From Betaproteobacteria bacterium (GTDB lineage Bacteria; Pseudomonadota; Gammaproteobacteria; Burkholderiales; SG8-41), in the NCBI GenBank assembly GCA_016202605.1, contig JACQOJ010000152.1:1350-65349 (forward strand): a stretch of DNA of 64,000 nt. The letters run 5' to 3'. How positions within the stretch are numbered: position 1 is the stretch's first letter; each line of letters opens with the position of its first letter. The notes beneath the pieces are model-generated. The model was given only the letters and a program-made list of their open reading frames with translations. It was not told where the DNA came from and ran no database searches. This document shows, piece by piece, positions 1 to 64,000 of the stretch. The position numbers were made by a program, and so were the translations under genes.

Positions 1-1970
1 CTCACGAATTCGGTGAGGCGCCATTGCCTGCCCCGCTGCTCGAAGCCGGCACGCAGGTTCCACACGGTGTAGGCGGACGCGAATTCGCTGTTGGCGTCGT
101 TGACGTAGACCTTGCCGTTGCGCTTCCCTTCCACGCCGGCGTGAAAACCGCTCGCCGCATGACGCCACACGACTTCACCATAGAGAGTGGAGGGCGGCAC
201 GCCCGGCAGCTTGTTGCCCGCCGGCACGGCGGCCGGCGGAGCGCCGACCGTGAACGGTTGTGTAAAGCGCACATCGAGCAGGGTGTAGGCGACCGCGGAC
301 TCGAAGCCATGCGCGAATCGGCTTTCCCAGAATAGCTCGAGCCCTTCGCGGCGGGTCCGCGCGGCGTTCTTGAAATCGGTGCGTCCGCCGCTCGAGCTGT
401 TGACGACGATCTCATCCTTGACGTCGATGCGAAAGAGCGCAACGTTGATGCGGCCCGCCGCTCCGATCAGCGCCTTGACGCCTAACTCGCGATGGGTGCT
501 GTTGGCGGGCTTCAGCGCAAAATTGAGTCCGGTCGCGCCGCCCGGGCGGTAGGCGAGTTCCGCGAAGGTTGGCGTCTCGAATCCTTTTCCGGCGTTGGCG
601 TAGAGATTCACCGCCGGCGCAAGCCTGAAGGTCAGGCCGGCCGCAGGCGTCGTGCGGGTGAAATCGACGCTGCCGCTGTCGTCGGGATTGGCGCCGTTCA
701 CGAAAAAATCGCGCGATGCGAAGCGCACGCGGCTGTGCCGGATGCCCGCCAGCAGATTCCAGCGCGGCGCAAACCGCCACTCGGCCTGCGCGTAAAAATC
801 GGTGTTGGCGACGGTGTCGTCCTCGTCGCGCTTGAGCGCGCCCGCCGCACCGAAACTGTTGATGAAGCCCCTGCGCCGCTCGGCCATCCGGTCGTAATCG
901 ATGCCTGCGCTCACCGTCAGCGGGGCGCCTGCTGCGGTCGTCTCGCGCGTGAGGCGCAGGCCGACGCCGCTGTAACCGCGATCGAGATCGACGCCGCCGC
1001 CGGAGGACGTCGGCGCGGTCTGCGCGCCCAGCGGAATCGCGAGAAACTGCGTGACCTGACGATCGCCCGCGTAAGCGCGTGCTTGCAGCGTGTCGCGCGC
1101 GGAAAGCGCGAGATCGTAGGTGAAGCCGGCCTGGCTCTGTGCCACGCTCTTGCGGGTGTTGAAGGCGAGCGCATTGGTTCCCGCCTGACGCCGGTTCTGC
1201 GCCATCTGCGCGGCGGTAAGTCCGAGGGGGTCCTGTGATTCGGGCTGGTCGAGCACGTTGAGCACCAGAGTGAAAACGCCGCGCGCGCCGGTGTCGATCT
1301 TCATCTTCGCGTTGACATGGTCGCGGCGCGCAGCGCTGTGGTCGCGATAGCCGTCCGTATCGAAGCGCGAAGCGTCGATCATGACATTGAGGGGCCCGTG
1401 CTGCCCCCCGTATTGCAGGCGGAACTTGCGCGTGTCGTAGCGGCCGGCCAGCACGCTGCCGGTGAGGGTCGGTTCCCGCGGTCCGTCAGTGGTGAATATC
1501 TGGATGACGCCGCCCGCCGCATTGCCGTAGAGGCCGGAGAACGGCCCGCGCAGCACCTCGATGCGCTGCGCCGAGGAGAGATTGAACGATGCCGCCTGCC
1601 CCTGACCGTCGGGCATCGTCGCCGGAATGCCGTCGGCGATGAGGCGGATGCCGCGCACGCCGAAACTCGCGCGCGCACCGAAACCGCGCGAGGAGATCTG
1701 CAGGTCCTGCGCGTAGTTCTGGCGGTTCTGCACCACCACCCCTGGTGCGCGGTTGAGCGCTTCGGAAAGATTGACCTGCGGATTGTCTTCGCCGATCGCG
1801 CGCCGGCCGATGCTGTCAACCGATACCGGCAGGTCGAAGCTCTCGTGCTCGACGCGCGTGGCGCTCACCGTGACTTCCGGCAGCCGGATCGGCGGTGCGT
1901 TCTGGGCGAGCGCGGTCGCCGCAATGAAGAGCAAAGCCGGAGCGTATGCCGGCAGGAACCTGCGCACCAT
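1..1970 (-). CDS. TonB-dependent outer-membrane receptor (N-terminus complete, C-terminal end runs off the window)
   Basis: Own translation of a minus-strand frame absent from the ORF track because it has no stop in the window; it is open from ATG 1970 to the edge. Signal peptide MVRRFLPAYAPALLFIAATALAQN, TonB-box-like LPEVTVSAT, plug motifs NRAPGVVVQNRQNYAQDLQISSRGFGARASFGVRGIRL, and barrel-type YTVWNLRAGFE near position 60. Confidence 0.85.
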   Translation of the reverse strand, partial: MVRRFLPAYAPALLFIAATALAQNAPPIRLPEVTVSATRVEHESFDLPVSVDSIGRRAIGEDNPQVNLSEALNRAPGVVVQNRQNYAQDLQISSRGFGARASFGVRGIRLIADGIPATMPDGQGQAASFNLSSAQRIEVLRGPFSGLYGNAAGGVIQIFTTDGPREPTLTGSVLAGRYDTRKFRLQYGGQHGPLNVMIDASRFDTDGYRDHSAARRDHVNAKMKIDTGARGVFTLVLNVLDQPESQDPLGLTAAQMAQNRRQAGTNALAFNTRKSVAQSQAGFTYDLALSARDTLQARAYAGDRQVTQFLAIPLGAQTAPTSSGGGVDLDRGYSGVGLRLTRETTAAGAPLTVSAGIDYDRMAERRRGFINSFGAAGALKRDEDDTVANTDFYAQAEWRFAPRWNLLAGIRHSRVRFASRDFFVNGANPDDSGSVDFTRTTPAAGLTFRLAPAVNLYANAGKGFETPTFAELAYRPGGATGLNFALKPANSTHRELGVKALIGAAGRINVALFRIDVKDEIVVNSSSGGRTDFKNAARTRREGLELFWESRFAHGFESAVAYTLLDVRFTQPFTVGAPPAAVPAGNKLPGVPPSTLYGEVVWRHAASGFHAGVEGKRNGKVYVNDANSEFASAYTVWNLRAGFEQRGRQWRLTEFV

Positions 1971-2085
1971 CTCGATAGTCGGCCACAGAGCGCACGAAGA
2001 TCACAGAGGACAGGACAAGGACCGGAAAGTTCTTGCTTGCTCCGTGAATCCAGTGTTCGGGCGGATTCTAGCTCAGGACGGTGAT

Positions 2086-2114
2086 TTGCTGTGGCGGTGG
2101 TATCCCCTTAGAAT
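2086..2114 (+). promoter_or_regulatory. sigma-70-type promoter for tRNA-Gly
   Basis: TTGCTG (2086-2091), 17-nt spacer, TAGAAT (2109-2114). A C-rich discriminator follows and the tRNA 5' end is at 2126. Confidence 0.6.
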
Positions 2115-2125
2115 CCCCATCTCAA

Positions 2126-2199
2126 GCGGGTGTAGTTCAATGGTAGAACATTAGCTTCCCAAGCTAAGAACGTGGGTTCGATCCCCATCACCCGCTCCA
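2126..2199 (+). tRNA. tRNA-Gly, anticodon CCC
   Basis: 74 nt, GCGGGTGTAGTTCAATGGTAGAACATTAGCTTCCCAAGCTAAGAACGTGGGTTCGATCCCCATCACCCGCTCCA. 7-bp acceptor stem GCGGGTG/CACCCGC, anticodon stem TTAGC/GCTAA with loop TTCCCAA, T-loop GGTTCGATCC, encoded CCA. Confidence 0.95.
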
Positions 2200-2275
2200 G
2201 ACAATCTTCCGCTTCGAGTACCAAAAACCTGCTGTCCGTGATGGCTGAATCCCGGCGCTTTGTTGCGCGCAGCGG

Positions 2276-3694
2276 TCAGCGTTTCTGCTTCGCCAGTTCG
2301 CGCGGATCGCCGCTGTAGCCCAGGGCCTTCCAATCCATGCGTCCCCCGGCGCTGTGACAGTCGTCGCACTTGAGTGCCTGGGCCTTGGGCACCACCATGT
2401 GATTGACCTTCCAGTACATGTCGGTTTCCACCCAGCCGAACTGGCCGCTGTACGGCAGGCCGGCGGTTTTCATGCCTGCGGCGATGGCGGAACCCCAGTC
2501 GTAGGTCTGCCAGAATCCGCCTTTGCCGAACAGGTGGGGCACCGCGATCACGTTGTTGACGGAATCGAACGGCTGTTTGCCCTTCATCAGCTTGAACGGG
2601 GTGATCTTCGAGTCCTTGTCGCGCCGGCCCTGCGGATAGTTCAGGTGAATGAGCTTGCCCGCGTCGATCTTCTGGCCCATCAGCACGCGATCGACTCTTC
2701 CATCGAACCACATGTAAACGGGCATGACGTCCTTGCCCCACTTGAAGTCGCCTTTCATCTTGTCGAACGTCGCCAGACCGTGGGCATCCTTGGTTACCGG
2801 CTTGTCCTGACCGGCCGTCGACCAGTCCCACCATACTTTCGTGGGCAGCACGCGCGCGAACGTCGGGATGTGGCAGGTCTGGCATGCCACTTTTTCCGCA
2901 TGCGCGTTCAGCCGCGGATTTTGATGCGGCGTTCCGGCATGGCAGGTGGCGCAGTCCAGGGTGGTGCCGCCGTTCGAGAGCGAGACCGACAGCGCCTTGC
3001 CCGGAATCACGTGATTCGAGCCCTTGTGGCAATCGACGCATGACATGTTGGCCCCATCAACGGCCATGTGGACGTCCATCGAACGTTCCGGTTTTGCGAG
3101 CGAACTGTCGAGGTCACCGTGTTTGACGTGATCGCCGCCGCCGCCGAAGAAGTGGCACGCGCCGCAATTATCGCGGCTTGGCCTGCCGACGCTCTTCGCG
3201 ACCTTTTCAAGATTGACGGCAGGCCATTTCTTGCCAGATTTCACCGGCCACTCGGTGTCCGTGTACGCCGGGTGCCCCGCCGCCGTCGGAAACTTCTTGT
3301 ACGTACCGGTGGTGTCGTGGCAGATCAGGCAGTCGACGTTGTCCGCGACGCTGAAGTCGAAGCGTGCGTCCTTCCAGCCGTACCCCGCGTGGCAACTGGT
3401 GCAGCGCGGTTCGTTGGAAGGCAGCGCGATGCAGAAATTGTTGACGGCATTGATCTTGCCCAGCCTGACCTCACCCTTGTCCGGCGTCTTCTGCCGCGAG
3501 CTCCAGGTCCAGTGCACCGTCTTCATGAAGGCCCTGGCCTGATCCTGATGGCATTGGAGACAGGCCCTGGTGACCTCGGGACCGGACTTGAACGGCCCCT
3601 TTACGAACTCGGAGTGATCCTGCGCCGCCAGCACCGGGCTTGCAGCGAGCAGGGTCGAGACGAAAAACCAACCTGCCAGGCCGACGCGGTTCAT
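2276..3694 (-). CDS. Periplasmic octahaem c-type cytochrome, tetrathionate-reductase (Otr) family-like
   Basis: Signal peptide, then eight CXXCH motifs: CLQCH, CTSCH, CLICH, CGACH, CVDCH, CATCH, CQTCH, CDDCH. Length is 472 aa. The N-terminal DHSEFVKGPFKSGPEVTRACLQCH..TVHWTW resembles the Otr/ONR family as I remember it. Confidence 0.8.
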   Translation of the reverse strand: MNRVGLAGWFFVSTLLAASPVLAAQDHSEFVKGPFKSGPEVTRACLQCHQDQARAFMKTVHWTWSSRQKTPDKGEVRLGKINAVNNFCIALPSNEPRCTSCHAGYGWKDARFDFSVADNVDCLICHDTTGTYKKFPTAAGHPAYTDTEWPVKSGKKWPAVNLEKVAKSVGRPSRDNCGACHFFGGGGDHVKHGDLDSSLAKPERSMDVHMAVDGANMSCVDCHKGSNHVIPGKALSVSLSNGGTTLDCATCHAGTPHQNPRLNAHAEKVACQTCHIPTFARVLPTKVWWDWSTAGQDKPVTKDAHGLATFDKMKGDFKWGKDVMPVYMWFDGRVDRVLMGQKIDAGKLIHLNYPQGRRDKDSKITPFKLMKGKQPFDSVNNVIAVPHLFGKGGFWQTYDWGSAIAAGMKTAGLPYSGQFGWVETDMYWKVNHMVVPKAQALKCDDCHSAGGRMDWKALGYSGDPRELAKQKR

Positions 3695-3788
3695 GACACC
3701 CTTCCTTTCGCACTTGAGTAAATTGGGGAAGCTTGAGAGGGAGTCTGCGTATGGAAAACCACGCTACTCCAACGGCCGCAGGCGAACC

Positions 3789-3802
3789 TTGAGATAGGTC
3801 AA
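3789..3802. promoter_or_regulatory. FNR/CRP-family (FNR/Dnr-type) box candidate
   Basis: TTGAG-ATAG-GTCAA, with 4/5 plus 4/5 match to TTGAT-N4-ATCAA. It lies in the divergent spacer between the octahaem cytochrome and asmA. On the minus strand TAGCGT (3766-3761) sits where a -10 box would be if the site is centred at -41.5. Confidence 0.4.
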
Positions 3803-4050
3803 AGTAGTATTAGAAAAGTATAATATGCTTATGTTTTTCACGATGCGGGACGGCGTTTGCGGCGGCTATGCGGAAACGCCGGCCGAACGGTTCAGGCATG
3901 CCGCGCGCGAAGTCGGCTCCATCGCGCGGGCCGCTCGGCGATCCTGCGGTAGAATGAATTTCGGGAATCAAGCCCGGATTCGGGTTGGTTTTGCGCGTTG
4001 ATCTCGACGGTGAGCGGCCGCTCAACGCGCCCCGCGACCTAGATGCGAGC

Positions 4051-6357
4051 ATGAAACTTCTCAAATACACGTTCCTTGGACTGACCGTTCTGATCGTGAT
4101 CGTCGCGGCTGTGCTTGCGTACGTCGTGGCCACGTTCGATCCCAACCAGTACAAGCCGCGGATCGTGCAAGCGGTGAAAGACAGGATGCAGCGCAACCTG
4201 AAGCTCGAGGGCGACATCAAGCTCTCGTTCTGGCCGAATATGGGCGCGCGGGTCGGCGGCGCGGCGCTGTCCGAACGCGGCAGCGACAGGGAATTCGCCG
4301 CGGTGCGCGACGCGCGCGTTTCGGTCAAGCTCATGCCTTTGTTCTCCCGACAGATCATCGTCGACGCGGTCGAGGTGAAAGGGTTGCGCGCGAACCTTGT
4401 CCGGTACAAGGACGGCAAGACGAATGCTGACGATCTGATAGGTGTTCCCGCCGGTGCCAAGCCCGGGCCGAAATCCGACGGCGCGTCCCCCCCGGTCGTG
4501 GTCGACATCGCGCAGGTGGTGATCGAAGATTCCGCCCTCGTTTACACCGACCAGGCCGCAGGCGCGACGTACGCGCTGTCCGGGTTGAATCTGAAGACGG
4601 GCCGCATCGCGCAGGGCGTGCCGGTTCCGGTCGACCTCTCAGTGAAGGCGCAGAGCAGCAAGCCGAAACTCAATGTCGATGGGACACTGAAAACGCGGGT
4701 CACGTTCGACCTGGAAAAGCGGCGCTACGCGTTGCAGGAGCTCGATCTTTCGATCAAGGGAGACGCGGCCGGAATCAGCAATCTCGTGGCGAGCGCGAAG
4801 GGCGATATCGATGCGCGGCCCGACAGCAGGGAGTTCACGGCCTCCAGGCTCGCGCTCGCGGTGACCGGCAAACAGGCTGCCGGCGGCCTCAACCTGAAGC
4901 TCGACCTGCCGAATCTCAATATCACCAGGGACAGGGTGAGCGGCGACAAGATCACGCTCGATGCGACGCTCAGCGAAGCGAAGCGCAAGTTGGTGGCGAG
5001 CGTGAACATTCCAGCGATCGAGGGCACCGCGCAGGCGTTCAAAGCGGGACAGATGATTGTCAATATCGACCTGCAACAGGAAGGCGCCGCGATCAAGGTC
5101 AAGCTGGCGAGCGCGCTTGCCGGAAGCGTCGCGCAAGAGCGCATCGAATTGCCGAAATTTGCGGCCGCGGTCAATGTCAACGATCCGAAGCTGCCGAAGA
5201 ATCCGCTCGAGGCCTCCATCAATGGCGCCGCCCTTGTCGATTTCGCGAAGCAGACGGCGAACATGACATTCGCCACGCGCTTCGACGAAAGCAATATCAA
5301 CGGCCGTGTCGGGCTCGCCCGGTTCACACCGCCGGCATATACCTTCGATCTCAACATCGACAGGCTCGACGCGGACCGCTATATGGCGAAGCCGGGTTCC
5401 AGGTCGCAGCAACCGGAACAGCCGTTCGACCTCGCCGCGCTCAAAGGACTGAATGCGACCGGCACGATCAGGATTGGTTCACTCAAGGTATCGAACGTGA
5501 AGGCGTCGAACGTCAGGCTCGACATCAAGGCAACGGACGGCCGCGTGGACGTGAGCCCGATGGCTGCGAATCTCTACCAGGGCTCGCTCGCAGGGGCGCT
5601 TGTCGTGAATGCCCGCGCGACGCCCACCTTCGCGGTCAGGCAAAACCTGTCCGCCATCAGCATCGGGCCGCTCCTCAGGGATCTCGCCGACAACGATTCG
5701 CTTGCAGGCAGGGGCAACGTCTCGCTCGACGTGACGACACAGGGCACTACGGTGACGGCGCTCAAGAAGGCGCTGAATGGCGCCGCCGCGGTGAAGCTCA
5801 CCGATGGCGCGGTGAAGGGGATCGACATCGCGGGCTCGATCCGCGGCGCGAAAGCCAGGCTTGGCACGCTGCGAGGCGAGCAGGTGCAGCAGGCGGACGG
5901 CAAACAGAAAACGGATTTCTCGGAACTGACGGCGACGTTTGCGATCAGGGACGGGGTAGCGCGCAACAACGACCTGTCACTGAAGTCGCCGCTGCTTCGT
6001 GTCGGTGGAGAAGGCGATGTGAACATCGGCGAGGACCGGTTGAACTACCTGGTGAAAGCTTCGGTCGTCGGCACGACGAAGGGCCAGGGCGGGCGCGAAC
6101 TGGGAGATCTGCAGGGGATTACGGTGCCGGTGCGGGTGACGGGCCCGATCGGCGCGCCATCGTACAAGCTCGACTTCAACGCGCTGGCGACCGAAGCGGT
6201 CAAGCAGAAGATCGAGCAGACCGTGAAGAGCAGGCTCGAGGAGCGGCTTCTTGGCGGCGCGACAAAGGGCTCTGCCGCCAAAGACGGTGCGTCCAGGGAG
6301 AAATCGCCGCGGGGCGGCGGACTGCAGGACAGCATTAAAGGACTCTTCGGTCGCTGA
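4051..6357 (+). CDS. asmA: AsmA family outer-membrane assembly protein
   Basis: N-terminal anchor MKLLKYTFLGLTVLIVIVAAVLAYVV, then a long repetitive beta-rich periplasmic region and the conserved C-terminal LSLKSPLLRVGGEGDVNIGEDRLNYLVKA. I prefer ATG 4051 to the track's TTG 3985. Confidence 0.85.
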   Translation: MKLLKYTFLGLTVLIVIVAAVLAYVVATFDPNQYKPRIVQAVKDRMQRNLKLEGDIKLSFWPNMGARVGGAALSERGSDREFAAVRDARVSVKLMPLFSRQIIVDAVEVKGLRANLVRYKDGKTNADDLIGVPAGAKPGPKSDGASPPVVVDIAQVVIEDSALVYTDQAAGATYALSGLNLKTGRIAQGVPVPVDLSVKAQSSKPKLNVDGTLKTRVTFDLEKRRYALQELDLSIKGDAAGISNLVASAKGDIDARPDSREFTASRLALAVTGKQAAGGLNLKLDLPNLNITRDRVSGDKITLDATLSEAKRKLVASVNIPAIEGTAQAFKAGQMIVNIDLQQEGAAIKVKLASALAGSVAQERIELPKFAAAVNVNDPKLPKNPLEASINGAALVDFAKQTANMTFATRFDESNINGRVGLARFTPPAYTFDLNIDRLDADRYMAKPGSRSQQPEQPFDLAALKGLNATGTIRIGSLKVSNVKASNVRLDIKATDGRVDVSPMAANLYQGSLAGALVVNARATPTFAVRQNLSAISIGPLLRDLADNDSLAGRGNVSLDVTTQGTTVTALKKALNGAAAVKLTDGAVKGIDIAGSIRGAKARLGTLRGEQVQQADGKQKTDFSELTATFAIRDGVARNNDLSLKSPLLRVGGEGDVNIGEDRLNYLVKASVVGTTKGQGGRELGDLQGITVPVRVTGPIGAPSYKLDFNALATEAVKQKIEQTVKSRLEERLLGGATKGSAAKDGASREKSPRGGGLQDSIKGLFGR

Positions 6358-6366
6358 CATTGTTTG

Positions 6367-7398
6367 ATGCCTAGCTTCGCCAAGCGCCTCGTCACGTGGC
6401 AAAAACGCCACGGCCGGCACGATCTGCCATGGCAGCGGACGCACGATCCCTATGCCGTCTGGGTCTCCGAGATCATGCTCCAGCAGACCCAGGTTGCGAC
6501 CGTCATTCCCTATTACCGGCGCTTTCTTGCCCGTTTTCCGGACATCGCCTCGCTGGCAGCCGCGCCCGTCGATGAAGTGCTGAAGCTGTGGAGCGGTCTG
6601 GGTTACTATTCGCGGGCGCGTAATCTGCATCGCGCGGCCCAGGCGATCGTGCGCGACCACGATGGGCATGTTCCGGATGACATTGATGCCGTGCGCGCGC
6701 TTCCCGGCATCGGGCGCTCGACGGCGGCGGCGATCTGCGTATTCGCCTTCGGCGCGCGGTACGCGATCCTCGATGGCAACGTGAAGCGGGTTCTGGCGCG
6801 CAGCTTCGGCGTCCGCGGCTACCCGGGAGACAAACCGGTGGAGGACGCGCTTTGGCGCAAGGCGGAATCGCTGCTGCCGAAGAAGGACATCGCGGCCTAT
6901 ACGCAAGCACTGATGGACCTTGGTGCGGGCGTGTGTGCGCGACGGCAGCCGCGCTGCGCGGCCTGTCCGGTGTCCAGTGACTGCGTGGCGCATCGCAAGC
7001 GCCTGACGGCGCGGATTCCCGCGCCCGGACCAAAAAAAACGCTGCCCCGGAGACGGACCTTGATGCTCGTGTTGCAACACGCCGGTGAGGTGCTGCTTGA
7101 AAAGCGCCCCTCCGCGGGTGTCTGGGGCGGACTGTGGTGTTTCCCGGAAGCCGAACCGGGTCAGGACGTCCGGGAAATCTGCGCGCGGCGCTTTGGCGCG
7201 CACGCCGGCGCCGCCCGGCCCCTGCCGGTGGTGGAGCACGGGTTCACGCACTTCCGTCTGACCATCGAGCCGCAGCGTCTGAGCGTGGCGCGCGTGGCGC
7301 CGCGCGCCGCGGAACCGGGTCACATCTGGCTCACCGTCGAGGAAGCGCAGGCTGCCGCGGTGCCTGCGCCGGTGCGGCGCATCCTTGCGAGCTTGTAA
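6367..7398 (+). CDS. mutY: A/G-specific adenine DNA glycosylase
   Basis: HGRHDLPWQ..DPYAVWVSEIMLQQTQV, HhH-GPD region GIGRSTAAAI, 4Fe-4S cluster C-X6-C-X2-C-X5-C (CARRQPRCAACPVSSDC), and a NUDIX-like C-terminus. The track start 6364 is TTG; ATG is at 6367. Confidence 0.93.
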   Translation: MPSFAKRLVTWQKRHGRHDLPWQRTHDPYAVWVSEIMLQQTQVATVIPYYRRFLARFPDIASLAAAPVDEVLKLWSGLGYYSRARNLHRAAQAIVRDHDGHVPDDIDAVRALPGIGRSTAAAICVFAFGARYAILDGNVKRVLARSFGVRGYPGDKPVEDALWRKAESLLPKKDIAAYTQALMDLGAGVCARRQPRCAACPVSSDCVAHRKRLTARIPAPGPKKTLPRRRTLMLVLQHAGEVLLEKRPSAGVWGGLWCFPEAEPGQDVREICARRFGAHAGAARPLPVVEHGFTHFRLTIEPQRLSVARVAPRAAEPGHIWLTVEEAQAAAVPAPVRRILASL

Positions 7399-7432
7399 AA
7401 GCCCGGGGAAGCAATAGACAGGATTTACAGGA

Positions 7433-8473
7433 TTACCACAGTTCGATGTTGCCGCCGCGCTCGCGGATTCTTTCGGCGCGCGCCTGGATGAAGCGCTGAA
7501 AGCTCGGCTGCGTGCGGTAGGCGCCGCTCGCGACGTAATCGAAGCTCGATGCCAGATGGAACGGCCGGAGATAGGCTTCGATGCGGAGCACTTCCTCGCC
7601 CCGCGCGTCGAAGAACACGATGGTGGGCGTATATGCGACCTTCAACTCGCGTCCCCACTGCGCTTCGGTGAGACGCTTGCCGGCTGGTGTCGTCACGACC
7701 TGTTTTCCGAAGAGCTCGAGGCGCGCGACATCGAATTTCGGGACGAGCGCGAGGGTGGCCTTGTCCTTGAAGCCCACCGCGTGCAGTTCGTCGCATGCCG
7801 CGCAGTGTTTCTGTTCGAACAGCACGGCGAGCGGCCTCGCCCCGGGGCGCCCGGAGCGGCCGAAGTCAAACGGCGGCTTCAGGAAGAAAAGCTCATCATG
7901 CAACGTGCCGCTGTCGGCTTCCCTGATGTTCCACCGCAAATAGTCGGCGAAGCTCGTTTTCCCCCCGTGTCTGCCCGCCACATAGTCGAGCGCGACATCG
8001 AACTTGTGCGGCGGGTAGTAGCCGTTGAGCCGCAAGGCCACGTTCCCCATCTCGTCGAGAAGCAGGATCGTGGGCGTGAACTGCACCTTCAAAAACGCGG
8101 CGAACGCTTTTTCGCTGCGGACCTTGCCGTCGATCCAGGTCACCTCCCGGTCGCCCCAGATGTTGAGCGCGATGGCGGTGAAATGGCGGCGGGTCTTGTC
8201 GACGATGCCTTTGTGGCTGAAATTGACCCGCATGAGTTCGCGACAGTAGGGACAGCCGTCCTGCCCGAAATAGACCATCAGGCGTTTGCCGGCCCTCGCC
8301 GCGCCGCGAATGTCGTCACGGAAATCGAGAAAGGTCTCCTGGAACCAGCCGGGAATATCGATCGCGTGGGGACTGGGATTGAGTGCTTCAGGTGCGGGCG
8401 GCGCGGCGTGGGTCGCGGCCATCCAGGCGAACGCCAGCACGACGATCGGCAGGGGGCATCTGCGCACTTGCAT
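7433..8473 (-). CDS. Periplasmic tandem thioredoxin-fold protein
   Basis: Signal peptide and two thioredoxin-like halves, with CPYC in the first and CAAC in the second. Confidence 0.7.
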   Translation of the reverse strand: MQVRRCPLPIVVLAFAWMAATHAAPPAPEALNPSPHAIDIPGWFQETFLDFRDDIRGAARAGKRLMVYFGQDGCPYCRELMRVNFSHKGIVDKTRRHFTAIALNIWGDREVTWIDGKVRSEKAFAAFLKVQFTPTILLLDEMGNVALRLNGYYPPHKFDVALDYVAGRHGGKTSFADYLRWNIREADSGTLHDELFFLKPPFDFGRSGRPGARPLAVLFEQKHCAACDELHAVGFKDKATLALVPKFDVARLELFGKQVVTTPAGKRLTEAQWGRELKVAYTPTIVFFDARGEEVLRIEAYLRPFHLASSFDYVASGAYRTQPSFQRFIQARAERIRERGGNIELW

Positions 8474-8544
8474 TCCTCCTCATTCCGGCGGGGCGCGGCC
8501 GCGCCGGTTTCATCATCCGCTTCGGCGTAGTATAAAGGGATGGG

Positions 8545-9366
8545 ATGACCCCACCAAGCTTGCAAACAGACGATGGAATGACGGACTGGAACGAAATCAG
8601 GGCATGGCGTAAGGCGCGCCGTGCAGAATTAATCGCGCGCCGCGACGCAGTTGACCGCGACACGCGCCGGCGCTGGAACGAGCGCATCAGCGCCCTGCTC
8701 GAACGGGGTTTCCCGATGCTCGGCGGCATGGTGGTCGGATTCTGCTGGCCGTACAAGGGAGAGTTCGACGCGCGCTTCGCCATCCGCGATTGGCGCCGCC
8801 AGGGCGCGACCGCGGCGCTGCCGGAAGTCGTGGCGAAAGGTCAGCCGCTCAGGTTCCGAACATGGTGGCCAGGCGCGCCGATGGCGCCCGGTGTTTACGG
8901 TATTCCGGTCCCGCAGGACACGGAGGTCGTAGTGCCCGACGTTGTGCTGGCGCCTATGAACGGGTTCGACGAAAGCGGCTGCCGCCTGGGCTACGGCGGC
9001 GGCTATTTCGATCGCACGCTCGCCGCGCTTGCTCCGCGGCCGCTCGCAGTCGGAGTGGCCTTCGAGATAGCTCGCCTGGCGACGATTTTTCCGCAACGGC
9101 ACGACATTCCGATGGACTTCGTTGTTACCGAAGAGGGTATTCATGCCGTCGGGAATGGCGCACTGGCTCCTGTCGATGCGGCAGCATGCGGGGAGCGTGC
9201 GGCACGCCTGCTTGCCACGCGCGGGCTGCCGCGGCGGCGGGCCGGAGAAGAGGCGGGCGGATTCAGTTCGCCACCCTGCTATGCGCACGAGTTCCCCGGT
9301 TACTTTGGCGAAGCGGAAGAACAAGTTCGCGCCTCGCCCTCCGCCGGACGCCGCAATCGCGGCTGA
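8545..9366 (+). CDS. 5-formyltetrahydrofolate cyclo-ligase with about 70-aa C-terminal extension
   Basis: IRAWRKARRAELIARR..., GIPVP, NGFDESGCRLGYGGGYFDRTLA, HDIPMDFVVTEEG. ATG 8578 is an alternative start. Confidence 0.8.
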   Translation: MTPPSLQTDDGMTDWNEIRAWRKARRAELIARRDAVDRDTRRRWNERISALLERGFPMLGGMVVGFCWPYKGEFDARFAIRDWRRQGATAALPEVVAKGQPLRFRTWWPGAPMAPGVYGIPVPQDTEVVVPDVVLAPMNGFDESGCRLGYGGGYFDRTLAALAPRPLAVGVAFEIARLATIFPQRHDIPMDFVVTEEGIHAVGNGALAPVDAAACGERAARLLATRGLPRRRAGEEAGGFSSPPCYAHEFPGYFGEAEEQVRASPSAGRRNRG

Positions 9367-9423
9367 GCGCGCAGTCGGAAGTTGGCGACGCGCAAACGGC
9401 TTCCCTGCAGCCTGAACGGCGGG

Positions 9424-10017
9424 TCAGATCTGACCCAGCAAGCCCTGGGCGGTAAGGACGCGGCGCAATCGTGCAAAACGCTCCGCGGCGTCCCGCAGTT
9501 CCAGCAATTGCTGCCTGGCGGTCATGTCAATCGGCAGAATCTCCGCGAGGCGATAGGCGACCCACGCCGCATCATCCAGTTTCACCGGCGAAGGAAAATG
9601 CTCCGGACCGGCCCTTTCGATGATGAGCTTGAGCACGTCCATGCAGGAAGGGTCGATCTGCCCCGGGGGCTCGGCGGGAAACAGCTCGATATCGGCCGAC
9701 ATCAGACCATTGCGCGCGACCCGGGCGCGAATGATGCGGAAGCGCTCGGTCCCGCGCGTCACCAGTTGGAAGAGTCCGATCTGCGGCATGTCCCAGTCCG
9801 AAATGGTGGCGAGACAACCCACGTCCGCCGGCACCGCCGGCGCACCGACTTCGTGTCCTTCGCGGATGAGGCATACGCCGAAAGGCGCGTTGTCGCGCAG
9901 ACAGGTCTTCGTCATCTCGAGGTAGCGTTGCTCGAACACCTTGAGCGGCAGCACCCCGCCGGGAAAGAGCACGGTGTTCAGCGGGAAGATGAAGGCTTCC
10001 CGGCGGACTGTGGTCAT
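9424..10017 (-). CDS. LON N-terminal (substrate-binding) domain protein
   Basis: MTTVRREAFIFPLNTVLFPGGVLPLKVFEQRYLEMTKTCL... Start moved to ATG 10017; the upstream part of track ORF 9424..10296 looks non-coding. Confidence 0.75.
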   Translation of the reverse strand: MTTVRREAFIFPLNTVLFPGGVLPLKVFEQRYLEMTKTCLRDNAPFGVCLIREGHEVGAPAVPADVGCLATISDWDMPQIGLFQLVTRGTERFRIIRARVARNGLMSADIELFPAEPPGQIDPSCMDVLKLIIERAGPEHFPSPVKLDDAAWVAYRLAEILPIDMTARQQLLELRDAAERFARLRRVLTAQGLLGQI

Positions 10018-10090
10018 GAGGCGGGAGGCCCGACTCGTGACCCGTGATCGGAAAAAGCGCAGGGCACTCCGTTCACCGACCGCCCGGCCC

Positions 10091-10927
10091 CTAGGATAAT
10101 TCCCGGTGCCGCACCAGCAGCGGCATGCGCTGGCGGAAATGCGCGGCGAGGACGTCGACGAGATATACGGAACGGTGCCGACCGCCGGTGCAGCCGATCG
10201 CGACGGTGAGGTAGGCGCGGTTGTCCCGCCTGAAATGCGGCAGCCATTTCTCCACGAAGCTGCGGATGTCCTCGAGCATTGCCTGCGTGTCAGCACTCGC
10301 GTTCAGGAAATCCATGATGACCTGGTCCTTGCCGGTGAAGGGACGCAGCCGCGGGTCGTAGTGCGGATTGGGCAGGCAGCGCACATCGAACACGAGATCC
10401 GCGTCGAGGGGAATGCCGTTCTTGAATCCAAAGGACTCGAACAGCAGCGTCAGTCCCGAGCCGCTCAAGCCGACGAAATCTTTCACCCACGTGCGCAGCG
10501 CACTGGGAGTGAGATCGCTGGTATCGATATGGTGCGCGAGGTCGGCGATGTCCGCCAGCAGGCCGCGCTCGCGCGCAATGCACTCGGGCAGGGTGAGCGC
10601 GCCGTCGGAAAGCGGATGCCGCCGCCGCGTTTCGGAAAAACGCTCGATCAGGGTCTCGGTCTTCGCTTCGAGATACAGCACGCTGATCTCGGTGCCGCCG
10701 CGCTTGAGCTCCGTCATGTGCTGCGGGAGTTCGGCGAGCGTTGCTCCGCTGCGCACGTCGATGCTGAGCGCCACCCGTTGATAGCCGGCCGCGCCGAGGA
10801 AGCTCACGAGCTCCGGCATCAGCTTGGCCGGCAGGTTGTCCACGCAGTAGAAGCCGCTGTCCTCGAGCACGTTGAGCGCGACGCTCTTGCCCGAACCCGA
10901 CATCCCGGTGATGAGGATCAGTTGCAT
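10091..10927 (-). CDS. rapZ: RNase adapter protein RapZ
   Basis: [33 protein letters not shown] (Walker A), and a C-terminal [10 protein letters not shown] motif. Confidence 0.95.
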
Positions 10928-10940
10928 ACCTGGAAAGTGC

Positions 10941-11026
10941 GTGACTGGTGACCGGTGACCGGTGACTCGTGGGCCATGATTACGGAATTGTCAAGCTGAA
11001 GTGCATTGCTTTCCGGTCACTGGTCC
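10941..11026. repeat. Intergenic heptamer array with inverted partner (element R1)
   Basis: GTGACTG GTGACCG GTGACCG GTGACTC GTG (10941-10971). The partner CCGGTCACTGGTC at 11013-11025 contains the hprK stop codon (TCA 11017-11019 on the plus strand). Confidence 0.8.
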
Positions 11027-11958
11027 CCGCTCCTGATGTGCTGCGCCTGCCGTCCGATGAACTCGCGCGTGCTGTCGATGCCGCGCAGCAGCAGGACATA
11101 GTTGCGCACCGCCGCTTCGGTCAGCACCGCGAGATTGCGCCCGGCGGCCACCGGAATGGTGACCCGGTGGATGTCCACGCCCATCAATTGTTCGGTTCCC
11201 GGCTTGAGCGGCAGGCGTTCCATCGGAGCGAGCCCGGGTCCCGGCCGCTCCATGTGCACGATGAGCTTGACGTTCTTGCGCGGTCTCAGCGCCGCTTCAC
11301 CGAAAATGGTGCGGATATTGAGCACGCCCAGGCCGCGCACCTCCAGAAAGTCCCTGAGCAGAGGCGGACAGCGGCCTTCGATGGTTTCGGGCCCGATGCG
11401 ACAAAGCTCCACCACGTCGTCGGCGATAAGCCCGCTGCCGCGGCTGATCAGTTCCAGCGCGAGTTCGCTCTTTCCCACTCCGGAGTCACCGGTGATCAGC
11501 ACTCCCACGCCCAGCACGTCCAGGAACACGCCGTGCACGGTGGTCGACTCGGCGAGCGCGCGGGCGAGATAAGGGCGGAGCATCCACATGAGCTCGACGC
11601 TCGCCACCGGGGACGTGAAGAGCGGCGTCCCCGTGTTCTCGGCGACGGCGGCGAGCGGTGCCGGCGCCCTCCCGACGCCGGCTACGATGAAGCACGCGAG
11701 TTCGCGCGTGGCAACCTCGGCGAGCACCCTGCTGCAATGATCGGGGTCGAGCTCGTTCAGGTATTCGACTTCCGATGCGCCCAATACCTGGATCAGATTG
11801 GGATGGATGAAGTTGAGATGGCCGATCAGGCCCTTGGATGAATCCTTGGTAAGCTCGCTGTTGAGCGCCTTCGCGCCACCGCTGCGTCCGGCGACCCATT
11901 CAAGCTTGAGCTTGTCCTCGTTGTCCTCAAACAACCGGGCTATGCTGAGTTGCGCCAT
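11017..11958 (-). CDS. hprK: HPr kinase/phosphorylase
   Basis: GVFLDVLGVGVLITGDSGVGKSELALELISRG P-loop; LEVRGLGVLNIRTIFG. Overlaps the ptsN 3' end by 32 nt. Confidence 0.93.
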   Translation of the reverse strand: MAQLSIARLFEDNEDKLKLEWVAGRSGGAKALNSELTKDSSKGLIGHLNFIHPNLIQVLGASEVEYLNELDPDHCSRVLAEVATRELACFIVAGVGRAPAPLAAVAENTGTPLFTSPVASVELMWMLRPYLARALAESTTVHGVFLDVLGVGVLITGDSGVGKSELALELISRGSGLIADDVVELCRIGPETIEGRCPPLLRDFLEVRGLGVLNIRTIFGEAALRPRKNVKLIVHMERPGPGLAPMERLPLKPGTEQLMGVDIHRVTIPVAAGRNLAVLTEAAVRNYVLLLRGIDSTREFIGRQAQHIRSGDQ

Positions 11959-12412
11959 GCGGCCGCCATTCGGCGATCAGTTGATGCAGCTCGGCGGCGC
12001 CCTGCGCTGCCAGCAGCCGCTCCCGGAAAGGCTTGTCGCTGAACATCTGCGCCAGCTCGGACAGGATCTGCAGATGCAGGTCCGTCGCGCGGTCCGGGAC
12101 CAGCAACACGAATACGAGGTTGACGTTCTGTCCGTCGGGCGCATCGAACGGTATCGGCTGCTTCATTCTCACGAGCGCGCCGACCGCTTCCTTGAGGCCC
12201 TTGATCCTGCCGTGGGGAATCGCGATGCCCTGCCCCAGGCCGGTCGAACCCAGCTTTTCGCGCGCGAACAGGCTGTCGAAAACCACACTGCGCGCGAGGT
12301 CGTTGTTGTTTTCGAACAGCAGCCCGACCTGTTCGAACACGCGCTTCTTGCTGGATACGTCCAGGTCGAGCAATACGTTCGACACCGGCAGGAGGGGTGA
12401 GATCAGATTCAT
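11927..12412 (-). CDS. ptsN: PTS IIA-like nitrogen regulatory protein
   Basis: STGLGQGIAIPHGR active-site histidine region. Sits in the rpoN-hpf-ptsN context. Confidence 0.92.
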   Translation of the reverse strand: MNLISPLLPVSNVLLDLDVSSKKRVFEQVGLLFENNNDLARSVVFDSLFAREKLGSTGLGQGIAIPHGRIKGLKEAVGALVRMKQPIPFDAPDGQNVNLVFVLLVPDRATDLHLQILSELAQMFSDKPFRERLLAAQGAAELHQLIAEWRPHGATQHSPVV

Positions 12413-12467
12413 GATGTGACGCCGTGGGTGAGGAAGGAAATCCCGCCGCTCGGAGTGGTGCGGCCCG

Positions 12468-12794
12468 TCACGTGCCCTGATGCTTGATCGGGGTGTCGGC
12501 GTGCCGATGCGCGAGATTCTTTTCCTTGTGCTTGATGATGGTGCGGTCGAGCTTGTCGATCAGGCCGTCGATCGCCGCGTACATGTCGGTATCGACGCTC
12601 TCGCAGAAGATGTCCTTGCCGCGCACGCGCACGCTGGCTTCGATTTTCTGCTGCAGTTTCTCGACGGACAGGATGACGTTTACATCGATCACATGGTCGA
12701 AGTGATGGGTGATCCGCGCAAGCTTGCTCGCGATGTAATCACGGATTGCCGGCGTGATCTGGAGGTGGTGACCCGTGAGATGTAAATTCATCAT
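12468..12794 (-). CDS. hpf: Ribosome hibernation promoting factor (short HPF)
   Basis: MNLHLTGHHLQITPAIRDYI...; lies immediately downstream of rpoN. Confidence 0.92.
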   Translation of the reverse strand: MMNLHLTGHHLQITPAIRDYIASKLARITHHFDHVIDVNVILSVEKLQQKIEASVRVRGKDIFCESVDTDMYAAIDGLIDKLDRTIIKHKEKNLAHRHADTPIKHQGT

Positions 12795-12807
12795 GCGCTC
12801 CTTTCGA

Positions 12808-14247
12808 TTAGAGGGTCTTCCGCAGATTGACCGGCAGGATCTGCAAAGATTCCCGGTACTTGGCGACCGTGCGGCGGGCGACGACGATGCCCTGCTGTCC
12901 GAGAATCTCGGAAATCTGGCTGTCGCTTAGCGGCTTGCGCGAGTTTTCCGCGCCGACCAGCTGCTTGATGAGCGCGCGGATGGCGGTGCTGGATGCCGCG
13001 CCGCCGGTCTCGGTGGTGACGTGGCTGCCGAAGAAATACTTCAACTCGAAGATGCCTCGCGGCGTGTGCATGTATTTCTGCGTGGTGACGCGCGAGACCG
13101 TCGATTCGTGAAGGTCGAGGGCTTCGGCAATTTCCCGCAGCACCAGCGGCCTCATCGCCACCTCGCCGTGTTCGAAGAAATGCCGCTGGCGGTCGATGAT
13201 CGCCTGCGATACGCGCAGGATGGTATCGAAGCGCTGCTGGACATTCTTGATCAGCCACTTCGCTTCCTGCAGCTGGCCGGCCAGCTGCTGCGCTCCGGCA
13301 TTACGGTTGCGGCTCAGGATATCGGCATAGAGCCGGTTGATTCGCAGGCGCGGCATGGCGTCGGGATTCAGCGCGGCGAGCCAGACGCCCTTCACCTTTT
13401 TCACGATCACATCCGGAACCACGTAGCGCGTCTCTTCCGTGGAGAAATCGCGGCCCGGCTTGGGATTGAGCCCGGTAATGAGCTTCTGTACCGCGCGCAG
13501 GCAGTCGTCGTCGCAGCGCAGCGCCCTCTTGAGCCGGGTGAAATCGCGTGCCGCCAGCGCGTCCAGGTGGTTCCTGACGATTTCGAGCGCCTTGGCCCGG
13601 TATGGCGTTTCCTCGGGCAAGGCTGCAAGCTGCATCGCCAGGCACTCGCGCAAGTTGCGCGCGCCCACGCCCGCCGGCTCGAAATTCTGCAGATGCTTGA
13701 GCGCGATCTGCAGGTCTTCAGGCTCTATGGCGAGCTCCGGCGGAAGCGAGGCAAGCAAATCGGGGATGTCCTGCGCGAGATAGCCGTCGTCATCGAGCGA
13801 ATCGATGAGCAGCGCGACCAGCCTGCGGTCGCGCTCGGAAAGCATGGTGAGCGAGAGCTGTGAGAGCAGATGCGCCCGCAACGTCGGCGTGTCCGCCGCG
13901 ATCTGCGGGAAATCGCCGTCATCGCCGTCGTCACGCGGGGCAGCGCCGAACGGCCCGTCATCGACCGTGGTGAATTCGGTGCCCGTGTATTCAGGTTCGC
14001 GCGCCGCGTCGCCGCCTGCAGGCTCTTCCTGCGACGCGCTGAAATCGCCCGCGGCCTGCGTCCCCGGCGGGCCGGGCGGCTGATCGGACATGCCGTCCTC
14101 GCGCTCGAGCAGGGGGTTTTCCTGCAGAAAGCGTTCGAGTTCCTGGTTCAGTTCGAGCGTCGAGAGTTGCAGCAGCCGGATCGACTGTTGCAGCTGCGGG
14201 GTGAGTGTCAGGTGTTGCGATAGCCGGAGTTGTAGGGAGTGCTTCAT
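12808..14247 (-). CDS. rpoN: RNA polymerase sigma-54 factor
   Basis: MKHSLQLRLSQHLTLTPQLQQSIRLLQLSTLEL, an acidic region II, and the C-terminal RpoN box ARRTVAKYRE. Confidence 0.97.
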   Translation of the reverse strand: MKHSLQLRLSQHLTLTPQLQQSIRLLQLSTLELNQELERFLQENPLLEREDGMSDQPPGPPGTQAAGDFSASQEEPAGGDAAREPEYTGTEFTTVDDGPFGAAPRDDGDDGDFPQIAADTPTLRAHLLSQLSLTMLSERDRRLVALLIDSLDDDGYLAQDIPDLLASLPPELAIEPEDLQIALKHLQNFEPAGVGARNLRECLAMQLAALPEETPYRAKALEIVRNHLDALAARDFTRLKRALRCDDDCLRAVQKLITGLNPKPGRDFSTEETRYVVPDVIVKKVKGVWLAALNPDAMPRLRINRLYADILSRNRNAGAQQLAGQLQEAKWLIKNVQQRFDTILRVSQAIIDRQRHFFEHGEVAMRPLVLREIAEALDLHESTVSRVTTQKYMHTPRGIFELKYFFGSHVTTETGGAASSTAIRALIKQLVGAENSRKPLSDSQISEILGQQGIVVARRTVAKYRESLQILPVNLRKTL

Positions 14248-14322
14248 GCGTGTCTGGGCAACAAAGGCTATCCTTGAACTCCGGCGCGCGCCCGCACTGC
14301 TCCCCCGGCCACGGGCACGCCG

Positions 14323-15126
14323 CTAGAGGCGGAAATGCTCTCCTAGATAAACCTTTCGGACGCTCTCATTATAAACGATTTCGTCGGGCTTGCCGTAGGC
14401 GAGCACGGTGCCGTCATTGATGATGTAGGCGCGATCGCAGATACCGAGGGTCTCCCTTACATTGTGGTCGGTGATCAGCACGCCGATGCCGCGCTGCTTC
14501 AGGAACCCTATGATTTTCTGTATTTCGAGGACGGCGATCGGGTCGACGCCGGCGAATGGTTCGTCGAGGAGAATGAAGCGCGGCCCGGTGGCCAGAGCGC
14601 GGGCGATTTCGACGCGTCGCCGCTCGCCGCCCGAAAGACTGATCGCCGGGTTGTCGCGCAGGTGACCGATGTGCAGGTCGTGCAGAAGGTCGTCGAGCTT
14701 GTTGCGGATCTGATCCGGATCGTCGTTGCACAATTCCAGGATCGCGCGCACGTTGTCCGCGACCGAAAGGCGGCGGAATATCGATGTCTCCTGCGGCAGG
14801 TAGCTCAAGCCCAGTCGCGCCCGGCGGTGGATCGGCATGTGCGTGAGCTTTCTGCCGTCGAGATAGAGATCGCCGCCGTCCATGGGCACCAGCCCGACCA
14901 TCATGTAGAAACAGGTGGTCTTGCCGGCGCCGTTGGGTCCGAGCAGCCCGATGACTTCGCCGCTCCGCACCTCGAGCGAGACGTCCATGACGACGACCCG
15001 CGACCGGTAGCGCTTCTTCAGGCGTTCGGCCTTGAGTTCGCTCACGCGCGGGGACGGGGCCGCGGAAGCGGCGCCCGCGGGCGGCTGCGCGCCGCCGCTC
15101 GGCAGATGATTATTTCGTGGTCGCAC
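14323..15126 (-). CDS. lptB: LPS export ABC transporter ATP-binding protein
   Basis: [39 protein letters not shown]. The N-terminal 27 aa may be spurious; GTG 15045 is an alternative start. Confidence 0.93.
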
Positions 15127-15754
15127 CAGGTTGGTCGGGCGGTGTTTTGACGTTGTCCGCGGGCGTCCGCGCCGCGGGCGCCGCCACCGGCTTTTCCTTG
15201 GGTTTGGGCTGCAGCACCGCCTGCACGCGGCCCTCCGGGTTGTTCGGCGTCGCCGCCTTCGGTCCGCCGCCGACGACCTGGAAGAATTCGGTCGCGGAAT
15301 CGTACGAAATGTAATTGCCGCGCACCTCGTCCTGCCCGCGCTTCATCACCGCCCGCGTGAACATCTGCATCTTGTCGGCGCGCCCGTCATATTCGATGCG
15401 CTCGGCCCAGCCCTCGATGTATTCGTCGTAGCCTTCGCGTTTCTGCCGGAAGTAAGCGAGATTGCCCCACGCCGTCCCGTGCTTGAACCCCTCGCGGTCC
15501 TGCCGCACCTGCATGCGGTCGCCGCGAATGGTGAGGGTGCCCTGCGTCAGCACTACGTTGCCCTCGAAGGTCGCGATCTGCTTCGCGTCGTCCACGGTCA
15601 CGCGGTCCGCTTCCAGGTTTATCGGCTTGTCGCGGTCGGCTTTTTCCGCGTGGACCGCGGCGGCGAAAATCAGCGCGCAACACGCGGCCAGCGCCGGGAG
15701 GCGACGCCGGACCCGGTCAGCCGCCCGGCCGGCGCACGCGTTTTTTCGGATCAT
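15110..15754 (-). CDS. lptA: LPS transport periplasmic protein LptA
   Basis: Signal peptide, OstA-like [39 protein letters not shown], and a lptC-lptA-lptB context. Confidence 0.88.
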
Positions 15755-16313
15755 GGTAGGTGCCCTTGACTCTGGAAAGCAGTTTCAGAACCTGGGTCTC
15801 GCTGTTCAATTCTAAGCCAACCGCGTTAACGACGGTATTGGCGTCGGTAAGCGTCACCGCGCGATCCGTGCGGGCGATGTTGTCGTCCGGAATCACGTGG
15901 AGATAGCTCGTGCGCATCACGAGCTCGCTTTTGTCGGTGTAAGCCGCGCGCCGGACCAGCACGTCGTCCCTGAAGTAGATATTTTCTCCCTCGCTCGAAA
16001 TCAGCGCTTCCCTCGAAGTGATCGTGACCGGCGCCGGAACCGCCGCATAGCTCACGAATTTCGGGGACTGCAGATGGGTGCTGTCGTCGTCGGGGTAGTG
16101 CACCATTTTTTCGGCGAACAGCGTGTGCTTGATTCTGCCGTCGGGGGCCATGCGCACCGCCGACAGGCCCTCGACGATATAGTCGGGATCGTGACGGGCA
16201 ACGGCGGCGCGCCCGGCAGCCGGCGGTTGCACGAAGCGGTCAAGCCAGAACGTGAGAGCCGCCAGCGCCGAAAGCAGCAGCAGCGGGAACCATGCGGTGA
16301 ATCGGTCGCTCAT
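15717..16313 (-). CDS. lptC: LPS export system protein LptC
   Basis: N-terminal anchor MSDRFTAWFPLLLLSALAALTFWL. Position is between kdsC and lptA. Start set to ATG 16313. Confidence 0.8.
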   Translation of the reverse strand: MSDRFTAWFPLLLLSALAALTFWLDRFVQPPAAGRAAVARHDPDYIVEGLSAVRMAPDGRIKHTLFAEKMVHYPDDDSTHLQSPKFVSYAAVPAPVTITSREALISSEGENIYFRDDVLVRRAAYTDKSELVMRTSYLHVIPDDNIARTDRAVTLTDANTVVNAVGLELNSETQVLKLLSRVKGTYHDPKKRVRRPGG

Positions 16314-16342
16314 GGGTTGGCGGCGGCGTTGACGGGGCGGTC

Positions 16343-16867
16343 CTATTGCAGATACGGCGCGAGCTGCGCTTCGAAAGTTCCCTGCGCGTGCATGATAAGT
16401 TCGCACAGTTCGCGTACCGCTCCATGTCCGCCACGCGCGCGCGTCACGTAATGCGCGTCGCGCCGCACTGCGGCCGGCGCGTCCGGCACGGATACCGCGA
16501 GCCCGCAGCGCCTGAGCACCGGCAGGTCGACGACATCATCCCCCATGTACGACGCGGATGCCGCGTCGAGCCGGCAACGGGCGAGCAGATCGCGAAAGGC
16601 TGCATGCTTGTCGCCCGCGCCCTGATGGAGGAGCTCGATGCCGAGATCCTGCACGCGCAGCGCCACGGCCCGGGAGGTCCGGCTGGTGATGATCGCAAGC
16701 TGCACGCGGCTCGCCCGCAGCATTTTCATGCCGTGGCCGTCGCGCACGTTGAACGCCTTCAGCTCGGTGCCGGCGTCGGTGTAATAAAGCGCGCCGTCGG
16801 TGAGCACGCCGTCCACATCGAAGACGGCGAGGCGCACGCGCCTGGCCCGGTCGTAGATATCCTGCAT
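16343..16867 (-). CDS. kdsC: 3-deoxy-D-manno-octulosonate 8-phosphate phosphatase
   Basis: HAD motif LAVFDVDGVLTDG, then YMGDDVVDLPVL. Confidence 0.93.
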   Translation of the reverse strand: MQDIYDRARRVRLAVFDVDGVLTDGALYYTDAGTELKAFNVRDGHGMKMLRASRVQLAIITSRTSRAVALRVQDLGIELLHQGAGDKHAAFRDLLARCRLDAASASYMGDDVVDLPVLRRCGLAVSVPDAPAAVRRDAHYVTRARGGHGAVRELCELIMHAQGTFEAQLAPYLQ

Positions 16868-16946
16868 GAGGGATGCCGATGGGCGTTGAGGGTTTGGAAT
16901 CTGGTGTCAGGAACGAGCCGGTGAAATCACGCTCGACGCTCGGCGG

Positions 16947-17945
16947 TCAAATCACTTTCGCCCGGAACAGATCGTGCATGTTGAGAGCGCCCAGCAGGCG
17001 CTGATCCTGGTCCACCACGAGAAGCTGGTTGACCTTGTTGCGTTCCATGATCTCGACCCCCTCCGCGGCGAGCTTGTCCGGACCGATCACGCGCGGTCCG
17101 CGCGTCATGGCGTCCACGATCGGCGTAGTGCGCAGATCGTGGCCTTTTTCCAGGGTGCGCCGCAGGTCGCCGTCGGTGAAGATGCCGATGACGCGCCCGT
17201 CATCGTCGAGAACCGCCGTCATGCCCATGCGCCCGCGCGACATCTCGAGCATTCCTTCCATGAGCGTGGCGGTATGCGGGATGCGCGGCGCGTTGTCACC
17301 GGTGCGCATCACGTCCCGCACGTGGGTGAGCAGTCTGCGACCCAGCGTGCCGCCGGGGTGGGAGCGCGCGAATTCGTCGCGCGTGAAACCCTTCGCCTGC
17401 ATCAGCGCCACCGCGAGCGCGTCTCCCAGGGCGAGCGCCGCCGTGGTGCTGGCGGTCGGAGCGAGATTGAGAGGGCAGGCTTCCTTCTCGGCACCGGCGT
17501 ACAGGTGCACGTCGGCTTCGTGCGCGAGATTCGAGCGCGGATTGCCCGTCAACGCGATGAGCTTCGCGCCCTGCCGCTTGAGCAGCGGTACGATCGCCAG
17601 CAGTTCCGCGCTCTCGCCCGAGTTCGAAAGCGCGATCAACAGGTCGTCGCGCGTCACCATGCCGAGATCGCCGTGACTCGCTTCCGCCGGATGCACGAAG
17701 AAGGCGGGCGTGCCCGTGCTTGCCATCGTGGACGCGATCTTGCGCGCGATGTGGCCCGACTTGCCGATGCCGCTGACGACGACGCGGCCCTTGCAGTTGA
17801 GGATCAGCGCTACCGCTCGCTCGAAATCCTGATCGAGCCGTTCGATGAGATCCGAGATCGCCCTGGCTTCGATTTCCAGCACTTCGCGCGCCACCGCGAG
17901 GGCGTCGGACGTGTCGGAAAGCGCGGTGGTTTGCGGTTCGTTCAT
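16947..17945 (-). CDS. kdsD: Arabinose-5-phosphate isomerase (KpsF/GutQ family)
   Basis: SIS domain GRVVVSGIGKSGHIARKIASTMASTGTPAFFVHPAEASHGDLG plus tandem CBS domains. Start set to ATG 17945. Confidence 0.93.
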   Translation of the reverse strand: MNEPQTTALSDTSDALAVAREVLEIEARAISDLIERLDQDFERAVALILNCKGRVVVSGIGKSGHIARKIASTMASTGTPAFFVHPAEASHGDLGMVTRDDLLIALSNSGESAELLAIVPLLKRQGAKLIALTGNPRSNLAHEADVHLYAGAEKEACPLNLAPTASTTAALALGDALAVALMQAKGFTRDEFARSHPGGTLGRRLLTHVRDVMRTGDNAPRIPHTATLMEGMLEMSRGRMGMTAVLDDDGRVIGIFTDGDLRRTLEKGHDLRTTPIVDAMTRGPRVIGPDKLAAEGVEIMERNKVNQLLVVDQDQRLLGALNMHDLFRAKVI

Positions 17946-18058
17946 CGGCGGCAAGTATAGCAGAACGGGCGTGCCTCCTTCCTCGGAAACGACCGCAGGC
18001 GCGCTTGCAATTCGTTGTCGATAGGGCATTATTCCGGGAGATCCACCGGCAGGAAAAA

Positions 18059-20026
18059 ATGGAAACGACGCTTGAACCCGTGCTCGTCCTGCTCGCCACG
18101 GCCGTGCTGGTGGTGGTGATCTGCCGCACGCTCAGGATGCCGCCGTTGCTGGGCTACCTCATCGTCGGCGTGGCGATCGGGCCGCACGCCCTGGGCTGGA
18201 TCCGCGACACCGAGGAAGTGCGCGTGCTGGCGGAGATCGGCGTCGTGTTCCTCATGTTCAGCATCGGACTGGAGTTCAGCCTGCCCAAGCTCGTCACCAT
18301 GCGCCGCATCGTGTTCGGCCTCGGTCTGGCGCAGGTGCTGATCACCCTGGGCGTCGTGCTCGCGGTTGCGCTGGCCCTCGGCATCGGGTGGCAGGCGGGC
18401 GTGGTACTGGGCGGTGCGGTGGCAATGTCGTCAACCGCGATCCTGGCCAAGCTTCTCGCCGAGCGCTACGAGCTGAATTCGCCCCACGGGCGCCAGATCA
18501 TCGGCATCCTGCTCTTCCAGGATCTCGCGGTGGTGCCGCTGCTGATCATCATTCCGGCGCTCGCCGCGCGGCCCGAGGACCTGCTGGCGAACCTCGGCAT
18601 CGCGCTCGCCAAGGCCGCCGCCGTGCTCGCCGTGCTGCTTTTCATCGGCCAGCGCACGATGCGCGCCTGGTTTCACCTGGTGGCGCGGCAGAAATCCTCC
18701 GAGCTGTTCGTGCTCAACGTGCTGCTGGTCACGCTCGGCGTGGCGTTCGTCACCGAGCTTGCGGGGCTCTCGCTCGCACTCGGGGCGTTTGTGGCCGGCG
18801 CGCTGATTTCGGAGACCGAATACCGCTACCAGGTCGAGGAGGACATCAAGCCTTTTCGCGACGTGCTGCTCGGACTGTTTTTCGTCACCATCGGCATGCT
18901 GCTCGACGTGCGGATAGTGGTCGAAAGCGGCTGGGTGAGCGCGCTGGTGGTTGCGCTGGTCGTGGTCAAGACGCTGCTGATTCTGGGGCTTGCGCGGCTG
19001 TTCGGCGCCGATCCCGGTGTTGCACTGCGCACCGGCCTCGCGCTCGGCGCGTGCGGGGAATTCGGCTTCGTGCTGCTCGCGCATGCCGACAACGCGGGCC
19101 TGCTCGGCCCCGGCGTCCTGCAGCCGGTGCTGGCGGCGATGGTGCTCTCGATGCTGATCGCCCCGTTCATCATCGATCGCAGCGAATTTCTCGTGCGGCG
19201 CTGGGTTTCCGCGGACTGGATGAGCCGCGCGATGCAACTTCACAACATCGCGGTGCGGTCGATGACGGCGGACCGGCATGTGGTGATCTGCGGCTATGGC
19301 CGCAGCGGACAGAACCTCGCGCGATTCCTGGAGCAGGAACACATTCCGGTCATCGCGCTCGACGTCGATCCGCAGCGCATCCGGGAGGCCGCGGCGGCCG
19401 GCGAGAGCGTCGTCTTCGGCGACGCCGCGCGGCGCGAGGTGCTGGTGGCGGCCGGACTCATGCGCGCCAGGGCGCTGGCCATCACCTACTCGGATACGCC
19501 TTCCGCGCTGAAGATTCTGGGCCACGTGCAGCATCTCCGGCCGGGGCTGCCGGTGGTGGTGCGCACCCTCGATGACAGTGAAATCGACCGGCTGAAAAGC
19601 GCTGGCGCGGCGGAAGTCGTCGCCGAAGTCATGGAAGGCAGCCTGATGCTCGCGTCGAGCACCCTCATGCTGCTGGGCACCCCGCTCAACCGTGTCCTGC
19701 GCCGCATCCGGGAGACGCGGGTGCGCCGCTACAGTCTGTTCCGCGGTTTTTACCGCGGCGTGACCGACGAAGATGATGCGGAGGATCAGTCGGCTCAGCC
19801 GCGGCTGCACTCGGTCATGGTCGTGCCGGGCGCCGCGGCCATCGGCAAGTCGCTGGGCGAGATCGACGTCGCGAGCCTGGGAGTGGAAGTGACGGCGGTG
19901 CGCCGGCGCAACGTGCGCACCGTAACCCCGGTCGCCGGGACGCGCGTCGAGGAGGGGGATGTCGTGGTGCTGCTCGGAACGGCGGAAGATCTGGCGGCGG
20001 CGGAAATGAAGCTGCTTCAGGGTTGA
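18059..20026 (+). CDS. CPA2-family monovalent cation:proton antiporter with TrkA-N/TrkA-C domains (KefB/YbaL-like)
   Basis: About 12 TM helices, Rossmann motif HVVICGYGRSGQNLA, and a C-terminal TrkA-C-like segment. Start set to ATG 18059. Confidence 0.88.
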   Translation: METTLEPVLVLLATAVLVVVICRTLRMPPLLGYLIVGVAIGPHALGWIRDTEEVRVLAEIGVVFLMFSIGLEFSLPKLVTMRRIVFGLGLAQVLITLGVVLAVALALGIGWQAGVVLGGAVAMSSTAILAKLLAERYELNSPHGRQIIGILLFQDLAVVPLLIIIPALAARPEDLLANLGIALAKAAAVLAVLLFIGQRTMRAWFHLVARQKSSELFVLNVLLVTLGVAFVTELAGLSLALGAFVAGALISETEYRYQVEEDIKPFRDVLLGLFFVTIGMLLDVRIVVESGWVSALVVALVVVKTLLILGLARLFGADPGVALRTGLALGACGEFGFVLLAHADNAGLLGPGVLQPVLAAMVLSMLIAPFIIDRSEFLVRRWVSADWMSRAMQLHNIAVRSMTADRHVVICGYGRSGQNLARFLEQEHIPVIALDVDPQRIREAAAAGESVVFGDAARREVLVAAGLMRARALAITYSDTPSALKILGHVQHLRPGLPVVVRTLDDSEIDRLKSAGAAEVVAEVMEGSLMLASSTLMLLGTPLNRVLRRIRETRVRRYSLFRGFYRGVTDEDDAEDQSAQPRLHSVMVVPGAAAIGKSLGEIDVASLGVEVTAVRRRNVRTVTPVAGTRVEEGDVVVLLGTAEDLAAAEMKLLQG

Positions 20027-20037
20027 GCGAGGGGCGC

Positions 20038-20063
20038 AAAAAAGCCCGCGCGCGGCGGGCTTT
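20038..20063 (-). terminator. Rho-independent terminator downstream of the major pilin gene (weaker in the plus direction for the antiporter)
   Basis: Stem AAAGCCCGC / GCGGGCTTT with a 5-nt loop. Read on the minus strand it is followed by a T6 tract. It lies 25 nt after the pilin stop. Confidence 0.75.
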
Positions 20064-20087
20064 CCTGCATTCGCGGCGCACGCCGTC

Positions 20088-20771
20088 CTAGAACAGGCTT
20101 GCCGCGCCGCAGTTGGTATTGCCGTTGGTGGCGTTCCAGGTCGCGGTGGCCGCAGTGCCGCTGGTGCAGTTGTTCGCGCCGTTATCCTGCGGCGCCGCCG
20201 CCGCGTTGCCTTGATACGACGAGAACTGGAATGCTCCCGTATTCGGCAATCCGTCGTCGATTTTCCGATCCACTTCGGCGATGATCTCGACCGGGATCTG
20301 GGCGCCCGTCTTCAGATTGTGCTTCGCCGCCGGCGTGCCCCCGCCGGGTCCGTACGCGCTGTCGTAGATCAGTTGCTGGTAGACCGCGTAAGGGTTCTTG
20401 GGATTCGAGGTATCGGCGGGGGTCGCATTGTAGGTGTAGGTGCCGGTGATGAATCCGGCTCGCGACAGATGCTCCCACACCAGGGTGTCCTCGCGCGGGG
20501 TGGTCGTGCTTTCGATGCGACCGTTGCCGTTTCCGTTCTGCGTGGCGCCGGCGATATTGGTCGTCGCCTGCGTGTAATCCCCCGGCAGGGACCGATAACG
20601 GTCGAGGAACCCGAAATAGGCCGCCTTGTAGCCGTCCTGCTGCGAAATAAGATTCCGCACGCGCGCGCTGGTGATGAGTTCCTGGCCTTTCAGCACGCCC
20701 CCGAGCAGCAGACCGATGATCACCAGCACGATCGCGATCTCGATCAAGGTAAACCCCTCTTGCCTGTTCAC
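20088..20771 (-). CDS. Type IVa-style prepilin, candidate major pilin of the adjacent filament system
   Basis: Leader (M)NRQEG / FTLIEIAIVLVIIGLLLGGVLKG, with Gly at -1 and Glu at +5. C-terminal Cys pair NNCTSG...NTNC. GTG 20771 is preceded by GGGGGA. The track's longer starts (20798, 20873) lack a Shine-Dalgarno sequence, and 20873 lies upstream of the sigma-54 promoter. Confidence 0.85.
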   Translation of the reverse strand: MNRQEGFTLIEIAIVLVIIGLLLGGVLKGQELITSARVRNLISQQDGYKAAYFGFLDRYRSLPGDYTQATTNIAGATQNGNGNGRIESTTTPREDTLVWEHLSRAGFITGTYTYNATPADTSNPKNPYAVYQQLIYDSAYGPGGGTPAAKHNLKTGAQIPVEIIAEVDRKIDDGLPNTGAFQFSSYQGNAAAAPQDNGANNCTSGTAATATWNATNGNTNCGAASLF

Positions 20772-20818
20772 GATTCCCCCTTTCGCGGTGGTTGGCATGG
20801 CGTAGCGGCAAAAACCGC

Positions 20819-20833
20819 GCAAGAAATATGCCA
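20819..20833 (-). promoter_or_regulatory. Sigma-54 (-24/-12) promoter of the major pilin gene
   Basis: Minus strand reads TGGCAT-ATTTC-TTGC, i.e. GG-N10-GC with exact spacing against the TGGCAC-N5-TTGC consensus. It lies about 48 nt upstream of GTG 20771. Confidence 0.75.
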
Positions 20834-21041
20834 TTGAGATATCCCGCCGCGCGCGTTTGTGCCGGACCTGCAAGCGAACACTGTAAAGACGACCGCGAGC
20901 CGGGCGTAGAGGTTCAATTTCCTGATTAATAGGAGAATTTCATCAGCGCATTCAAAAAAGCGCTTTTCGGGTCGTTGGGTGCATACCGCGGCGCGGATCG
21001 CCAAAGTCCGGGAAAACCCGCCGTGAAGACCGATGCAACCG

Positions 21042-21761
21042 TCAATTTTTCGACGGTAATGACGATTTTTCGCCGGCCTTCATGACTTCCAGCCGCTGCG
21101 TGAGGAATCGTATTTCGTTCGCATCGGTAATCTCCCCGCTCGCCAGCAGTCCACCGAGCAGGACGCTGGCACTCTCGAACTCGCCCGTCTCTTCGAGAAT
21201 GAAAATCCGCATCTGGCGCGCCCAGGAGGGTGCTTTTTGCGCGAGCCGCGCCAGGTCTCGCGCGTAGGCAAGCGCGAGCGCGGTGTCGTTGAGCCGGTGT
21301 TTCGCGACGATCACCGCATGCGCCAGCCAGCGCCAACGGCGGTCCGGGTCGTCCCGGAACCTGCGGTGCACGAAGTCCAGCATTTGCCGTTGCCGGGTCT
21401 CATCCGGCACCTGCGCATAGAGGTGGGAAGCCATCAGCAGCGGGTACCGGGTGTATGGATCGAGGTTGAGAATGGTATCGAGCCAGCTCACGACGCGCGG
21501 GTAATCCAGGTGGCGGAACGGGATGCTGATTCCGGGCTGATTATCGAATGCCTGCAGATAAAGCGTGAGCGCATATGCCGCGGCGATGGGTTCATCCAGG
21601 CTTGCCATTCTTGCCATGGCGGGGCGCGGCGGCACCGGCAGCGCCTCGGCGCGCGCCAGCGGCGAAGGACGCCCGGCTTCGGACGCGATTTGAACGATGA
21701 GCGCCGCGCCCAGCACGACGAGAACCGGCGCCGGGACGGCGCTTATGCGGCGTTCGGACAT
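21042..21761 (-). CDS. Hypothetical membrane-anchored helical protein, translationally coupled to the ABC-2 permease
   Basis: MSERRISAVPAPVLVVLGAALIVQIA anchor. Its ATG overlaps the upstream TGA (TGATG at 21759-21763). I recognise no family. The track fuses it into a 533-aa ORF that I split. Confidence 0.6.
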   Translation of the reverse strand: MSERRISAVPAPVLVVLGAALIVQIASEAGRPSPLARAEALPVPPRPAMARMASLDEPIAAAYALTLYLQAFDNQPGISIPFRHLDYPRVVSWLDTILNLDPYTRYPLLMASHLYAQVPDETRQRQMLDFVHRRFRDDPDRRWRWLAHAVIVAKHRLNDTALALAYARDLARLAQKAPSWARQMRIFILEETGEFESASVLLGGLLASGEITDANEIRFLTQRLEVMKAGEKSSLPSKN

Positions 21762-22537
21762 CAGAAATTCCTGCGATGGAAGTCGAACATGGTTGCGGCG
21801 GCGAGCAGGGTGATGTAAAGGATGCCGCTGGCGCACAGCGACCCGATGTCCGGCCAGCTCGCATGCTGATCGGCCACCCACGCGGTCCGGGTCCAGCGGT
21901 CGAAGGCGGGCACGATCAGTCCCAGGCCCTCCACGACGAACCGAATCACCTGGCGCGACGCGGCGTCTTCGCCGGTGAGCGGATGGGCGCTCATCAGGCG
22001 GATTGCCGTCAGGGTCCGCGCCAGCAGGTAAAATGCGAGGACGAAACTCGCCGCGGGCATGAGCTGATTGAAAGTCACGACGCAAAACAATGCGAACGCG
22101 ATCACGATGCCGAGCTCGAGCGCGAGTGAAATCCCCCACTGCAGCGCGGATTCCGGTGTTGCGAACCCCGCGAGCGGCAGGCTTGCGGCGGCGGCGACCA
22201 GAACGCCGATGATGAGAAAACCGGCGAGCTTGCCGAGGATATAATGGGCGCGCGGCACATCGAGTGCGAGCACCACATCGAGGCCCTTGTCGTTGAATTC
22301 GCGCATGACGCTCACGAGCACGTAGAGCCCGGCGATGAACACCGCGGCGAGCCGCATGCCGGAGGCATACATGCCGGCCCGAACGCGCGCGCTTTCCGTG
22401 ATCGCGATCTCTTGCGTGAAAAAGCCGGCGGCGACGAGAAACACGATCGCGGCGAGGACGAGTTCCGGCAGCCGCGTGCGGCGTGCTTCGAGCAGCGTAC
22501 AGCGGGCGATGGTTGTGATCTGACCGGTCATGGGCAT
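21761..22537 (-). CDS. ABC-2 type (NosY-like) transporter permease with no adjacent ATPase
   Basis: Six predicted TM segments. TLLEARRTRL and REFNDKGLDVVLALDVPRAHYILGKLAGF are typical of ABC-2 permeases. Confidence 0.65.
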   Translation of the reverse strand: MPMTGQITTIARCTLLEARRTRLPELVLAAIVFLVAAGFFTQEIAITESARVRAGMYASGMRLAAVFIAGLYVLVSVMREFNDKGLDVVLALDVPRAHYILGKLAGFLIIGVLVAAAASLPLAGFATPESALQWGISLALELGIVIAFALFCVVTFNQLMPAASFVLAFYLLARTLTAIRLMSAHPLTGEDAASRQVIRFVVEGLGLIVPAFDRWTRTAWVADQHASWPDIGSLCASGILYITLLAAATMFDFHRRNF

Positions 22538-22605
22538 GGGATGCGAATGCAGCGAGAGTATAACGAAAGTTCGGCGAACGCCGCGCCGGCGGAGGACGGA
22601 CCGGC

Positions 22606-24312
22606 GTGAACACGACCGCGGCCACCCCCCAGCAGCGTTTCATCGCCGCTTACCCGCAGTGGTGGATGGGATCGATGCTGCTCGCGCTGCATGCCGCGCT
22701 CGCCTGGGACATCCAGGAGTGGTGGGCGCGGGCCTTCCTGCTCGCGCATTTCGGCCTGTTCCTGCTGTGGCAGCCGGTGTGGCGTGGCGAGCGCGACGTC
22801 GAGCTCCGGCATGCGCTGCTGGTGGTGTTGGTGGGGGTGCTGCTCGTGGCGCTGAACAGCTGGTGGCTGATGGCAGTGTGGCTTGCCGTGCTGTTCGGCC
22901 TGATCGGCGGATCGGTCCCGGGAACCACCGATCGGCGGCAGCGGCTGGTGTCGATCCTGGCGGCGTTCTATCTGCTTTCCATTCTGCTCATGTGGGTGGT
23001 GCCGCAGCTTTTTGCGGAGCGCGTCCACGGCTGGGTCCAGGACATGGTGCGCTACGCGTTGCCCGTCATACCGTTCGGGATCGTTCTCATGCGTTTCGAG
23101 TCGCGGCGTTCGGCGGCGCCGGTCGCGGTGGACCTCTTCTACATCGTGCTCCTGTTCCTGCTGGTCGTGGCCTTGGTGCTTGGCAGCTTCGTCGTGAAGG
23201 AAGTCAGTCGCAGCGACTACCCGGTGGCGTTGGTTCAGACACTGTTCGTGATCGCGCTCGTGCTGGTCGCTTTGTCCTGGCTGTGGAATCCGCGCGGCGG
23301 CTTCACCGGCATCGGGCACCTGCTCTCGCGCTATCTGATGAGCCTCGGCCTCCCGTTCGAGCGCTGGGTGCAGCAGCTCGCGGAACTCGCCGAGGAGGAG
23401 TCGCAGCCCCCGCGCTTCCTGGCGTCGGCGCTGCAGCACATGCTCGAGTTGCCGTGGGTAAGCGGCGTGGAGTGGAAATCGCAGGTCGGGGAGGGCGAGT
23501 TCGGCGTCCGCACGGACCACGCTGCCGAATGCTCCACCCGCGATGTGGAGCTGAGAATTTTCACGCGGTGGCCGCTGACGCCGGCCTTGCTGCTGCACCT
23601 GAAGCTGCTCGCGCAAATGGTGGGGCATTTTTATGACGCCAAGCGGCGCGAGCAGATCCAGCGCCAGAGCGCTTACGCGCAGGCGATCTACGAAACCGGG
23701 GCGCGCCTCACCCACGACGTCAAGAATCTGCTGCAGTCGTTGCGCTCGCTGTGCGTTGCGGCCGAGACGAGCGGCGCCGATCAGGCAGCCGCGTTGCAGG
23801 CGTTGATGCAGCGGCAGTTGCCGCAGATCACCCGGCGGCTCAACACCACGCTCGACAAGCTCAGGAAGCCGCAGGACGTCGACGCGGGCGAGGTCGACGC
23901 GGCGATCTGGTGGGAGGGACTGGTCCAGCGCCACGACGGGCGCAACATCCGCTTCACCGCGGACGGCGTCGCGGCGAAGGCGCGCATCCCGTCGGAGCTT
24001 TTCGACAGCGCCGCCGACAACCTCATCGAGAACGCGCTCCGCAAGCAGACGGACGGCGAAGCGTTCGAAGTGCGCGTGACGTTTTCCGCGGCCCGCGGCG
24101 GCACGCTCACCGTGTGCGATAACGGCGCTGCCGTCGCCAGGAGCATCGTGGCGCAGTTGTTTGCGACGCCGGTGAGTTCCGGGACGGGACTGGGCATCGG
24201 CCTCTACCAGGCGGCGCGGCAGGCGGAGCGGTTCGGATACAGCCTTGCGCTCACCGCAAATGAGCCCGGGCGCGTGTGTTTCGCACTGACGCGGGCGGGG
24301 GAAGAATCCTAG
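22606..24312 (+). CDS. Multi-pass (about 8 TM) sensor histidine kinase, PilS/PrsK-like
   Basis: H-box ARLTHDVKNLLQSL, N-box DNLIENALRK, G-boxes DNGAAV and GTGLGIGLY. GTG start. Confidence 0.85.
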   Translation: MNTTAATPQQRFIAAYPQWWMGSMLLALHAALAWDIQEWWARAFLLAHFGLFLLWQPVWRGERDVELRHALLVVLVGVLLVALNSWWLMAVWLAVLFGLIGGSVPGTTDRRQRLVSILAAFYLLSILLMWVVPQLFAERVHGWVQDMVRYALPVIPFGIVLMRFESRRSAAPVAVDLFYIVLLFLLVVALVLGSFVVKEVSRSDYPVALVQTLFVIALVLVALSWLWNPRGGFTGIGHLLSRYLMSLGLPFERWVQQLAELAEEESQPPRFLASALQHMLELPWVSGVEWKSQVGEGEFGVRTDHAAECSTRDVELRIFTRWPLTPALLLHLKLLAQMVGHFYDAKRREQIQRQSAYAQAIYETGARLTHDVKNLLQSLRSLCVAAETSGADQAAALQALMQRQLPQITRRLNTTLDKLRKPQDVDAGEVDAAIWWEGLVQRHDGRNIRFTADGVAAKARIPSELFDSAADNLIENALRKQTDGEAFEVRVTFSAARGGTLTVCDNGAAVARSIVAQLFATPVSSGTGLGIGLYQAARQAERFGYSLALTANEPGRVCFALTRAGEES

Positions 24313-24430
24313 CCGGGAGGTCGTGAGATCGGAAGGTCGGGAAGTCGTGAGATCGGAAATTCGTGCGAGGTCCCACCTCGCTCTTCCGCGCTGACGCTCT
24401 TATGCTCTCACGTTCTCACGCCCTCGCGTG
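24313..24430. repeat. Intergenic 8-nt-period array pair (element R2) between the convergent kinase and pilin genes
   Basis: GTCGTGAG ATCGGAAG GTCGGGAA GTCGTGAG ATCGGAAA TTCGTGCG, facing CTCTCACG TTCTCACG CCCTCGCG. Confidence 0.7.
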
Positions 24431-24434
24431 CCTG

Positions 24435-25133
24435 TTAGGGCAGCCTGCCCGCCGCCACCATGCGATTGAGAAGAATATATTGCGACAGCGACGTCACGAT
24501 GTCGTCGAATTCCCCCGCGGACGATTCGGGCGCGGAGATGGCGCGGCTCACGACCTCCCGGTCGGCGTCGGTATTTTCGAGCTCATCGGCCCCGGTCGGG
24601 CTCGGATTCGTGGTGCCGGACAGACTGTTCGTCGCGCCGTAACCGTTCTTGCCGTGCGACACGATCACCGCGACCACGGCGGTGCCGGTCCCGCCGCAGT
24701 TCGCCGCTTGACATACCCGCACGTCGGTTCCGCCACCGCTCAGGTTGATCAGGGCGGCGGGCGGGCGCCAGGCGTAGCGTTCGTTCAGGACGTAACGGAA
24801 GCGGTTGCTCCATGCATCGGTGCCGGCGACACCCACAGTCGCCCACGGCAGGTTTCCGGTGGCGATGCCGCCTGCAACGGTACCGCACCGCCCGGTGCCG
24901 GCGTTCACGTCTTCGGCCCCGTCATCATTGGTGTCGGGGCAGGGCAGATATCCGTTCACGAGCGCGAACCCGACCAGGGCTTCCCTGATTTCGTCGAGTG
25001 TTTTCTGTGTATCGCTTATTTGCTTCTGCTCGACCTGGGTGGCAAGCGGAACCAGAATGCTGCCAAGCAGCAGGGTAATGATGAAGATCACCACTGCCAT
25101 TTCCACCAATGTGAAGCCGCTTGACCGTTTCAT
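24435..25133 (-). CDS. Prepilin-type N-terminal cleavage/methylation protein (minor pilin)
   Basis: MKRSSG / FTLVEMAVVIFIITLLLG. Internal LPCPD and GNLPWATVG motifs. C-terminal EFDDIVTSLSQYILLNRMVAAGRLP. Confidence 0.85.
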   Translation of the reverse strand: MKRSSGFTLVEMAVVIFIITLLLGSILVPLATQVEQKQISDTQKTLDEIREALVGFALVNGYLPCPDTNDDGAEDVNAGTGRCGTVAGGIATGNLPWATVGVAGTDAWSNRFRYVLNERYAWRPPAALINLSGGGTDVRVCQAANCGGTGTAVVAVIVSHGKNGYGATNSLSGTTNPSPTGADELENTDADREVVSRAISAPESSAGEFDDIVTSLSQYILLNRMVAAGRLP

Positions 25134-25143
25134 CGCAGCAGGC

Positions 25144-26373
25144 TCAGGGGGAGACGATCACGAGCCGGTCGTTGTTGGCGGGAGACAGCACCGGCTTGAC
25201 GAAAACGCCATCGCCGTTCGTGTTCTCCGGGTCCTCGAGACAGTCATCCGGTGTGGCGCATGGCCGTGACTGGCCCGGGAATGCGCGTCCCGTCACGATC
25301 ACTACCGCGCGCTTGTCGTCGTTCGGTACCGGCATACCCTGAACCGTGAGCAGGCCTCCGGCGCCGAAGCAACTTCCGAGCGAGTTCGGGTAACCGCATG
25401 CCGGCGCCATGGAATAGTGCGTCAGCCGGTGCCAGTTGTTGGCGGCAAACCAAGCCGGAGGCTGCGCCGGGCCCGGCGACTGCCAGTCCGCGAGCCCGGG
25501 GCATGTGGCGGATATGGGCTGGCCCAGCGGCACGCCGGGCTGGGGGATCCGCCCGCTCGTCAGGAGGGGCGTGCAGCCGTAACTGTTGTCGGAATAGCTG
25601 TTGGCGAACGGGTAGTAGCCGTTGATGTCGAAATACGCCGCGAGAAAAGCGCGAACCTCGCGCGCGACCCGCATTTCAACCACCGGGAACAACGCATCGC
25701 TCGTGACGGCGAGCAGCCGATCGTTGGCGCTGCCGCTGACCGCGCCGGCTGTGAAAGTGGTCGTGCCGGCAATTTCGTTGCCGCCTTCGAGATAGTGGGC
25801 AACCGTATTCTGGTTGGCGGCGTCCCGTGCCTGCGAGCCTGCCGCCCCGCCGGGCGCGAGCACAACGGCGATCACTCCGCTGAGGGTGGCGGAGCCGCTG
25901 TTGACGGTAAGCTCGCCGGCGGTATCGCTGTTGATCGGTTGCGCGGAATCGTCGTCCCGGAACGTCCGGGAGAGCGCATACCATAATCTTTCACCGCTGC
26001 TGTCGCGCAGATCCGGAAGACCGAGAGTGCGCCATGGCAGCCGGCCGATGTAGCTGGGGCACTCGTTTCCAACCAGGAGATCGGCGATGCCGTCGTTCGG
26101 AATGTTGGTTCCGGGGATATTTGTTACCAGGTCGGGACAGGGAAGGCTTCCGGGGCGATTCTGGTCGGCGGCGGCGCGGCCGATGAGCGCATCCTTCGCT
26201 TGCGCCAGCGCGGCAGCAGTCTTTTTCTCATTCTCGATGGTGAGGGAAGCCGGGCTGACCGTTGCGTAGATAAGAGCACCGGCGGCAATTCCGAGAATCG
26301 CGAGCATCGCCAGCAGCACCTGTCCGCGTTGAACGGACTGCCGGCGCCGTGGCTCAGCGCCGATCCTGCTCAT
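25144..26373 (-). CDS. Pilin-paralogue / GspK-like protein lacking a canonical prepilin cleavage site
   Basis: N-terminus RRRQSVQRGQVLLAMLAILGIAAG. It shares collinear motifs with the 24435-25133 pilin: LPCPD, G(R/N)LPW.T.G, R.(W/R)Y(A/V)L and ENT..D. ATG 26373 is preceded by GGGGA. Confidence 0.6.
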   Translation of the reverse strand: MSRIGAEPRRRQSVQRGQVLLAMLAILGIAAGALIYATVSPASLTIENEKKTAAALAQAKDALIGRAAADQNRPGSLPCPDLVTNIPGTNIPNDGIADLLVGNECPSYIGRLPWRTLGLPDLRDSSGERLWYALSRTFRDDDSAQPINSDTAGELTVNSGSATLSGVIAVVLAPGGAAGSQARDAANQNTVAHYLEGGNEIAGTTTFTAGAVSGSANDRLLAVTSDALFPVVEMRVAREVRAFLAAYFDINGYYPFANSYSDNSYGCTPLLTSGRIPQPGVPLGQPISATCPGLADWQSPGPAQPPAWFAANNWHRLTHYSMAPACGYPNSLGSCFGAGGLLTVQGMPVPNDDKRAVVIVTGRAFPGQSRPCATPDDCLEDPENTNGDGVFVKPVLSPANNDRLVIVSP

Positions 26374-26896
26374 GCTCGTCCCCGTCCCTGCGCGGACCCG
26401 AGGGGCCTGGCAACGTGCCATCTGCCCGGCCCTGTGCCGCGCGCTCGGGGCTCGCTGCCCTGGAGGCCGGTTGCGGGGCAGGCTCGCGGGCGTAGGGCTC
26501 GGCGATGCGTCCCGAGACGATCTCCACGCTTTGGCCGACTTTCAGATCGACGCTGCGGTTGGCCTGCGGCACGAGCAGGTTGATGCTGCCGTCAGGGCGT
26601 ACACGGCTCCTGACCGGCGACCCGGTGGCGCCTGTCCCGTCGTCCGTGGGCCGATCGTTGATCCACACCGTCGTCTTGCCGTCGCTGCGCCGTACCAGGC
26701 CGCCATACGTGACGACCTCCGGCGCCCGCGGCGCCTCCTCCGGTTCGGCCGCGAGAGGCGCGCGAAGCTTGTCGCCGCGGGCGGCGTCGAGTTGCGCGCG
26801 TTGCGCGGGCGTAAAAAAGAGCCGGCCGAGCGGCTCCGCGCCGCACGCATCGCCGATCGCCAGGACAAGCCCGAGCAACGGCAGAACGCACCTCAC
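26354..26896 (-). CDS. Small secreted protein, PilP/MshK-like by position
   Basis: GTG start overlaps the upstream stop (GTGA 26893-26896). Signal peptide VRCVLPLLGLVLAIGDACGA, then LFFTPAQRAQLD. The assignment rests on position only. Confidence 0.4.
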   Translation of the reverse strand: MRCVLPLLGLVLAIGDACGAEPLGRLFFTPAQRAQLDAARGDKLRAPLAAEPEEAPRAPEVVTYGGLVRRSDGKTTVWINDRPTDDGTGATGSPVRSRVRPDGSINLLVPQANRSVDLKVGQSVEIVSGRIAEPYAREPAPQPASRAASPERAAQGRADGTLPGPSGPRRDGDEHEQDRR

Positions 26897-27501
26897 GGTT
26901 TCCTCTCCACAACGGCGGGTTTGGCCGTGATCCACGATAAGTCGCATTCCGCGAGGAGGTTCGGCTGAACGCGGGATACCGCGCCCGTGTCGATACGCTT
27001 CAGCGTGCATTCGTCGACAAGAAACACCCCGGCGCCCGTTGCCGCAAGTGCAGTGAAGAACCGCATCAGATCCTCCTCGTGCAGAAGACGAAAGCGCAGC
27101 TTCATCACCGACTGATTCAGAGCGATCGGCCCGGCGTCCAGTGCGGCCGCGTAAGGGTAGGGCCGCTGCGCGTTGATCTGATAATCAACGCCGAAGAGTT
27201 CCGTTCTCTCGTTGGCGAGGCGCAACCCATCCAGCCAGTTGATGCGTTGCTCCTCGCCGATGAAACCGGCGTGCTGCAGCTGCCGGTATGCGCCGAGATA
27301 GCGGGAAATGGCCTCCTTTTCCTCACCCGACCGGTAGAGCCGGGTGCGCGCCTCCCGCAACTGCGCCTCATGCCGGGCGAGGTCCCGGCGGGACTGCTCA
27401 AGCAGATTGTCCGTATAAAAGACTGCCGCCGCCGCGGCGACCACCGTCATCGCCAATACGAGCAAGGGCGCCCGCAGTGTCTTCAGGTCCGTGACGGTCA
27501 T
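26893..27501 (-). CDS. PilO/MshJ-like inner-membrane alignment protein
   Basis: ATGA overlap with the upstream gene (27498-27501). Single TM LLVLAMTVVAAAAAVFY followed by a coiled-coil region (SRRDLARHEAQLREARTRL). The architecture is PilO-like. Confidence 0.5.
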   Translation of the reverse strand: MTVTDLKTLRAPLLVLAMTVVAAAAAVFYTDNLLEQSRRDLARHEAQLREARTRLYRSGEEKEAISRYLGAYRQLQHAGFIGEEQRINWLDGLRLANERTELFGVDYQINAQRPYPYAAALDAGPIALNQSVMKLRFRLLHEEDLMRFFTALAATGAGVFLVDECTLKRIDTGAVSRVQPNLLAECDLSWITAKPAVVERKP

Positions 27502-29057
27502 ACGTTGGGCTTCAACACGACAAGCAGTCTGAAATCCGCGCTGCCCGATGGATCGCGGCTGTCGAGAGTGTTGCCCGAGAGCGCCAGCGCCGGATCGATG
27601 TTGAGCGGCAGCTTGACCACCCGCACTTCCGCCACCGCCGGGTCTCCCGCGAGCCGCTTGGCAAAGGCGTTGATCGCTTCGGTCGCCGCGCGATAATCGC
27701 CGCGGAAGGGCCGCACTTCGCCGCCGACCAAGCCGCTCTGCGTGCGCGCGGCCCCGGTCGCGGGAGGCGCAATCACCCCTGATGCGCGCGTCCGGGATCC
27801 GGCGGCGTCGACTTCGGAAGCGCCGTGCTTCCACCCCAGTTCGGCGATCACGATATCCGGGCTCCGCTCGAGCGCCCGGCTCACCACGTTCATGAACCTG
27901 TCCGGCGCGCGCGCGATGTCCCGCAGCCTTTGCGCGAGCTCGACCGCCTTCCTGAGATTCTCCGCGGAAGTCGGTGCCGCCGGAAACTGCCGGGTCGCTT
28001 CCTCATACAGCCGCTGCAGCTGCGCCGTGTGCCGCGCCGCCTCCGCTACCTGCGAGCGCGTGTCGACGACCTGCCACAGGTTGAGTCCGCTCCAGCCGGC
28101 GGCGACAAGCGCCGCCACCGCCGCGGCGGCATGGACTCCACGGCGCACCTGGTGTCGCCGGAAGCCGACCGTTACGTTGGCCGGCGCGAGATTGCCGGCG
28201 GGCGTTCTCAGTCCGAGCAACTGAAGAAACATCACATCCGCCGTGAGGCGGAGCAACGGCTCCGCGATATTGAGCCGGGAAGCGATCTCGGCTCGGCCGA
28301 GACGCACGCATTCCAGACTCGGATTATCGCTGGCGATGCTCCGTGCCGCTTCGATCAGCTCGTCGTTGCGGTCGAGAAGGCCCACCGTCAACTGCTCATC
28401 GAGCCGCGCCGCGCGCAGCGCGTGAAGATAAACACGGGTGTTCGAAATCTCGTCGGCGATGAATTGCGCGCGGTTGCCCGTTTTCCCGATCTCGCCGCGC
28501 GTAAGCCGGCTCAGCCGGAACTGGCGTTCGCGGCAAAAGGTGAGCCTCAGCCCCCCGCTGTGCTGCGAGACCAGGAGCAGGTTGGGCGCCTTCAGCCGCA
28601 GCTCCTCGATGAGCGCCGTGCTCACCATGGGCAGCAGAAAGATGCCGGCGATCGGCAGGCTGCGCGCGGCCGCCGCCTGCAGCCAGCCGCCGACGAGATC
28701 GGGGTTCGTCAGCGCCGAGAACAGAAAGCGGTCGTCGCGACGCCTGCCGCTGTCGCGCCCCAGCAGCCATGCGTTCATGTAAGGCGTGTTGCGGTAGTGC
28801 TGCCTCAGCTTGCGGCGGACCATGTCGGTCCGGTCGGAGCCGAAGGCGTGCGGCAAGGTCTCGAAGCGGTAGTCCTCCTCGACGGCGTCGACCATGAAAT
28901 GCGCCGGCACGCCCGTGAACGGCGCCAGGAATTCCTCGAACGCCGCAATGCCGGCATCGTCGCCGGAAAATACCTGGCACTCCATCAACCGGCGGCCGTG
29001 CCAACGCGCCGCAGTCGCCTGCTGGGCCGAAATGCAGATCAGGATTTTGTCAGCCAT
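27498..29057 (-). CDS. PilM-like / PilN-like fusion protein (MshI-like)
   Basis: About 300-aa cytoplasmic domain with an actin-fold-like strand pattern (LLLVSQHSGGLRLTFCRERQF), one TM (VHAAAAVAALVAAGWSGLNLW), a coiled coil, then a periplasmic domain. The call rests on architecture and context. Confidence 0.55.
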   Translation of the reverse strand: MADKILICISAQQATAARWHGRRLMECQVFSGDDAGIAAFEEFLAPFTGVPAHFMVDAVEEDYRFETLPHAFGSDRTDMVRRKLRQHYRNTPYMNAWLLGRDSGRRRDDRFLFSALTNPDLVGGWLQAAAARSLPIAGIFLLPMVSTALIEELRLKAPNLLLVSQHSGGLRLTFCRERQFRLSRLTRGEIGKTGNRAQFIADEISNTRVYLHALRAARLDEQLTVGLLDRNDELIEAARSIASDNPSLECVRLGRAEIASRLNIAEPLLRLTADVMFLQLLGLRTPAGNLAPANVTVGFRRHQVRRGVHAAAAVAALVAAGWSGLNLWQVVDTRSQVAEAARHTAQLQRLYEEATRQFPAAPTSAENLRKAVELAQRLRDIARAPDRFMNVVSRALERSPDIVIAELGWKHGASEVDAAGSRTRASGVIAPPATGAARTQSGLVGGEVRPFRGDYRAATEAINAFAKRLAGDPAVAEVRVVKLPLNIDPALALSGNTLDSRDPSGSADFRLLVVLKPNV

Positions 29058-29060
29058 TCG

Positions 29061-30269
29061 CTAGAACTTCAGCTTGCCCAAAATATCATACACCGGGGAG
29101 AGCACCGACCACAGGATCAGCGCGAGCAGCACGCCGAGGCCGAGCGTGAGCGTGGGCTCGAGCAGCTTGAGTGCCTTGTCGACGGATTCGCGCACGTCGC
29201 GGGTGTAGAAGTAACTGACGTTGTTCAACGCGGTGTCGAGCGCGCCCGTGTTCTCTCCCACGTGCAGCATGCGGATGACGAGAGGGGGGAACATGCCGAG
29301 ATTACGGAACGCCTCGGTCAGGTTGTCGCCCGCCGTGATCTGCTGTCCCGCGCGCATCACGCCGTCGGCGATCACGCGGTTATCGACGATGGACTCGCAT
29401 GTCCTGAGCGCTTCGAGCACCGTGATGCCCGACTGGTACATCAGCGCGAAGAAGTTGGCGAAGCGCGCGAGGATGATCTTCTGCAGGATGGGGCCGGTCA
29501 GCGGGACATGGAGTTTCGTGTAATCCCACATATACGCCGCGACCGGATTGCGCCGCACGACGAAGACGAGCGCCGCGGCCGCCGCCGCGGGTGCGCCGAG
29601 GACGAGCGGCCAGTAGTCGATCACGAGGTTGGACGCGAATATCAGCACCCGGGTCTGCACCGGCAGCGCGATGCCCATGGTCTTCAGCAGCGACACGACC
29701 TGCGGCACCAGAAACACCAGCAGGAACGCGACCACCGCGATCACGACGATCAGCACCATCGCAGGATAGATCAGCAGGCGCTGCGTCTGGGACACGAGCT
29801 CGTCCTGCCATTTGAGCGATGCGGCGAGATTTTCGAACACCTCGGCCATGCGGCCGGTTTGCTCGCCGGCGCGGACCAGGCTCACGAACACGTTGTCGAA
29901 GACGCCGGGGTGCGCGGCCATGCACTGCGACATGACCTTGCCGCCCTCCATGTCCTCGGTCATGGCGGTCAGCACTTCGCGCAAGCGCGGACTGTCGATG
30001 GTGTCGCGCAGGTCGCGCAGGCCGTCGATCAGGGGGATGCCGGACCGGCTCATCTGCTCCATGTCGAAGCAGAAGTTGATCAGGTCCTGGCGCGTGATCC
30101 TGCCGCTGTTGGCGAACCTGGAGACTTTCTGATCGAGCTGCCGGTAGGTAATGAGATCGAGACCCATGCGCCGCAGGCGCAGTTCGAGATCGATCTCGTT
30201 GACCGCATCGAGCGCACCGCGCGCCGGCCTGCCTCCCCTGTCCACCGCCTTGTACTGGTATGAGGGCAT
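29061..30269 (-). CDS. Type II secretion system F family platform protein (PilC/GspF/MshG-like)
   Basis: MPSYQYKAVDRGGRPARGALDAVNEIDLELRLRRMGLDLI, two T2SSF repeats, three TM segments. Confidence 0.9.
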   Translation of the reverse strand: MPSYQYKAVDRGGRPARGALDAVNEIDLELRLRRMGLDLITYRQLDQKVSRFANSGRITRQDLINFCFDMEQMSRSGIPLIDGLRDLRDTIDSPRLREVLTAMTEDMEGGKVMSQCMAAHPGVFDNVFVSLVRAGEQTGRMAEVFENLAASLKWQDELVSQTQRLLIYPAMVLIVVIAVVAFLLVFLVPQVVSLLKTMGIALPVQTRVLIFASNLVIDYWPLVLGAPAAAAAALVFVVRRNPVAAYMWDYTKLHVPLTGPILQKIILARFANFFALMYQSGITVLEALRTCESIVDNRVIADGVMRAGQQITAGDNLTEAFRNLGMFPPLVIRMLHVGENTGALDTALNNVSYFYTRDVRESVDKALKLLEPTLTLGLGVLLALILWSVLSPVYDILGKLKF

Positions 30270-30277
30270 GGGGCGCT

Positions 30278-30363
30278 AATGACGAATGATGAATGATGAA
30301 CGATGAATGACGGGCCGGGCCTTGGGGAAGATCGGGACCGTGTCCATCATTCCGTATCAGTCG
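30278..30363. repeat. Intergenic heptamer array with partial inverted partner (element R3)
   Basis: AATGACG AATGATG AATGATG AACGATG AATGACG (30278-30312). The partner GTCCATCATTCCGTATCAGTCGT spans the GspE-family stop (TCA 30357-30359). Confidence 0.7.
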
Positions 30364-32060
30364 TAGCGTCCGGTCAAATCCACCTCGCGCGATACCTCGG
30401 CAAGGCTGGTGGTGCCGTCGGCCACCCGCCGCAGGCCCTCTCTCGCCAGCGTCCGGAATTCCTTGGCCATGGAGGCGGCTCGCAGTTCCTTGACCGTCGC
30501 GCGGCGCGCGACCAGTTCGTCCAGATCGCTGTCCATGATGAGCAGTTCCATGATCGCCGCCCGGCCCTTGTACCCCTTGTTTTCGCATTGCTTGCAGCCG
30601 ACCGGGCGGTAGAGGTACGAGACCGACTCCGCGACCTGCCCCAGCAGCAGGCGCTCCTCCGGGGACGGCGCGTAAGCCTCCTTGCAATGCGCGCAGAGCA
30701 CGCGCACGAGACGCTGCGCGATGACGCCGATGATGTTGCCCGCCATGATATCGGGCTGGATGCCGATGTCGAGCAACCGCGGGAAGGCGCCAAGGGCGGA
30801 GTTGGTGTGCAGGGTGGTGAAGACCTGGTGACCGGTCATCGCCGCGCGGAACGCCATTTCGGCGGTTTCCTTGTCGCGCACTTCGCCCACGAGAATGATG
30901 TCGGGATCCTGGCGCATGATCGAACGAATGCCGTTCGCGAAATCCATCCGCGCCACTTCGTTGACCGAGGTCTGGCGCATGAGCGTCAGGGGATACTCGA
31001 CGGGATCCTCGAGCGTCATGATGTTGACGGTTTCGTCGTTGACCTCCGCGAGCAGCGAATAGAGGGTGGTGGTCTTGCCGCTGCCGGTGGGACCCGTCAC
31101 GATGAGGATACCTTCCGGGCGCGCGAGCATGAGCTTGAGCTTCGCCAGCGTGTCCGCGGAGAGGTTCATGCGGTCGAGGCTGATGATCGATTTTTCGCGA
31201 TCGAGCACCCGCAAAACGACGTTCTCGCCGTAGATCGTGGGCTGGGTCGAGACCCGGAAGTCCACCTGGCGCCCGGAGAGCGTCAACGACAGCCGCCCAT
31301 CCTGCGGGGCACGGGTTTCCGCGATGTTCATGTCGCTCACGACCTTGAGCCGGACAGTGATGCCGGGCATGTAGCTTTTGTGCAGGCTGCGCACGGTTTC
31401 CAGCACGCCGTCGATGCGGTAACGAATGCGCATGAACGCATACTCGGGCTCGAAATGGATATCGGAGGCCCCGCGCTTGACCGCATCCACCAGCAGCGCG
31501 TTGACGAGCCGCACCATGGGCTGCGTGTATTCGTCGCCGCCGGCCTGCAGGCTCTCGTAATCGATCTCGCCGGTCTCGATCTCGTGCAGAATGCCGTCCA
31601 CCGAGAGTTCGTAGCCGTAGAACTGGTCGATATAGTTCTCGAGCTGGGCTTCGCTCGCGAACTGGGGCTTGACCTCCATCTGTCCGCCCAGCATCGCGCG
31701 CAACTGGTCCATGACCACGACGTTGAAAATTTCCGCGGTCGCAATGGTCAGAACGCGCTCGACCGGCTCGTAGGCGATCGGCAGGATGCGATTGCGGCGG
31801 GCGAATTCCTGGGGCACCATCTTCAGCGCTTCGGAGTCGGCCACGACCTGAGAGAGGTCGATCGACTCCTGGCCGATCGTGCGCGCCATGATGTCGCGGA
31901 TCGCGGTCTCGGTGACGAACCCGAGCCTCACCAGCAGGCGCCCGATCGGAACGTTGCTGTGGCGCTGCTCGGCGAGCGCGATCGCCAGCTGATCGGTGGT
32001 AATCAACCCTTGCTGTACCAGCAGATCGCCGAGTCTGAATTTCTTGCGCTGTTCAGCCAC
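30357..32060 (-). CDS. GspE/PilB-family secretion ATPase with MshEN-type N-terminal domain (MshE-like)
   Basis: N-terminal RLGDLLVQQGLITTDQLAIALAEQ, Walker A GPTGSGKTTT, Walker B ILVGEVRD, tetracysteine CAHC...CKQC. Confidence 0.93.
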   Translation of the reverse strand: MAEQRKKFRLGDLLVQQGLITTDQLAIALAEQRHSNVPIGRLLVRLGFVTETAIRDIMARTIGQESIDLSQVVADSEALKMVPQEFARRNRILPIAYEPVERVLTIATAEIFNVVVMDQLRAMLGGQMEVKPQFASEAQLENYIDQFYGYELSVDGILHEIETGEIDYESLQAGGDEYTQPMVRLVNALLVDAVKRGASDIHFEPEYAFMRIRYRIDGVLETVRSLHKSYMPGITVRLKVVSDMNIAETRAPQDGRLSLTLSGRQVDFRVSTQPTIYGENVVLRVLDREKSIISLDRMNLSADTLAKLKLMLARPEGILIVTGPTGSGKTTTLYSLLAEVNDETVNIMTLEDPVEYPLTLMRQTSVNEVARMDFANGIRSIMRQDPDIILVGEVRDKETAEMAFRAAMTGHQVFTTLHTNSALGAFPRLLDIGIQPDIMAGNIIGVIAQRLVRVLCAHCKEAYAPSPEERLLLGQVAESVSYLYRPVGCKQCENKGYKGRAAIMELLIMDSDLDELVARRATVKELRAASMAKEFRTLAREGLRRVADGTTSLAEVSREVDLTGRYD

Positions 32061-32076
32061 GCTTCACCTTGGCCAC

Positions 32077-33294
32077 CTATTCCGATTGCGCGGCGAGTTT
32101 GCCGATGCGTTCCCGGGCCAGGGCGGAGTTGAAGTTGGCATGTCCCCGGGCTGAGGCCAGTTCCACGGCCCGGCGATAAAAATCAAGGGCGAGCCGCGGC
32201 TGGTCCAGGTGCTCGAGCCCGACCGCCAGGTTGTAGGCATAGTCGGGATTAGCCGCATCCCGATGGTGCGCCTGGAAATAGGCCTGCTGCGCCTGCGCCC
32301 AGAGAGACTGGTCCGCATAGAGATTGCCCAACGTGAAGTAGAGGAAAGCGGAGGGTTCCCGCGCGATGATCTGTTTCAGACGCGTCTCCGCGGCGAGCGG
32401 ATCGGCGCGCCCCATCAGACCGATCAGGCCCGACTGGGCCAGCGCGTGGCGGGGATCGAGTTCGAGGATGGCGAGATAATGCTTCGTGGCATCCCCGGTC
32501 CTGCCTTCCTGCGTGGCAATCGCGGCAAGTCCGAGCAGAGCGTCAACGTTCTGCGGCTCGACGCGCACGAGCTGGCCGTACAGCTCGCGGGCAGCATCCA
32601 GGCGGCCCGCCTGGAGCGCGGCGTACGCTTCCGCGAGCGGTGCGCTGATCGCCGGTGCCGCGCTGCCGCGGCTCACGACGATGGTGTTGCGGGGTGCTGC
32701 CGCTTCCGCCTTCTGCGGAACCGGTGCGGCGGCCGGCCTGGGCGCGGGCGCCGGGATGGTTGCAGGAGGAGCGGTCGGGCGCGACGACGGCTCCGGAATG
32801 CTCGATTCCAGCAAAGTGGAGGCGGGAATCGGCGGCACCACTGTCGCGGGAGGGGGTGGCGCCGGGGTAGGTGCCTGGACGAGAGACGAGGGTTGCCCGG
32901 CTCCGGGTGACGGAGTGATGAAGAGGGCGGGATGGTAAATCTGCAGGTAGACGTAGATTCCGAAACCGGCGGCGAACAGTGCCGCGCAAACGCTGACCAC
33001 GACCAGCGGGCGGGCACGCACGAACGCGGTGACACCCCCGCCTCCTGCCTGCATCGAGGTTGCAGCCCGTTTTTGTTCGCGCAATGGTGGTGCGGCGGAA
33101 GCGCGGGGTCCGCCACCGGGCCCGGACGGGGACTCATCCTTCAGCCGCGGGGAGGGCGTGTCCGCCGCCAGCAGCTCGAGCGCGAGCGAGAGCTCGGGTC
33201 GCGGTTCGGTGACGGTCGCGGGCGAGCCCTGATCCGTTCGTGCTTCGCCCCGGTCTTTCGCGGCCTTTTCCAAGGCCTTCATGAGCAGACTCAT
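32077..33294 (-). CDS. TPR-repeat protein with TM anchor and Pro/Ala-rich linker (MshN-like)
   Basis: MSLLMKALEKAAKD N-terminus, TM VVVSVCAALFAAGFGIYVYL, C-terminal TPR repeats. ATGA overlap with the secretin stop (33291-33294). Confidence 0.65.
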   Translation of the reverse strand: MSLLMKALEKAAKDRGEARTDQGSPATVTEPRPELSLALELLAADTPSPRLKDESPSGPGGGPRASAAPPLREQKRAATSMQAGGGGVTAFVRARPLVVVSVCAALFAAGFGIYVYLQIYHPALFITPSPGAGQPSSLVQAPTPAPPPPATVVPPIPASTLLESSIPEPSSRPTAPPATIPAPAPRPAAAPVPQKAEAAAPRNTIVVSRGSAAPAISAPLAEAYAALQAGRLDAARELYGQLVRVEPQNVDALLGLAAIATQEGRTGDATKHYLAILELDPRHALAQSGLIGLMGRADPLAAETRLKQIIAREPSAFLYFTLGNLYADQSLWAQAQQAYFQAHHRDAANPDYAYNLAVGLEHLDQPRLALDFYRRAVELASARGHANFNSALARERIGKLAAQSE

Positions 33295-35234
33295 TGCGCA
33301 GCGCCGGTTTTCTCTGCGGGTGAATTCCCGGTCTGAGGCAGGTAGCGCTGGAAAAACTTGAGTTCGTCGCTCGCCAGCGATGGATTGGAGATCACCGTCG
33401 TGCGCAGGAAGATGACCAACTCGTTTTTCGTGGCTCTCTCGTCGCGGAACGCAAACGCCTCGCCGACTTGCGGCTGGCTTCCCGCGACCGGGACTTGGTC
33501 GCGATCGCGCCTGGTTTCGTTCTGCATGAGTCCGCCGAGGATGACCGTCTGGCCGCTGCCGACCTGCAGCACGGACTCCATTTCGCGGATCTGGATCTCC
33601 GGGACCGGATTCTGAATCTGCTGGCCGCCGACGACCAGGCTGGGATTGGGATCGTTCACGAAGCGCAGGACCCGCGAGATCGTCGGCCGCACCGTGAGCG
33701 ACACGCGGCCATCGTCGTTGATCTGGGGCGTGACGCCCATCACCACCCCGACCGACACGAACTTGGGTGTGCTGTTGAACGTGGTGGTCGCCACTCCCTG
33801 CGTGGTGTTGGTCTGCGCCTGCAGCTCGAAATACACCACGTTGTCCACGACCTTGAGCAGCGCTGTCTGGTTGTTGAGCGCCATCAGCTTGGGACTCGAC
33901 AGCACGCGCGTCTGGCCAAATTGTTCGAGCAGCTTGATGGTCAGGCTGATATCGCCCGTGCGCTGGTTGTTCTGGTTGAAGAACAGGGCGAAGAACGGCG
34001 CGGTGGCGAGATTGCTTCCCAGCAACGCCTGGCTGAAGGCGATGCCGCCGCTCGTGGAGATCCGGCTCCAGTCGACCCCGCCCTGATAGGCCTGCGAGAG
34101 CTGGACTTCGACGATGGTCGCTTCGATCAGCACCTGGCGCTGCGCGGCCGCCGTGATGCTGTCCAGGTGCTGCTGGACGAGGTTGTGCTGGCGCTCGGTG
34201 GCGATGACGCTGACGGTACCGCTCACCGGATTGACGATCACGTCATCCCGCGCATCCGGCGCCTGGGATGCGGGCGTGCCGCGGAAGGCCGCGGCGAAAA
34301 GCGTCGTCGCGCCCTGGCCGGCGCGCGCCACCGCTTCGGCCTGCTTCAACGCGGTGTCCCGTGCCGCGCGCTGTTCCTCCGCGATCTTCGCCTTTTCTTC
34401 CGCAGTGAGGCTGCTCGCGCGCGTCGAAGCGAGTATCGCGCGAATGTTTTCGCGCAATTGTTCCCAGAAGTTGTTGTTGGACACCGTGCGCACGACGGTG
34501 CTCGAACCCCCGGCGGTTCCCGGCGTGCCGCCGGATCTCCCCGCGGCGGCGCCGGCCGCGCCGCCGCCGGCCGCCGTGAGTTCACCCGATACCCCGATCG
34601 TTGAGGTCGTATCGCGCGTCATGTTCACGTAATTGACGCGGTAAGTGCGCAGGTGCGGCGTGTCGGGAGATACGACGATGGTGTTGCCTTCGATGCGGTA
34701 GCGCATGTTGACCTGCCTGGCGATGCGATCGAGGATCGCCGGCAGCGTTTCATTGATGGCGTTGAGGCTTACCAGCCCCCGCAGGCCGGAATGGATGTCG
34801 ATGTTCTGCTTCGTGTCCCGCGCGAGCGCCAGCAACAACTCCTTCACCGGTACTTCGTTGACGACGACGCTGTAAGTTTGCGGCTTCACGGCCGGTCTGG
34901 GTGGCGGCACGAAGGTCGTCACCCGGGCCGGCGGGGGAATCGCTCTTTCAGGTTCCGGCTTCACCGGCGGTGCGGCGATGTGGCCCTCGGATGGGGGAAC
35001 GTCGGGGCGGATGTTGGCGCAACCCGCAAGCATGAACATGAGGAACAGGCCGCAGGCAACGGCAGGATTCCTCCCGTCGGGCGCGAGCGAAAGCGAGGTG
35101 AATTCAGGCAACGCTGGAGATACTGTGCACGACGGTGCGCGACCAGCCGCAAACTCTGCTTGCATTGTCATCCCCCGCTCAACCGCCAACACGCACGATT
35201 CAGCAATTCGTTCCTGCCGTCGCGCTTCGATCAA
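33291..35234 (-). CDS. Secretin (GspD/PilQ/MshL family); start codon uncertain
   Basis: C-terminal secretin domain: VLIEATIVEV, SSPKLMALNNQTALLKV, TVILGGL, IFLRTTVI. The lipobox FMLAG/C is at residue 72 of the longest ORF. Confidence 0.88.
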   Translation of the reverse strand: MIEARRQERIAESCVLAVERGMTMQAEFAAGRAPSCTVSPALPEFTSLSLAPDGRNPAVACGLFLMFMLAGCANIRPDVPPSEGHIAAPPVKPEPERAIPPPARVTTFVPPPRPAVKPQTYSVVVNEVPVKELLLALARDTKQNIDIHSGLRGLVSLNAINETLPAILDRIARQVNMRYRIEGNTIVVSPDTPHLRTYRVNYVNMTRDTTSTIGVSGELTAAGGGAAGAAAGRSGGTPGTAGGSSTVVRTVSNNNFWEQLRENIRAILASTRASSLTAEEKAKIAEEQRAARDTALKQAEAVARAGQGATTLFAAAFRGTPASQAPDARDDVIVNPVSGTVSVIATERQHNLVQQHLDSITAAAQRQVLIEATIVEVQLSQAYQGGVDWSRISTSGGIAFSQALLGSNLATAPFFALFFNQNNQRTGDISLTIKLLEQFGQTRVLSSPKLMALNNQTALLKVVDNVVYFELQAQTNTTQGVATTTFNSTPKFVSVGVVMGVTPQINDDGRVSLTVRPTISRVLRFVNDPNPSLVVGGQQIQNPVPEIQIREMESVLQVGSGQTVILGGLMQNETRRDRDQVPVAGSQPQVGEAFAFRDERATKNELVIFLRTTVISNPSLASDELKFFQRYLPQTGNSPAEKTGAAQ

Positions 35235-36682
35235 GAGCGCTGATGCCGCTCGATCTCCGTGCGAATTCCGCGAACGGTGCGCAGGATCGGCCGATTCGCC
35301 TTGAGCGCCGGCGGCAACTTCTCGAGCGCGTCCTGCGCCGCGCGGCGGTCGCTGAAGCTGCCGTACAAAACCGTCAGCGACGCCTTGCGATTAGCTACCG
35401 TACGATACAAAAAAACCCCATTTATTTCAATGAATTTTGCGATGTCGTTGAGATGGCGTGTGAGCTGCTCCTCGCTGTCCGCGCCGAGCAGCTGAATACT
35501 GTAGGTCGTCTCTTCGGCGTCTGCCAGCCATGCGCGGGTTGCGGCGAGACGTTGCCCGACAAGACCGGACTCGGTGCCCGGCTGGACGAGCGCGGGCGCA
35601 GCCGTGCTCGCCGCCGGGCTTGCGGGTATCGCCGTCTCCGTGCCGCCCGCGTCCAGGCCGCCGGCATGGGCTCGCGTCGGGATCGGGGTGGTCATGGCGG
35701 CAGGTGCTGCGCGTCCCGCGCTCGGCGCGGGGGACTGCGCCTCGGCGCCGCCCTGCGCATCACCCCTGCCGCTATGGCTGATCAGGGCATAAATGACCGC
35801 GCCGATCGCCGCGCCCGCCAGCACGAGCGCCGCTGCCCATGGAAACCGTGATCGTACCGCGAATCGCCGGTCCTGGCTGAATTCACTGTCACGCACCGCC
35901 GCTTTGATGTGCCGTGGCCTGATGTTGTGGGTGTTTTCCGAAAAAGCCGCCAGCAGCGCCTTGTCCGCGATCACATTGACGCGGCGCGTGAGCCCGTTCG
36001 ACGCGCGCGCGACGAGCTTCACGACCGCAGAGGAGAACAGGTCCGGCCCGCGGTAGCCGGCCGCCCGCATGCGGAACATCAGGTATTCGCGTATCTCTTC
36101 CGCGGTGAGCGGTTCGAGCCGGAAGCTGTGAGTGATGCGCTCCCGCAACTGGCGAATGTTGGGCCGCCGCAGATTCTCATCGAGTTCGGGCTGACCGAAA
36201 AGCACGATCTGCAGCAGCTTGTCGTCGCGCGTTTCGAGGTTGGACAGCAGCCGGATTTCCTCGAGAGTCGCCAGCGGCATGCTCTGCGACTCCTCGACGA
36301 ACACCACCACCCTTTTGCCTTCGGCGTGGCGTTTGAGCAGATAGTCCTGCAGCAGGTGCATGATCTCGAGCCGGGGCGCCGTGCGCTCGATGCCGAGCTG
36401 CAGCTCGAAGGCGATCGCGTGCAGGATTTCCTCGGGCGCGACGCTGGGATGCGGGAGGTAGACCGTCTCGATACGCGGGGGCAGCCGGGTCTGCAGCATG
36501 TTGCACAGCATGGTCTTGCCGCTGCCGACTTCGCCGGTGACCTTGACGATGCCCTCACCGCTGGTCACCGCGTAGATCAGCGCCTCCAGAATCGGGCCGC
36601 GATTGCCGCCGCTGAAAAAGAACTCGGTGTTGGGCGTAATCTTGAACGGCGCCTGGTTCAGTCCGAAATGACTGTAATACAT
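35231..36682 (-). CDS. ExeA/MshM-family AAA ATPase fused to a TM segment and a C-terminal SPOR-like domain
   Basis: MYYSHFGLNQAPFKITPNTEFFF, Walker A GEVGSGKT, Walker B VVVFVEESQ. TM AAALVLAGAAIGAVIYALI, an Ala/Pro-rich linker, then YSIQLLGADSEEQLTRHL...LYGSFSDRRAAQDAL. Confidence 0.8.
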   Translation of the reverse strand: MYYSHFGLNQAPFKITPNTEFFFSGGNRGPILEALIYAVTSGEGIVKVTGEVGSGKTMLCNMLQTRLPPRIETVYLPHPSVAPEEILHAIAFELQLGIERTAPRLEIMHLLQDYLLKRHAEGKRVVVFVEESQSMPLATLEEIRLLSNLETRDDKLLQIVLFGQPELDENLRRPNIRQLRERITHSFRLEPLTAEEIREYLMFRMRAAGYRGPDLFSSAVVKLVARASNGLTRRVNVIADKALLAAFSENTHNIRPRHIKAAVRDSEFSQDRRFAVRSRFPWAAALVLAGAAIGAVIYALISHSGRGDAQGGAEAQSPAPSAGRAAPAAMTTPIPTRAHAGGLDAGGTETAIPASPAASTAAPALVQPGTESGLVGQRLAATRAWLADAEETTYSIQLLGADSEEQLTRHLNDIAKFIEINGVFLYRTVANRKASLTVLYGSFSDRRAAQDALEKLPPALKANRPILRTVRGIRTEIERHQRS

Positions 36683-36721
36683 ATTCCCTCGCGGTCATGC
36701 CCTATGGCCGGATGATCACCG

Positions 36722-38173
36722 TCATTTTGCGGAAGGATGCGGCGCCCCGGGCCCGCCTTCGTTCGCGTAGTTCTGCATCCGGCTGTAGAGCGTGGTGCGG
36801 TGGATGCCGAGCAGCCTGGCCGCCTGCGTGAGGTTGCCCTGCGTGATCGTGAGCGCCGCCTCGACGTAGCTGCGCTCCCATTGCCGGAGGATGTGGTCGA
36901 GATTGAAATTCTTCTGAACCTGCAGTTGACGGCGGGCGGCATCGAGCAGCGCCTTGAAGTCCTGGCCGGCCGGCAGCCCGGGCAGGTCGATCTCCATGCT
37001 CTCCATGTCCAGCTCGGACTGCAGTTGCGCCGCAGTGACCTTCTGCCCCGCGTGCTTCGTGGTGAGCCGGATGATGATGTTGCGCAATTCGCGCACGTTG
37101 CCCGGAAAACTGTAGTCGAGCCACAGGTCCATCGCGTTGCGGTCGAGGTCGAACGCATCGACGTGCGCCTGCTGCGCGTAGAACTCCCGATAGTGATCGA
37201 GCAGCAGGCATTTGTCGTCGCCGAGGTCGCGCAGCGCCGGCACGCCGATGGTGAAGACCGACAGCCGGTGGTAGAGATCGGCGCGGAAGCGGCTGGCCCG
37301 GATTTCGGCGCGCATGTCGCGGTTGGTCGCGGCGATCACCCGCGCATTGGACACGCGGCTCTGGGTTTCGCCGACGCGCTGGAACTCGCCGTTTTCCAGC
37401 ACGCGCAGCAGCTTCGCCTGCAGCTCGAGCGGCAGCTCGCCGATTTCGTCCAGGAACAGCGTCGAGTCCTTGGCGTCCTCGAAATAACCCGAGCGCGCGG
37501 CAGTCGCCCCCGTGAACGCGCCCTTGGCATATCCAAAGAGCGTGGGCTCGACGAGCGTGGGGGAAATGGCGGCGCAGTTGAGCGCGAGGAACGGCCGTGC
37601 CGCGCGATGGCTCATTCGATGCAGCGATTTCGCCACCAGCTCCTTGCCGCTGCCCGACTCACCCTCGATCAGCACCGGAAACGGGGCATCGGCGAACTGG
37701 CCGATCTGCTGCCGCAGCTTCTCGACGAGCAGGCTTCTGCCGAGCAGTCCTCCGTCGGGTGCGGCGCCGAGTTCCGCGTCGCGGATCTCGAGCGCGCGCT
37801 GCAGGAGCTCCTTCAACGTCTCCGGCTCGCACGGCTTGGCGACGAACTCGATGGCGCCAAGCGTGCGCGCGTGGCGCGCGTTGGTTTCGTCGCTTTGCCC
37901 GGAAAGCACGACGATCTTGATGCCGGGCGAGTAGGCGATGAGTTCGCTGATCAGGCGGAAGCCCTCGTCCGGCCGGTGGGGTGTCGGCGGCAATCCGAGA
38001 TCGATCAGCGCGAGCTGGGGCGGGCGATCGAGCTGGCGCAGCAGGCTCTTGACTTGCGCCCGCGACTCCGCCACGTAGACCATGAAGTCCCGGCCCAATA
38101 CGAAATTCAGCGTGTCGGTAATCAGCGGGTCGTCGTCGACGATCAGCAGCTCGGGCTTGAGCTTCTCTGCCAC
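36722..38173 (-). CDS. Sigma-54-dependent (NtrC-family) response regulator, PilR/PrsR-like
   Basis: REC domain ([10 protein letters not shown]), AAA+ [17 protein letters not shown] motif (KGAFTGAT), C-terminal Fis-type [26 protein letters not shown] start. Confidence 0.92.
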
Positions 38174-38252
38174 CGGGTGTCTACTCCTGCCTTGCCGGCA
38201 CTGGGAACAGGGATATTGTGCCAGATACCATCCGCCGGGCGCAGCCCGTGGG

Positions 38253-38987
38253 TCATGCCGCCGCCGCGGGCTCCGCGATGCATGCGAGGAAAGCTTCTTC
38301 GAGATCGCGCGCGTTGAACCTGCGGCGCAGCTCCCCGGGCGTGCCGGCGAATCTCAGCCGTCCCGCGTGCAGGATGGCCATCCGGTCGCACATTTCCTCC
38401 AGGTCGGGGAGGGCATGGGAGGTAAAAAACGCGGTATGCCCCCGGTTCCGCAAGCGCGCCACCTCCCGCTTGAACAGCGCGCGCGCCTTGGGGTCCAGGC
38501 CGCTCGTGGGCTCATCCATTACATAAAGCTCCTTGTCCGAAAGCAGGCAGGAGGCGAGCCCCAGCTTCTGCGTCATGCCTTTCGAGTAGGTGCGCACCGG
38601 CTTGGAGAGCGCCGCGGGATCGAGGTCCAGCGCCTCGAGGATACGCGTGATGCGGGTTTCGTCATAAGAGGTGCGGTGCAGGCTCAAGAGGTATTGGAGG
38701 AACTCGCGGCCGGTAAGGTAGAAAGGCGGATTGAAGCGCTCGGGCAGGTAGGCGAGCCGCCCCCGCGCCGCCGTGAGGCGGTGGGACAGCTCGAAGATTT
38801 CGATGCTGCCGCCGTCCGTGTCGCAGAAGTCGAGCATGCACTTGATGAGGGTGGTTTTCCCCGCGCCGTTCTCGCCGACGAGGCCGAAGAATTCGCCGCG
38901 CCGCACTTCAAGCGAGAAATCGACCACCGCCGGCATGCCCGCGAACGATTTGCCGACGCCCGTGAACCGCAACGCGATGTCGCCCAT
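38253..38987 (-). CDS. ABC transporter ATP-binding protein (ABC-2/CcmA-like) with no adjacent permease
   Basis: GLVGENGAGKTT, YSKGMTQKLGLASCL, LYVMDEPTSGLD. Start set to ATG 38987 inside the 526-aa track ORF. Confidence 0.88.
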   Translation of the reverse strand: MGDIALRFTGVGKSFAGMPAVVDFSLEVRRGEFFGLVGENGAGKTTLIKCMLDFCDTDGGSIEIFELSHRLTAARGRLAYLPERFNPPFYLTGREFLQYLLSLHRTSYDETRITRILEALDLDPAALSKPVRTYSKGMTQKLGLASCLLSDKELYVMDEPTSGLDPKARALFKREVARLRNRGHTAFFTSHALPDLEEMCDRMAILHAGRLRFAGTPGELRRRFNARDLEEAFLACIAEPAAAA

Positions 38988-39023
38988 GCGCGGTAACTTA
39001 TCGCAAACCAAAACCAAAAGCCA

Positions 39024-39908
39024 ATGGGCGGGATTGGGTCCTATAATCCGGTTATGCAAAACGCCGATCCCGCGCTGCTGCGGCAGCTGTCCGGAAACAG
39101 CACGCCCTACCGCGACCCGCTCGCGGTCATCGAGTGGGCGCGCCTCGATACGATGAGTTTCTGGCTCCCGGAGCCGGCTCTTTCGCTTTACGGCTTGCCC
39201 GAATACACGGGGCTTCCGGTAGCGACGCGGCGCCGGCTCTCCCAGTACGAGTTCATCAACGTGATGCAGACCGGACTGGGGGTGGAACGCCTGTTTCTGC
39301 AGCGGATTTCGCGCAGCCTCGGCGCGGCGTTGCCGCGGGCCGAGTACGAGTATTTTCTCCACGAACTGCGCGAGGAAGCCGGGCACAGCCTGATGTTCCT
39401 CAAGGCGATCGAAGCGAGCGGCCTCGAGGTGCCGGCGGGAGCATGGGACGTGACGCCCTGGATGGAGCGGCTGGCGCGGAACCTTCCGGCGCGCGGCGCG
39501 CTTTTCTGGCTCGCCACCGTGATCGCGGAAGACGTGCCGGACAGGTTCAACCGCTACGTGCGCAACGAGTCGGAGGTCCTCAATCCGGCGATCAGGCAGA
39601 TCTGCACCTTGCATATCGTGGACGAAGCTCGCCACATTGCAGCCGCCCGTGCCCGGCTGGAAGCCGCCCTGAAAGGCCGCGCGGCGCGCCGGTTTCTTCT
39701 GATGCCGTTCATGAACCTCGTGTTCCGGAAATTCGTCGCCACGTTTTTCCTGCCGCCGGCGCGGTTTTACGAACTGGCGGGCCTCTCGCACGGGCACTGG
39801 TGGCGCCGGATGGCGGCGGCGAATCCGGCGCACCGGCGCTTCATCGCGCAGTGCCTGGCGCCGACGCTGCGCATGCTCGAAGGCTACGGTTTAAGACCGG
39901 GGCTTTAA
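39024..39908 (+). CDS. Diiron oxygenase (AurF-like family)
   Basis: Two E-X2-H iron-ligand motifs, ELREEAGHS and IVDEARHI, in a four-helix-bundle-like sequence. Start is either ATG 39024 or ATG 39054. Confidence 0.7.
   Translation: MGGIGSYNPVMQNADPALLRQLSGNSTPYRDPLAVIEWARLDTMSFWLPEPALSLYGLPEYTGLPVATRRRLSQYEFINVMQTGLGVERLFLQRISRSLGAALPRAEYEYFLHELREEAGHSLMFLKAIEASGLEVPAGAWDVTPWMERLARNLPARGALFWLATVIAEDVPDRFNRYVRNESEVLNPAIRQICTLHIVDEARHIAAARARLEAALKGRAARRFLLMPFMNLVFRKFVATFFLPPARFYELAGLSHGHWWRRMAAANPAHRRFIAQCLAPTLRMLEGYGLRPGL
39042..39047 (+). promoter_or_regulatory. Perfect TATAAT -10 box 7 nt upstream of ATG 39054 (possible leaderless start of the diiron oxygenase)
   Basis: TATAAT at 39042-39047, ATG at 39054. 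No good -35 element was found. Confidence 0.3.
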
Positions 39909-39923
39909 CCGGCTTCGGGGGGT

Positions 39924-40811
39924 TCAGCTTTGCGCCAGCGTCTGCGCGGCGGAACGGCTGGCGCGCCAGCCCAGTTCGGTCGCCGCGCGGCGGCAGTCGA
40001 GAAGCAGCGTCCTGGTAAGTCCTTCGATCCACGCCGGCTCGCCACCCCAGCCGGATATCCTCCACGCCACATCGAGTCCCGCGCGAGCGATGGGTAGCGG
40101 CAGCGGCACGCTCACGCGGTGCCTGCTGCGGATGGCGTCGCGGAAGCTGAAGCTGTCCTGTGTCGCGAGATTGAACGGGCCGCTCGCCCCCTGCGCGAGG
40201 GCGTGCAAGACAGCCTGCGCCACGTCGTCTTCGTGCACGCACTGGAGCGATGGGTACGGCTCGGTCATCCGCACGTAGAACGGCTGGTCGAGCAGGCATT
40301 TGAGCAGCGGCTGCGCGTTGGGGCCGAGAACGACATGAGGCCTCAGCCGCGCGCATTCGGGAACCTCGTCCGCGAGCCACGTCTCGATGCGCGCCTTGTG
40401 TTCCGCGTACAGAAATCCCGGCAGAGGATCGAGCGGCGCGCTCTCCGCAAGCTCGCTGCCGCTGCCGTACACCGCGGCGCTCGACATGTGGATGAAGCGC
40501 CGCACCCCGGCCGCGCGGGCGGCGCGGAAGACGTTGCGGCTGCCGTTGACATTGACGTCGAACATCTCGGACTCGCGCATGCGGCCACGAAGCACCACAA
40601 ACGCGAGATGGATCAATGCGTCGTGTCCGCCAAGCCGGCCGCTCAGGTCCGGCTCGCGGATGTCGGCTCGCGCGGCCGCGAACTTCGCGTGCTGGAAACG
40701 CGGTGGCAGCAGATCGATGCCGGTCACGCTTCCGACCTGCGGGCTGCCGCACAGCGGCGGCAGCAGCGCCTGCGCGAGATGCGAGCTCGAACCCGTGACA
40801 AAGACGCGCAT
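39924..40811 (-). CDS. NAD-dependent epimerase/dehydratase family (extended SDR) protein
   Basis: MRVFVTGSSSHLAQALL (degenerate glycine motif) and catalytic YAEHK. Confidence 0.75.
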   Translation of the reverse strand: MRVFVTGSSSHLAQALLPPLCGSPQVGSVTGIDLLPPRFQHAKFAAARADIREPDLSGRLGGHDALIHLAFVVLRGRMRESEMFDVNVNGSRNVFRAARAAGVRRFIHMSSAAVYGSGSELAESAPLDPLPGFLYAEHKARIETWLADEVPECARLRPHVVLGPNAQPLLKCLLDQPFYVRMTEPYPSLQCVHEDDVAQAVLHALAQGASGPFNLATQDSFSFRDAIRSRHRVSVPLPLPIARAGLDVAWRISGWGGEPAWIEGLTRTLLLDCRRAATELGWRASRSAAQTLAQS

Positions 40812-40820
40812 GACAGTTCA

Positions 40821-40855
40821 GGGATGAGGGCGGAGGGATGAAGGATGTGGGGCGA
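40821..40855. repeat. Intergenic heptamer array (element R4)
   Basis: GGGATGA GGGCGGA GGGATGA AGGATGT GGGGCGA, followed by a GGGGC-GAAA-GTCCC hairpin. Confidence 0.6.
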
Positions 40856-40867
40856 AAGTCCCCGCAA

Positions 40868-41944
40868 TCATTTTGGGCTCCCCGCTGCCGTGCCCTCGGC
40901 GAAGGCCGGGATGACTTCCCGCGCGAAAAGCGCCATGGATTCGCGCACGATACCGCTGTCAACCGCGCCGGCGCCAAACGCGCACAGCAGGTGCGTGACC
41001 CCGCATTTGGCGTATTTCCGGAGTTTGGCGACGCAATCCTCGGGATTGCCGACGACGGCCAGACCGAAAGTATCGGCGAGGCCGAAATCGATGCCGAGCT
41101 TCATCAGCCGGCGGAAGCGGCCGAGCTCGTGAAGCTGCTCGTAGCCCGGGTAGAGCTTTTCGAGGACGGGCAGCGTGACGTTGTAGAGTTCGCGATAGAA
41201 CCACGTGAAAGCCGGCCGCGCGATCTCGCGCGCCCGGGCGCGGTCGGCCAGGCACAGCACTCCGATGGTCATGCCGGCGCGCGGCGCGCAAGGGCTGCGC
41301 CAGGCGGTGCGGAAGCGCTCGATGTCGTGTTTCACCATGAACCACGGCTTGAACGGCCCCGCCAGCACGCCCAGCCCGCGCGCGGCCGCCCAGGCGTACG
41401 TCTCCGGACTGACCGCCGCGGTCCACAGCGGCGGGTGCGGTTGCTGCACCACGCGCGGAATGATGTCCAGCGCCTCCAGGCGATAGTGCCTGCCGTGATG
41501 GGTGATCGGCCCGGCGTTGAAGCTCGCGCGCAGGATATCGAGCCCCTCGTCGGCAAGCTCGCGGCTTGCTTCCATGCGCGCGCCGAACACCCCGTATTCG
41601 CGCGGCGAAAAGCCGCGCCCGATCCCGATCTCGAGCCGGCCATGGGAAAGAATGTCCAGCGTGGCCATGCGCTCCGCGACGTGCACCGGATGATGCAACG
41701 GCAGCGGAATCACGGCGTGACCGAGGCGAATGCGGCGCGTGCGCTGCGCGGCCGCGGCGAGCACCAGCTCGGGTTTCGATGAGTGCGAGTAGCCGCGCAT
41801 GAAGTGGTGTTCGACGAGCCAGGCGCAGCGATACCCCAGGCGGTCGCCCAGCTCGATATGATCGAGCGTGTCAGCATAGGCCCGCGTTTCAGTCAGTCCG
41901 CGGTGCGGCGGCAGCGCGATTTCGTGGAAAAGATCGAAGTGCAT
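40868..41944 (-). CDS. LLM-class (luciferase-like) flavin-dependent oxidoreductase
   Basis: LGYRCAWLVEHHF, GRLEIGIGRGFSPREY; length 358 aa. Confidence 0.8.
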   Translation of the reverse strand: MHFDLFHEIALPPHRGLTETRAYADTLDHIELGDRLGYRCAWLVEHHFMRGYSHSSKPELVLAAAAQRTRRIRLGHAVIPLPLHHPVHVAERMATLDILSHGRLEIGIGRGFSPREYGVFGARMEASRELADEGLDILRASFNAGPITHHGRHYRLEALDIIPRVVQQPHPPLWTAAVSPETYAWAAARGLGVLAGPFKPWFMVKHDIERFRTAWRSPCAPRAGMTIGVLCLADRARAREIARPAFTWFYRELYNVTLPVLEKLYPGYEQLHELGRFRRLMKLGIDFGLADTFGLAVVGNPEDCVAKLRKYAKCGVTHLLCAFGAGAVDSGIVRESMALFAREVIPAFAEGTAAGSPK

Positions 41945-42036
41945 GCGACGGTCGTGATGAAGTGTCCCGCTATCATGCCAGCGCGCACTTGCGCTTCCAA
42001 TAGACGGGCTCGACGGCGGCGCCCCGGCGGCCGACG

Positions 42037-42065
42037 TTGTTGGGGTGTCGCGAGTGGTTTAAAAT
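42037..42065 (+). promoter_or_regulatory. Sigma-70-type promoter candidate for the mla operon
   Basis: TTGTTG (42037-42042), 17-nt spacer, TAAAAT (42060-42065). It lies 33 nt upstream of the mlaF ATG. Confidence 0.4.
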
Positions 42066-42097
42066 CCAACCCTTTTAGCCAGGCGCACACCTGCCCC

Positions 42098-42904
42098 ATG
42101 GAAAATCTCGTCGAAGTCGAGGACGTGAGCTTTGCCTACGACGTGCGGCCCGTGCTCAAGGGCATCAACATGACCATACGGCGCGGTCAGGTGATGAGCA
42201 TCATGGGCTTGAGCGGCTGCGGCAAGACCACGCTGCTGCGGCTGATCGGCGGCGCGCTGAAGCCGACCCGGGGCGAGGTGCGGGTCGCGGGGCGCGTGAT
42301 GCACGGCCTCACCCAGGACGAGCTCTACGAAATGCGCCGCAAGATGGGCATGCTGTTCCAGTTCGGCGCCCTGTTCACGGACATGACGGCGTTCGACAAT
42401 GTTGCGTTCCAGATGCGCGAGCATACCAATCTTCCGGAATCGATGATCCGGGATCTCGTGCTGATGAAACTGCACGCGGTGGGCCTGCGCGGCGCCCAGC
42501 ATTTGCTGCCTTCGGAGCTGTCCGGCGGCATGGCGCGGCGCGTGGCGCTCGCGCGCACCGTCGCGCTCGACCCGATGCTCATCATGTACGACGAGCCCTT
42601 CACCGGGCTCGACCCGATCTCCATGGGCGTGATCGGCAACCTCATCCGGCGGCTGAATGACGCGCTGGGCGCGACCTCGATCGTGGTCACGCACGACGTG
42701 CAGGAGTCGCTGAAGATCGTCGATTACGTGTACTTCATGTCCGACGGCGTCGTCGTCACGCAGGGGACGCCGGATGAAATCCGCGAATCCGAGGCGCCGT
42801 TCGTGCACCAGTTCGTGTGGGGCGAGATGGACGGCCCGCTGCCGTTTCATTACGCGGGCGCCCGCATCGGGGAAGCTTTGGGACTGGAGCGCGGCCATGC
42901 TTGA
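42098..42904 (+). CDS. mlaF: Phospholipid ABC transporter ATP-binding protein MlaF
   Basis: [36 protein letters not shown], in a mlaFEDCB context. Confidence 0.93.
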
Positions 42905-43691
42905 CCGCGTCAGCGCCCCGCTGCAGCGCCTCGGACGCCAGGTCGTCAACGCGATCTGGCGGCTGGGATACGCGAGCCGGTTTTTCCTTTTTGTCCTGCT
43001 GCGTTCGGGCACGGGCTTCCGGCGCTTCCAGCTCATCATCAAGGAAATTTACTTCACGGGCGTGCTCTCGCTCATCATCATCATCGTCTCCGGCCTGTTC
43101 GTGGGGATGGTGCTCGCCCTTCAGGGTTATGAAACGCTGCAGAAGTACGGCTCTTCCGAGGCGGTCGGGACCCTGGTTGCGCTGTCGCTGGTGCGGGAAC
43201 TGGGCCCGGTCGTGGCCGCGCTGCTGTTTGCGAGCCGCGCCGGTTCGGCGATGACGGCGGAAATCGGGCTGATGAAAGCGACCGAGCAGATCTCGGCGAT
43301 GGAAATGATGGCGGTCGACCCGATCGCGCGGGTGATCGGTCCCAGGTTCTGGGGCGGGCTGATCTCGATGCCGCTGCTGGCGGCGATGTTCAGCGCGGTC
43401 GGTGTATTCGGCGGCTACCTCATCGCGGTGGTGCTGATCGGGGTCGATGAAGGCGCTTTCTGGTCGCAGATGCAGAATGCGGTGGATTTCCGCGACGATA
43501 TCGTCAACGGGATCATCAAGAGCGTGGTGTTCGGCGTGGCGGTCACGGCGATCGCGCTGTTCGAGGGCTATGACGCGCCGCCGACGGCCGAGGGCGTGTC
43601 GCACGCGACGACGCGCACGGTGGTCACCTCGTCGCTGGCGATCCTGGGTCTTGATTTTGTTCTCACTGCGTTCATGTTCAGAGGAGCGTGA
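42897..43691 (+). CDS. mlaE: Phospholipid ABC transporter permease MlaE
   Basis: [14 protein letters not shown]..., [26 protein letters not shown]. 8-nt overlap with mlaF. Confidence 0.93.
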
Positions 43692-43695
43692 GTTC

Positions 43696-44169
43696 ATGGA
43701 GCGAACCGTTCTCGATTTGTGGGTAGGCTTATTCGTGGCCGCGGGCATCGCGGCGCTCCTGGTCCTGGCGCTCAAGGTGGGTAACGCCAGCACGACCTTC
43801 AACGTGGGCGAGACCTATCACGTGATCGGCGAATTCGACAACATCGGCGGTCTCAAGGTGCGGGCCCCGGTGAAAAGTTCCGGCGTGGTGGTCGGCCGCG
43901 TCGACAAGATTCAGTTCGACAATGAACGCTTCCGCGCGCGGGTTGTCATGAACATCGACAAGCGCTACCAGTTTCCCAGGGACACTTCGGCCTCGATCCT
44001 GACCTCGGGACTGCTGGGCGAGCAGTACATCGGCCTGGAAGCCGGCGGGGACAGCGAGAATCTCAAGGACGGCGGCCGGTTCAAGCTCACCCAGTCGGCC
44101 GTGGTGCTGGAAAAACTGATCGGCCAGTTCCTGTACAACAAGGCCGCCGAAGGCGACGGCAAGAAGTAG
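43696..44169 (+). CDS. mlaD: Outer-membrane lipid asymmetry maintenance protein MlaD (MCE domain)
   Basis: MERTVLDLWVGLFVAAGIAALLVLALKVGN; GLKVRAPVKSSGVVVGRV. Confidence 0.92.
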   Translation: MERTVLDLWVGLFVAAGIAALLVLALKVGNASTTFNVGETYHVIGEFDNIGGLKVRAPVKSSGVVVGRVDKIQFDNERFRARVVMNIDKRYQFPRDTSASILTSGLLGEQYIGLEAGGDSENLKDGGRFKLTQSAVVLEKLIGQFLYNKAAEGDGKK

Positions 44170-44201
44170 GCACCGCGTGGCGGGGGATCAGGGGAAAGGA
44201 T

Positions 44202-44837
44202 ATGCTCATGAGGAATGGATGGATCCCGATCGTGATCGCGCTTTGCGTGGTTGCGGCGGCGCCGCTGGGCGCCGCCGATTTTCCGGCGCCCTACGCGCTC
44301 GCGAAAAACGTGACGGACGAGGTCTTGGCGATCGTGCGTGCCGACAAGGACATCCAGTCCGGCAACCAGAGGAAGGTGCTGGAGCTGGTGGAATCGAAGG
44401 TCGCGCCGCATTTCAATTTCGCGCGCATGACGCAGCTCGCCATGGGCAGGAACTGGCGGCAGGCGAGCGCCGAGCAGCAGAAGCGGCTGGTCGGCGAATT
44501 CCGCGCGCTGCTGATCCGGACGTACACCTCCGCGTTCACGCAGTACAGGAACCAGACGGTCGAGTACCGGCCGCTGCGCATGGCCCCGACCGACACCGAC
44601 GTCGTGGTCCAGTCGCTGATCAGGCAGCCGAACGGGCGGCCGGTTGCCGTCGACTACGGCATGGAAAAGACCGACAGGGGCTGGAAGGTCTACAACGTCA
44701 AGGTCGAGGGCATCAGCCTCGTCGAGAACTACCGCAACACCTTCAACACCGAGATCCAGAAGAGCGGCATGGATGGCCTGATCAAGGTCCTTTCCGAAAA
44801 GAACCGCGCGCTCATGCAGCAGGCGCAGGCGCAATGA
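44202..44837 (+). CDS. mlaC: Phospholipid-binding periplasmic protein MlaC (Ttg2D family)
   Basis: Signal peptide, FNFARMTQLAMGRNWRQAS, operon context. Confidence 0.9.
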   Translation: MLMRNGWIPIVIALCVVAAAPLGAADFPAPYALAKNVTDEVLAIVRADKDIQSGNQRKVLELVESKVAPHFNFARMTQLAMGRNWRQASAEQQKRLVGEFRALLIRTYTSAFTQYRNQTVEYRPLRMAPTDTDVVVQSLIRQPNGRPVAVDYGMEKTDRGWKVYNVKVEGISLVENYRNTFNTEIQKSGMDGLIKVLSEKNRALMQQAQAQ

Positions 44838-45115
44838 TTTCGTGCGACGGCGGGCGGTGCAAGCTGCAGGGGCCCGTCACCATCGGCAACGTCGCGGCGG
44901 TCCTGGAGGAAGGTGCCCGGCTGTTCACCGCGCCCGAGGTGACGGTCGATCTTTCGGGGATGACCGAAGTGGACTCCTCGGCGGTGAGCCTGCTGCTCGA
45001 GTGGCGCCGCGCGGCGCTGCGCGGCGATCGCAGGATCCGGTTCGTCAATCTTCCCGAAAACCTCGGGAGTCTTGCGGAGCTCTACGGCGTCACCGAACTG
45101 CTGGGAGCGGCGTAA
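44834..45115 (+). CDS. mlaB: STAS-domain protein MlaB
   Basis: ATGA overlap with the mlaC stop. VDLSGMTEVDSSAVSLLLEWRR is typical of the STAS domain. Confidence 0.85.
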   Translation: MISCDGGRCKLQGPVTIGNVAAVLEEGARLFTAPEVTVDLSGMTEVDSSAVSLLLEWRRAALRGDRRIRFVNLPENLGSLAELYGVTELLGAA

Positions 45116-45116
45116 A

Positions 45117-45179
45117 GCGCGCGGCGTGAGGCGGACGGCACGACCCGCCAGCGCTTGCTCCGCGCTCCTCACGCCTCGC
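45117..45179. repeat. Intergenic inverted repeat built on the GTGAGG unit (element R5)
   Basis: GGCGTGAGG (45123-45131) pairs perfectly with CCTCACGCC (45167-45175), directly after the mlaB TAA. Confidence 0.7.
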
Positions 45180-45192
45180 TTCCTGCGAATCA

Positions 45193-46095
45193 ATGGTTCC
45201 CGCAATCCAGGTCCAGGATATCTTCAAGCATTACGGTGCGGTGCGCGCGCTCGCCGGCGTGAGCCTCGAGATCGCCCAGGGGGAATTCTTCGGGCTGCTG
45301 GGGCCCAATGGGGCGGGCAAGACGACCCTCATCAGCATCCTCGCGGGCTTGACGATCGCCTCGTCCGGCAGCGCAAGCGTGCTGGGCTTTGACGTGCGCG
45401 AACGGTATCGCGAGGCAAGGCGCGCGCTGGGCGTCGTGCCGCAGGAGCTCGTGTTCGACCCGTTTTTCACGGTGCGCGAGACGCTTGCCATCCAGTCCGG
45501 CTATTTCGGCATCCGCGACAACCGCGGCTGGATCGAGGAGGTGATGCATCACCTCGATCTCACGGAAAAGGCCGACACCAACATGCGCGCGCTATCGGGC
45601 GGGATGAAGCGCCGGGTGCTGGTGGCGCAGGCGCTGGTGCACAAACCGCCGGTGATCGTTCTCGATGAGCCGACCGCGGGTGTGGACGTCGAGCTGCGGC
45701 AGGCGTTATGGCGGTTCGTCCGCAGGCTGAACGCCGACGGCCACACCATCGTGCTCACCACGCATTACCTGGAGGAGGCCGAGGCGCTGTGCGGGCGCAT
45801 CGCCATGCTCAAGCAGGGACGCATCGTCGCGCTCGACACGACGCAGAACCTGCTCAGGATGCATTCCGGATGCTACGTGGAATTGCGGCTGGAGCCCGAC
45901 CGGCTGCCCGAACGGCTCGCGCCGCGGGTGGTCGAACGCCGCGCGAACGGCGCATACCGGCTCGCCCTCGGCGACTACAACGACGTCGAAGGGCTGATGG
46001 GGGAGATTCGCGCGAGCGGGGTGCGGGTGCAGGAGATGGAAGTGATGCAGCCCGACCTCGAGGAAGTGTTCGTGCAGATCATGCAGAAGGCGTGA
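45193..46095 (+). CDS. ABC-2 type transporter ATP-binding protein (YadG-like)
   Basis: [38 protein letters not shown]. Confidence 0.9.
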   Translation: MVPAIQVQDIFKHYGAVRALAGVSLEIAQGEFFGLLGPNGAGKTTLISILAGLTIASSGSASVLGFDVRERYREARRALGVVPQELVFDPFFTVRETLAIQSGYFGIRDNRGWIEEVMHHLDLTEKADTNMRALSGGMKRRVLVAQALVHKPPVIVLDEPTAGVDVELRQALWRFVRRLNADGHTIVLTTHYLEEAEALCGRIAMLKQGRIVALDTTQNLLRMHSGCYVELRLEPDRLPERLAPRVVERRANGAYRLALGDYNDVEGLMGEIRASGVRVQEMEVMQPDLEEVFVQIMQKA

Positions 46096-46167
46096 TGAGC
46101 GATGAGCGAAGAGCGATCAGCGATGGGTAATGCACACGTCACCCGTCATCCGTCACCCATCACGGGG
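46091..46167. repeat. Intergenic heptamer array pair (element R6), seeded at the upstream TGA stop
   Basis: CGTGATG AGCGATG AGCGAAG AGCGATC AGCGATG, facing CGTCACC CGTCATC CGTCACC CATCACG. The outer 7 bp, CGTGATG and CATCACG, are complementary. Confidence 0.75.
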
Positions 46168-46914
46168 TTCTATACGCTGTTCTACAAGGAATGGCTGCGA
46201 TTCTGGAAAGTGAGCGTGCAGACCGTGCTCGCGCCGGTGCTGACCGCGCTGCTTTATCTGCTGGTGTTCTCGCAGACGTTGCGCGGGCACATGGAGGCGT
46301 TTCCAGGGGTGTCCTATCCCTCGTTTCTCGTGCCGGGACTCGCGATGATGTCGGTGCTGCAGAATGCCTTTGCCAACAGCTCGTCGAGTCTCATGCAGTC
46401 GAAGATGACCGGCAACATCATCTTCGTGCTGCTGCCGCCGCTGTCGCACCGGGAGTTTTTCCTCGCCTATCTGCTCGCCGCGATGGCGCGCGGCATGGTG
46501 GTGGGTCTCGGTGTGTTCGCGGCGACGGTGTGGGTCGTCGACCTGCCGCTCGCCCGGCCGCTGTGGGCGCTCGCTTTCGCGCTCGCCGGCAGCGGGATCA
46601 TGGGCGCGCTCGGGATCATCGCCGGCATCCAGTCGGAAAAGATCGACCAGCTGGCGGCGTTCCAGAACTTCATCATCCTGCCCCTCACGTTCCTGTCGGG
46701 CGTGTTCTATTCGATTCAATCGCTGCCGCCGTTCTGGCAGGGCCTGTCGCATCTCAATCCGATCTTCTACATGATCGACGGCTTTCGCTACGGATTTTTC
46801 GGACAGGCGGACGTGTCGCCCGCGCTCAGCCTGGCGATTGTGACGGCCTGTTTTTTCGTCTTATCATGGCTTACGCTGTGGCTGATCAAGTCCGGCTACA
46901 AGCTCCGCCATTGA
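46102..46914 (+). CDS. ABC-2 type transporter permease (YadH-like); start uncertain
   Basis: FYTLFYKEWLRFWKVSVQTVLAPVL, six TM segments. The first 7-22 codons lie inside repeat element R6; ATG 46123 is an alternative start. Confidence 0.88.
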   Translation: MSEERSAMGNAHVTRHPSPITGFYTLFYKEWLRFWKVSVQTVLAPVLTALLYLLVFSQTLRGHMEAFPGVSYPSFLVPGLAMMSVLQNAFANSSSSLMQSKMTGNIIFVLLPPLSHREFFLAYLLAAMARGMVVGLGVFAATVWVVDLPLARPLWALAFALAGSGIMGALGIIAGIQSEKIDQLAAFQNFIILPLTFLSGVFYSIQSLPPFWQGLSHLNPIFYMIDGFRYGFFGQADVSPALSLAIVTACFFVLSWLTLWLIKSGYKLRH

Positions 46915-46931
46915 CGTCTTCACGGAGAGTT

Positions 46932-47165
46932 ATGGTTACACCCGATCAGATCAAGCACTACATCGAGGCCGGCCTGCAGTGCGATTTCACCGAAGTCGCC
47001 GGAGACGGACACCACTTCGAGGCGGTCGTCGTCAGCCCCTTGTTCCGCGGCAAATCGAAAGTCCAGCAGCATCAGCTCGTGTATCGCGCGCTGGGCGACC
47101 GGATGCGCGAGGAGATTCACGCCCTGTCGATGCGCACGCTGACCCCCGAGGAATGGGGAAAATGA
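46932..47165 (+). CDS. ibaG: BolA family protein (IbaG/YrbA-like)
   Basis: MVTPDQIKHYIEAGLQCDFTEVAGDGHHFEAVVVSPLFRGKSKVQQHQLVY. Lies upstream of murA, as in many proteobacteria. Confidence 0.88.
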   Translation: MVTPDQIKHYIEAGLQCDFTEVAGDGHHFEAVVVSPLFRGKSKVQQHQLVYRALGDRMREEIHALSMRTLTPEEWGK

Positions 47166-48434
<1,269 letters not shown>

Positions 48435-48533
48435 ACCGCACTGCCGCCGGCGCGCGCTGCCGGGAGCGTTCTTCGACGCGCCGCCGCCCTTTGCGGTAGA
48501 ATCCACTTTCCTTTTTTGTATCATCGGCTTGCC

Positions 48534-49169
48534 GTGATCACCCTCGCGCTCTCCAAAGGCCGGATATTCGACGAGACGCTGCCGCTGCTTGAGGCCGCGG
48601 GCATCGCCCTGCGCGACGACCCGGAAACTTCGCGCAAGCTGATTCTTGCGACCACCTGCCGCGACCTGCGCGTCATCATCGTGCGGGCGAGCGACGTGCC
48701 GACTTATGTGCAATACGGCGCAGCCGACCTCGGCGTGGCCGGCAAGGATGTGCTCGATGAACACGGCGGTCAGGGACTTTATCAGCCGCTCGATCTCAAG
48801 ATTGCGCGTTGTCGCATGATGGTGGCCGCGCCCAGGGATTTTGACTACGAGCATGCGGCGCGCCAGGGCGCGCGGCTACGCGTGGCGACGAAATACGTGC
48901 AGACGGCGCGCGAGCACTTCGCGGCGAAAGGCGTGCACGTCGACCTGATCAAGCTCTATGGTTCGATGGAACTCGCTCCATTGACGGGGCTGGCGGATGC
49001 CATTGTCGACCTGGTGAGCACGGGCAGGACGCTGCGCGCCAACAACCTGAAGGCCGTCGAAGAGATCGGCGTGGTAAGCGCGCGGCTGATCGTCAACCAG
49101 GCGGCGTTGAAGCTCAAGCGCGGCGTCATCCAGCCCCTGCTCGACGCGTTCGCGCGCGCAACAGCATGA
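48534..49169 (+). CDS. hisG: ATP phosphoribosyltransferase, short form
   Basis: (V)[31 protein letters not shown] prefer GTG 48534 to the track's TTG 48516. Confidence 0.93.
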
Positions 49170-50476
49170 CGACGATCCGGCGGCTCGACACGGCGCAGCA
49201 GGATTTCGAGGCGCGGCTCGAGGAACTGCTTGCATTCGAGGCGGCGCAGGATCCGCAGGTCGAGTCGGTCGTTACGGCGATCCTTGCCGATGTCAAAGCG
49301 CGCGGGGATGCGGCGCTGCTCGATTACACGCGGCGCTTCGACCGGTTCGAGGCGCCGGCGCCGGCGGCGCTTGAAATTCCCCGCGCCGCCTGCGAGCAGG
49401 CCCTTTCGCGGCTCCCGCAGGCCCAGCGCGAGGCCTTGTCGACCGCGGCGGAACGCGTTCGCGGTTACCACGAGCGGCAGTTGGCGCATTCCTGGCGCTA
49501 TACGGAACCCGACGGCACCGTGCTCGGCCAGCAGATCACCCCCCTCGACCGCGTCGGCATCTACGTACCCGGCGGCAAGGCGGCATATCCGAGTTCCGTC
49601 ATCATGAACGCCGTGCCGGCGAAAGTGGCCGGTGTGCGCGAGATCGTCATGACCGTGCCCACGCCGGGCGGCGAGAGAAACGAACTGGTGCTCGCTGCCT
49701 GCGCGATCTGTGGCGTTGACCGGGTGTTCAGCATCGGCGGGGCGCAGGCGGTGGCGGCGCTCGCCTATGGCACCGCCACGGTGCCCAGGGTGGACAAGAT
49801 CGTGGGTCCGGGCAACGCTTACGTCGCGGCCGCCAAGCGCCGCGTGTTCGGCGTGGTGGGAATCGACATGGTGGCGGGGCCGTCGGAGATTCTGGTGGTG
49901 TGCGACGGAAGCGCAGAGCCCGACTGGATCGCGATGGATCTTTTTTCGCAGGCCGAGCACGACGAACTCGCGCAGGCCATGCTCCTTGCCCCCGACGCGG
50001 CATTCATCGACGCGGTTGCGGGAAGCATCGAGGAGCAGCTTGCGGACATGCCGCGCCGCGACATCATCCGCGCCTCGCTCGCCGGGCGCGGGGCGCTGGT
50101 CAAGGTGCGCGATCTCGATGAAGCGTGCGCGCTCGTGAACCGCATCGCTCCCGAGCACCTCGAGCTGGCGGTCGCCGACCCGCACGCCCTGCTGCCGAAG
50201 ATCCGGCACGCGGGCGCGATTTTCCTCGGGCCATACGCTTCGGAGGCGATCGGTGATTACTGCGCCGGTCCCAATCACGTGCTGCCGACATCGGGCAGCG
50301 CGCGCTTTTCCTCGCCGCTCGGGGTCTACGATTTTCAGAAGCGCTCGAGCGTCATCGAGGTCTCGCGCGAAGGCGCGCGGACGCTCGGACGCATCGCCGC
50401 CGAGCTGGCGCGCGGGGAAGGGCTTCCGGCGCACGCCAGGTCCGCCGAATACCGTATGAAGAGCGAGAAAGCCTAA
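49166..50476 (+). CDS. hisD: Histidinol dehydrogenase
   Basis: [36 protein letters not shown] overlap with hisG. Confidence 0.97.
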
Positions 50477-50480
50477 ACGC

Positions 50481-50592
50481 GAAGGACGCAAAGGACGCAA
50501 AGGACGCAAACCAAGGACAAGGGGAGTTCCGCAGGTTTCTTGATTGGAATCTTTGCGTTCTTTGTTTTCTTGGCGTCCCTGGCGTTCCCGCC
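50481..50592. repeat. Intergenic 9-nt-period inverted array pair (element R7), followed by a T7 tract
   Basis: GGACGCAAA x3 (50483-50509), facing TTTGCGTTC TTTGTTTTC TTGGCGTCC (50552-50578). The units pair in register allowing G-U wobbles. T7 at 50593-50599. Confidence 0.8.
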
Positions 50593-50603
50593 TTTTTTTG
50601 AAC

Positions 50604-51680
50604 ATGTCGAAGAGACCTGAAGAGATCATCCGTGACGAGATCCGGGCGCTCGCCGCGTACCATGTGCCGGAGAGCGGCGGCATGGTGAAGCTCGATGCGA
50701 TGGAAAATCCCTACCGATTGCCCGCGGATCTGCAGGTCGAGATCGCGCATCTCGCGGAAACGGCGGCGCTCAACCGCTATCCCGACCCGGCCGCGGCGCG
50801 CCTCAAGTCGCGGCTGCGGGAAGCCATGCAGATCCCGGCGGACGCGGATGTCCTGCTCGGCAACGGATCGGACGAAATCATCCAGATGCTGATCATGGCG
50901 GCGGCACGTCCGGGAACGGCAGTGCTGGGGGTTGAGCCGTCCTTTGTCATGTTTCGCATGATCGCGACCTTTTGCGGAGTGCGATTCGTGGGCGTGGAAC
51001 TGACGGCGGACTTCATGCTCGATGTCGAGCGGATGCTGGCGGAAATCGCCCGGCACCAGCCGGCACTGATTTTCCTCGCGTACCCCAATAATCCGACGGG
51101 CAATCTGTTCGACGCCGACGCGGTCCGGCGCATCATGGAGGCGGCGCCCGGCCTCGTGGTGGTGGACGAGGCGTATCACGCGTTCGCCGACGCGACGTTC
51201 ATGCCGCGCCTCGTGGATCACCCGAACCTGCTGGTGATGCGCACGCTGTCGAAGCTGGGGCTTGCCGGATTGCGGCTCGGAATACTGTGCGGCCGGAAGG
51301 CGTGGCTCGAGCATGTCGACAAAGTGCGCTTGCCGTATAATATCAACGTGCTCACTCAACTCATCGCGGAGAAGGTGCTGCAGCACGGCGATCTTCTGCG
51401 GCAACAGGCGGCGGCGATCAAGGCGGAGCGCGCACGGGTTTTCAATGGGCTTCAAAACATGCCCGGCATCCGGCCTTGCCCCACGCAGGCCAATTTCATC
51501 CTGTTCAGGACGACTGCGGCGAACCGTATTTTTGACCGCCTCAAGCAACGCGGCATCCTGATCAAGAATCTGCATGGAGCGCATCCCGCGCTTGCCGAGT
51601 GCCTGCGCGCGACGATCGGGACTCCGGAAGAAAACACGCGCTTTCTCGATGCCTTGAAGGACGCCGTCAACGCAGCGTGA
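50604..51680 (+). CDS. hisC: Histidinol-phosphate aminotransferase
   Basis: [44 protein letters not shown] (PLP lysine). Start set to ATG 50604. Confidence 0.95.
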
Positions 51681-51728
51681 ATCCCGCACGTTTCAGCTTT
51701 CAGGCCCATTACATCCATCCACGACGCC

Positions 51729-52316
51729 ATGCGTGAGGCTACAGTCACCCGCAAGACGCTGGAGACGCAGATCAGCGTGAAGCTCAATCTCGACGGCGGC
51801 GGCAGGTCGCGGCTCGCCACCGGCGTGCCGTTTCTCGACCACATGCTCGATCAGGTTGCGCGTCACGGCGTGTTCGACCTCGAGGTCAGCGCGAAAGGCG
51901 ACCTCCACATCGATTCCCACCACACTGTCGAGGACATCGGCATCACGCTCGGCCAGGCGTTTGCGAAGGCGGTCGGGGACAAGACGGGCGTGCGCCGCTA
52001 CGGGCATGCGTACGTGCCGCTCGATGAGGCACTGTCGCGCGTGGTGGTCGATCTGTCGGGTCGTCCGGGGCTGGAAATGAACGTCAAATTCGTGCGGGCG
52101 CGGATCGGGGAATTCGACGTCGATCTGGCGCGGGAGTTTTTTCAAGGCTTCGTCAACCATGCGTTCGTGACGTTGCACATCGACAATCTGAAGGGGGAGA
52201 ACGCGCATCACCAGGCGGAGACCGCCTTCAAGGCGTTCGGCCGGGCGCTGCGCATGGCGGTCGAACTCGACGCGCGCAGCGCCGGGGTGCTGCCTTCCAC
52301 AAAAGGCAGCCTGTGA
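51729..52316 (+). CDS. hisB: Imidazoleglycerol-phosphate dehydratase
   Basis: [45 protein letters not shown]. Confidence 0.97.
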
Positions 52317-52400
52317 GTTCAGGGTTCAGCGTCAAGAGCGTCAGCCTGAAGTCAAGCGGCCCCGCATCCTGAACGCTCAACGCCCGACGCTCAACGATCT
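52314..52400. repeat. Intergenic 7/8-nt array pair (element R8), starting at the hisB TGA
   Basis: TGAGTTCA GGGTTCA GCGTCAA GAGCGTC AGCCTGA AGTCAAG, facing CCTGAACG CTCAACG CCCGACG CTCAACG. Confidence 0.7.
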
Positions 52401-52401
52401 C

Positions 52402-53094
52402 ATGATTGATATCGCTGTTATCGACTACGGGATGGGCAATCTGCGTTCGGTGGCCAAGGCCATCGAGCACGTGGCGCCGCGTCTCGGGGTCGCGGTCACC
52501 AGTGATCCACGTGTCGTGCGGGACGCGTCGCGCGTCGTGTTTCCGGGACAGGGGGCGATGCCTGATTGCATGCGCGAAATGGAGGCGCGCGGCTTGCGTG
52601 ACGCGGTCGTCGTCTCCGCGCGGGAGAAACCCTTTCTCGGCATCTGCATCGGCCTGCAAATGCTTTTCGAGCGCAGCGAGGAGGGGGACGTAGCGGGCCT
52701 CGGCCTGCTGTCCGGCAAGGTGCGGCGCTTTCACACCGGGGCGCTTTTCGACGCGCAGGGCAACAAGTTGAAGGTCCCGCACATGGGCTGGAACGAGGTG
52801 CAGCAGACGATGAGCCACCCGCTCTGGGACGGCATCGCGTCGGGGAGCCGGTTCTACTTCGTGCACAGCTATTTCCCGGAGCCCGCGGACCCGCGGATCA
52901 TTGCCGGGTGCAGCCGGTATCCCGGTTCATTCGCCTGCGCCGTAGCCAGCGGAAATCTTTTTGCGGTGCAATTCCACCCGGAAAAAAGCCAGGCAGCCGG
53001 CCTGCGGCTGCTCGCCAATTTCGTGGCCTGGCAGCCGGAACGGGGCAGTCGTGCCGGCGCCGGGCGGCAGCCGGTCGCAGACGTTAACCGGTAA
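52402..53094 (+). CDS. hisH: Imidazole glycerol phosphate synthase, glutamine amidotransferase subunit
   Basis: IAVIDYGMGNLRSV, GICIGLQML (catalytic Cys), FHPEKS. About 25-aa C-terminal tail beyond the usual end. Confidence 0.95.
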   Translation: MIDIAVIDYGMGNLRSVAKAIEHVAPRLGVAVTSDPRVVRDASRVVFPGQGAMPDCMREMEARGLRDAVVVSAREKPFLGICIGLQMLFERSEEGDVAGLGLLSGKVRRFHTGALFDAQGNKLKVPHMGWNEVQQTMSHPLWDGIASGSRFYFVHSYFPEPADPRIIAGCSRYPGSFACAVASGNLFAVQFHPEKSQAAGLRLLANFVAWQPERGSRAGAGRQPVADVNR

Positions 53095-53109
53095 GTCCCG
53101 AGGTTGTGT

Positions 53110-53214
53110 ATGATTGAGCCATGCGTGTTCGCGACACCGCCTGCCACCTGCGTTCCCCTGATCGGTCCTGACTTCGTTTTCCTTCGCAGCATCCCCATGG
53201 AGATCGTTTCGTAA
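53110..53214 (+). CDS. Candidate 34-codon small ORF in the hisH-hisA spacer
   Basis: GAGG sits 6 nt upstream of ATG 53110. Product MIEPCVFATPPATCVPLIGPDFVFLRSIPMEIVS. There is no homology evidence; it could be non-coding. Confidence 0.2.
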   Translation: MIEPCVFATPPATCVPLIGPDFVFLRSIPMEIVS

Positions 53215-53243
53215 GTTTTCCGCTGTAAGACGGCTTTCCCTTT

Positions 53244-53996
53244 ATGCTGATCATTCCGGCGATTGATTTAAAGGATGGCAAGTGCGTACGCCTCAAACAG
53301 GGGGCGATGGAAGATGCGACAGTGTTTTCCGACGATCCCGGCGCCATGGCGAGGCGCTGGCTCGAGCAAGGCGCGCGGCGCCTGCACGTCGTCGATCTCA
53401 ACGGGGCGGCCGCCGGGCGCCCGAAGAACGGGCGCGCGGTGAAGGCGATCGCCAGCGCGGTCGGCGAGCGGATCCCGATTCAGCTCGGCGGCGGCATCCG
53501 CGATCTGGACACGATAGAGCAGTACCTCGATCAGGGAGTCAGTTACGTCGTCATCGGCACCGCCGCGGTCAAGACCCCGGGTTTCCTGCATGACGCCTGC
53601 AGTGCATTCGCGGGGCACGTGCTCGTCGCGCTCGACGCCAGGGACGGCAAGGTCGCGGTCGACGGATGGTCGAAGATGACCGGGCACGATGTGGTCGATC
53701 TCGCCAGGAAGTTCCAGGACTACGGCGTGGAGGCGGTGATCTACACCGACATCGGCCGCGACGGCATGTTGACCGGGGTCAACATCGACGCGACGGTCGC
53801 CCTCGCGCGCGAGCTGACGGTGCCGGTCATCGCGAGCGGGGGCATCACGAATCTCGACGACGTGAAGGCGTTGTGCGACGTGGAATCGGAGGGCATTATC
53901 GGCGCGATCACCGGCCGCGCGGTGTACCAGGGCACCCTGAATTTCGCCGAAGCGCAGAAGCTGGCCGACACACTCAGCAGGAAGCGCGAGGAGTGA
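53244..53996 (+). CDS. hisA: 1-(5-phosphoribosyl)-5-[(5-phosphoribosylamino)methylideneamino]imidazole-4-carboxamide isomerase
   Basis: [30 protein letters not shown]. Confidence 0.96.
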
Positions 53997-54037
53997 GGGG
54001 TGAGGTAAAACCGCGCGCGATTTTCCTTACGCCTCAC
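53993..54037. repeat. Intergenic hairpin built on the GTGAGG unit (element R9), including the hisA stop
   Basis: GTGAGGGGTGAGGTAAAA (53993-54010), loop CCGCGCGCGA, then TTTTCCTTACGCCTCAC (54021-54037). Confidence 0.75.
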
Positions 54038-54043
54038 GCAGTT

Positions 54044-54814
54044 ATGGGATTAGCGAAGCGCGTCATTCCGTGCCTCGACGTGACCGCCGGCCGGGTGGTG
54101 AAGGGCGTCAAATTCGCCGGCTTGCGGGACGCCGGAGATCCGGTGGAAATCGCGCGCCGTTACGACGAGCAGGGCGCGGACGAACTCACGTTTCTGGATA
54201 TCACGGCGAGCAGCGACGAGCGCGGCTTGCTCCTGCATATCGTTGAGGACGTGGCCGCGCAGGTGTTCATTCCGCTCACGGTCGGCGGCGGCGTGCGCAC
54301 GGCGGACGACGTGCGCAGGCTGCTCAATGCCGGGGCCGACAAGGTCAGCATCAATACCGCGGCCGTGCAGAATCCCCGGCTGGTCGCCGAGTGCACCGCC
54401 CGGTATGGCTCGCAGTGCATCGTCGTTGCCGTTGACGCCAAGCGGGTTGACGGCGGCGCCGCGCCGCGCTGGGAAGTCTTCACCCACGGGGGGCGCCGGC
54501 CGAGCGGCCACGACGCGCTAGAGTGGGGTAGACGAATGCAGCAGCTCGGCGCGGGCGAGATATTGCTTACCAGCATGGACCGCGACGGCACGCGGAAGGG
54601 CTTCGATCTCGAGCTGACGCGCGCATTCTCCGACGCGCTGGACATTCCGGTCATCGCGAGCGGCGGCGTCGGCAATCTCGATCACCTCGTTGACGGCATC
54701 ATCAAGGGGCACGCGGACGCCGTGCTCGCAGCGAGCATTTTTCACTACGGTGAGTACACGGTGCGCCAGGTGAAGGAGCACATGGCGCGTCACGGCATCG
54801 AAGTCCGGCTGTAA
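54044..54814 (+). CDS. hisF: Imidazole glycerol phosphate synthase, cyclase subunit
   Basis: [45 protein letters not shown]. Confidence 0.97.
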
Positions 54815-54825
54815 GGATCCAAGCT

Positions 54826-54944
54826 GGATGTTCAAAGTTCAAGGTTCGGTGTTCTATGTCCACGGCGCTGCGATTCGTGTTAAAACTAACAACCTTGAAC
54901 CTTGAACTTTGAACCTGGAACCTGGAACTTCAAACCGCGAACCC
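54826..54944. repeat. Intergenic heptamer array with perfect 18-bp inverted repeat (element R10)
   Basis: GTTCAAAGTTCAAGGTTC (54830-54847) is the exact reverse complement of GAACCTTGAACTTTGAAC (54897-54914). The right arm continues as about 8 units of GAACCTN up to the hisI ATG. Confidence 0.9.
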
Positions 54945-55334
54945 ATGAAGCACGACTGGCTCGACAAGGTCAACTGGGCGCAGGACGGCCTGGTGCCGGT
55001 GGTTACACAGGAAGCGGGATCGGGCCGCGTGCTCACCGTCGCGTGGATGAACCGGGAAGCGCTCGGCAAGACGGTTGAGACCGGGGAAGCCCACTACTGG
55101 TCGCGGTCGCGCAGAAAGCTGTGGCACAAGGGCGAGGAATCGGGTCACGTGCAAAAGGTGAAATCGATCCGCCTCGACTGCGACGAGGACGTGCTTCTGA
55201 TCGAAGTTGAACAAGTGGGCGGAATCGCGTGTCACACTGGACGGCACAGCTGCTTTTTCCGGAAATTCGACGGCGGCAAGTGGGTGGCGACCGACCCGGT
55301 GCTCAAGGACCCCAGGGACATCTACGGCAAATGA
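54945..55334 (+). CDS. hisI: Phosphoribosyl-AMP cyclohydrolase
   Basis: [53 protein letters not shown]. Confidence 0.95.
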
Positions 55335-55651
55335 TCGACGCAACGATACTGAGACGGCTGGGCGAGGTCATCGCGGCGCGCAGACAGGGCGACCCCGCGA
55401 CTTCGTACGTCGCCGGCCTCTTCGCCAGGGGCCACGACGCCGTGCTGAAGAAGGTGGCGGAAGAGGCCGCGGAGACCCTGCTTGCCTCCAAGGACGGTGA
55501 TAAACTGCATATTGTTCGCGAGGCAGCCGATTTGTGGTTTCACTGCCTGATATTGCTTGCATGGCACGGCCTCGGTCCTGACGACGTGCTGGCCGAATTG
55601 CGGCGCCGCGAGGGTATCTCCGGGATCGACGAAAAGACGTCGCGTGGCTGA
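55331..55651 (+). CDS. hisE: Phosphoribosyl-ATP pyrophosphatase
   Basis: ATGA overlap with his[42 protein letters not shown]. Confidence 0.93.
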
Positions 55652-55759
55652 ACCGGACGTTCTCCGACGCCGGCCGACGTACCAGTCGGCGGAGCGCCCG
55701 CACCGGGTCCGCTGGAGCGACGGCGGGCCGCCGATACCGTGAAATAGAGGAGTTTGAAC

Positions 55760-55990
55760 ATGGGTTCAATTAGCATCTGGCACTGGCTGATCGTATTGCT
55801 GGTCGTCATTCTGGTGTTCGGCACCAAGAAGCTCCGTAACCTGGGTACCGACCTTGGGAGCGCCGTCAAGGGATTCAAGGAGGGGATCAAATCCGAGGAC
55901 GAGAAATCCGCGCAGGCCAAGACGGAAATTCCACCGGGCACCGGTCAGACGATAGAAGGCGAAGCGAAAAAGGAAACCCCCAAGGTGTAA
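55760..55990 (+). CDS. tatA: Twin-arginine translocase subunit TatA
   Basis: [39 protein letters not shown] sits 7 nt upstream of ATG 55760. Confidence 0.95.
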
Positions 55991-56072
55991 GCGGTAAGCG
56001 GTAAGCCGTACGCGGTAAGGTGTCCAACGCACTTGTCTTACGGCTCGCTGCTCATCGCTCACTGCTCACGGG
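55987..56072. repeat. Intergenic heptamer array pair (element R11), seeded at the tatA TAA
   Basis: GTAAGCG GTAAGCG GTAAGCC GTACGCG GTAAGG, facing GTCTTAC GGCTCGC TGCTCAT CGCTCAC TGCTCAC. TAA recurs at a 7-nt period, so it falls in all three frames. Confidence 0.8.
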
Positions 56073-56078
56073 TTTTGC

Positions 56079-56483
56079 ATGTTCGACATCGGTTTTTCCG
56101 AGCTCATGGTCATCGCGGTGGTTGCGCTGATCGTGATCGGGCCGGAACGACTTCCGAAAGTCGCACGCACGCTGGGACATCTCTTCGGGCGCATGCAGCG
56201 CTACGTCAATGATGTCAAGACCGACATCAGCCGCGAAATGGAGCTCGATGAACTGAGGAAGCTGCAATCGAGCGTGCAGGAGGCGGCGCACTCGATCCAG
56301 GAGACGGTGTCGCGGGAAATCAGCGCAACGGAGAGCGAACTGGAGAAGATCGCGGACACCGCGCCCGGCGCGCCGGAGCCCGCGGAGACGGCCCCCGAAC
56401 CGTCGTCGCCGGCAGGCGCTTCGCCTCAACTCGAACTCGAGCTGGGCTCCGCACCGCAGACGCCGGCGCAGAAGCAGGCCTAG
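56079..56483 (+). CDS. tatB: Twin-arginine translocase subunit TatB
   Basis: MFDIGFSELMVIAVVALIVIGPERLPKVARTLG. Confidence 0.93.
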   Translation: MFDIGFSELMVIAVVALIVIGPERLPKVARTLGHLFGRMQRYVNDVKTDISREMELDELRKLQSSVQEAAHSIQETVSREISATESELEKIADTAPGAPEPAETAPEPSSPAGASPQLELELGSAPQTPAQKQA

Positions 56484-56558
56484 ATGTTTGAAACCTCCGC
56501 GATGCGCGCTGCGCGACAATCGGGGTCGCGGACGCGATGGTCCGGCAGCCGCGCCTTG

Positions 56559-56608
56559 CCGGTCACCGGTCACCGGTCACGAGTCACGTCTCACCGGTTT
56601 TCACCGGC
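56559..56608. repeat. Intergenic heptamer array (element R12), same unit family as R1 in opposite orientation
   Basis: CCGGTCA CCGGTCA CCGGTCA CGAGTCA CGTCTCA CCGGTTTTCACCGG. Its reverse complement shares the 19-nt string GTGACCGGTGACCGGTGAC with 10948-10966. Confidence 0.85.
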
Positions 56609-57421
56609 ATGAGCGAAGACACCTTCATTTCCCATTTGATGGAACTGCGGGACCGGCTGCTGCGCTCGCTGCTGGCGGTCGCGATCGTTTTCCTGTGCGT
56701 CTTCCCGTGGGCTTCCACGCTTTACGATGTGCTCGCTTATCCGATGATGCGCGCGCTGCCCGAGGGCACCAAGATGATCGCCACCGGCGTCGTGACCCCG
56801 TTCCTGGTGCCGGTCAAGGTGGCCATGATGGTCGCGTTTCTGGCCGTGTTGCCGTACGTGCTGTACCAGGCCTGGGCGTTCGTCGCGCCCGGTTTGTACG
56901 CCCACGAAAAACGCCTGGTGCTGCCGCTGGTCGTGGCGAGCACGATCCTGTTCCTGCTCGGCGTCGCGTTCTGTTACTTCTTCGTGTTCGGGGTGGTGTT
57001 CGACTTCGTCAACTCGATCGCTCCCAAGAGCATCTCGGTCGCGCCCGACATCGAAAATTACCTCAATTTCGTGCTGACGATGTTCCTCGCCTTCGGCGTG
57101 ACGTTCGAAGTGCCGATCGTGGTCATCGTACTGGTGCGCATGGGCATCGTGTCTGTCGAGCAGTTGACGAGCTTCAGGCCGTACTTCATCGTCGGCGCAT
57201 TCGTCGTCGCGGCCATCGTCACGCCGCCCGACGTCGTCTCGCAACTGCTGCTCGCCACGCCGATGTGCCTGCTATACGAACTCGGCATCCTCGCCGCGCG
57301 CTTCGTGAGGAAACAGAAAGGGGACGAGGACACGTGTCCGCCGCTCTCCGATTCCGATATGGAGCGTGAGCTCGACAAGATCGAGGCCGAGGAAAAGGGC
57401 CGGGGATCTCACGCGCCGTAG
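56609..57421 (+). CDS. tatC: Twin-arginine translocase subunit TatC
   Basis: MSEDTFISHLMELRDRLL, six TM segments, FGVTFEVPIVV. Start set to ATG 56609. Confidence 0.95.
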   Translation: MSEDTFISHLMELRDRLLRSLLAVAIVFLCVFPWASTLYDVLAYPMMRALPEGTKMIATGVVTPFLVPVKVAMMVAFLAVLPYVLYQAWAFVAPGLYAHEKRLVLPLVVASTILFLLGVAFCYFFVFGVVFDFVNSIAPKSISVAPDIENYLNFVLTMFLAFGVTFEVPIVVIVLVRMGIVSVEQLTSFRPYFIVGAFVVAAIVTPPDVVSQLLLATPMCLLYELGILAARFVRKQKGDEDTCPPLSDSDMERELDKIEAEEKGRGSHAP

Positions 57422-57432
57422 GGTTACGGCGC
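57413..57432. terminator. Hairpin between convergent tatC and the DegS-like gene (no U-tract)
   Basis: GCGCCGTA-GGGT-TACGGCGC, a perfect 8-bp stem overlapping the tatC TAG. Confidence 0.35.
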
Positions 57433-57449
57433 GGCCCTGCGGGATTCGG

Positions 57450-58604
57450 TTATTCGCGCTGCGCCAGCTTCGGACGCCGGGCGACCGCTACGGCAAGTTC
57501 GGTCTCACGGCGGTCGCGGATCACCTTGAGGCGCGCCTGCTGCCCGGGCTGAAGTGCGGCAATCAGGTTCAGCATGGTGCTGGAGTCGGCGATGGGCCTG
57601 TCGTTCACCGCGATCAGAATGTCTCCGGGGCGCACGCCGGCCTTGTCCGCCGGGCTGCCGCGCAATACTTCCGAGATCAGCGCGCCGCCCGCGCCGGGCA
57701 GCTTGAACGACTCCGCGAATTCCTTGGTCATGTCCTGGACCGCGACCCCGATCCAGCCCCGGGTTACGGATCCCTGCTGGACGATCTGTTCCATCACCTG
57801 CTTCGCCGTGCTGACCGGGATGGCAAAACCGATGCCGAGAGAGGCGCCGCCGGGCGTGCGCGAATAGATCGCGGTATTGATTCCGATCAGATTGCCGTGG
57901 ACGTCGACGAGGGCGCCGCCCGAGTTGCCGGGATTGATCGCCGCGTCCGTCTGGATGAAATTCTCGAAGGTGTTTATGCCGAGCTGGCTGCGTTGTACGG
58001 CGCTGATGATCCCCAGCGTCACCGTCTGCCCGACGCCGAAGGGATTGCCGATGGCGAGCACGATATCGCCGACCCGCGCCTGCTCGGATTGACCGAAGGC
58101 GATCGCCGGCAGCCGTGGCAGGTCGATCTTCAGCACCGCGAGATCCGTTTCCGGATCGGAACCCACCACGCGCGCGCGCGCGCGCCGCGCGTCGGCGAGC
58201 GCGACCTCGATTTCATCGGCGGCCTCGACGACGTGGCTGTTGGTGAGAATGTAGCCCTGGGAGCTCACGATCACGCCGGAGCCGAGGTTCGTGCTTCTCT
58301 GGGTCTGCGCGTCGGGCTGGTTGCCGAAAAAGAAGCGGAATACCGGGTCATCCATGAACGGATGGCGCGGCACTTTTACTTCCTTCGTGGTAAAGATATT
58401 GACGACGGCGGGCATCGCCCGCCTGGCGGCGTCGCTGAACGACGCGATGGTCCTGGCGCCGGCTTCGATCTGCGGCTCCTTGATGGTGACGACGGTGCCG
58501 CGAACGTTCCAGGCGAGCAGATCCGGGCGCAGCGTCGAAACGACGAACAATACGGCCAGACAGACGGTCGCCGTCTGTGCGAATACGAGCCAGAGTCTAC
58601 GCAT
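57450..58604 (-). CDS. S1C-family serine endoprotease with N-terminal anchor and single PDZ domain (DegS/AlgW-like)
   Basis: Catalytic triad contexts TNSHVV, DLAVLK, GNSGGALV; one PDZ domain (GALISEVLRGSPADKAGVRPGDILIAVN). Confidence 0.9.
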   Translation of the reverse strand: MRRLWLVFAQTATVCLAVLFVVSTLRPDLLAWNVRGTVVTIKEPQIEAGARTIASFSDAARRAMPAVVNIFTTKEVKVPRHPFMDDPVFRFFFGNQPDAQTQRSTNLGSGVIVSSQGYILTNSHVVEAADEIEVALADARRARARVVGSDPETDLAVLKIDLPRLPAIAFGQSEQARVGDIVLAIGNPFGVGQTVTLGIISAVQRSQLGINTFENFIQTDAAINPGNSGGALVDVHGNLIGINTAIYSRTPGGASLGIGFAIPVSTAKQVMEQIVQQGSVTRGWIGVAVQDMTKEFAESFKLPGAGGALISEVLRGSPADKAGVRPGDILIAVNDRPIADSSTMLNLIAALQPGQQARLKVIRDRRETELAVAVARRPKLAQRE

Positions 58605-58635
58605 GCAAGTGGTTCAGGTGACCGGTTCGGTTAAA

Positions 58636-58991
58636 ATGAATTCTTTACGGCAGGATCGATCGCCTGTGAAGCGCGACGCTCTTGACGCCTGCCTGAACCA
58701 GTTTCTCGATGTCCCTAGATTCCGCGATTATTGCCCAAACGGCCTGCAGGTGGAAGGACTGGGCGGAGAGACATCCGGAAAATCGTGAGCGTCGTCACGG
58801 CGTTGCTCGCGCATGACATCGATCTGTTTGCGTTCCACCTGCCGCTCGACGCGCATCCCGAAGTGGGAAACAACGCTCGGCTCGCCCGCCGCCCGGGCGT
58901 CGAGATCGAGGGCGGGTGCGAAGACCGGAACCGTGGCGTCGCGCGCTGCGGGATCGGGCATCACTTCATCGATATCCCCGACCCGGTTTGA
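58636..58991 (+). pseudogene. Decayed NIF3/YbgI-family (dinuclear metal centre protein) remnant
   Basis: Frame 1 reads ...FRDYCPNGLQVEG, then a stop at 58786-58788. Frame 2 continues DIRKIVSVVTA, joined directly to LLAHDIDLFAFHLPLDAHPEVGNNARLA, then jumps to the extreme C-terminal FIDIPDPV. That is one frameshift plus two large internal deletions relative to a roughly 250-aa family. Confidence 0.75.
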
Positions 58992-59124
58992 ACGGGAAGC
59001 GGGGTTTCGGTGGGAACGGCCGCCGCAACCTGCTGATCTCAGGCATTTTTTTCGCATTTGGCTTAGCTTTTCAGCGCAGCTTTGTGTAAAATATCGCTTT
59101 TTTTGAATTTACGGGGGTTACCGC

Positions 59125-59727
59125 ATGGCTGAGAAAGACCCCGACCAGGGAAAACGGCGCTTCCTGGTCGCCGCGACGAGCGTCGCCGGTGGCGTTGCGA
59201 CCGGCGCGGTTGGCGTGCCATTCGTCGCGAGCATGCTGCCTTCAGAGCGCGCCAAGGCGGCCGGCGCACCGGTGGAAGCCGATATCAGCGCGCTGGCACC
59301 CGGAGAAATGATGCGGGTAGAGTGGCGTGGCAAGCCGGTGTGGATCGTGCGCCGGACCAGGGACATGCTCGAATCGGTGAAAACGGTGGTGGACAAGGTG
59401 GCGGATCCCAGGAGCGAGCGCAAGCCGGGCGAGCTGACACCGCCGTATGCGCGCAATGAATACCGTTCGATCAAGCCCGAATATCTCATCGTGGTCGGCA
59501 TCTGCACGCATCTCGGCTGTTCTCCCGTGGACAAGTTCCGCAGCCAGCCCGAGTCGTTCGATCCCGACTGGAAGGGCGGATTTTACTGTCCCTGCCATGG
59601 CTCGCTCTTCGACCTGGCGGGCCGTGTCTACAAGAACAAGCCGGCGCCCGACAACCTGGTCGTGCCGCCGCACAAGTACCTGAGCGACACCAGGATCGTC
59701 ATCGGCGACGATACCAAGGGAGCGTAG
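59125..59727 (+). CDS. petA: Ubiquinol-cytochrome c reductase Rieske iron-sulfur subunit
   Basis: Tat-type RRFLVAATSVAGG, with Rieske motifs CTHLGCSP and CPCHGSLF. Confidence 0.96.
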   Translation: MAEKDPDQGKRRFLVAATSVAGGVATGAVGVPFVASMLPSERAKAAGAPVEADISALAPGEMMRVEWRGKPVWIVRRTRDMLESVKTVVDKVADPRSERKPGELTPPYARNEYRSIKPEYLIVVGICTHLGCSPVDKFRSQPESFDPDWKGGFYCPCHGSLFDLAGRVYKNKPAPDNLVVPPHKYLSDTRIVIGDDTKGA

Positions 59728-59732
59728 AAAGC

Positions 59733-61127
59733 ATGGCAGCGACCGAAAAGCAACCGGTCACCGGCGCGGGTCCCTTCAATGGCATCCTGACCTGGGTCGA
59801 TCGGCGTTTCCCCCTGATCCAGCTGTGGCGGGAGCACCTGTCCGAATATTACGCGCCGAAGAACTTCAACTTCTGGTACTACTTCGGTTCGCTCGCGATC
59901 GTGGTGCTGGCCATCCAGATCGTCACGGGCATCTTCCTCGTCATGCACTACAAGCCCGACGCGGCCCAGGCATTCGCCTCGGTCGAGTACATCATGCGCG
60001 ACGTGCCGGGCGGGTGGATCATCCGCTACCTGCACTCGACGGGAGCGTCGGCGTTTTTCATCGTGGTGTACCTGCACATGTTTCGCGGGCTGTTGTACGG
60101 CTCCTACCGGCAGCCGCGCGAGCTGATCTGGATTTTCGGCATGGTGATCTACCTGTGCCTGATGGCGGAAGCTTTCTTCGGCTATCTGCTGCCGTGGGGC
60201 CAGATGTCGTACTGGGGCGCCCAGGTCATCGTCAACCTGTTCGACGCCGTACCGCTCATCGGTCCCGACCTCGCGCTGTGGATCCGCGGGGACTACGTGG
60301 TGTCGGACGCGACCCTCAACCGCTTCTTCTCCTTCCACGTGATCGCCATCCCGCTGGTGCTGCTGGGACTCGTGGCGGCGCACATCATGGCGCTGCATGA
60401 AGTGGGATCCAACAACCCCGACGGGATCGAGATCAAGAAACACAAGGATCCGCAGACCGGCCATCCTCGCGACGGCATCCCGTTCCACCCCTACTACACG
60501 GTCAAGGACACGCTCGGCGTGGCGGTGTTCCTGATCGTGTTCGCGGTCATCATGTTCTTCATGCCGGAATTCGGGGGCTATTTCCTGGAGTACAACAACT
60601 TCATTCCGGCCGATCCGCTGAAGACGCCGTCGCACATCGCCCCGGTGTGGTATTTCACCCCGTACTACTCGATCCTGCGCGCGACCACCGAGGACTTCAT
60701 GTGGGTGCTTGCCGCCGCCGCGATCGCGCTTGCGGCGCTGATCGTTCTCAGCGTGAAGAGCGCACGGGGGAAAATAGGCACCGCGGCCGGAACGGCGGTG
60801 TTGCTGGCGGGTTTCTCCACGCTCGACCCCAAGGTGTGGGGCGTCGTGCTGATGGGCGTTGCCGTGTTGATCTTCTTCTTCCTGCCCTGGCTCGATCGCA
60901 GTCCGGTGAAATCGATCCGCTACCGGGGCAACCTCTACAAGAGCGCGCTGGCCGTATTCGTGATCGCTTTCGTGGTGCTGGGCTATTTCGGTACGCAGCC
61001 GGTCACGACGGCCGGAACGGTCGTGTCGCAGATCTTTACGCTGGTTTACTTCGCGTTTTTTGCCTTGATGCCCTGGTATTCGAGGATGGACAAGACCAGA
61101 CCCGAGCCCGACCGGGTGACCGGTTGA
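59733..61127 (+). CDS. petB: Cytochrome b
   Basis: NFNFWYYFGSLA, IRYLHSTGASAFFIVVYLHMFRGL, PEWYF-type VWYFTPYY. Confidence 0.97.
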   Translation: MAATEKQPVTGAGPFNGILTWVDRRFPLIQLWREHLSEYYAPKNFNFWYYFGSLAIVVLAIQIVTGIFLVMHYKPDAAQAFASVEYIMRDVPGGWIIRYLHSTGASAFFIVVYLHMFRGLLYGSYRQPRELIWIFGMVIYLCLMAEAFFGYLLPWGQMSYWGAQVIVNLFDAVPLIGPDLALWIRGDYVVSDATLNRFFSFHVIAIPLVLLGLVAAHIMALHEVGSNNPDGIEIKKHKDPQTGHPRDGIPFHPYYTVKDTLGVAVFLIVFAVIMFFMPEFGGYFLEYNNFIPADPLKTPSHIAPVWYFTPYYSILRATTEDFMWVLAAAAIALAALIVLSVKSARGKIGTAAGTAVLLAGFSTLDPKVWGVVLMGVAVLIFFFLPWLDRSPVKSIRYRGNLYKSALAVFVIAFVVLGYFGTQPVTTAGTVVSQIFTLVYFAFFALMPWYSRMDKTRPEPDRVTG

Positions 61128-61138
61128 GGAGCCAAGCG

Positions 61139-61891
61139 ATGACTGTCACAAGAAAAATCCTGTGCGCCCTGCTGCTCCTGCCGCTGGCGGCCATGTCCGC
61201 GACGGGAGATCTCAAGCTTGATCGCGCGCCGATCGACGGCCGGGACCTGATCTCGCTGCAACGCGGCGCCCAGGTGTTCGTAAACTACTGCCTCAACTGT
61301 CACAGCGCGAACTACATGCGCTATAACCGGCTGCAGGACCTCGGGCTCACCGAGGGACAGATCCGGGACAACCTGATTTTCACCGGCGCGAAAGTCGGCG
61401 ACCCGATGAAGATCGCGATGGACGCTGAGGACGCCAAGGAATGGTTCGGCGCGCCGCCGCCCGATCTCACGGTGATCGCCCGCTCGCGGTCGTCGCCGGC
61501 GGGTTCCGGCGCCGACTGGCTCTACACCTACCTGCGCGGTTTTTACCGCGATCCAAACCGTCCGAGCGGCTGGAACAACGTGGTGTACCCGAACGTCGGC
61601 ATGCCGCACGTCCTCTGGCAGTTGCAGGGCGAACAGGTGCTTGCGGAGGCGAAGCAGCAGGCGGAGGGCTACATGAGGACGGTGCTTAGACCCGTGCTCG
61701 ACAAACCCGGAACCCTGACGGCGATCGAATACGACCGGCTGGTCGCCGACCTCGTCAATTATCTCGACTACATGGCCGAGCCGGCGGCTTCAGAGCGCAA
61801 GCGGATCGGGATTTACGTGCTGCTGTTCCTGGGCGTGTTCTGGCTGCTTGCGTACCTGCTCAAGAAGGAATACTGGAAGGACGTGCACTGA
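61139..61891 (+). CDS. petC: Cytochrome c1
   Basis: Signal peptide, haem site CLNCHS, PPDLTVIARSR, C-terminal TM anchor. Start set to ATG 61139. Confidence 0.95.
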   Translation: MTVTRKILCALLLLPLAAMSATGDLKLDRAPIDGRDLISLQRGAQVFVNYCLNCHSANYMRYNRLQDLGLTEGQIRDNLIFTGAKVGDPMKIAMDAEDAKEWFGAPPPDLTVIARSRSSPAGSGADWLYTYLRGFYRDPNRPSGWNNVVYPNVGMPHVLWQLQGEQVLAEAKQQAEGYMRTVLRPVLDKPGTLTAIEYDRLVADLVNYLDYMAEPAASERKRIGIYVLLFLGVFWLLAYLLKKEYWKDVH

Positions 61892-61901
61892 GGCTGCTCT
61901 T

Positions 61902-62501
61902 ATGATGACTTTATATTCCGGCACCAGTTGCCCGTTCAGCCAGCGTTGCCGCATCGTGCTCTACGAGAAGGGCATGGATTTCCAGATCGTCGACGTGGAT
62001 CTCTACAACAAGCCCGAAGATCTGGCGGTGATGAATCCCTACAACCAGGTGCCGGTGCTGGTCGAGCGCGACCTGATCCTCTACGAGTCGAACATCATCA
62101 ACGAGTATATCGACGACCGGTTTCCGCATCCGCAGTTGATGCCCGCCGACCCCGTCATGCGCGCACGGGCGCGGTTGTTCCTGTTCCGCTTCGAGCAGGA
62201 GATGTTCAGCCACATCGAGGCCATAGAGAAGGGCACCCAGAAGCAGGCCGAGAAGGGGCGCACCATCATCCGCGACAGCCTCACGCAGATCGCGCCGGTG
62301 TTCGCCAAGCAGAAGCACATGCTGGGAGAGGAGTTTTCGATGCTGGACGTGGCGATCGCCCCGCTCCTGTGGCGGCTCGACTTCTACGGGATCCAGTTGC
62401 CCAAGACCTGCGCGCCGCTCATGAAGTACGGCGAGCGCCTGTTCAGCCGCCCGGCGTTCATCGATGCCCTGACGGCCTCCGAGAAGGTCATGCGGAAATA
62501 G
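61902..62501 (+). CDS. sspA: Stringent starvation protein A (GST-like)
   Basis: MMTLYSGTSCPFSQRCRIVLYEKGMDF...NPYNQVPVLVERDLILYESNIINEYIDDRFPHPQLMP. Confidence 0.95.
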   Translation: MMTLYSGTSCPFSQRCRIVLYEKGMDFQIVDVDLYNKPEDLAVMNPYNQVPVLVERDLILYESNIINEYIDDRFPHPQLMPADPVMRARARLFLFRFEQEMFSHIEAIEKGTQKQAEKGRTIIRDSLTQIAPVFAKQKHMLGEEFSMLDVAIAPLLWRLDFYGIQLPKTCAPLMKYGERLFSRPAFIDALTASEKVMRK

Positions 62502-62506
62502 GGACC

Positions 62507-62911
62507 ATGGCTGAGCGCTCGACCAAACCGTATCTGATCCGCGCCATTCACGAATGGTGTTCGGACTCGAACCTTACGCCGTACATCTCGGTCAGGGTCG
62601 ACGCGAATACGCGCGTGCCCGTGGAGCACGTCAAGAACGGCGAGATCGTGCTCAACCTGAGCTATGACGCGACGCACCGGCTCACCATCGGCAACGATTT
62701 CGTTCAGTTCTCGGCGCGGTTCGGCGGCGTCTCGCGCGAGTGCTCCATTCCCATGGCGGCGATTCAGGGGATTTTCGCGCGCGAGAACGGGCAGGGACTG
62801 TTCTTCCAGTCTACCGAACCCGGGCCCGAAGAGGCTGCGGCGCCGGAGACCAAGCCGGAAAACGGCGCCCCGTCGCCCAACGGCAAGCCCAAGCTCCAGG
62901 TGATCAAGTAG
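62507..62911 (+). CDS. sspB: ClpXP adaptor / stringent starvation protein B
   Basis: STKPYLIRAIHEWCSDSNLTPYISV, with C-terminal KPKLQVIK (ClpX-binding-type tail). Confidence 0.93.
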   Translation: MAERSTKPYLIRAIHEWCSDSNLTPYISVRVDANTRVPVEHVKNGEIVLNLSYDATHRLTIGNDFVQFSARFGGVSRECSIPMAAIQGIFARENGQGLFFQSTEPGPEEAAAPETKPENGAPSPNGKPKLQVIK

Positions 62912-62954
62912 TACGCGCCGCCGGCTGCATGGTCCGACCCGACGGAGGAAGCGC

Positions 62955-63923
62955 ATGACACGACGATTTGACGCGAAGAAATTCGATATGGCGCACCTGC
63001 GCGCCACCGCGGAGAAATGCAGGAACTGGGGACGCTGGGGACCTGACGACGAAGTCGGCACGCTCAATTTCATCACGGCGCAGGACATCGTCAACGCCGG
63101 CCGGCTGATCCGCAAGGGCAAGGCGTTTTCGCTCGGGCTCAACTTCGACCGGCACGGTCCCCAGCGCGGGCTGTGGGGCAACCGCTTCAACCCGATCCAC
63201 ACCATGCTCGCCACCGGCACCGACGCGGTCGCGGGCAACCAGGACAAGGGCGGGCTGCGTTACGCCGACGACATGGTGTCGCTGCCGCTGCAGTGCGGGA
63301 CCCAATGGGACGCGCTCGGCCATATTTTCTACGACGACAAGATGTGGAACGGCTACGATGCGCGGCTGGTGGATGCCAACGGCGCGCAGAAGAACGGCAT
63401 CGAGAAGGTGAAGGACCGGATGGCCGGGCGCGGCGTGCTGCTCGATGTCGCGCGCCACCTGGGCCGCACTCACCTCGAAGACGGCGAGGCGATCACCAAC
63501 GCGGATCTCGACGCCACGGCCGCGGCGCAGAAGGTCGAAATCCGCCGCGGCGATTTCGTGATCGTGCGCACGGGCCAGATGGAGCAGCGCCTGGCGTCGG
63601 GAGAGTGGGGAGGCTATGCCGGCGGTGATGCGCCGGGGCTCGCGTTCGAGACCTGCGAGTGGATCCACAGGAAGGAAATCGCGGCGATCTGCACCGACAC
63701 CTGGGGCTGCGAGGTGCGTCCCAACGAAACGGACGACTGCACGCAGCCGTGGCACTGGGTGGTGATCCCGATGATCGGCATCACCATGGGCGAGATTTTC
63801 TATCTCAAAGACCTGGCCGAGGACTGCGCGGCCGACAAGGTTTACGAGTTCCTGTTCTGCGGGCCGCCGCTGCCGATCACGCGCGCCGTCGGCTCACCGC
63901 TCAATCCCATGGCGATAAAGTAG
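62955..63923 (+). CDS. Cyclase family protein (putative cyclase/formamidase fold)
   Basis: CGTQWDALGH motif and N-terminal WGRWGPDDEVGTLN, typical of this family as I remember it. Confidence 0.7.
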   Translation: MTRRFDAKKFDMAHLRATAEKCRNWGRWGPDDEVGTLNFITAQDIVNAGRLIRKGKAFSLGLNFDRHGPQRGLWGNRFNPIHTMLATGTDAVAGNQDKGGLRYADDMVSLPLQCGTQWDALGHIFYDDKMWNGYDARLVDANGAQKNGIEKVKDRMAGRGVLLDVARHLGRTHLEDGEAITNADLDATAAAQKVEIRRGDFVIVRTGQMEQRLASGEWGGYAGGDAPGLAFETCEWIHRKEIAAICTDTWGCEVRPNETDDCTQPWHWVVIPMIGITMGEIFYLKDLAEDCAADKVYEFLFCGPPLPITRAVGSPLNPMAIK

Positions 63924-63934
63924 TGGAGTAAATC

Positions 63935-64000
63935 ATGGCCACCTGTCTGAAGCGGCGCGTCGACGACGCGCAGACCGACGCGGCGGATGCGAAGGTGCGG
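63935..64000 (+). CDS. Start of an unidentified ORF running off the window
   Basis: GGAG sits 8 nt upstream of ATG 63935. Only 22 codons are visible (MATCLKRRVDDAQTDAADAKVR). Confidence 0.25.
   Translation, partial: MATCLKRRVDDAQTDAADAKVR

Follow-up and report, generated by a model that had tools for sequence, protein, structure and literature searches.

REP and BIME elements of enterobacteria are intercistronic hairpins close behind stop codons, where they can keep 3' exonucleases off the upstream mRNA or stall ribosomes at termination; REP itself is one conserved palindrome (~35 nt) that a RAYT transposase copies. Simple sequence repeats of the long type (LSSR), with units of 5-11 nt and heptamers among them, were reported by Mrazek, Guo and Shah (2007; described in PMC4679880 and PMC4692102), heptamer repeats in Xanthomonas (GGGAATC) and Nostoc (GGGGAYT) by Rehm et al. 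(2015, PMC4692102, a paper with no mention of XCC0516 or S23p), and TAACTGA direct repeats in marine Beggiatoaceae, Cyanobacteria and Bacteroidetes by MacGregor (2015, PMC4679880); cyanobacterial STRR heptamers (Calothrix) are cited in PMC4692102. In Coxiella burnetii, the 23S rRNA intervening sequence carries an S23p ORF in a 28-bp stem cut by RNase III, and GACAGAT heptamers in strain-dependent copy number (Warrier et al. 2016, PMC4990558). An earlier note on the DNA analysed here knew of no described element class to match its repeats and treated them as new in kind; the published LSSR, STRR, Xanthomonas GGGAATC and Beggiatoaceae TAACTGA repeats (PMC4679880, PMC4692102) contradict this.

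Tandem arrays of 7-9-nt units were found in 11 spacers of the window (the whole 64-kb stretch analysed) using TRF and direct reading of the sequence (Table 1); the two shorter arrays at hisB-hisH (52317-52397) and hisA-hisF (53993-54037) were missed by TRF. At five arms of Table 1 the array as delimited by TRF spans 24314-24356, 46094-46125, 46133-46163, 50550-50587 and 56043-56069. Genes were named by profile scan where this was run, and the his genes except hisD by synteny and homology. An opposing arm was present in 10 of the 11 spacers, with weak pairing in three, and no partner arm was found for the tatB-tatC array; Watson-Crick pairs in the ungapped stems ranged from 10/11 to 33/45. At least seven stop codons had been placed within arms or on their borders, which was borne out for hprK, the yadG-like ABC ATPase, hisD, hisB, hisA and tatA but not for the GspE-family TGA, which lies 5 nt outside.

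Table 1. Repeat arms in the window, with supporting evidence and position relative to neighbouring genes.
Feature	Position	Strand	Evidence	Remarks
hprK-rapZ array GTGACYG (GTGACCG) x3.7	10941..10966	-	TRF, sequence, stem	Pyrimidine-rich 3' arm on transcribed (minus) strand; rapZ start 14 nt downstream
hprK-rapZ partner arm CCGGTCACTGGTCCCC	11013..11028	-	14/16 Watson-Crick pairs, 50-nt loop	TGA-type 5' arm on minus strand; includes hprK stop TGA 11017-11019
8-mer array CGGGAGGT/CGTGAGAT x5.4, left arm	24314..24358	.	TRF, fold, stem	Between convergent genes
Inverted 8-mers, right arm of 24314 element	24384..24428	.	fold, stem	Imperfect 45-position stem with left arm, 29/45 Watson-Crick pairs (weak); fold -60 kcal/mol
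Array AATGATG x4.7	30278..30310	.	TRF, sequence, stem	14 nt past TGA of upstream gene (30261); genes convergent
Partner arm GTCCATCATTC	30342..30352	.	10/11 Watson-Crick pairs	30291/30342 stem 11 bp only; 5 nt from GspE/MshE-like ATPase stop TGA (30357, minus strand)
Array GATGAGC x4.6	46091..46125	+	TRF, sequence, stem	Starts at ABC ATPase (yadG-like) TGA 46093; occupies whole 27-nt spacer
Array CACCCGT x4.4, partly complementary 3' arm	46133..46164	+	TRF, stem	46091/46139 pairing weak (17/26 Watson-Crick pairs); within first 13 codons of ABC-2 permease, whose family profile begins at residue 13
hisD-hisC 9-mer array ACGCAAAGG x3.8, 5' arm	50477..50510	+	TRF, fold, stem	Immediately 3' of hisD TAA (50474)
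hisD-hisC inverted 9-mer array TCTTGGCGT x4.2, 3' arm	50550..50596	+	TRF, fold, stem	33/45 Watson-Crick pairs in stem; T7 run, then hisC start, downstream
hisB-hisH left arm GTTCAGG GTTCAGC GTCAAGA	52317..52345	+	sequence, stem	Starts at hisB TGA (52314); polarity reversed, TCA-type arm on 5' side
hisB-hisH right arm CTGAACG CTCAACG CCCGACG CTCAACG	52369..52397	+	sequence, stem	Same unit family at this junction in 8 relatives
hisA-hisF 5' arm GTGAGGG GTGAGGT	53993..54009	+	sequence, stem	hisA TGA (53994) inside arm; 14/17 Watson-Crick pairs in stem
hisA-hisF 3' arm TTTTCCTTACGCCTCAC	54021..54037	+	sequence, stem	Stops 6 nt short of true hisF start (54044)
hisF-hisI 5' arm GTTCAAAGTTCAAGGTTCGG	54830..54853	+	fold, stem	54830-54847 is exact reverse complement of 54897-54914
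hisF-hisI 3' array AACCTTG/AACCTGG, about 7 units	54891..54943	+	TRF, fold, stem	Runs up to hisI ATG (54945)
tatA-tatB 5' array GTAAGCG x4.7	55987..56019	+	TRF, sequence, stem	tatA TAA (55988) is the first copy; TatA named by profile scan
tatA-tatB 3' array GCTCACT x3.9	56039..56069	+	TRF, stem	Ends 9 nt upstream of tatB start
tatB-tatC solo array CCGGTCA x5.7	56559..56598	+	TRF, sequence, fold	Ends 10 nt upstream of tatC start; unit nearly self-complementary (ACCGGT); commonest unit class of the genome, 15 arrays

In the source genome (G000; 2.8 Mb, 74% complete), 215 arrays of at least three copies had period 7, and 67, 48 and 53 had periods 6, 8 and 9. The period-7 arrays comprised 131 in intergenic DNA (13.7% of the DNA), 33 across a gene end and 51 within genes, half of the latter being GC-only low-complexity units or at mis-called gene starts; density was about 16 times higher between genes than within them. 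The arrays originally noticed are real, recur, and are strongly concentrated between genes. The claim that most have an opposing array holds for the window; genome-wide, a partner arm beating all 20 shuffles was present for 71 of 209 arrays, about one third. On folding, 34% of array spacers reached z < -2, vs 11% of other spacers. Sorted by unit, the arrays form 88 classes, of which few have G runs. Sites do not each have a unit of their own: a handful of families turns up repeatedly in the genome, an identical unit being found in 2.4% of array pairs vs 0.15% expected (~16 times chance), and a unit shared with at most one mismatch in 23.5% of neighbouring-spacer pairs vs 9.8% of distant pairs. 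Among the published heptamers (TAACTGA, STRR), none formed arrays here except one CCCCAGT doublet. The genome also has more than 200 REP-like elements, one of which is abutted by each of 7 GTGACCG arrays; apart from this sub-family, no conserved flanks of arrays were found in G000.

Orthologous his and tat spacers in ~14 genomes had the order stop, purine-rich array, loop, inverted array, ATG, the architecture being kept with different units; across genera the element persists in orthologous spacers and both arms change sequence together. These spacers are array-free in two genomes, G001 and G006, with ~10 nt at hisA-hisF. Stems at his-tat loci were frequent only in close relatives (at hisA-hisF, 14/34 close relatives vs 5/98 others), and, with a single exception among the 15 closest relatives, the hisA-hisF stem ended 0-14 nt ahead of the start. 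Stem mismatches showed no excess of G-U over A-C, either in G000 (78 vs 91) or across 240 loci (114 vs 119), which speaks against strong selection for RNA pairing; it is therefore probably DNA-level processes that keep the arms complementary, and turnover of the slippage type suggested earlier is plausible.

PF05635, the S23p four-helix-bundle family of the 23S rRNA intervening-sequence protein, has a copy number per genome that tracks array density (29 genomes). G001 and G006 lacked the gene and had a single array over 218 kb, compared with 1-6 arrays per 10 kb in sister genomes of their genus; the link was predicted ahead for 5 unsampled genomes, with all five predictions borne out. Order-wide (n = 151), at least 5 matches of (TGAN4)3TGA were found in 28/36 PF05635-positive vs 21/115 negative genomes (odds ratio 15.7, p = 1e-10, a statistic that ignores kinship among genomes). 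The association is imperfect: genomes lacking the gene hold almost no arrays, yet those 21 negatives reached the count (e.g. G090 with 52 and G095 with 74 matches), some negative-genome counts being one long array counted repeatedly, and eight positive genomes had fewer than 5 matches. Across the family, 52 of 55 PF05635 loci had period 7-9 arrays within about 450 nt; where period-7 arrays stood on both sides they were inverted in 33 of 36 loci, and the upstream arm was purine-rich in 34 of 40. Gene-less arrays match those enclosing PF05635 genes in polarity and units; dispersed arrays matched PF05635 arms of the same genome in 52% of cases vs 31% across genomes (p = 0.0005), and close PF05635 protein pairs shared units in 22% vs 2.7% of other pairs (Mantel p = 0.018). 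Beside its ~215 arrays, G000 (at its 74% completeness) had only 3 detected PF05635 genes, one of which (C37:48218-48517) has (GATGAAC)n on one side and (GTTCATC)n on the other, in the interval from the stop of an upstream gene to the start codon of an ORF that is RND-transporter-like by its translation; another, on contig C7, is flanked by (AACAACG)n. Units of the window recur in relatives: AATGATG flanks a PF05635 gene in G003 (locus L295), and such genes are enclosed by GAACCTT/GTTCAAG arms in G008 and G011, like the hisF-hisI array, and by GTGAGCG/GCTCACT arms in G007 (locus L304; compare tatA-tatB). The sole genome of 401 with GGGAATC arrays, G561, has a single PF05635 gene, which sits in the interval separating the accB stop from the accC start, with GGGAATC and GATTCCC as flanks. 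The PF05635 protein of G000 matches 2GSC (XCC0516, E = 6e-23, deposited as five chains); the enclosed protein is related to XCC0516, which forms a pentameric ring.

From the PF05635 loci in inverted arrays, the matching polarity and units and the co-occurrence, we read the window arrays, with moderate confidence, as copies lacking the gene in a lineage-wide family of hairpins built from heptamer repeats, whose full-length form encloses a small PF05635 gene. The element is found in the gap from one gene's stop codon to the start codon of the following gene. Tandem units of 7 nt (sometimes 8 or 9 nt) make up its 5' arm, which is usually purine-rich on the transcribed strand and in G000 usually contains TGA; its 3' arm is an inverted, pyrimidine-rich array, and the arms are separated by a short unique loop or, in full-length copies, by the PF05635 gene. 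Each genome uses few unit families, with matching units around its own PF05635 genes. Neither the window nor the 240 his-tat loci contained a PF05635 ORF or recognisable fragment, which makes descent of the window hairpins from gene-bearing cassettes putative, and across G000 one doubtful remnant was found (C84:7423-7596). Co-occurrence has no direction, and PF05635 genes could simply insert into pre-existing hairpins.

Other accounts explain part of the data. The proposal in the earlier note that arrays are retained for the stop triplet they place every 7 nt, which shuts each of the three frames on either strand, fits the 3-fold enrichment of TGA (99/149 arrays vs 32.6 expected), the excess of sense over antisense TGA arrays abutting stop codons (30 vs 10) and the 27 of 42 cases in which the stop of the gene is the first in-phase copy. 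Enrichment was confined to TGA, however: TAA was at about background (14 arrays) and TAG 30-fold depleted (1 array vs 31.9 expected), although they end 18% and 25% of G000 genes. The base following TGA was mostly A or C, weak termination contexts in E. coli; TGA enrichment persisted away from genes (23/41 arrays with no gene within 25 nt); the same spacers in relatives hold stop-free units such as GAGAGGC; and only 18/40 upstream arms of PF05635 genes contained TGA or TAA. An all-frame barrier is thereby largely refuted, and we give it very little credence. Equally unlikely are intrinsic terminators, attenuators and mobile palindromes of the REP/RAYT type, which the long stems, the T7 run after the hisD-hisC stem and the REP-like elements with their abutting GTGACCG arrays would suit: a T run adjoined 21/209 arrays only, array sequences vary by site with no conserved flanks save in that sub-family, and most window cases lie in the his-tat row or between other co-directional neighbours, whose downstream genes are presumably still transcribed.

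Selected intercistronic RNA hairpins might instead couple translation, the terminating ribosome melting the stem base and freeing a start without a Shine-Dalgarno sequence. Stems begin a median 2 nt past the stop and end a median 19.5 nt ahead of the start, genes just below arrays have fewer Shine-Dalgarno-like motifs (17% vs 37%), and the co-directional cases of the window all lie between adjacent genes of related function; the hisA-hisF stem position in the closest relatives, and the short hisA-hisF spacer of array-free ones, agree with this. Simple growth of arrays until a short spacer is full would nevertheless give identical geometry, arrays are equally common between convergent (12%) and co-directional (11%) genes, a partner arm is lacking for two thirds of them and the stems have no G-U excess, and we consider coupling improbable. 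Ordinary long simple sequence repeats are a stronger candidate, albeit still an unlikely one: slippage would make heptamers on the spot, ~7 nt suiting the polymerase, template switching would make the inverted partners, and PF05635 genes would be unrelated passengers tending to sit in or enter such hairpins. The dominance of period 7 with shoulders at 8 and 9 accords with this, as do the stems without G-U excess, which fit a DNA-level origin, and the loops without PF05635 remnants; that 7 nt suits the polymerase had already been put forward (Mrazek 2007, cited in PMC4679880 and PMC4692102). A universal polymerase property leaves unexplained the scarcity of arrays in G001 and G006 within the same genus as array-rich sisters, the recurrence of units at 16 times chance, the same-genome match of dispersed to PF05635-flanking units, and the inverted arrays of one unit around doubly flanked PF05635 genes.

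Under the cassette-family reading, replication slippage would grow and homogenise the arrays, and the likeness of the arms would probably come from DNA-level template switching or gene conversion, not from selection on RNA pairs. In a transcribed operon the arms would pair into a 15-45-bp stem; RNase III, which is encoded in G000 and cuts such stems in rRNA intervening sequences, would cut it, and a cut here would separate neighbouring cistrons. Each 7-nt array may be bound by its cognate pentameric PF05635 protein, which may also be required for arrays to spread or be maintained. A 5' arm with TGA may enable elements to settle on a stop codon, or take its place, whatever the frame and with no lengthening of the protein encoded upstream. 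The role in RNA processing or decoupling proposed earlier is our best functional guess, as many arrays form long hairpins within operons.

The elements resemble REP/BIME in placement, as intercistronic hairpins behind stops, but have tandem-repeat arms of site-specific sequence. With the Coxiella intervening sequence they share a PF05635 ORF within a terminal-inverted-repeat stem, tandem heptamers in the 5' arm and decay of the ORF; that sequence sits in helix 45 of 23S rRNA with RNase III cutting shown (PMC4990558), whereas the window elements lie between protein genes, hold no ORF and have a stem whose cleavage we only infer. TAACTGA and STRR repeats are likewise TGA/TAA heptamers, intergenic, near starts without Shine-Dalgarno sequences and patchy in phylogenetic spread, but they are built on one fixed unit, whose copies are mostly direct, not inverted. 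GGGAATC and GGGGAYT repeats are intergenic, often in inverted pairs, the G-rich strand being the coding one in the 50 bp that follow a stop and the non-coding one ahead of a start, and across species they stay between the same genes as length and sequence vary (PMC4692102); they differ in that a single G-rich unit dominates, interpreted as forming G-quadruplexes, against 88 classes with few G runs here, and in G561 GGGAATC arms do enclose a PF05635 gene. LSSR likewise comprise tandem 7-nt units over-represented in scattered lineages including Burkholderia and Xanthomonas campestris ATCC 33913, mostly non-coding, with slippage proposed as origin. As described in the citing papers, the LSSR work includes no gene link, inverted-arm architecture or stop-to-start placement; the present arrays, moreover, are a trait switched on or off between species of one genus. 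The array class itself is already described; what is new is its link to PF05635 genes, a testable lead on what makes heptamer arrays.

TRF recovered the window arrays reported in the earlier note where that note had placed them, and each was also read directly in the sequence (listed in the table). All window elements lie between protein-coding genes, none of them in helix 25 or 45 of 23S rRNA, and an Rfam search of the window at the gathering threshold returned tRNA only. The names of flanking genes were backed by NCBIfam (RapZ, HPr kinase, a GspE/MshE-like ATPase, the ABC ATPase, the ABC-2 permease, HisD and TatA). Opposing arrays, which had been claimed for most spacers, were present in 10/11 window spacers with hairpin loops of 11–50 nt, but genome-wide only about a third of the arrays (71/209) had an inverted partner exceeding all 20 shuffles; in the window, the arms at 24314/24384 and 46091/46139 paired only weakly, and at 30291/30342 the stem was limited to 11 bp. 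Stop codons were confirmed within or at the edge of an arm for hprK, the ABC ATPase, hisD, hisB, hisA and tatA. The longest hisF ORF (from 53993) overlaps hisA, but relatives align from residue 16–17 only; hisF actually starts with the ATG at 54044, leaving a 47-nt hairpin spacer. Simple ORF calling likewise gave an antisense ORF in place of tatA (55760–55990). The CACCCGT repeat (×4.4, window 46123–46164) is contained in codons 1–13 of the ABC-2 permease, whose NCBIfam profile begins at residue 13. No in-frame ATG follows further on, and the repeat is apparently translated into an extended N-terminus. A hexamer, AAACCA ×3.2, around window 39005–39024 is outside the heptamer class.

Arrays of the window and PF05635 (S23p, '23S rRNA intervening-sequence' family) genes of the source genome; positions are those of the window unless a contig (C) is named
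Location	Repeat	Position	Second array	Identified by
hprK-rapZ spacer	GTGACYG ×3.7	10941–10966	partner arm 11013–11028	TRF and direct reading
Convergent gene pair	8-mer ×5.4	24314–24356	inverted arm 24384–24428	TRF and direct reading
Convergent gene pair	AATGATG ×4.7	30278–30310	short partner 30342–30352	TRF and direct reading
ABC ATPase-permease spacer	GATGAGC ×4.6	46094–46125	CACCCGT ×4.4, 46133–46163	TRF and direct reading
hisD-hisC spacer	9-mers	50477–50510	50550–50587	TRF and direct reading
hisB-hisH	shorter element	52317–52397		direct reading; missed by TRF
hisA-hisF	shorter element	53993–54037		direct reading; missed by TRF
hisF-hisI	AACCTTG	54891–54943	inverted copy 54830–54853	TRF and direct reading
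tatA-tatB	GTAAGCG	55987–56019	GCTCACT, 56043–56069	TRF and direct reading
tatB-tatC	solo CCGGTCA ×5.7	56559–56598		TRF and direct reading
PF05635 gene	between (GATGAAC)n and (GTTCATC)n	C37:48218–48517		
PF05635 gene	flanked by long (AACAACG)n arrays	C7		
PF05635 gene, at contig end	preceded by GGGAGRGC 8-mer array	C82:16–600		

The source genome is a draft of 2.8 Mb in 156 contigs, 74% complete (window, C126:1350–65349; window G+C, 64.6%), in which genes were called with a codon-usage ORF caller (86% coding). Arrays of at least three copies numbered 215 at period 7, 67 at period 6, 48 at period 8 and 53 at period 9. Period-7 arrays were intergenic in 131 cases, straddled a gene end in 33 and were genic in 51, with intergenic DNA making up 13.7%, so that their density was ~16-fold higher between genes than within, as expected from the intergenic placement put forward earlier; the gene calls are rough and these counts therefore approximate. 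Most genic arrays had GC-only units or sat at mis-called starts: about half were GC-only, e.g. GCGCGCC, and a dozen lay within 50 nt of a called start. Arrays were found in 11% of co-directional, 12% of convergent and 7% of divergent spacers. The commonest units were GTGACCG, GATGAAC, CGTGGTT, GTAAGCG/GTGAGCG, TTGAACC and CTGACGA. The elements lengthen many co-directional gene junctions by 50–130 nt, replace stop codons and can extend into first codons, as seen at 46123 in the ABC-2 permease. Assemblies may also break at them: of the three PF05635 genes in the source genome, two are at contig ends.

One of the readings offered earlier was that the TGA/TAA-containing units in inverted arms could act as all-frame stop barriers. 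This interpretation is wrong: TAG is nearly missing from the units, and TGA persists away from genes (23/41 arrays >25 nt from any gene). Of the stop-triplet enrichment expected with it, the part concerning TGA/TCA held against shuffled units (99/149 intergenic arrays vs 32.6 expected) and the part concerning TAG did not (1 vs 31.9); TAA was present in 14/149 intergenic array units, and gene stops in the genome were TGA in 57%, TAG in 25% and TAA in 18%. Aligned on TGA, the units gave a weak consensus, TGA-(A/C/G)-(C/G)-G-(G/A), with T rare directly after TGA. Arrays next to stop codons carried TGA on the sense strand in 30 vs 10, and in co-directional spacers sense-TGA arrays began a median of 3.5 nt past the stop while complementary TCA-type arrays finished a median of 13.5 nt ahead of the next start. 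Seeding by the stop codon itself was rejected, as TAG and TAA stops outside the unit can also be followed immediately by an array, and TAG never becomes a unit. On the transcript the stop-side arm was 60% purine and the start-side arm 58% pyrimidine. Mimicry of Shine-Dalgarno sites by the purine-rich arm was rejected on the basis of its GGAG/GAGG/AGGA/AAGG cores (3 vs 7.1 expected); GGTGA was enriched in such arms (10/35 vs 0.9 expected), Shine-Dalgarno-like motifs were rarer in genes with an array just upstream (17% vs 37%), and a 16S 3' end was not found in the assembly.

The hairpins themselves were confirmed by folding, with z < -2 in 34% of array spacers vs 11% of others (Mann-Whitney p = 3e-9); stems covered a median of 78% of the spacer, with median distances of 2 nt from the stop to the stem and 19.5 nt from the stem to the start. 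Selection on RNA pairing should tolerate G-U far better than A-C. Mismatches of the two kinds were about equal on the transcribed strand of ungapped stems in the source genome (G-U 78 vs A-C 91) and in the his-tat spacers of 240 loci (114 vs 119); RNA-pair selection was therefore rejected, and the likeness of the arms is more likely due to DNA-level processes or to recent origin. Intrinsic terminators have a GC-rich stem and then a U tract, whereas the arrays are rarely accompanied by a T run, and this explanation was rejected with TTTT within 15 nt of only 21/209 arrays. Loss of single-strand exonucleases, considered as a cause, did not discriminate: each of the 19 family genomes lacks ExoI (PF08411) whether or not it carries arrays, and almost every one retains ExoVII xseA. 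Purely local slippage does not predict the recurrence of units or their sharing between neighbours: identical units made up 2.4% of array pairs vs 0.15% when units were shuffled or drawn as random intergenic heptamers, and units were shared (≤1 mismatch) by 23.5% of pairs in different spacers ≤5 kb apart, 9.8% of distant pairs and 2.4% of pairs of shuffled units. The array units are not independent inventions.

The source is an uncultured betaproteobacterium, with the nearest HisA (84% identical) in a MAG labelled 'Betaproteobacteria bacterium'. Most genomes of its GTDB family, sampled like the other relatives at 20–120 kb each and partly centred on the his region, contained 1–6 arrays per 10 kb with the his-tat contigs as hot spots; of two genomes from the same genus, G001 had a single array in 102 kb and G006 none in 116 kb, and some 430 kb from other families of the order contained one. 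Among 80 hisA loci, period-7 arrays occurred mainly in the closest relatives. Comparison of orthologous spacers, along the lines of a check suggested in the earlier note, showed that array position is kept across relatives and the sequence of both arms replaced: the plan [stop]-array-loop-inverted array-[ATG] was kept in about 14 genomes at hisD-C, hisB-H, hisA-F, hisF-I and tatA-B, where the units varied by genome (GTGAGGG, GAGAGGC, GGATTGA, GTGAAGG, GGTAATG, GTAAACG and the 9-mer GTCACAGAG) and both arms changed together whenever the unit differed. These spacers were array-free in G001 and G006, with a hisA-hisF spacer of ~10 nt. In a scan of 240 loci, stems were common only in close relatives (e.g. 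14/34 vs 5/98 others at hisA-F). Where the arms of these his-tat stems were clearly biased, the 5' arm was purine-rich in 66 and pyrimidine-rich in 8. A metagenome scan for copy-number variation gave HisF matches no closer than 84% identity.

An 8–9-nt unit type (ACGCAAAGG, GCCGCCAAG, GTCACAGAG / CTCTGTGGC) builds like hairpins, including window 50477–50596; it was seen at hisD-hisC, hisA-hisF and hisF-hisI in relatives (loci L003, L014, L028, L199 and L235; genomes G010, G011 and G017) and, farther afield, in lineages labelled Gallionellaceae and Nitrosomonadales. The longest array seen, ~26 copies of GGATTCA/GGATCAA, is in the hisF-hisI spacer of L142 (G008:C93, ~8285–8545) and contains an N run, which is an assembly gap.

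In this lineage the repeats are tied by several independent tests to cassettes of PF05635, an abundant four-helix-bundle (S23p) family for which we know of no function. The source genome has 3 copies of the gene and array-rich genomes of the family 2–9, with zero in G001, G006 and the array-free families; G018 and G021 had one copy each and few arrays. It was predicted that copies and arrays would go together in five genomes not previously sampled, which gave 5 copies with 9 arrays in 44 kb (G007), 4 copies with 3 arrays in 34 kb (G002) and, at 0 copies, 1 array in 80 kb (G012), 3 in 80 kb (G015) and 0 in 19 kb (G004). Across 151 genomes of the order, at least five (TGAN4)3TGA hits, a count inflated by single long arrays, were found in 28/36 PF05635-positive genomes (median 12) and 21/115 negative ones (median 0), giving a Fisher odds ratio of 15.7 (p = 1e-10) and a Spearman's rho of 0.58, statistics that ignore kinship. 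A period 7–9 array lay within about 450 nt of 52/55 PF05635 loci of the family, and where period-7 arrays stood on both sides they were inverted copies of one unit in 33/36. On the sense strand of the gene, the upstream arm was purine-rich in 34/40 and the downstream arm pyrimidine-rich in 38/42, which is the polarity of the gene-less hairpins. Dispersed arrays matched PF05635 arms in 52% of cases within the same genome and 31% in other genomes (permutation p = 0.0005), and a unit was shared by 22% of close PF05635 protein pairs vs 2.7% of other pairs (Mantel p = 0.018). The window units AATGATG, GTGAGCG/GCTCACT, GAACCTT/GTTCAAG and GTGAGGC-like form PF05635 arms in relatives. The C37 gene is between the stop of an upstream gene and the start of an ORF that is RND-transporter-like by its translation. 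Outside the order, the gammaproteobacterium G561, the only genome of 401 in the class with GGGAATC arrays (the Xanthomonas-type unit), has its single PF05635 gene at L313 (G561:C14, 1440–1925) in the accB-accC spacer, past the stop of accB and ahead of the accC start, flanked by GGGAATC GGCAATG GGGAATC GGGAATC ... GATTCCC ... ATTCCC GATTCCC; this gene is apparently decayed, as the profile matches positions 1–64 only. A PF05635 protein of the source genome matched PDB 2GSC, which is XCC0516 of Xanthomonas campestris deposited with five chains (E = 6e-23).

No PF05635-like ORF or fragment was detected in the window or in the 240 his-tat loci. The window elements were for this reason filed as gene-less relatives and not as cassettes, and we infer that the window arrays are gene-less members of the PF05635 cassette family. 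That the loops are decayed PF05635 genes was rejected, as relaxed tblastn across the source genome gave one doubtful remnant only; this weak PF05635-like fragment (C84:7423–7596; 24–64 aa, E = 0.006–0.3), beside an array of the 8-mer GGTGAAGG, may be a decayed cassette. Ahead of the C82 gene is the N-terminal part of a tyrosine-recombinase ORF (integron-integrase-like), truncated as if by insertion of the cassette.

A separate family in the source genome is a REP/BIME-like element with >200 copies and two hairpins, GTCATTCCCG-N5-CGGGAATCC and ATGCCCGTCTACACGGGCAT (e.g. C37:56037–56260, C43:17561–17870 and C150:175–330; none in the his-tat block of the window). Its first hairpin has what we take to be the ATTCCC-N8-GGGAAT form of Neisseria dRS3 repeats, and seven GTGACCG heptamer arrays lie directly 5' of the element. 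Tandem arrays with a period of about 20–42 nt, made of the REP-like unit and a spacer, were located within about 200 nt of contig ends (C13:1–160, C136:1–200, C155:4530–4640, C25:3600–3680 and C145:25130–25230; minus-strand offsets unconverted), which suggests that repeats break the assembly there.

The PF05635 gene co-occurs over 151 genomes with the repeats that also surround it physically, and two species of the same genus without it are also without the repeats. On the reading that we consider most likely, arrays would expand and homogenise by slippage, and the arms would stay complementary through DNA-level template switching or conversion. Transcribed stems would, by analogy with rRNA intervening sequences, be RNase III substrates (an rnc gene is present in the source genome), and the pentamer would bind cognate heptamers and be needed to spread or keep arrays. 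With TGA in its 5' arm, an element may be able to settle on a stop codon whatever the frame. We consider it possible, if rather doubtful, that PF05635 pentamers are moreover sequence-specific partners of the heptamer arrays, each paralogue reading its own unit, at about one 7-nt unit per subunit. Each would be needed in trans to create, spread or maintain both its inverted arms and the many gene-less arrays that share its unit. If true, this would explain the long-known heptanucleotide-repeat excess in scattered lineages (Burkholderiales, Xanthomonas, cyanobacteria and others) and tie it to the origin of rRNA intervening sequences. The link makes an old puzzle testable through binding of cognate arrays, creation of arrays by a cassette and RNase III cuts at the stems.

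The view that no described element class matches these arrays has to be given up, because heptameric LSSR are such a class. Heptanucleotide repeats have been known since 1990 (STRR) and were recognised in 2007 as the most over-represented long simple repeats in many bacteria; to our knowledge they have no established cause or function. The arrays resemble LSSR (5–11 nt) in the predominance of period 7 (215 vs 67/48/53) and in their non-coding concentration, and are in this lineage unusually diverse: REP/BIME elements have one conserved palindrome in many copies, whereas 88 unit classes without common flanks were found here. As relayed by later papers, heptamers headed the over-represented long simple repeats of several lineages, and a polymerase footprint of ~7 nt was proposed to explain them (Mrazek 2007, via PMC4679880, PMC4692102). 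In Xanthomonas, intergenic GGGAATC repeats form inverted pairs with the same strand/position polarity, their location conserved and their sequence variable; XCC0516 and S23p go unmentioned in that study (Rehm et al. 2015, PMC4692102). The Xanthomonas/Nostoc units (GGGAATC or GGGGAYT) have G runs able to form a quadruplex and no tandem copies in the source genome. TAACTGA repeats occur ahead of start codons without Shine-Dalgarno sites (MacGregor 2015, PMC4679880); tandem copies of this unit and of cyanobacterial STRR units numbered 0 (TAACTGA), 1 (CCCCAGT), 0 (TTGGTCA) and 0 (CAACAGT) in the source genome. Within partial coverage of the literature, no paper was found that joins genome-wide heptamer arrays to PF05635. 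In Coxiella, the 23S rRNA intervening sequence is an S23p ORF in a 28-bp stem cut by RNase III (Warrier et al. 2016, PMC4990558), with tandem GACAGAT heptamers whose number depends on the strain, and the X. campestris S23p structure is cited there as a homopentameric toroid (PMC4990558). The PF05635 intervening-sequence cassette differs from the window elements in the ORF between its arms and in its location in helix 25/45 of 23S rRNA, and shares with them the paired arms, the heptamer units and the polarity.

Follow-up and report, generated by a model that had tools for sequence, protein, structure and literature searches.

We describe here a locus, at positions 20088 to 38987 of the 64,000-nucleotide stretch of Betaproteobacteria DNA that was analyzed (the window), which in our estimate has a probability of about 0.7 of encoding a type IV filament machine that is complete, spans the envelope, is related to the MSHA pilus of Vibrio and Aeromonas, and belongs to a distinct family. 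This filament family is widespread, has no characterized member that we could find, and was seen here in uncultured bacteria only; it is likely to serve Proteobacteria of soil and groundwater in attaching to surfaces or forming biofilms, with a T2SS-like secretion role as the less likely possibility. The locus comprises a minus-strand operon run, a convergent kinase gene, and a three-gene unit that closes in a prepilin gene. A survey of gene order in related genomes found whole-locus synteny, wherever the contig extends, across at least 80 GTDB species loci listed, and the same held for loci in which the marker protein is only 28 to 31% identical; GC content of the distant loci, where measured (L081, L083, and L084; L numbers denote individual loci), ranges from 40 to 57%. 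All of the 80 genome loci listed come from metagenome-assembled genomes (MAGs) except one record without a MAG label, seven distant loci are metagenome derived, and no cultured or characterized member was found among them. In the Burkholderiales MAGs, synteny extends to the flanking housekeeping genes as well, so that conservation there is, on its own, no proof of functional linkage. The features of the locus are as follows (slashes mark predicted cleavage).

20088 to 20771, minus strand: prepilin, the proposed major filament subunit (MNRQEG/FTLIEI...; Pfam N_methyl; GTG start codon preceded by the Shine-Dalgarno sequence GGGGGA; own promoter)
20818 to 20833, minus strand: sigma-54 (-24/-12) promoter of this distal prepilin gene, TGGCATATTTCTTGCG
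21042 to 21761, minus strand: bitopic protein, partner of the permease (one N-terminal transmembrane [TM] segment; coupled translationally to the permease gene by a 1-nucleotide overlap, TGATG)
21761 to 22537, minus strand: ABC-2-type permease with 6 TM segments, its gene divergent from that of the kinase (ORF chosen by GC3 phase)
22606 to 24312, plus strand: histidine kinase whose gene runs convergent to the operon (about 8 TM segments; Pfam HATPase_c)
24435 to 25133, minus strand: prepilin, last gene of the long operon (MKRSSG/FTLVEM...; Pfam N_methyl and motif scan)
25144 to 26373, minus strand: large pilin-like protein (QRG/Q..., no Glu5; Cys-rich globular domain)
26354 to 26896, minus strand: small exported protein with a signal peptide, MshK/PilP position (N-terminal hydrophobic segment; GTGA overlap confirmed)
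26893 to 27501, minus strand: bitopic protein, PilO/GspM/MshJ position (N-terminal TM segment at about residues 12 to 30; ATGA overlap with the upstream gene confirmed)
27498 to 29057, minus strand: fusion protein, MshI/MshI2 position (cytoplasmic actin-like domain of the PilM/GspL type, followed by a long helix and, at the C terminus, an alpha-beta domain)
29061 to 30269, minus strand: GspF/PilC/MshG-type inner membrane platform (Pfam T2SSF, 162 bits, two repeats)
30357 to 32060, minus strand: filament assembly ATPase with an N-terminal MshEN domain of the c-di-GMP receptor type (Pfam T2SSE, 423 bits, and MshEN)
32077 to 33294, minus strand: bitopic TPR protein, MshN position (Pfam TPR families; one TM segment at about residues 90 to 116)
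33291 to 35165, minus strand: MshL-type outer membrane secretin (Pfam Secretin; NCBIfam pilus_MshL)
35231 to 36682, minus strand: MshM/ExeA-like AAA ATPase with one TM segment and a periplasmic, peptidoglycan-binding SPOR domain (Pfam AAA_22 and SPOR)
36722 to 38173, minus strand: NtrC-family sigma-54 activator/response regulator (REC, AAA+ with GAFTGA, and a Fis-type HTH)
38253 to 38987, minus strand: ATPase of an ABC transporter, of the DrrA/NodI/GldA type that works with ABC-2 permeases; first gene of the codirectional run

The genes given in the preliminary description are present at their coordinates, and show coding-type GC3 periodicity, and the domain calls marked above with Pfam families or domain names were confirmed. 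Its ten codirectional genes exist as listed, but the run continues upstream through the response regulator gene to that of the ABC ATPase (38253 to 38987) and thus holds 12 genes, from 38987 down to 24435; in addition, two genes that lie between those of the kinase and the distal prepilin (21761 to 22537 and 21042 to 21761) had been overlooked. The term “minimal gene set” is therefore misleading, since the conserved unit exceeds the one first outlined and carries a three-gene ABC-2 exporter module. The four stop/start overlaps (TTGA, ATGA, ATGA, and GTGA) read on the minus strand as reported, but the TTGA at 35231 to 35234 is unlikely to be a true site of coupling, because TTG 35234 is the start of the longest ORF only, orthologue conservation begins at about residue 59, and ATG 35165 comes after a GGGGGA Shine-Dalgarno sequence; the start of the secretin gene is uncertain, lying between 35234 and 35111.

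Four proteins (the secretin, the ExeA/MshM-like ATPase, the TPR protein, and the platform) match the MSHA class. The secretin, which is probably a lipoprotein (LAG/C), scores 242.9 bits with the NCBIfam model pilus_MshL, barely under the equivalog cutoff of 250.2, versus 133 for GspD and 110 for PilQ. Its top matches in plasmid collection records are annotated mshL (Legionella) and Aeromonas mshL, and in Aeromonas caviae mshL is the sole place matched at an E value of ≤1e-10 (29% identity to Aeromonas MshL; E value, 4e-34). The MshM/ExeA-like ATPase (AAA_22, 97 bits; SPOR, 23 bits, above the cutoff; TM segment at about residues 283 to 301) is 43% identical to Aeromonas MshM over 270 amino acids (E value, 5e-76), and the platform is 29% identical to MshG (E value, 2e-59); the TPR protein has weak similarity to MshN (blastp E value, 0.002; profile E value, 2.6e-4).

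The motor ATPase is less easily placed. It scores 64.9 bits with the NCBIfam c-di-GMP motif NF053729 (cutoff, 38) and 519 and 509 bits with the GspE and PilB models, respectively, both below the cutoff, as is also the case for Aeromonas MshE. Motif I of MshEN (RLGxxLVxxGLIxxxxLxxxLxxQ) is intact and conserved in 69 orthologues; motif II is degenerate, without the two strict-motif residues Arg and Gln, so that c-di-GMP binding, as judged from these residues, may be weak or lost. In a limited tree with unresolved deep nodes, the family formed a separate clade (94% support) and did not fall with canonical MshE, and identity is 35 to 40% to MshE, GspE, and PilB alike (40% for Aeromonas MshE in direct comparison and 37 to 40% for GspE); the best place listed for it in the A. 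caviae genome is mshE. Given this equidistance, it is the secretin, MshM, MshN, and context that link the locus to MSH. The MSHA-class composition proposed earlier stands for the MshL-type secretin, the MshM/ExeA-like ATPase, the MshN-like TPR protein, the GspF platform, and the presence of an MshEN-bearing ATPase, but in the limited tree that ATPase itself did not group with canonical MshE.

These data bear on the first alternative, namely, that the locus is a plain member of the known MSH class, an MSHA pilus locus whose gene order has been shuffled and which works just as in Vibrio or Aeromonas. We consider this unlikely, although counterparts exist for all five genes that are mandatory in the MacSyFinder MSH model (mshA, -E, -G, -L, and -M), the secretin falls so little short of its cutoff, and the E, L, M, and N proteins of the canonical Aeromonas msh locus, used as a control, scored in the same pattern with NCBIfam. 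The absence of a prepilin peptidase and a retraction ATPase, remarked upon earlier, is correct insofar as the window holds no second T2SSE ATPase and its multipass membrane proteins that were tested include no A24 peptidase. It is not distinguishing, because MSH loci all lack the peptidase as a stated property, just as a separately located major pilin is the norm of the class (PMC6668835), and because Vibrio MSHA uses PilT (PMC9815625). Against an ordinary MSHA locus stand the separate ATPase clade, in which MshE (39%) is no closer than GspE, the finding that known classes had no extra systematically linked genes in a guilt-by-association screen (PMC6668835), and the differences in gene content with which we close.

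The proteins at the I, J, and K positions are more divergent, with no similarity to Aeromonas MshI, MshI2, MshJ, or MshK by sequence or profile. For the fusion protein, Pfam, NCBIfam, and PDB searches gave no sequence match, and its earlier description as a PilM/N fusion holds at the fold level only: an AF2 model (pLDDT, 72; pTM, 0.55) found Pseudomonas aeruginosa PilM as the best Foldseek match (E value, 4.6e-7; probability, 1.0), followed by Myxococcus xanthus PilM, Thermus PilM, and the cytoplasmic domain of PulL. Its neighbor (26893 to 27501), kept at the same position in all loci, can be called PilO-like by position and topology only; it has no family match, and neither hhalign nor hmmsearch related it to MshJ or the fusion's PilN-like half. 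The small exported protein is likewise placed at the MshK/PilP position by location and topology, family searches having returned no match; 57 orthologues were recovered, from most listed loci long enough to include the gene as well as from L081 and L083, with no match in L084.

A motif scan of the window returned two GFTLIE-type prepilins and one pilin-like protein only, in agreement with the three pilin-like genes first counted. The distal prepilin gene is followed in 20027 to 20087 by a GC-rich hairpin, GCCCGCCGCGCGCGGGCTTTTTT, and a T-run, and it is tandemly duplicated in L017, L024, L037, and L076. The operon-borne prepilin (24435 to 25133), probably a minor pilin, resembles known pilins in the N-terminal helix only. 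The large pilin-like protein (25144 to 26373), which had been termed a GspK-like paralogue, has no match in family searches. Its AF2 model (pLDDT, 87.5; pTM, 0.83) has a long N-terminal helix (residues 15 to 69) and a globular domain that matched no solved structure in Foldseek (best PDB E value, 1.3), so that the GspK-like identity is not supported. Gly17 is almost invariant, several Cys residues are conserved, and the length in distant loci varies from 325 to 1,006 amino acids; we propose that it is a tip or priming subunit.

A type II secretion variant, in which a short pseudopilus pushes folded substrates out via the secretin and the fusion, its neighbor, and the ExeA-like protein act as GspL, GspM, and GspA, is quite improbable. 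The domain order of the fusion (actin-like, TM helix, periplasmic alpha-beta) is that of GspL, with PulL among its fold matches; ExeA-type ATPases are known T2SS accessories; the motor ATPase scores as highly with the GspE model as with that of PilB and is 39.8% identical to Comamonas GspE; and the pilin genes are few, one being large and without Glu5, like GspK. However, the secretin scores far better with the MshL model than with that of GspD, no GspC was recognized, no GspG-like major pseudopilin is present (the GspG model gives 20 to 33 bits, over the N-terminal helix only), and the large protein lacks a GspK fold match. Moreover, a surface pilin is the better fit for a pilin of 221 mature residues that is transcribed separately from a strong sigma-54 promoter and whose gene is tandemly duplicated in some MAGs.

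The three-gene ABC-2 exporter is a conserved part of the filament locus. The ABC ATPase (drrA, 150 bits, and GldA, 112 bits, in NCBIfam) likely starts at ATG 38987; a longer ORF (38253 to 39833) was rejected as spurious upstream of about 39000, given a GC3 phase shift and orthologue matches that span residues 276 to 526 (approximately) only. The permease scores 27.3 bits with Pfam ABC2_membrane_3 (E value, 2.4e-6), below the cutoff of 31.6; orthologues bearing ABC2_membrane_2/3 marks occur in L081, L083, L087, and L088, and identity to those of L081 and L083 is 34 to 40%. The partner protein, without a match in family searches, is 43 to 47% identical in L081 and L083, which exceeds the conservation of the PilMN-like protein. 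A 60% identical homologue of the ABC ATPase borders the L083 locus, and ABC ATPases border L081, L085, L087, and L088. All told, the module was found in six of the seven lineages sampled, its place within the locus varying, and is missing from L084. In Myxococcus, pilus biogenesis needs PilGHI (PMC3724824; PMC6060248).

Domain searches and hydrophobicity upheld the NtrC-type regulator and 8-TM kinase that flank the filament genes. The regulator matches Response_reg, Sigma54_activat (215 bits), and HTH_8 and reads GAFTGA in translation; the kinase, presumed to be its partner, has eight hydrophobic peaks at residues 20 to 223 (within the first 225 residues) and the H-box THDVKNL. The regulator gene is kept beside the locus in Burkholderiales MAGs, L081, L085, and L088, and the kinase gene has the same place and direction both in those listed loci that reach that far and in the same three distant loci. 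The sigma-54 promoter reported at the second prepilin gene was confirmed: TGGCATATTTCTTGCG (20833 to 20818) is followed by GGGGGA, the GTG start at 20771, and the leader MNRQEG/FTLIE. Across the window, matches to the pattern by itself are no more frequent than expected (21 versus 27.5). Its position, however, is conserved: of 44 orthologous pilin genes, 35 carry it between -53 and -74, the background density being 0.14 motifs per kb per strand. It is also present in L081, L085, and L088, each with a receiver-containing NtrC regulator, absent from L083 and L087, both without a sigma-54 activator, and without a match in L084, which has a receiverless activator and no separate distal pilin; it was thus found wherever a sampled lineage has the full receiver-containing regulator. 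An rpoN gene lies elsewhere in the window (12808 to 14247).

A PEP-CTERM/exosortase (XrtA) exopolysaccharide-associated system, suggested by the top NCBIfam matches of the regulator (PrsR, TIGR02915, 354 bits), the AAA protein (pepcterm ATPase, TIGR03015, 208 bits), and the TPR protein (PrsT, TIGR02917, 44 bits), is scarcely credible, because bona fide Aeromonas MshM (also with TIGR03015) and MshN give identical top matches, which hence reflect superfamily relatedness only, and the scores fall far under the curated cutoffs (503, 325, and 312 bits), the kinase does not match the PrsK model, and the locus genes and neighboring ORFs scanned include neither an exosortase nor a PEP-CTERM protein.

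If the locus does encode an MSHA-related filament machine of its own family, one could envisage the following sequence. The kinase would sense a membrane or envelope signal and phosphorylate the regulator, which would turn on the major pilin gene by activating sigma-54 RNA polymerase at its -24/-12 promoter. Leaders would be cut after Gly by a prepilin peptidase encoded elsewhere, and the ATPase, its activity perhaps tuned by c-di-GMP via the first half of the MshEN motif, which is intact, would drive the platform to polymerize pilin into a filament, primed by the large pilin-like protein and the minor pilin and leaving through the secretin. By analogy with ExeA and ExeD, the SPOR-bearing ATPase and the TPR protein may assemble or anchor the secretin in peptidoglycan, and the ABC-2 exporter, like Myxococcus PilGHI, may be needed for pilin handling or filament biogenesis.

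Compared with known systems, the gene order departs from the canonical I-J-K-L-M-N-E-G, which we confirmed in Aeromonas and Legionella. Aeromonas MshI2 and MshJ match Pfam PilN and PilO, whereas their counterparts in the window match nothing even at an E value of ≤10, and MshH, -F, -B, -C, -D, -O, -P, and -Q have no counterparts. The preliminary view of a distinct, uncharacterized variant is supported, the locus representing a distinct family with a dedicated two-component pair. From the stretches of 22 to 25 kb around the Aeromonas and Legionella msh genes, this conserved pair, the sigma-54 promoter, and the ABC-2 module are all missing.

In the present analysis, the stretch from 20088 to 38987 is best filed as a widespread, uncharacterised variant related to the MSH class of type IV filaments. 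A preliminary description had read it as a type IV filament locus, a reading that is real and largely correct and that we refine in four respects: the motor ATPase belongs to a distinct clade, the fused scaffold has diverged strongly, no solved structure matches the large pilin-like protein, and an initially overlooked ABC-2 exporter appears to be integral to the system. Because the high G+C content of the window (about 65%) yields many spurious ORFs, gene models were picked by third-position GC phase, by which all thirteen genes originally listed are real. Two further minus-strand genes, joined by a TGATG stop/start overlap, lie between the kinase and the distal pilin. Two longer ORFs, 38253-39833 ("ABC526") and 21042-22643, were ruled out as gene models by third-position GC phase and orthologue coverage; the former is genuine only in its last ~245 codons, which encode an ABC ATPase upstream of the regulator. 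Most of the described gene coupling also stands (ATGA, ATGA and GTGA overlaps), but the TTGA coupling is doubtful, since the probable start of the secretin gene is not TTG 35234 but ATG 35165, which follows a GGGGGA Shine-Dalgarno sequence.

Genes of the pilus locus and of the adjoining interval, with identities to Aeromonas Msh proteins
40868-41944, minus strand, luciferase-like (LLM/F420-type) oxidoreductase
39924-40811, minus strand, NAD-dependent epimerase/dehydratase-like gene
39024-39908, plus strand, AurF-like di-iron N-oxygenase
38253-38987, ABC ATPase
36722-38173, NtrC-type regulator with REC, sigma-54 interaction domain (GAFTGA) and Fis HTH (Pfam/NCBIfam)
35231-36682, AAA_22 ATPase with one TM segment and a periplasmic SPOR domain (Pfam/NCBIfam); MshM counterpart, 43% identity over 270 aa, E 5e-76
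33291-35165, secretin (Pfam/NCBIfam); MshL counterpart, 29% identity, E 4e-34
32077-33294, bitopic TPR protein (Pfam/NCBIfam); MshN counterpart, weak, E 0.002
30357-32060, T2SSE ATPase with MshEN domain (Pfam/NCBIfam); MshE counterpart, 39.7% identity
29061-30269, T2SSF platform (Pfam/NCBIfam); MshG counterpart, 29% identity
27498-29057, PilM/N-like fusion protein
26893-27501, PilO-position protein
26354-26896, small protein (MshK/PilP position)
25144-26373, large pilin-like protein
24435-25133, N_methyl prepilin (Pfam/NCBIfam), probable minor pilin
22606-24312, plus strand, HATPase_c kinase with eight hydrophobic peaks within its first 225 residues
21761-22537, minus strand, ABC-2 permease
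21042-21761, minus strand, partner of the permease
20088-20771, minus strand, N_methyl prepilin (Pfam/NCBIfam), distal and proposed major pilin

An Rfam scan of the pilus locus found no riboswitch or other RNA, and scans for sigma-70 promoters and terminators gave nothing assignable above background. Repeats occupy two of the spacers: the 87 nt that separate the ATPase gene from the platform gene (30270-30356) include a run of TCATTCATC-like repeats, and the 122-nt convergent spacer between minor pilin and kinase (24313-24434) holds two direct copies of TCCGATCTCACGAC(T/C)TCCCG together with complementary CGTGAGA motifs. Such motifs may serve as a bidirectional terminator or as a binding site. 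Elsewhere in the window, a gene for a 472-aa multihaem c-type cytochrome (2276-3694; Cytochrome_cB, Cytochrome_C7 and MtrC/MtrF-like domain matches) adjoins a tRNA gene (2126-2196), and the three genes in 39024-41944, between the pilus locus and mlaFE, may form a small tailoring cluster.

A reference MSHA locus was obtained by tblastn of the window ATPase against a plasmid collection, in which the Aeromonas caviae record is a chromosome. The match there sits in the textbook array mshH-I-I2-J-K-L-M-N-E-G-F-B-A-C-D-O-P-Q, and a Legionella adelaidensis record supplied a second msh locus, in the canonical order I-J-K-L-M-N-E. The best place for the ATPase in the Aeromonas genome is mshE, and at E<=1e-10 mshL is the sole place in the A. 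caviae record matched by the window secretin. The latter scores 242.9 bits on TIGR02519 (cut-off, 250.2), about twice its GspD and PilQ scores; Aeromonas MshL, as a control, scores 279. Aeromonas MshE, MshL, MshM and MshN also gave the NCBIfam pattern of the window proteins, namely, PilB and GspE models about equal and below cut-off, MshL as the best secretin model, and TIGR03015 and PrsT at the top. Denise et al. (2019; PMC6668835) defined the MSH class by mandatory genes (mshA, mshE and mshG, along with mshL and mshM), with mshA allowed to be a loner. Both mshL and mshM have counterparts at the pilus locus (TIGR02519 for the one, 43% identity and Pfam AAA_22 for the other), and for mshG there is a platform (T2SSF; 29% identity to the Aeromonas protein). 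The prepilins resemble MshA, or any other pilin, only in their N-terminal helix. Nothing among the Aeromonas Msh proteins matched the fusion, PilO-position, small or large pilin-like proteins (blastp, family HMMs, hhalign), and the families at the I/J/K positions lacked similarity to Aeromonas MshI, MshI2, MshJ and MshK (blastp, hmmsearch, hhalign); in a control, Pfam PilN and PilO/T2SSM recognised Aeromonas MshI2 and MshJ, whereas the window counterparts went unmatched. Their divergence is compatible with MSH membership, since mshI/I2/J/K are accessory in the MacSyFinder model.

The multi-pass membrane proteins checked in the window included no A24 prepilin peptidase. The preliminary description had noted the missing peptidase and retraction ATPase; neither sets the locus apart, because loci without a peptidase are a property of the MSH class (PMC6668835) and because Vibrio MSHA, according to a further study (PMC9815625), works with PilT. 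What does set it apart is its distribution in Betaproteobacteria, its hard-wired control by a two-component system and sigma-54, and the ABC module. Denise et al. reported that the MSH class had been described only in Gammaproteobacteria, to which their survey added Chrysiogenetes and Epsilonproteobacteria, and their screen for further genes systematically linked to any filament class found none (PMC6668835).

For the motor ATPase, MSH affiliation is not demonstrated; it forms a separate clade in a small neighbour-joining tree. This bootstrapped tree was limited to 15 sequences (the window ATPase with six distant members of its family, MshE of Aeromonas and Legionella, three GspE proteins and three of PilB type), and in it the window family is a clade with 94% bootstrap support and 60-68% internal identity, apart from MshE (100%) and from a GspE group with moderate support (68%); identities to all three types (MshE, GspE, PilB) are 35-40%. 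Within the limits of this sampling, in which the deep nodes have 12-22% support, the ATPase does not fall squarely inside a well-studied clade with the same gene order and regulators, and the distinctness originally proposed for the variant is not refuted. The ATPase also carries the c-di-GMP motif NF053729 (64.9 bits; cut-off, 38). In the MshEN receptor described by Wang et al. (2016; PMC5013675), two tandem 24-residue motifs, RLGxx(L/V/I)(L/V/I)xxG(L/V/I)(L/V/I)xxxxLxxxLxxQ, lie 5 residues apart. Motif I of the window ATPase (R9...Q32) is a perfect match and is kept in 69 orthologues. Motif II (P38...T61) matches only a relaxed pattern: within residues 38-61, Pro, Ile, Met and Thr replace the canonical Arg, Leu, Leu and Gln, so that the Arg and Gln are lost, and this degenerate state is kept in the orthologues, the altered residues recurring in 61-66 of the 69 (Ile in 51). 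Such conservation suggests a family-specific ligand-binding mode rather than decay. With one motif perfect and the other degenerate, c-di-GMP control of this motor is plausible but uncertain.

A type II secretion system fits these proteins less well than does an MSH-related filament. The GspD model scored 133 bits against a cut-off of 351, the GspG model 20-33 bits against a cut-off of 89 and over the N-terminal helix only, and the GspC and GspK models had no matches among the proteins of the locus. A PEP-CTERM affiliation, which the top NCBIfam matches would imply, was dismissed, as all scores fell below cut-off and the Aeromonas Msh controls matched alike.

Four proteins of this MSH-related locus (27498-29057, 26893-27501, 26354-26896 and 25144-26373) had zero family matches, even at E<=10, and the profile of the PilM/N-like family gave chance matches only against PDB sequences. 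An AlphaFold2 model of the fusion (pLDDT 72, pTM 0.55) has an N-terminal alpha/beta domain, a very long helix (residues 293-357) and a C-terminal alpha-beta domain. Foldseek placed P. aeruginosa PilM first (E 4.6e-7, probability 1.0), and next came PilM of M. xanthus and Thermus, further actin-like ATPases and the cytoplasmic domain of PulL. The earlier call of a PilM/N fusion thus holds at the level of fold but not of sequence family, and GspL shares the architecture. Of its neighbours, the PilO-position protein has an N-terminal TM segment and the small protein a signal peptide, and the position of each is fixed among the loci; in hhalign, the PilO-position family showed no similarity to the PilN-like half of the fusion. 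The large pilin-like protein was modelled confidently (pLDDT 87.5, pTM 0.83), with a pilin-type N-terminal helix, conserved cysteines and a nearly invariant Gly ahead of the hydrophobic helix, without Glu5. Homology of this protein to GspK, as earlier proposed, is not supported, given a confident model for which Foldseek against the PDB returned no fold match (best E-value, 1.3). What varies across loci is the pilin set: the distal pilin occurs in two or three tandem copies in L017, L024, L037 and L076 (orthologous betaproteobacterial loci), usually with a sigma-54 promoter at the first copy only, and extra copies of a pilin or of the large pilin-like protein, some of them of the minor pilin, occur in L027, L033, L039, L041 and L045.

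How widespread the system is was judged from the PilM/N-like marker, which has 1,937 representative clusters (E<=1e-3, library clustered at 50% identity) and occurs in 259 GTDB species genomes. Among the best 80 of these 259, all loci are betaproteobacterial by content, and 79 genomes are labelled as MAGs; the remaining one, L019, is a bin-named isolate without the label. Wherever the contig extends that far, these 80 loci share one order: ABC ATPase, regulator, M, L, N, E, G, fusion, PilO-position protein, small protein, large pilin-like protein, pilin, kinase (on the opposite strand), ABC-2 permease, partner and pilin. Titles such as "uncultured Streptomycetaceae", "Bordetella parapertussis" and "Chitinophaga pinensis" on MAG records of L012, L015, L026, L028, L055, L057 and others look unreliable, as the locus is clearly proteobacterial and syntenic.

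Because flanking housekeeping genes are also syntenic in the best 80, we sampled distant loci, in which the marker is 28-31% identical: L081/L082, L083, L084, L085 (on a 5.7-Mb contig), L087 (Desulfobulbaceae) and L088 (Gammaproteobacteria). G+C content is 57% in L081, 51% in L083 and 40% in L084, and all the distant loci retain the core gene order. An ABC ATPase, an ABC-2 permease and the partner accompany it in 6 of the 7 lineages sampled, with the ATPase at the regulator end or after the distal pilin, depending on the lineage. Conservation of the partner (43-47% identity) and of the ABC ATPase (60%) exceeds that of the scaffold proteins. Such conservation points to the exporter as an integral part of the pilus system, which we regard as the strongest new point. 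In L081 (1300-3193), the MshM-like ATPase and its SPOR part are two genes (344 and 273 aa), while in the near-identical assembly L082 (1296-3185) they form one 629-aa gene, either through a real split or through a frameshift or assembly difference. Soil, groundwater and sediment MAGs of Burkholderiales, Gammaproteobacteria and Desulfobulbaceae carry the family. We recognised no named cultured species among the best 80 of the 259 genome loci, cluster look-ups of distant members returned MAG or metagenome records only, the named members found are all annotated merely as "hypothetical protein," and literature searches for this architecture found no paper.

Upstream of the distal pilin, TGGCATATTTCTTGCG lies at 20833-20818 on the minus strand (TGGCAT-N5-TTGC), followed by a GGGGGA Shine-Dalgarno sequence, a GTG start and the prepilin leader MNRQEG|FTLIE. 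Across the whole window the sigma-54 pattern shows no enrichment over shuffles, and of its matches conservation backs the pilin site only: a GG-N10-GC element stands at -53 to -74 in 35 of 44 orthologous pilin genes, against a background of 0.14 per kb per strand. In front of the regulator gene, a 79-nt gap contains TGGCAC without the -12 GC. Together with the Sigma54_activat domain and GAFTGA of the nearby bEBP and the presence of rpoN in the genome, the element marks a predicted sigma-54-dependent promoter. As rpoN (12808-14247) lies within the window, in a conserved lptA-lptB-rpoN-hpf-ptsN-hprK block (11017-15754) about 5 kb from the pilus locus, the sigma factor for this promoter is encoded nearby. 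Among the distant loci, L081, L085 and L088 have both a receiver-containing regulator and the element; at L083 and L087 neither the element nor a sigma-54 activator was found, and at L084, where the activator is without a receiver domain and a separate distal pilin is absent, the element was not matched. Many orthologues have an AT-rich IHF-like box upstream of the pilin promoter, and many carry, between this box and the -24 element, an inverted repeat GTGA-N6-8-TCAC (e.g., gtgatatatttcac); in L024, L025, L036, L037, L040, L046, L050, L076 and L079 it is located about 45-60 nt upstream of the -24 element. This repeat is a candidate regulator binding site; a clear copy was not seen in the window. 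In L085, the ABC-2 partner gene and the distal pilin are separated by a Guanylate_cyc-domain gene (18771-20081, opposite strand), which hints at a cyclic-nucleotide input for this lineage.

Type IV filaments play a central part in how bacteria attach, form biofilms, take up DNA and secrete, and to our knowledge the experimentally known classes come from few cultured Proteobacteria and Firmicutes. We infer that the present locus specifies an adhesive pilus or a secretion pseudopilus. Its composition indicates that an MSH-type core (secretin, MshM and MshN) is able to go together with a motor of another clade, a PilM/N-type scaffold that is fused, and a structurally unmatched pilin, and that such a locus can have both a two-component/sigma-54 switch and an ABC-2 exporter as hard-wired parts. 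One possible, though on balance doubtful, reading, to which we give a probability of roughly 0.3, is that it is the founding example of an unrecognised, widespread sub-class of type IV filaments, with its own motor-ATPase clade, an alignment complex and tip pilin without recognisable sequence relatives (the latter also without a solved-structure match), two-component/sigma-54 control and an obligatory ABC-2 exporter whose contribution to filament biogenesis would be new, for instance the membrane handling or modification of pilin, or the joint export of a matrix polymer. Another variant of type IV filament would not astonish a specialist; the present one is a reasonable target on account of the size of its family, the lack of studied members and the conservation of the exporter, and for annotation the locus supplies anchor families for at least six unnamed protein families.

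Compared with the MSHA pilus of V. cholerae and the Bfp/MSHA pilus of Aeromonas, the locus shares an MshL-type secretin, an MshM-type AAA ATPase, an MshN-like TPR protein, an MshEN-bearing ATPase, a GspF-type platform, short G|FTLIE pilin leaders and the absence of a prepilin peptidase or retraction ATPase. It differs in gene order, which is M-L-N-E-G-(I/J/K positions) rather than I-J-K-L-M-N-E-G, in the separate clade of its ATPase, in the fusion of its PilM-like and PilN-like parts and in the TM segment and SPOR domain of its MshM counterpart. It has three pilin-like genes as opposed to about seven, lacks MshH and MshF, and adds the NtrC-type regulator, the 8-TM kinase, the predicted sigma-54 pilin promoter and the ABC-2 exporter module.

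In Aeromonas, the secretin of type II secretion is assembled with the aid of ExeA and ExeB (GspA/GspB), and the periplasmic module of ExeA is a PG_binding_1 domain. Like ExeA, the window protein is a cytoplasmic AAA ATPase linked by one TM segment to a periplasmic peptidoglycan-binding domain and is encoded beside a secretin; in contrast to ExeA, the module is SPOR, there is no recognised ExeB/GspB partner, and the secretin is MshL-type. For regulation, the closest parallel is PilS-PilR, which with sigma-54 governs the major pilin gene of type IVa pili in Pseudomonas aeruginosa, Myxococcus xanthus and Geobacter. Both systems place a multi-pass membrane kinase and a REC-AAA+-Fis HTH activator beside pilus genes, and a -24/-12 promoter, predicted in our case, directly upstream of a separately transcribed pilin; the AT-rich IHF-like box of many orthologues is a further likeness. 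The machine controlled in the window, however, is MSH-related and not a type IVa pilus, and the kinase, with about 8 TM segments, has no recognisable HisKA or PAS domain in Pfam. Myxococcus pil clusters, which also contain pilRS (PMC6060248), offer what appears to be the sole documented precedent for a pilus-linked exporter, PilG-PilH-PilI, all three genes of which are needed for pilus biogenesis (PMC3724824, PMC6060248). Should the exporter prove necessary here as well, this poorly understood requirement would extend beyond type IVa pili. The likeness would be one of genomic context, with ABC transporter genes beside a pilin gene within a pilus cluster, whereas in the lineage of the window the ATPase and the permease pair stand at opposite ends of the locus.
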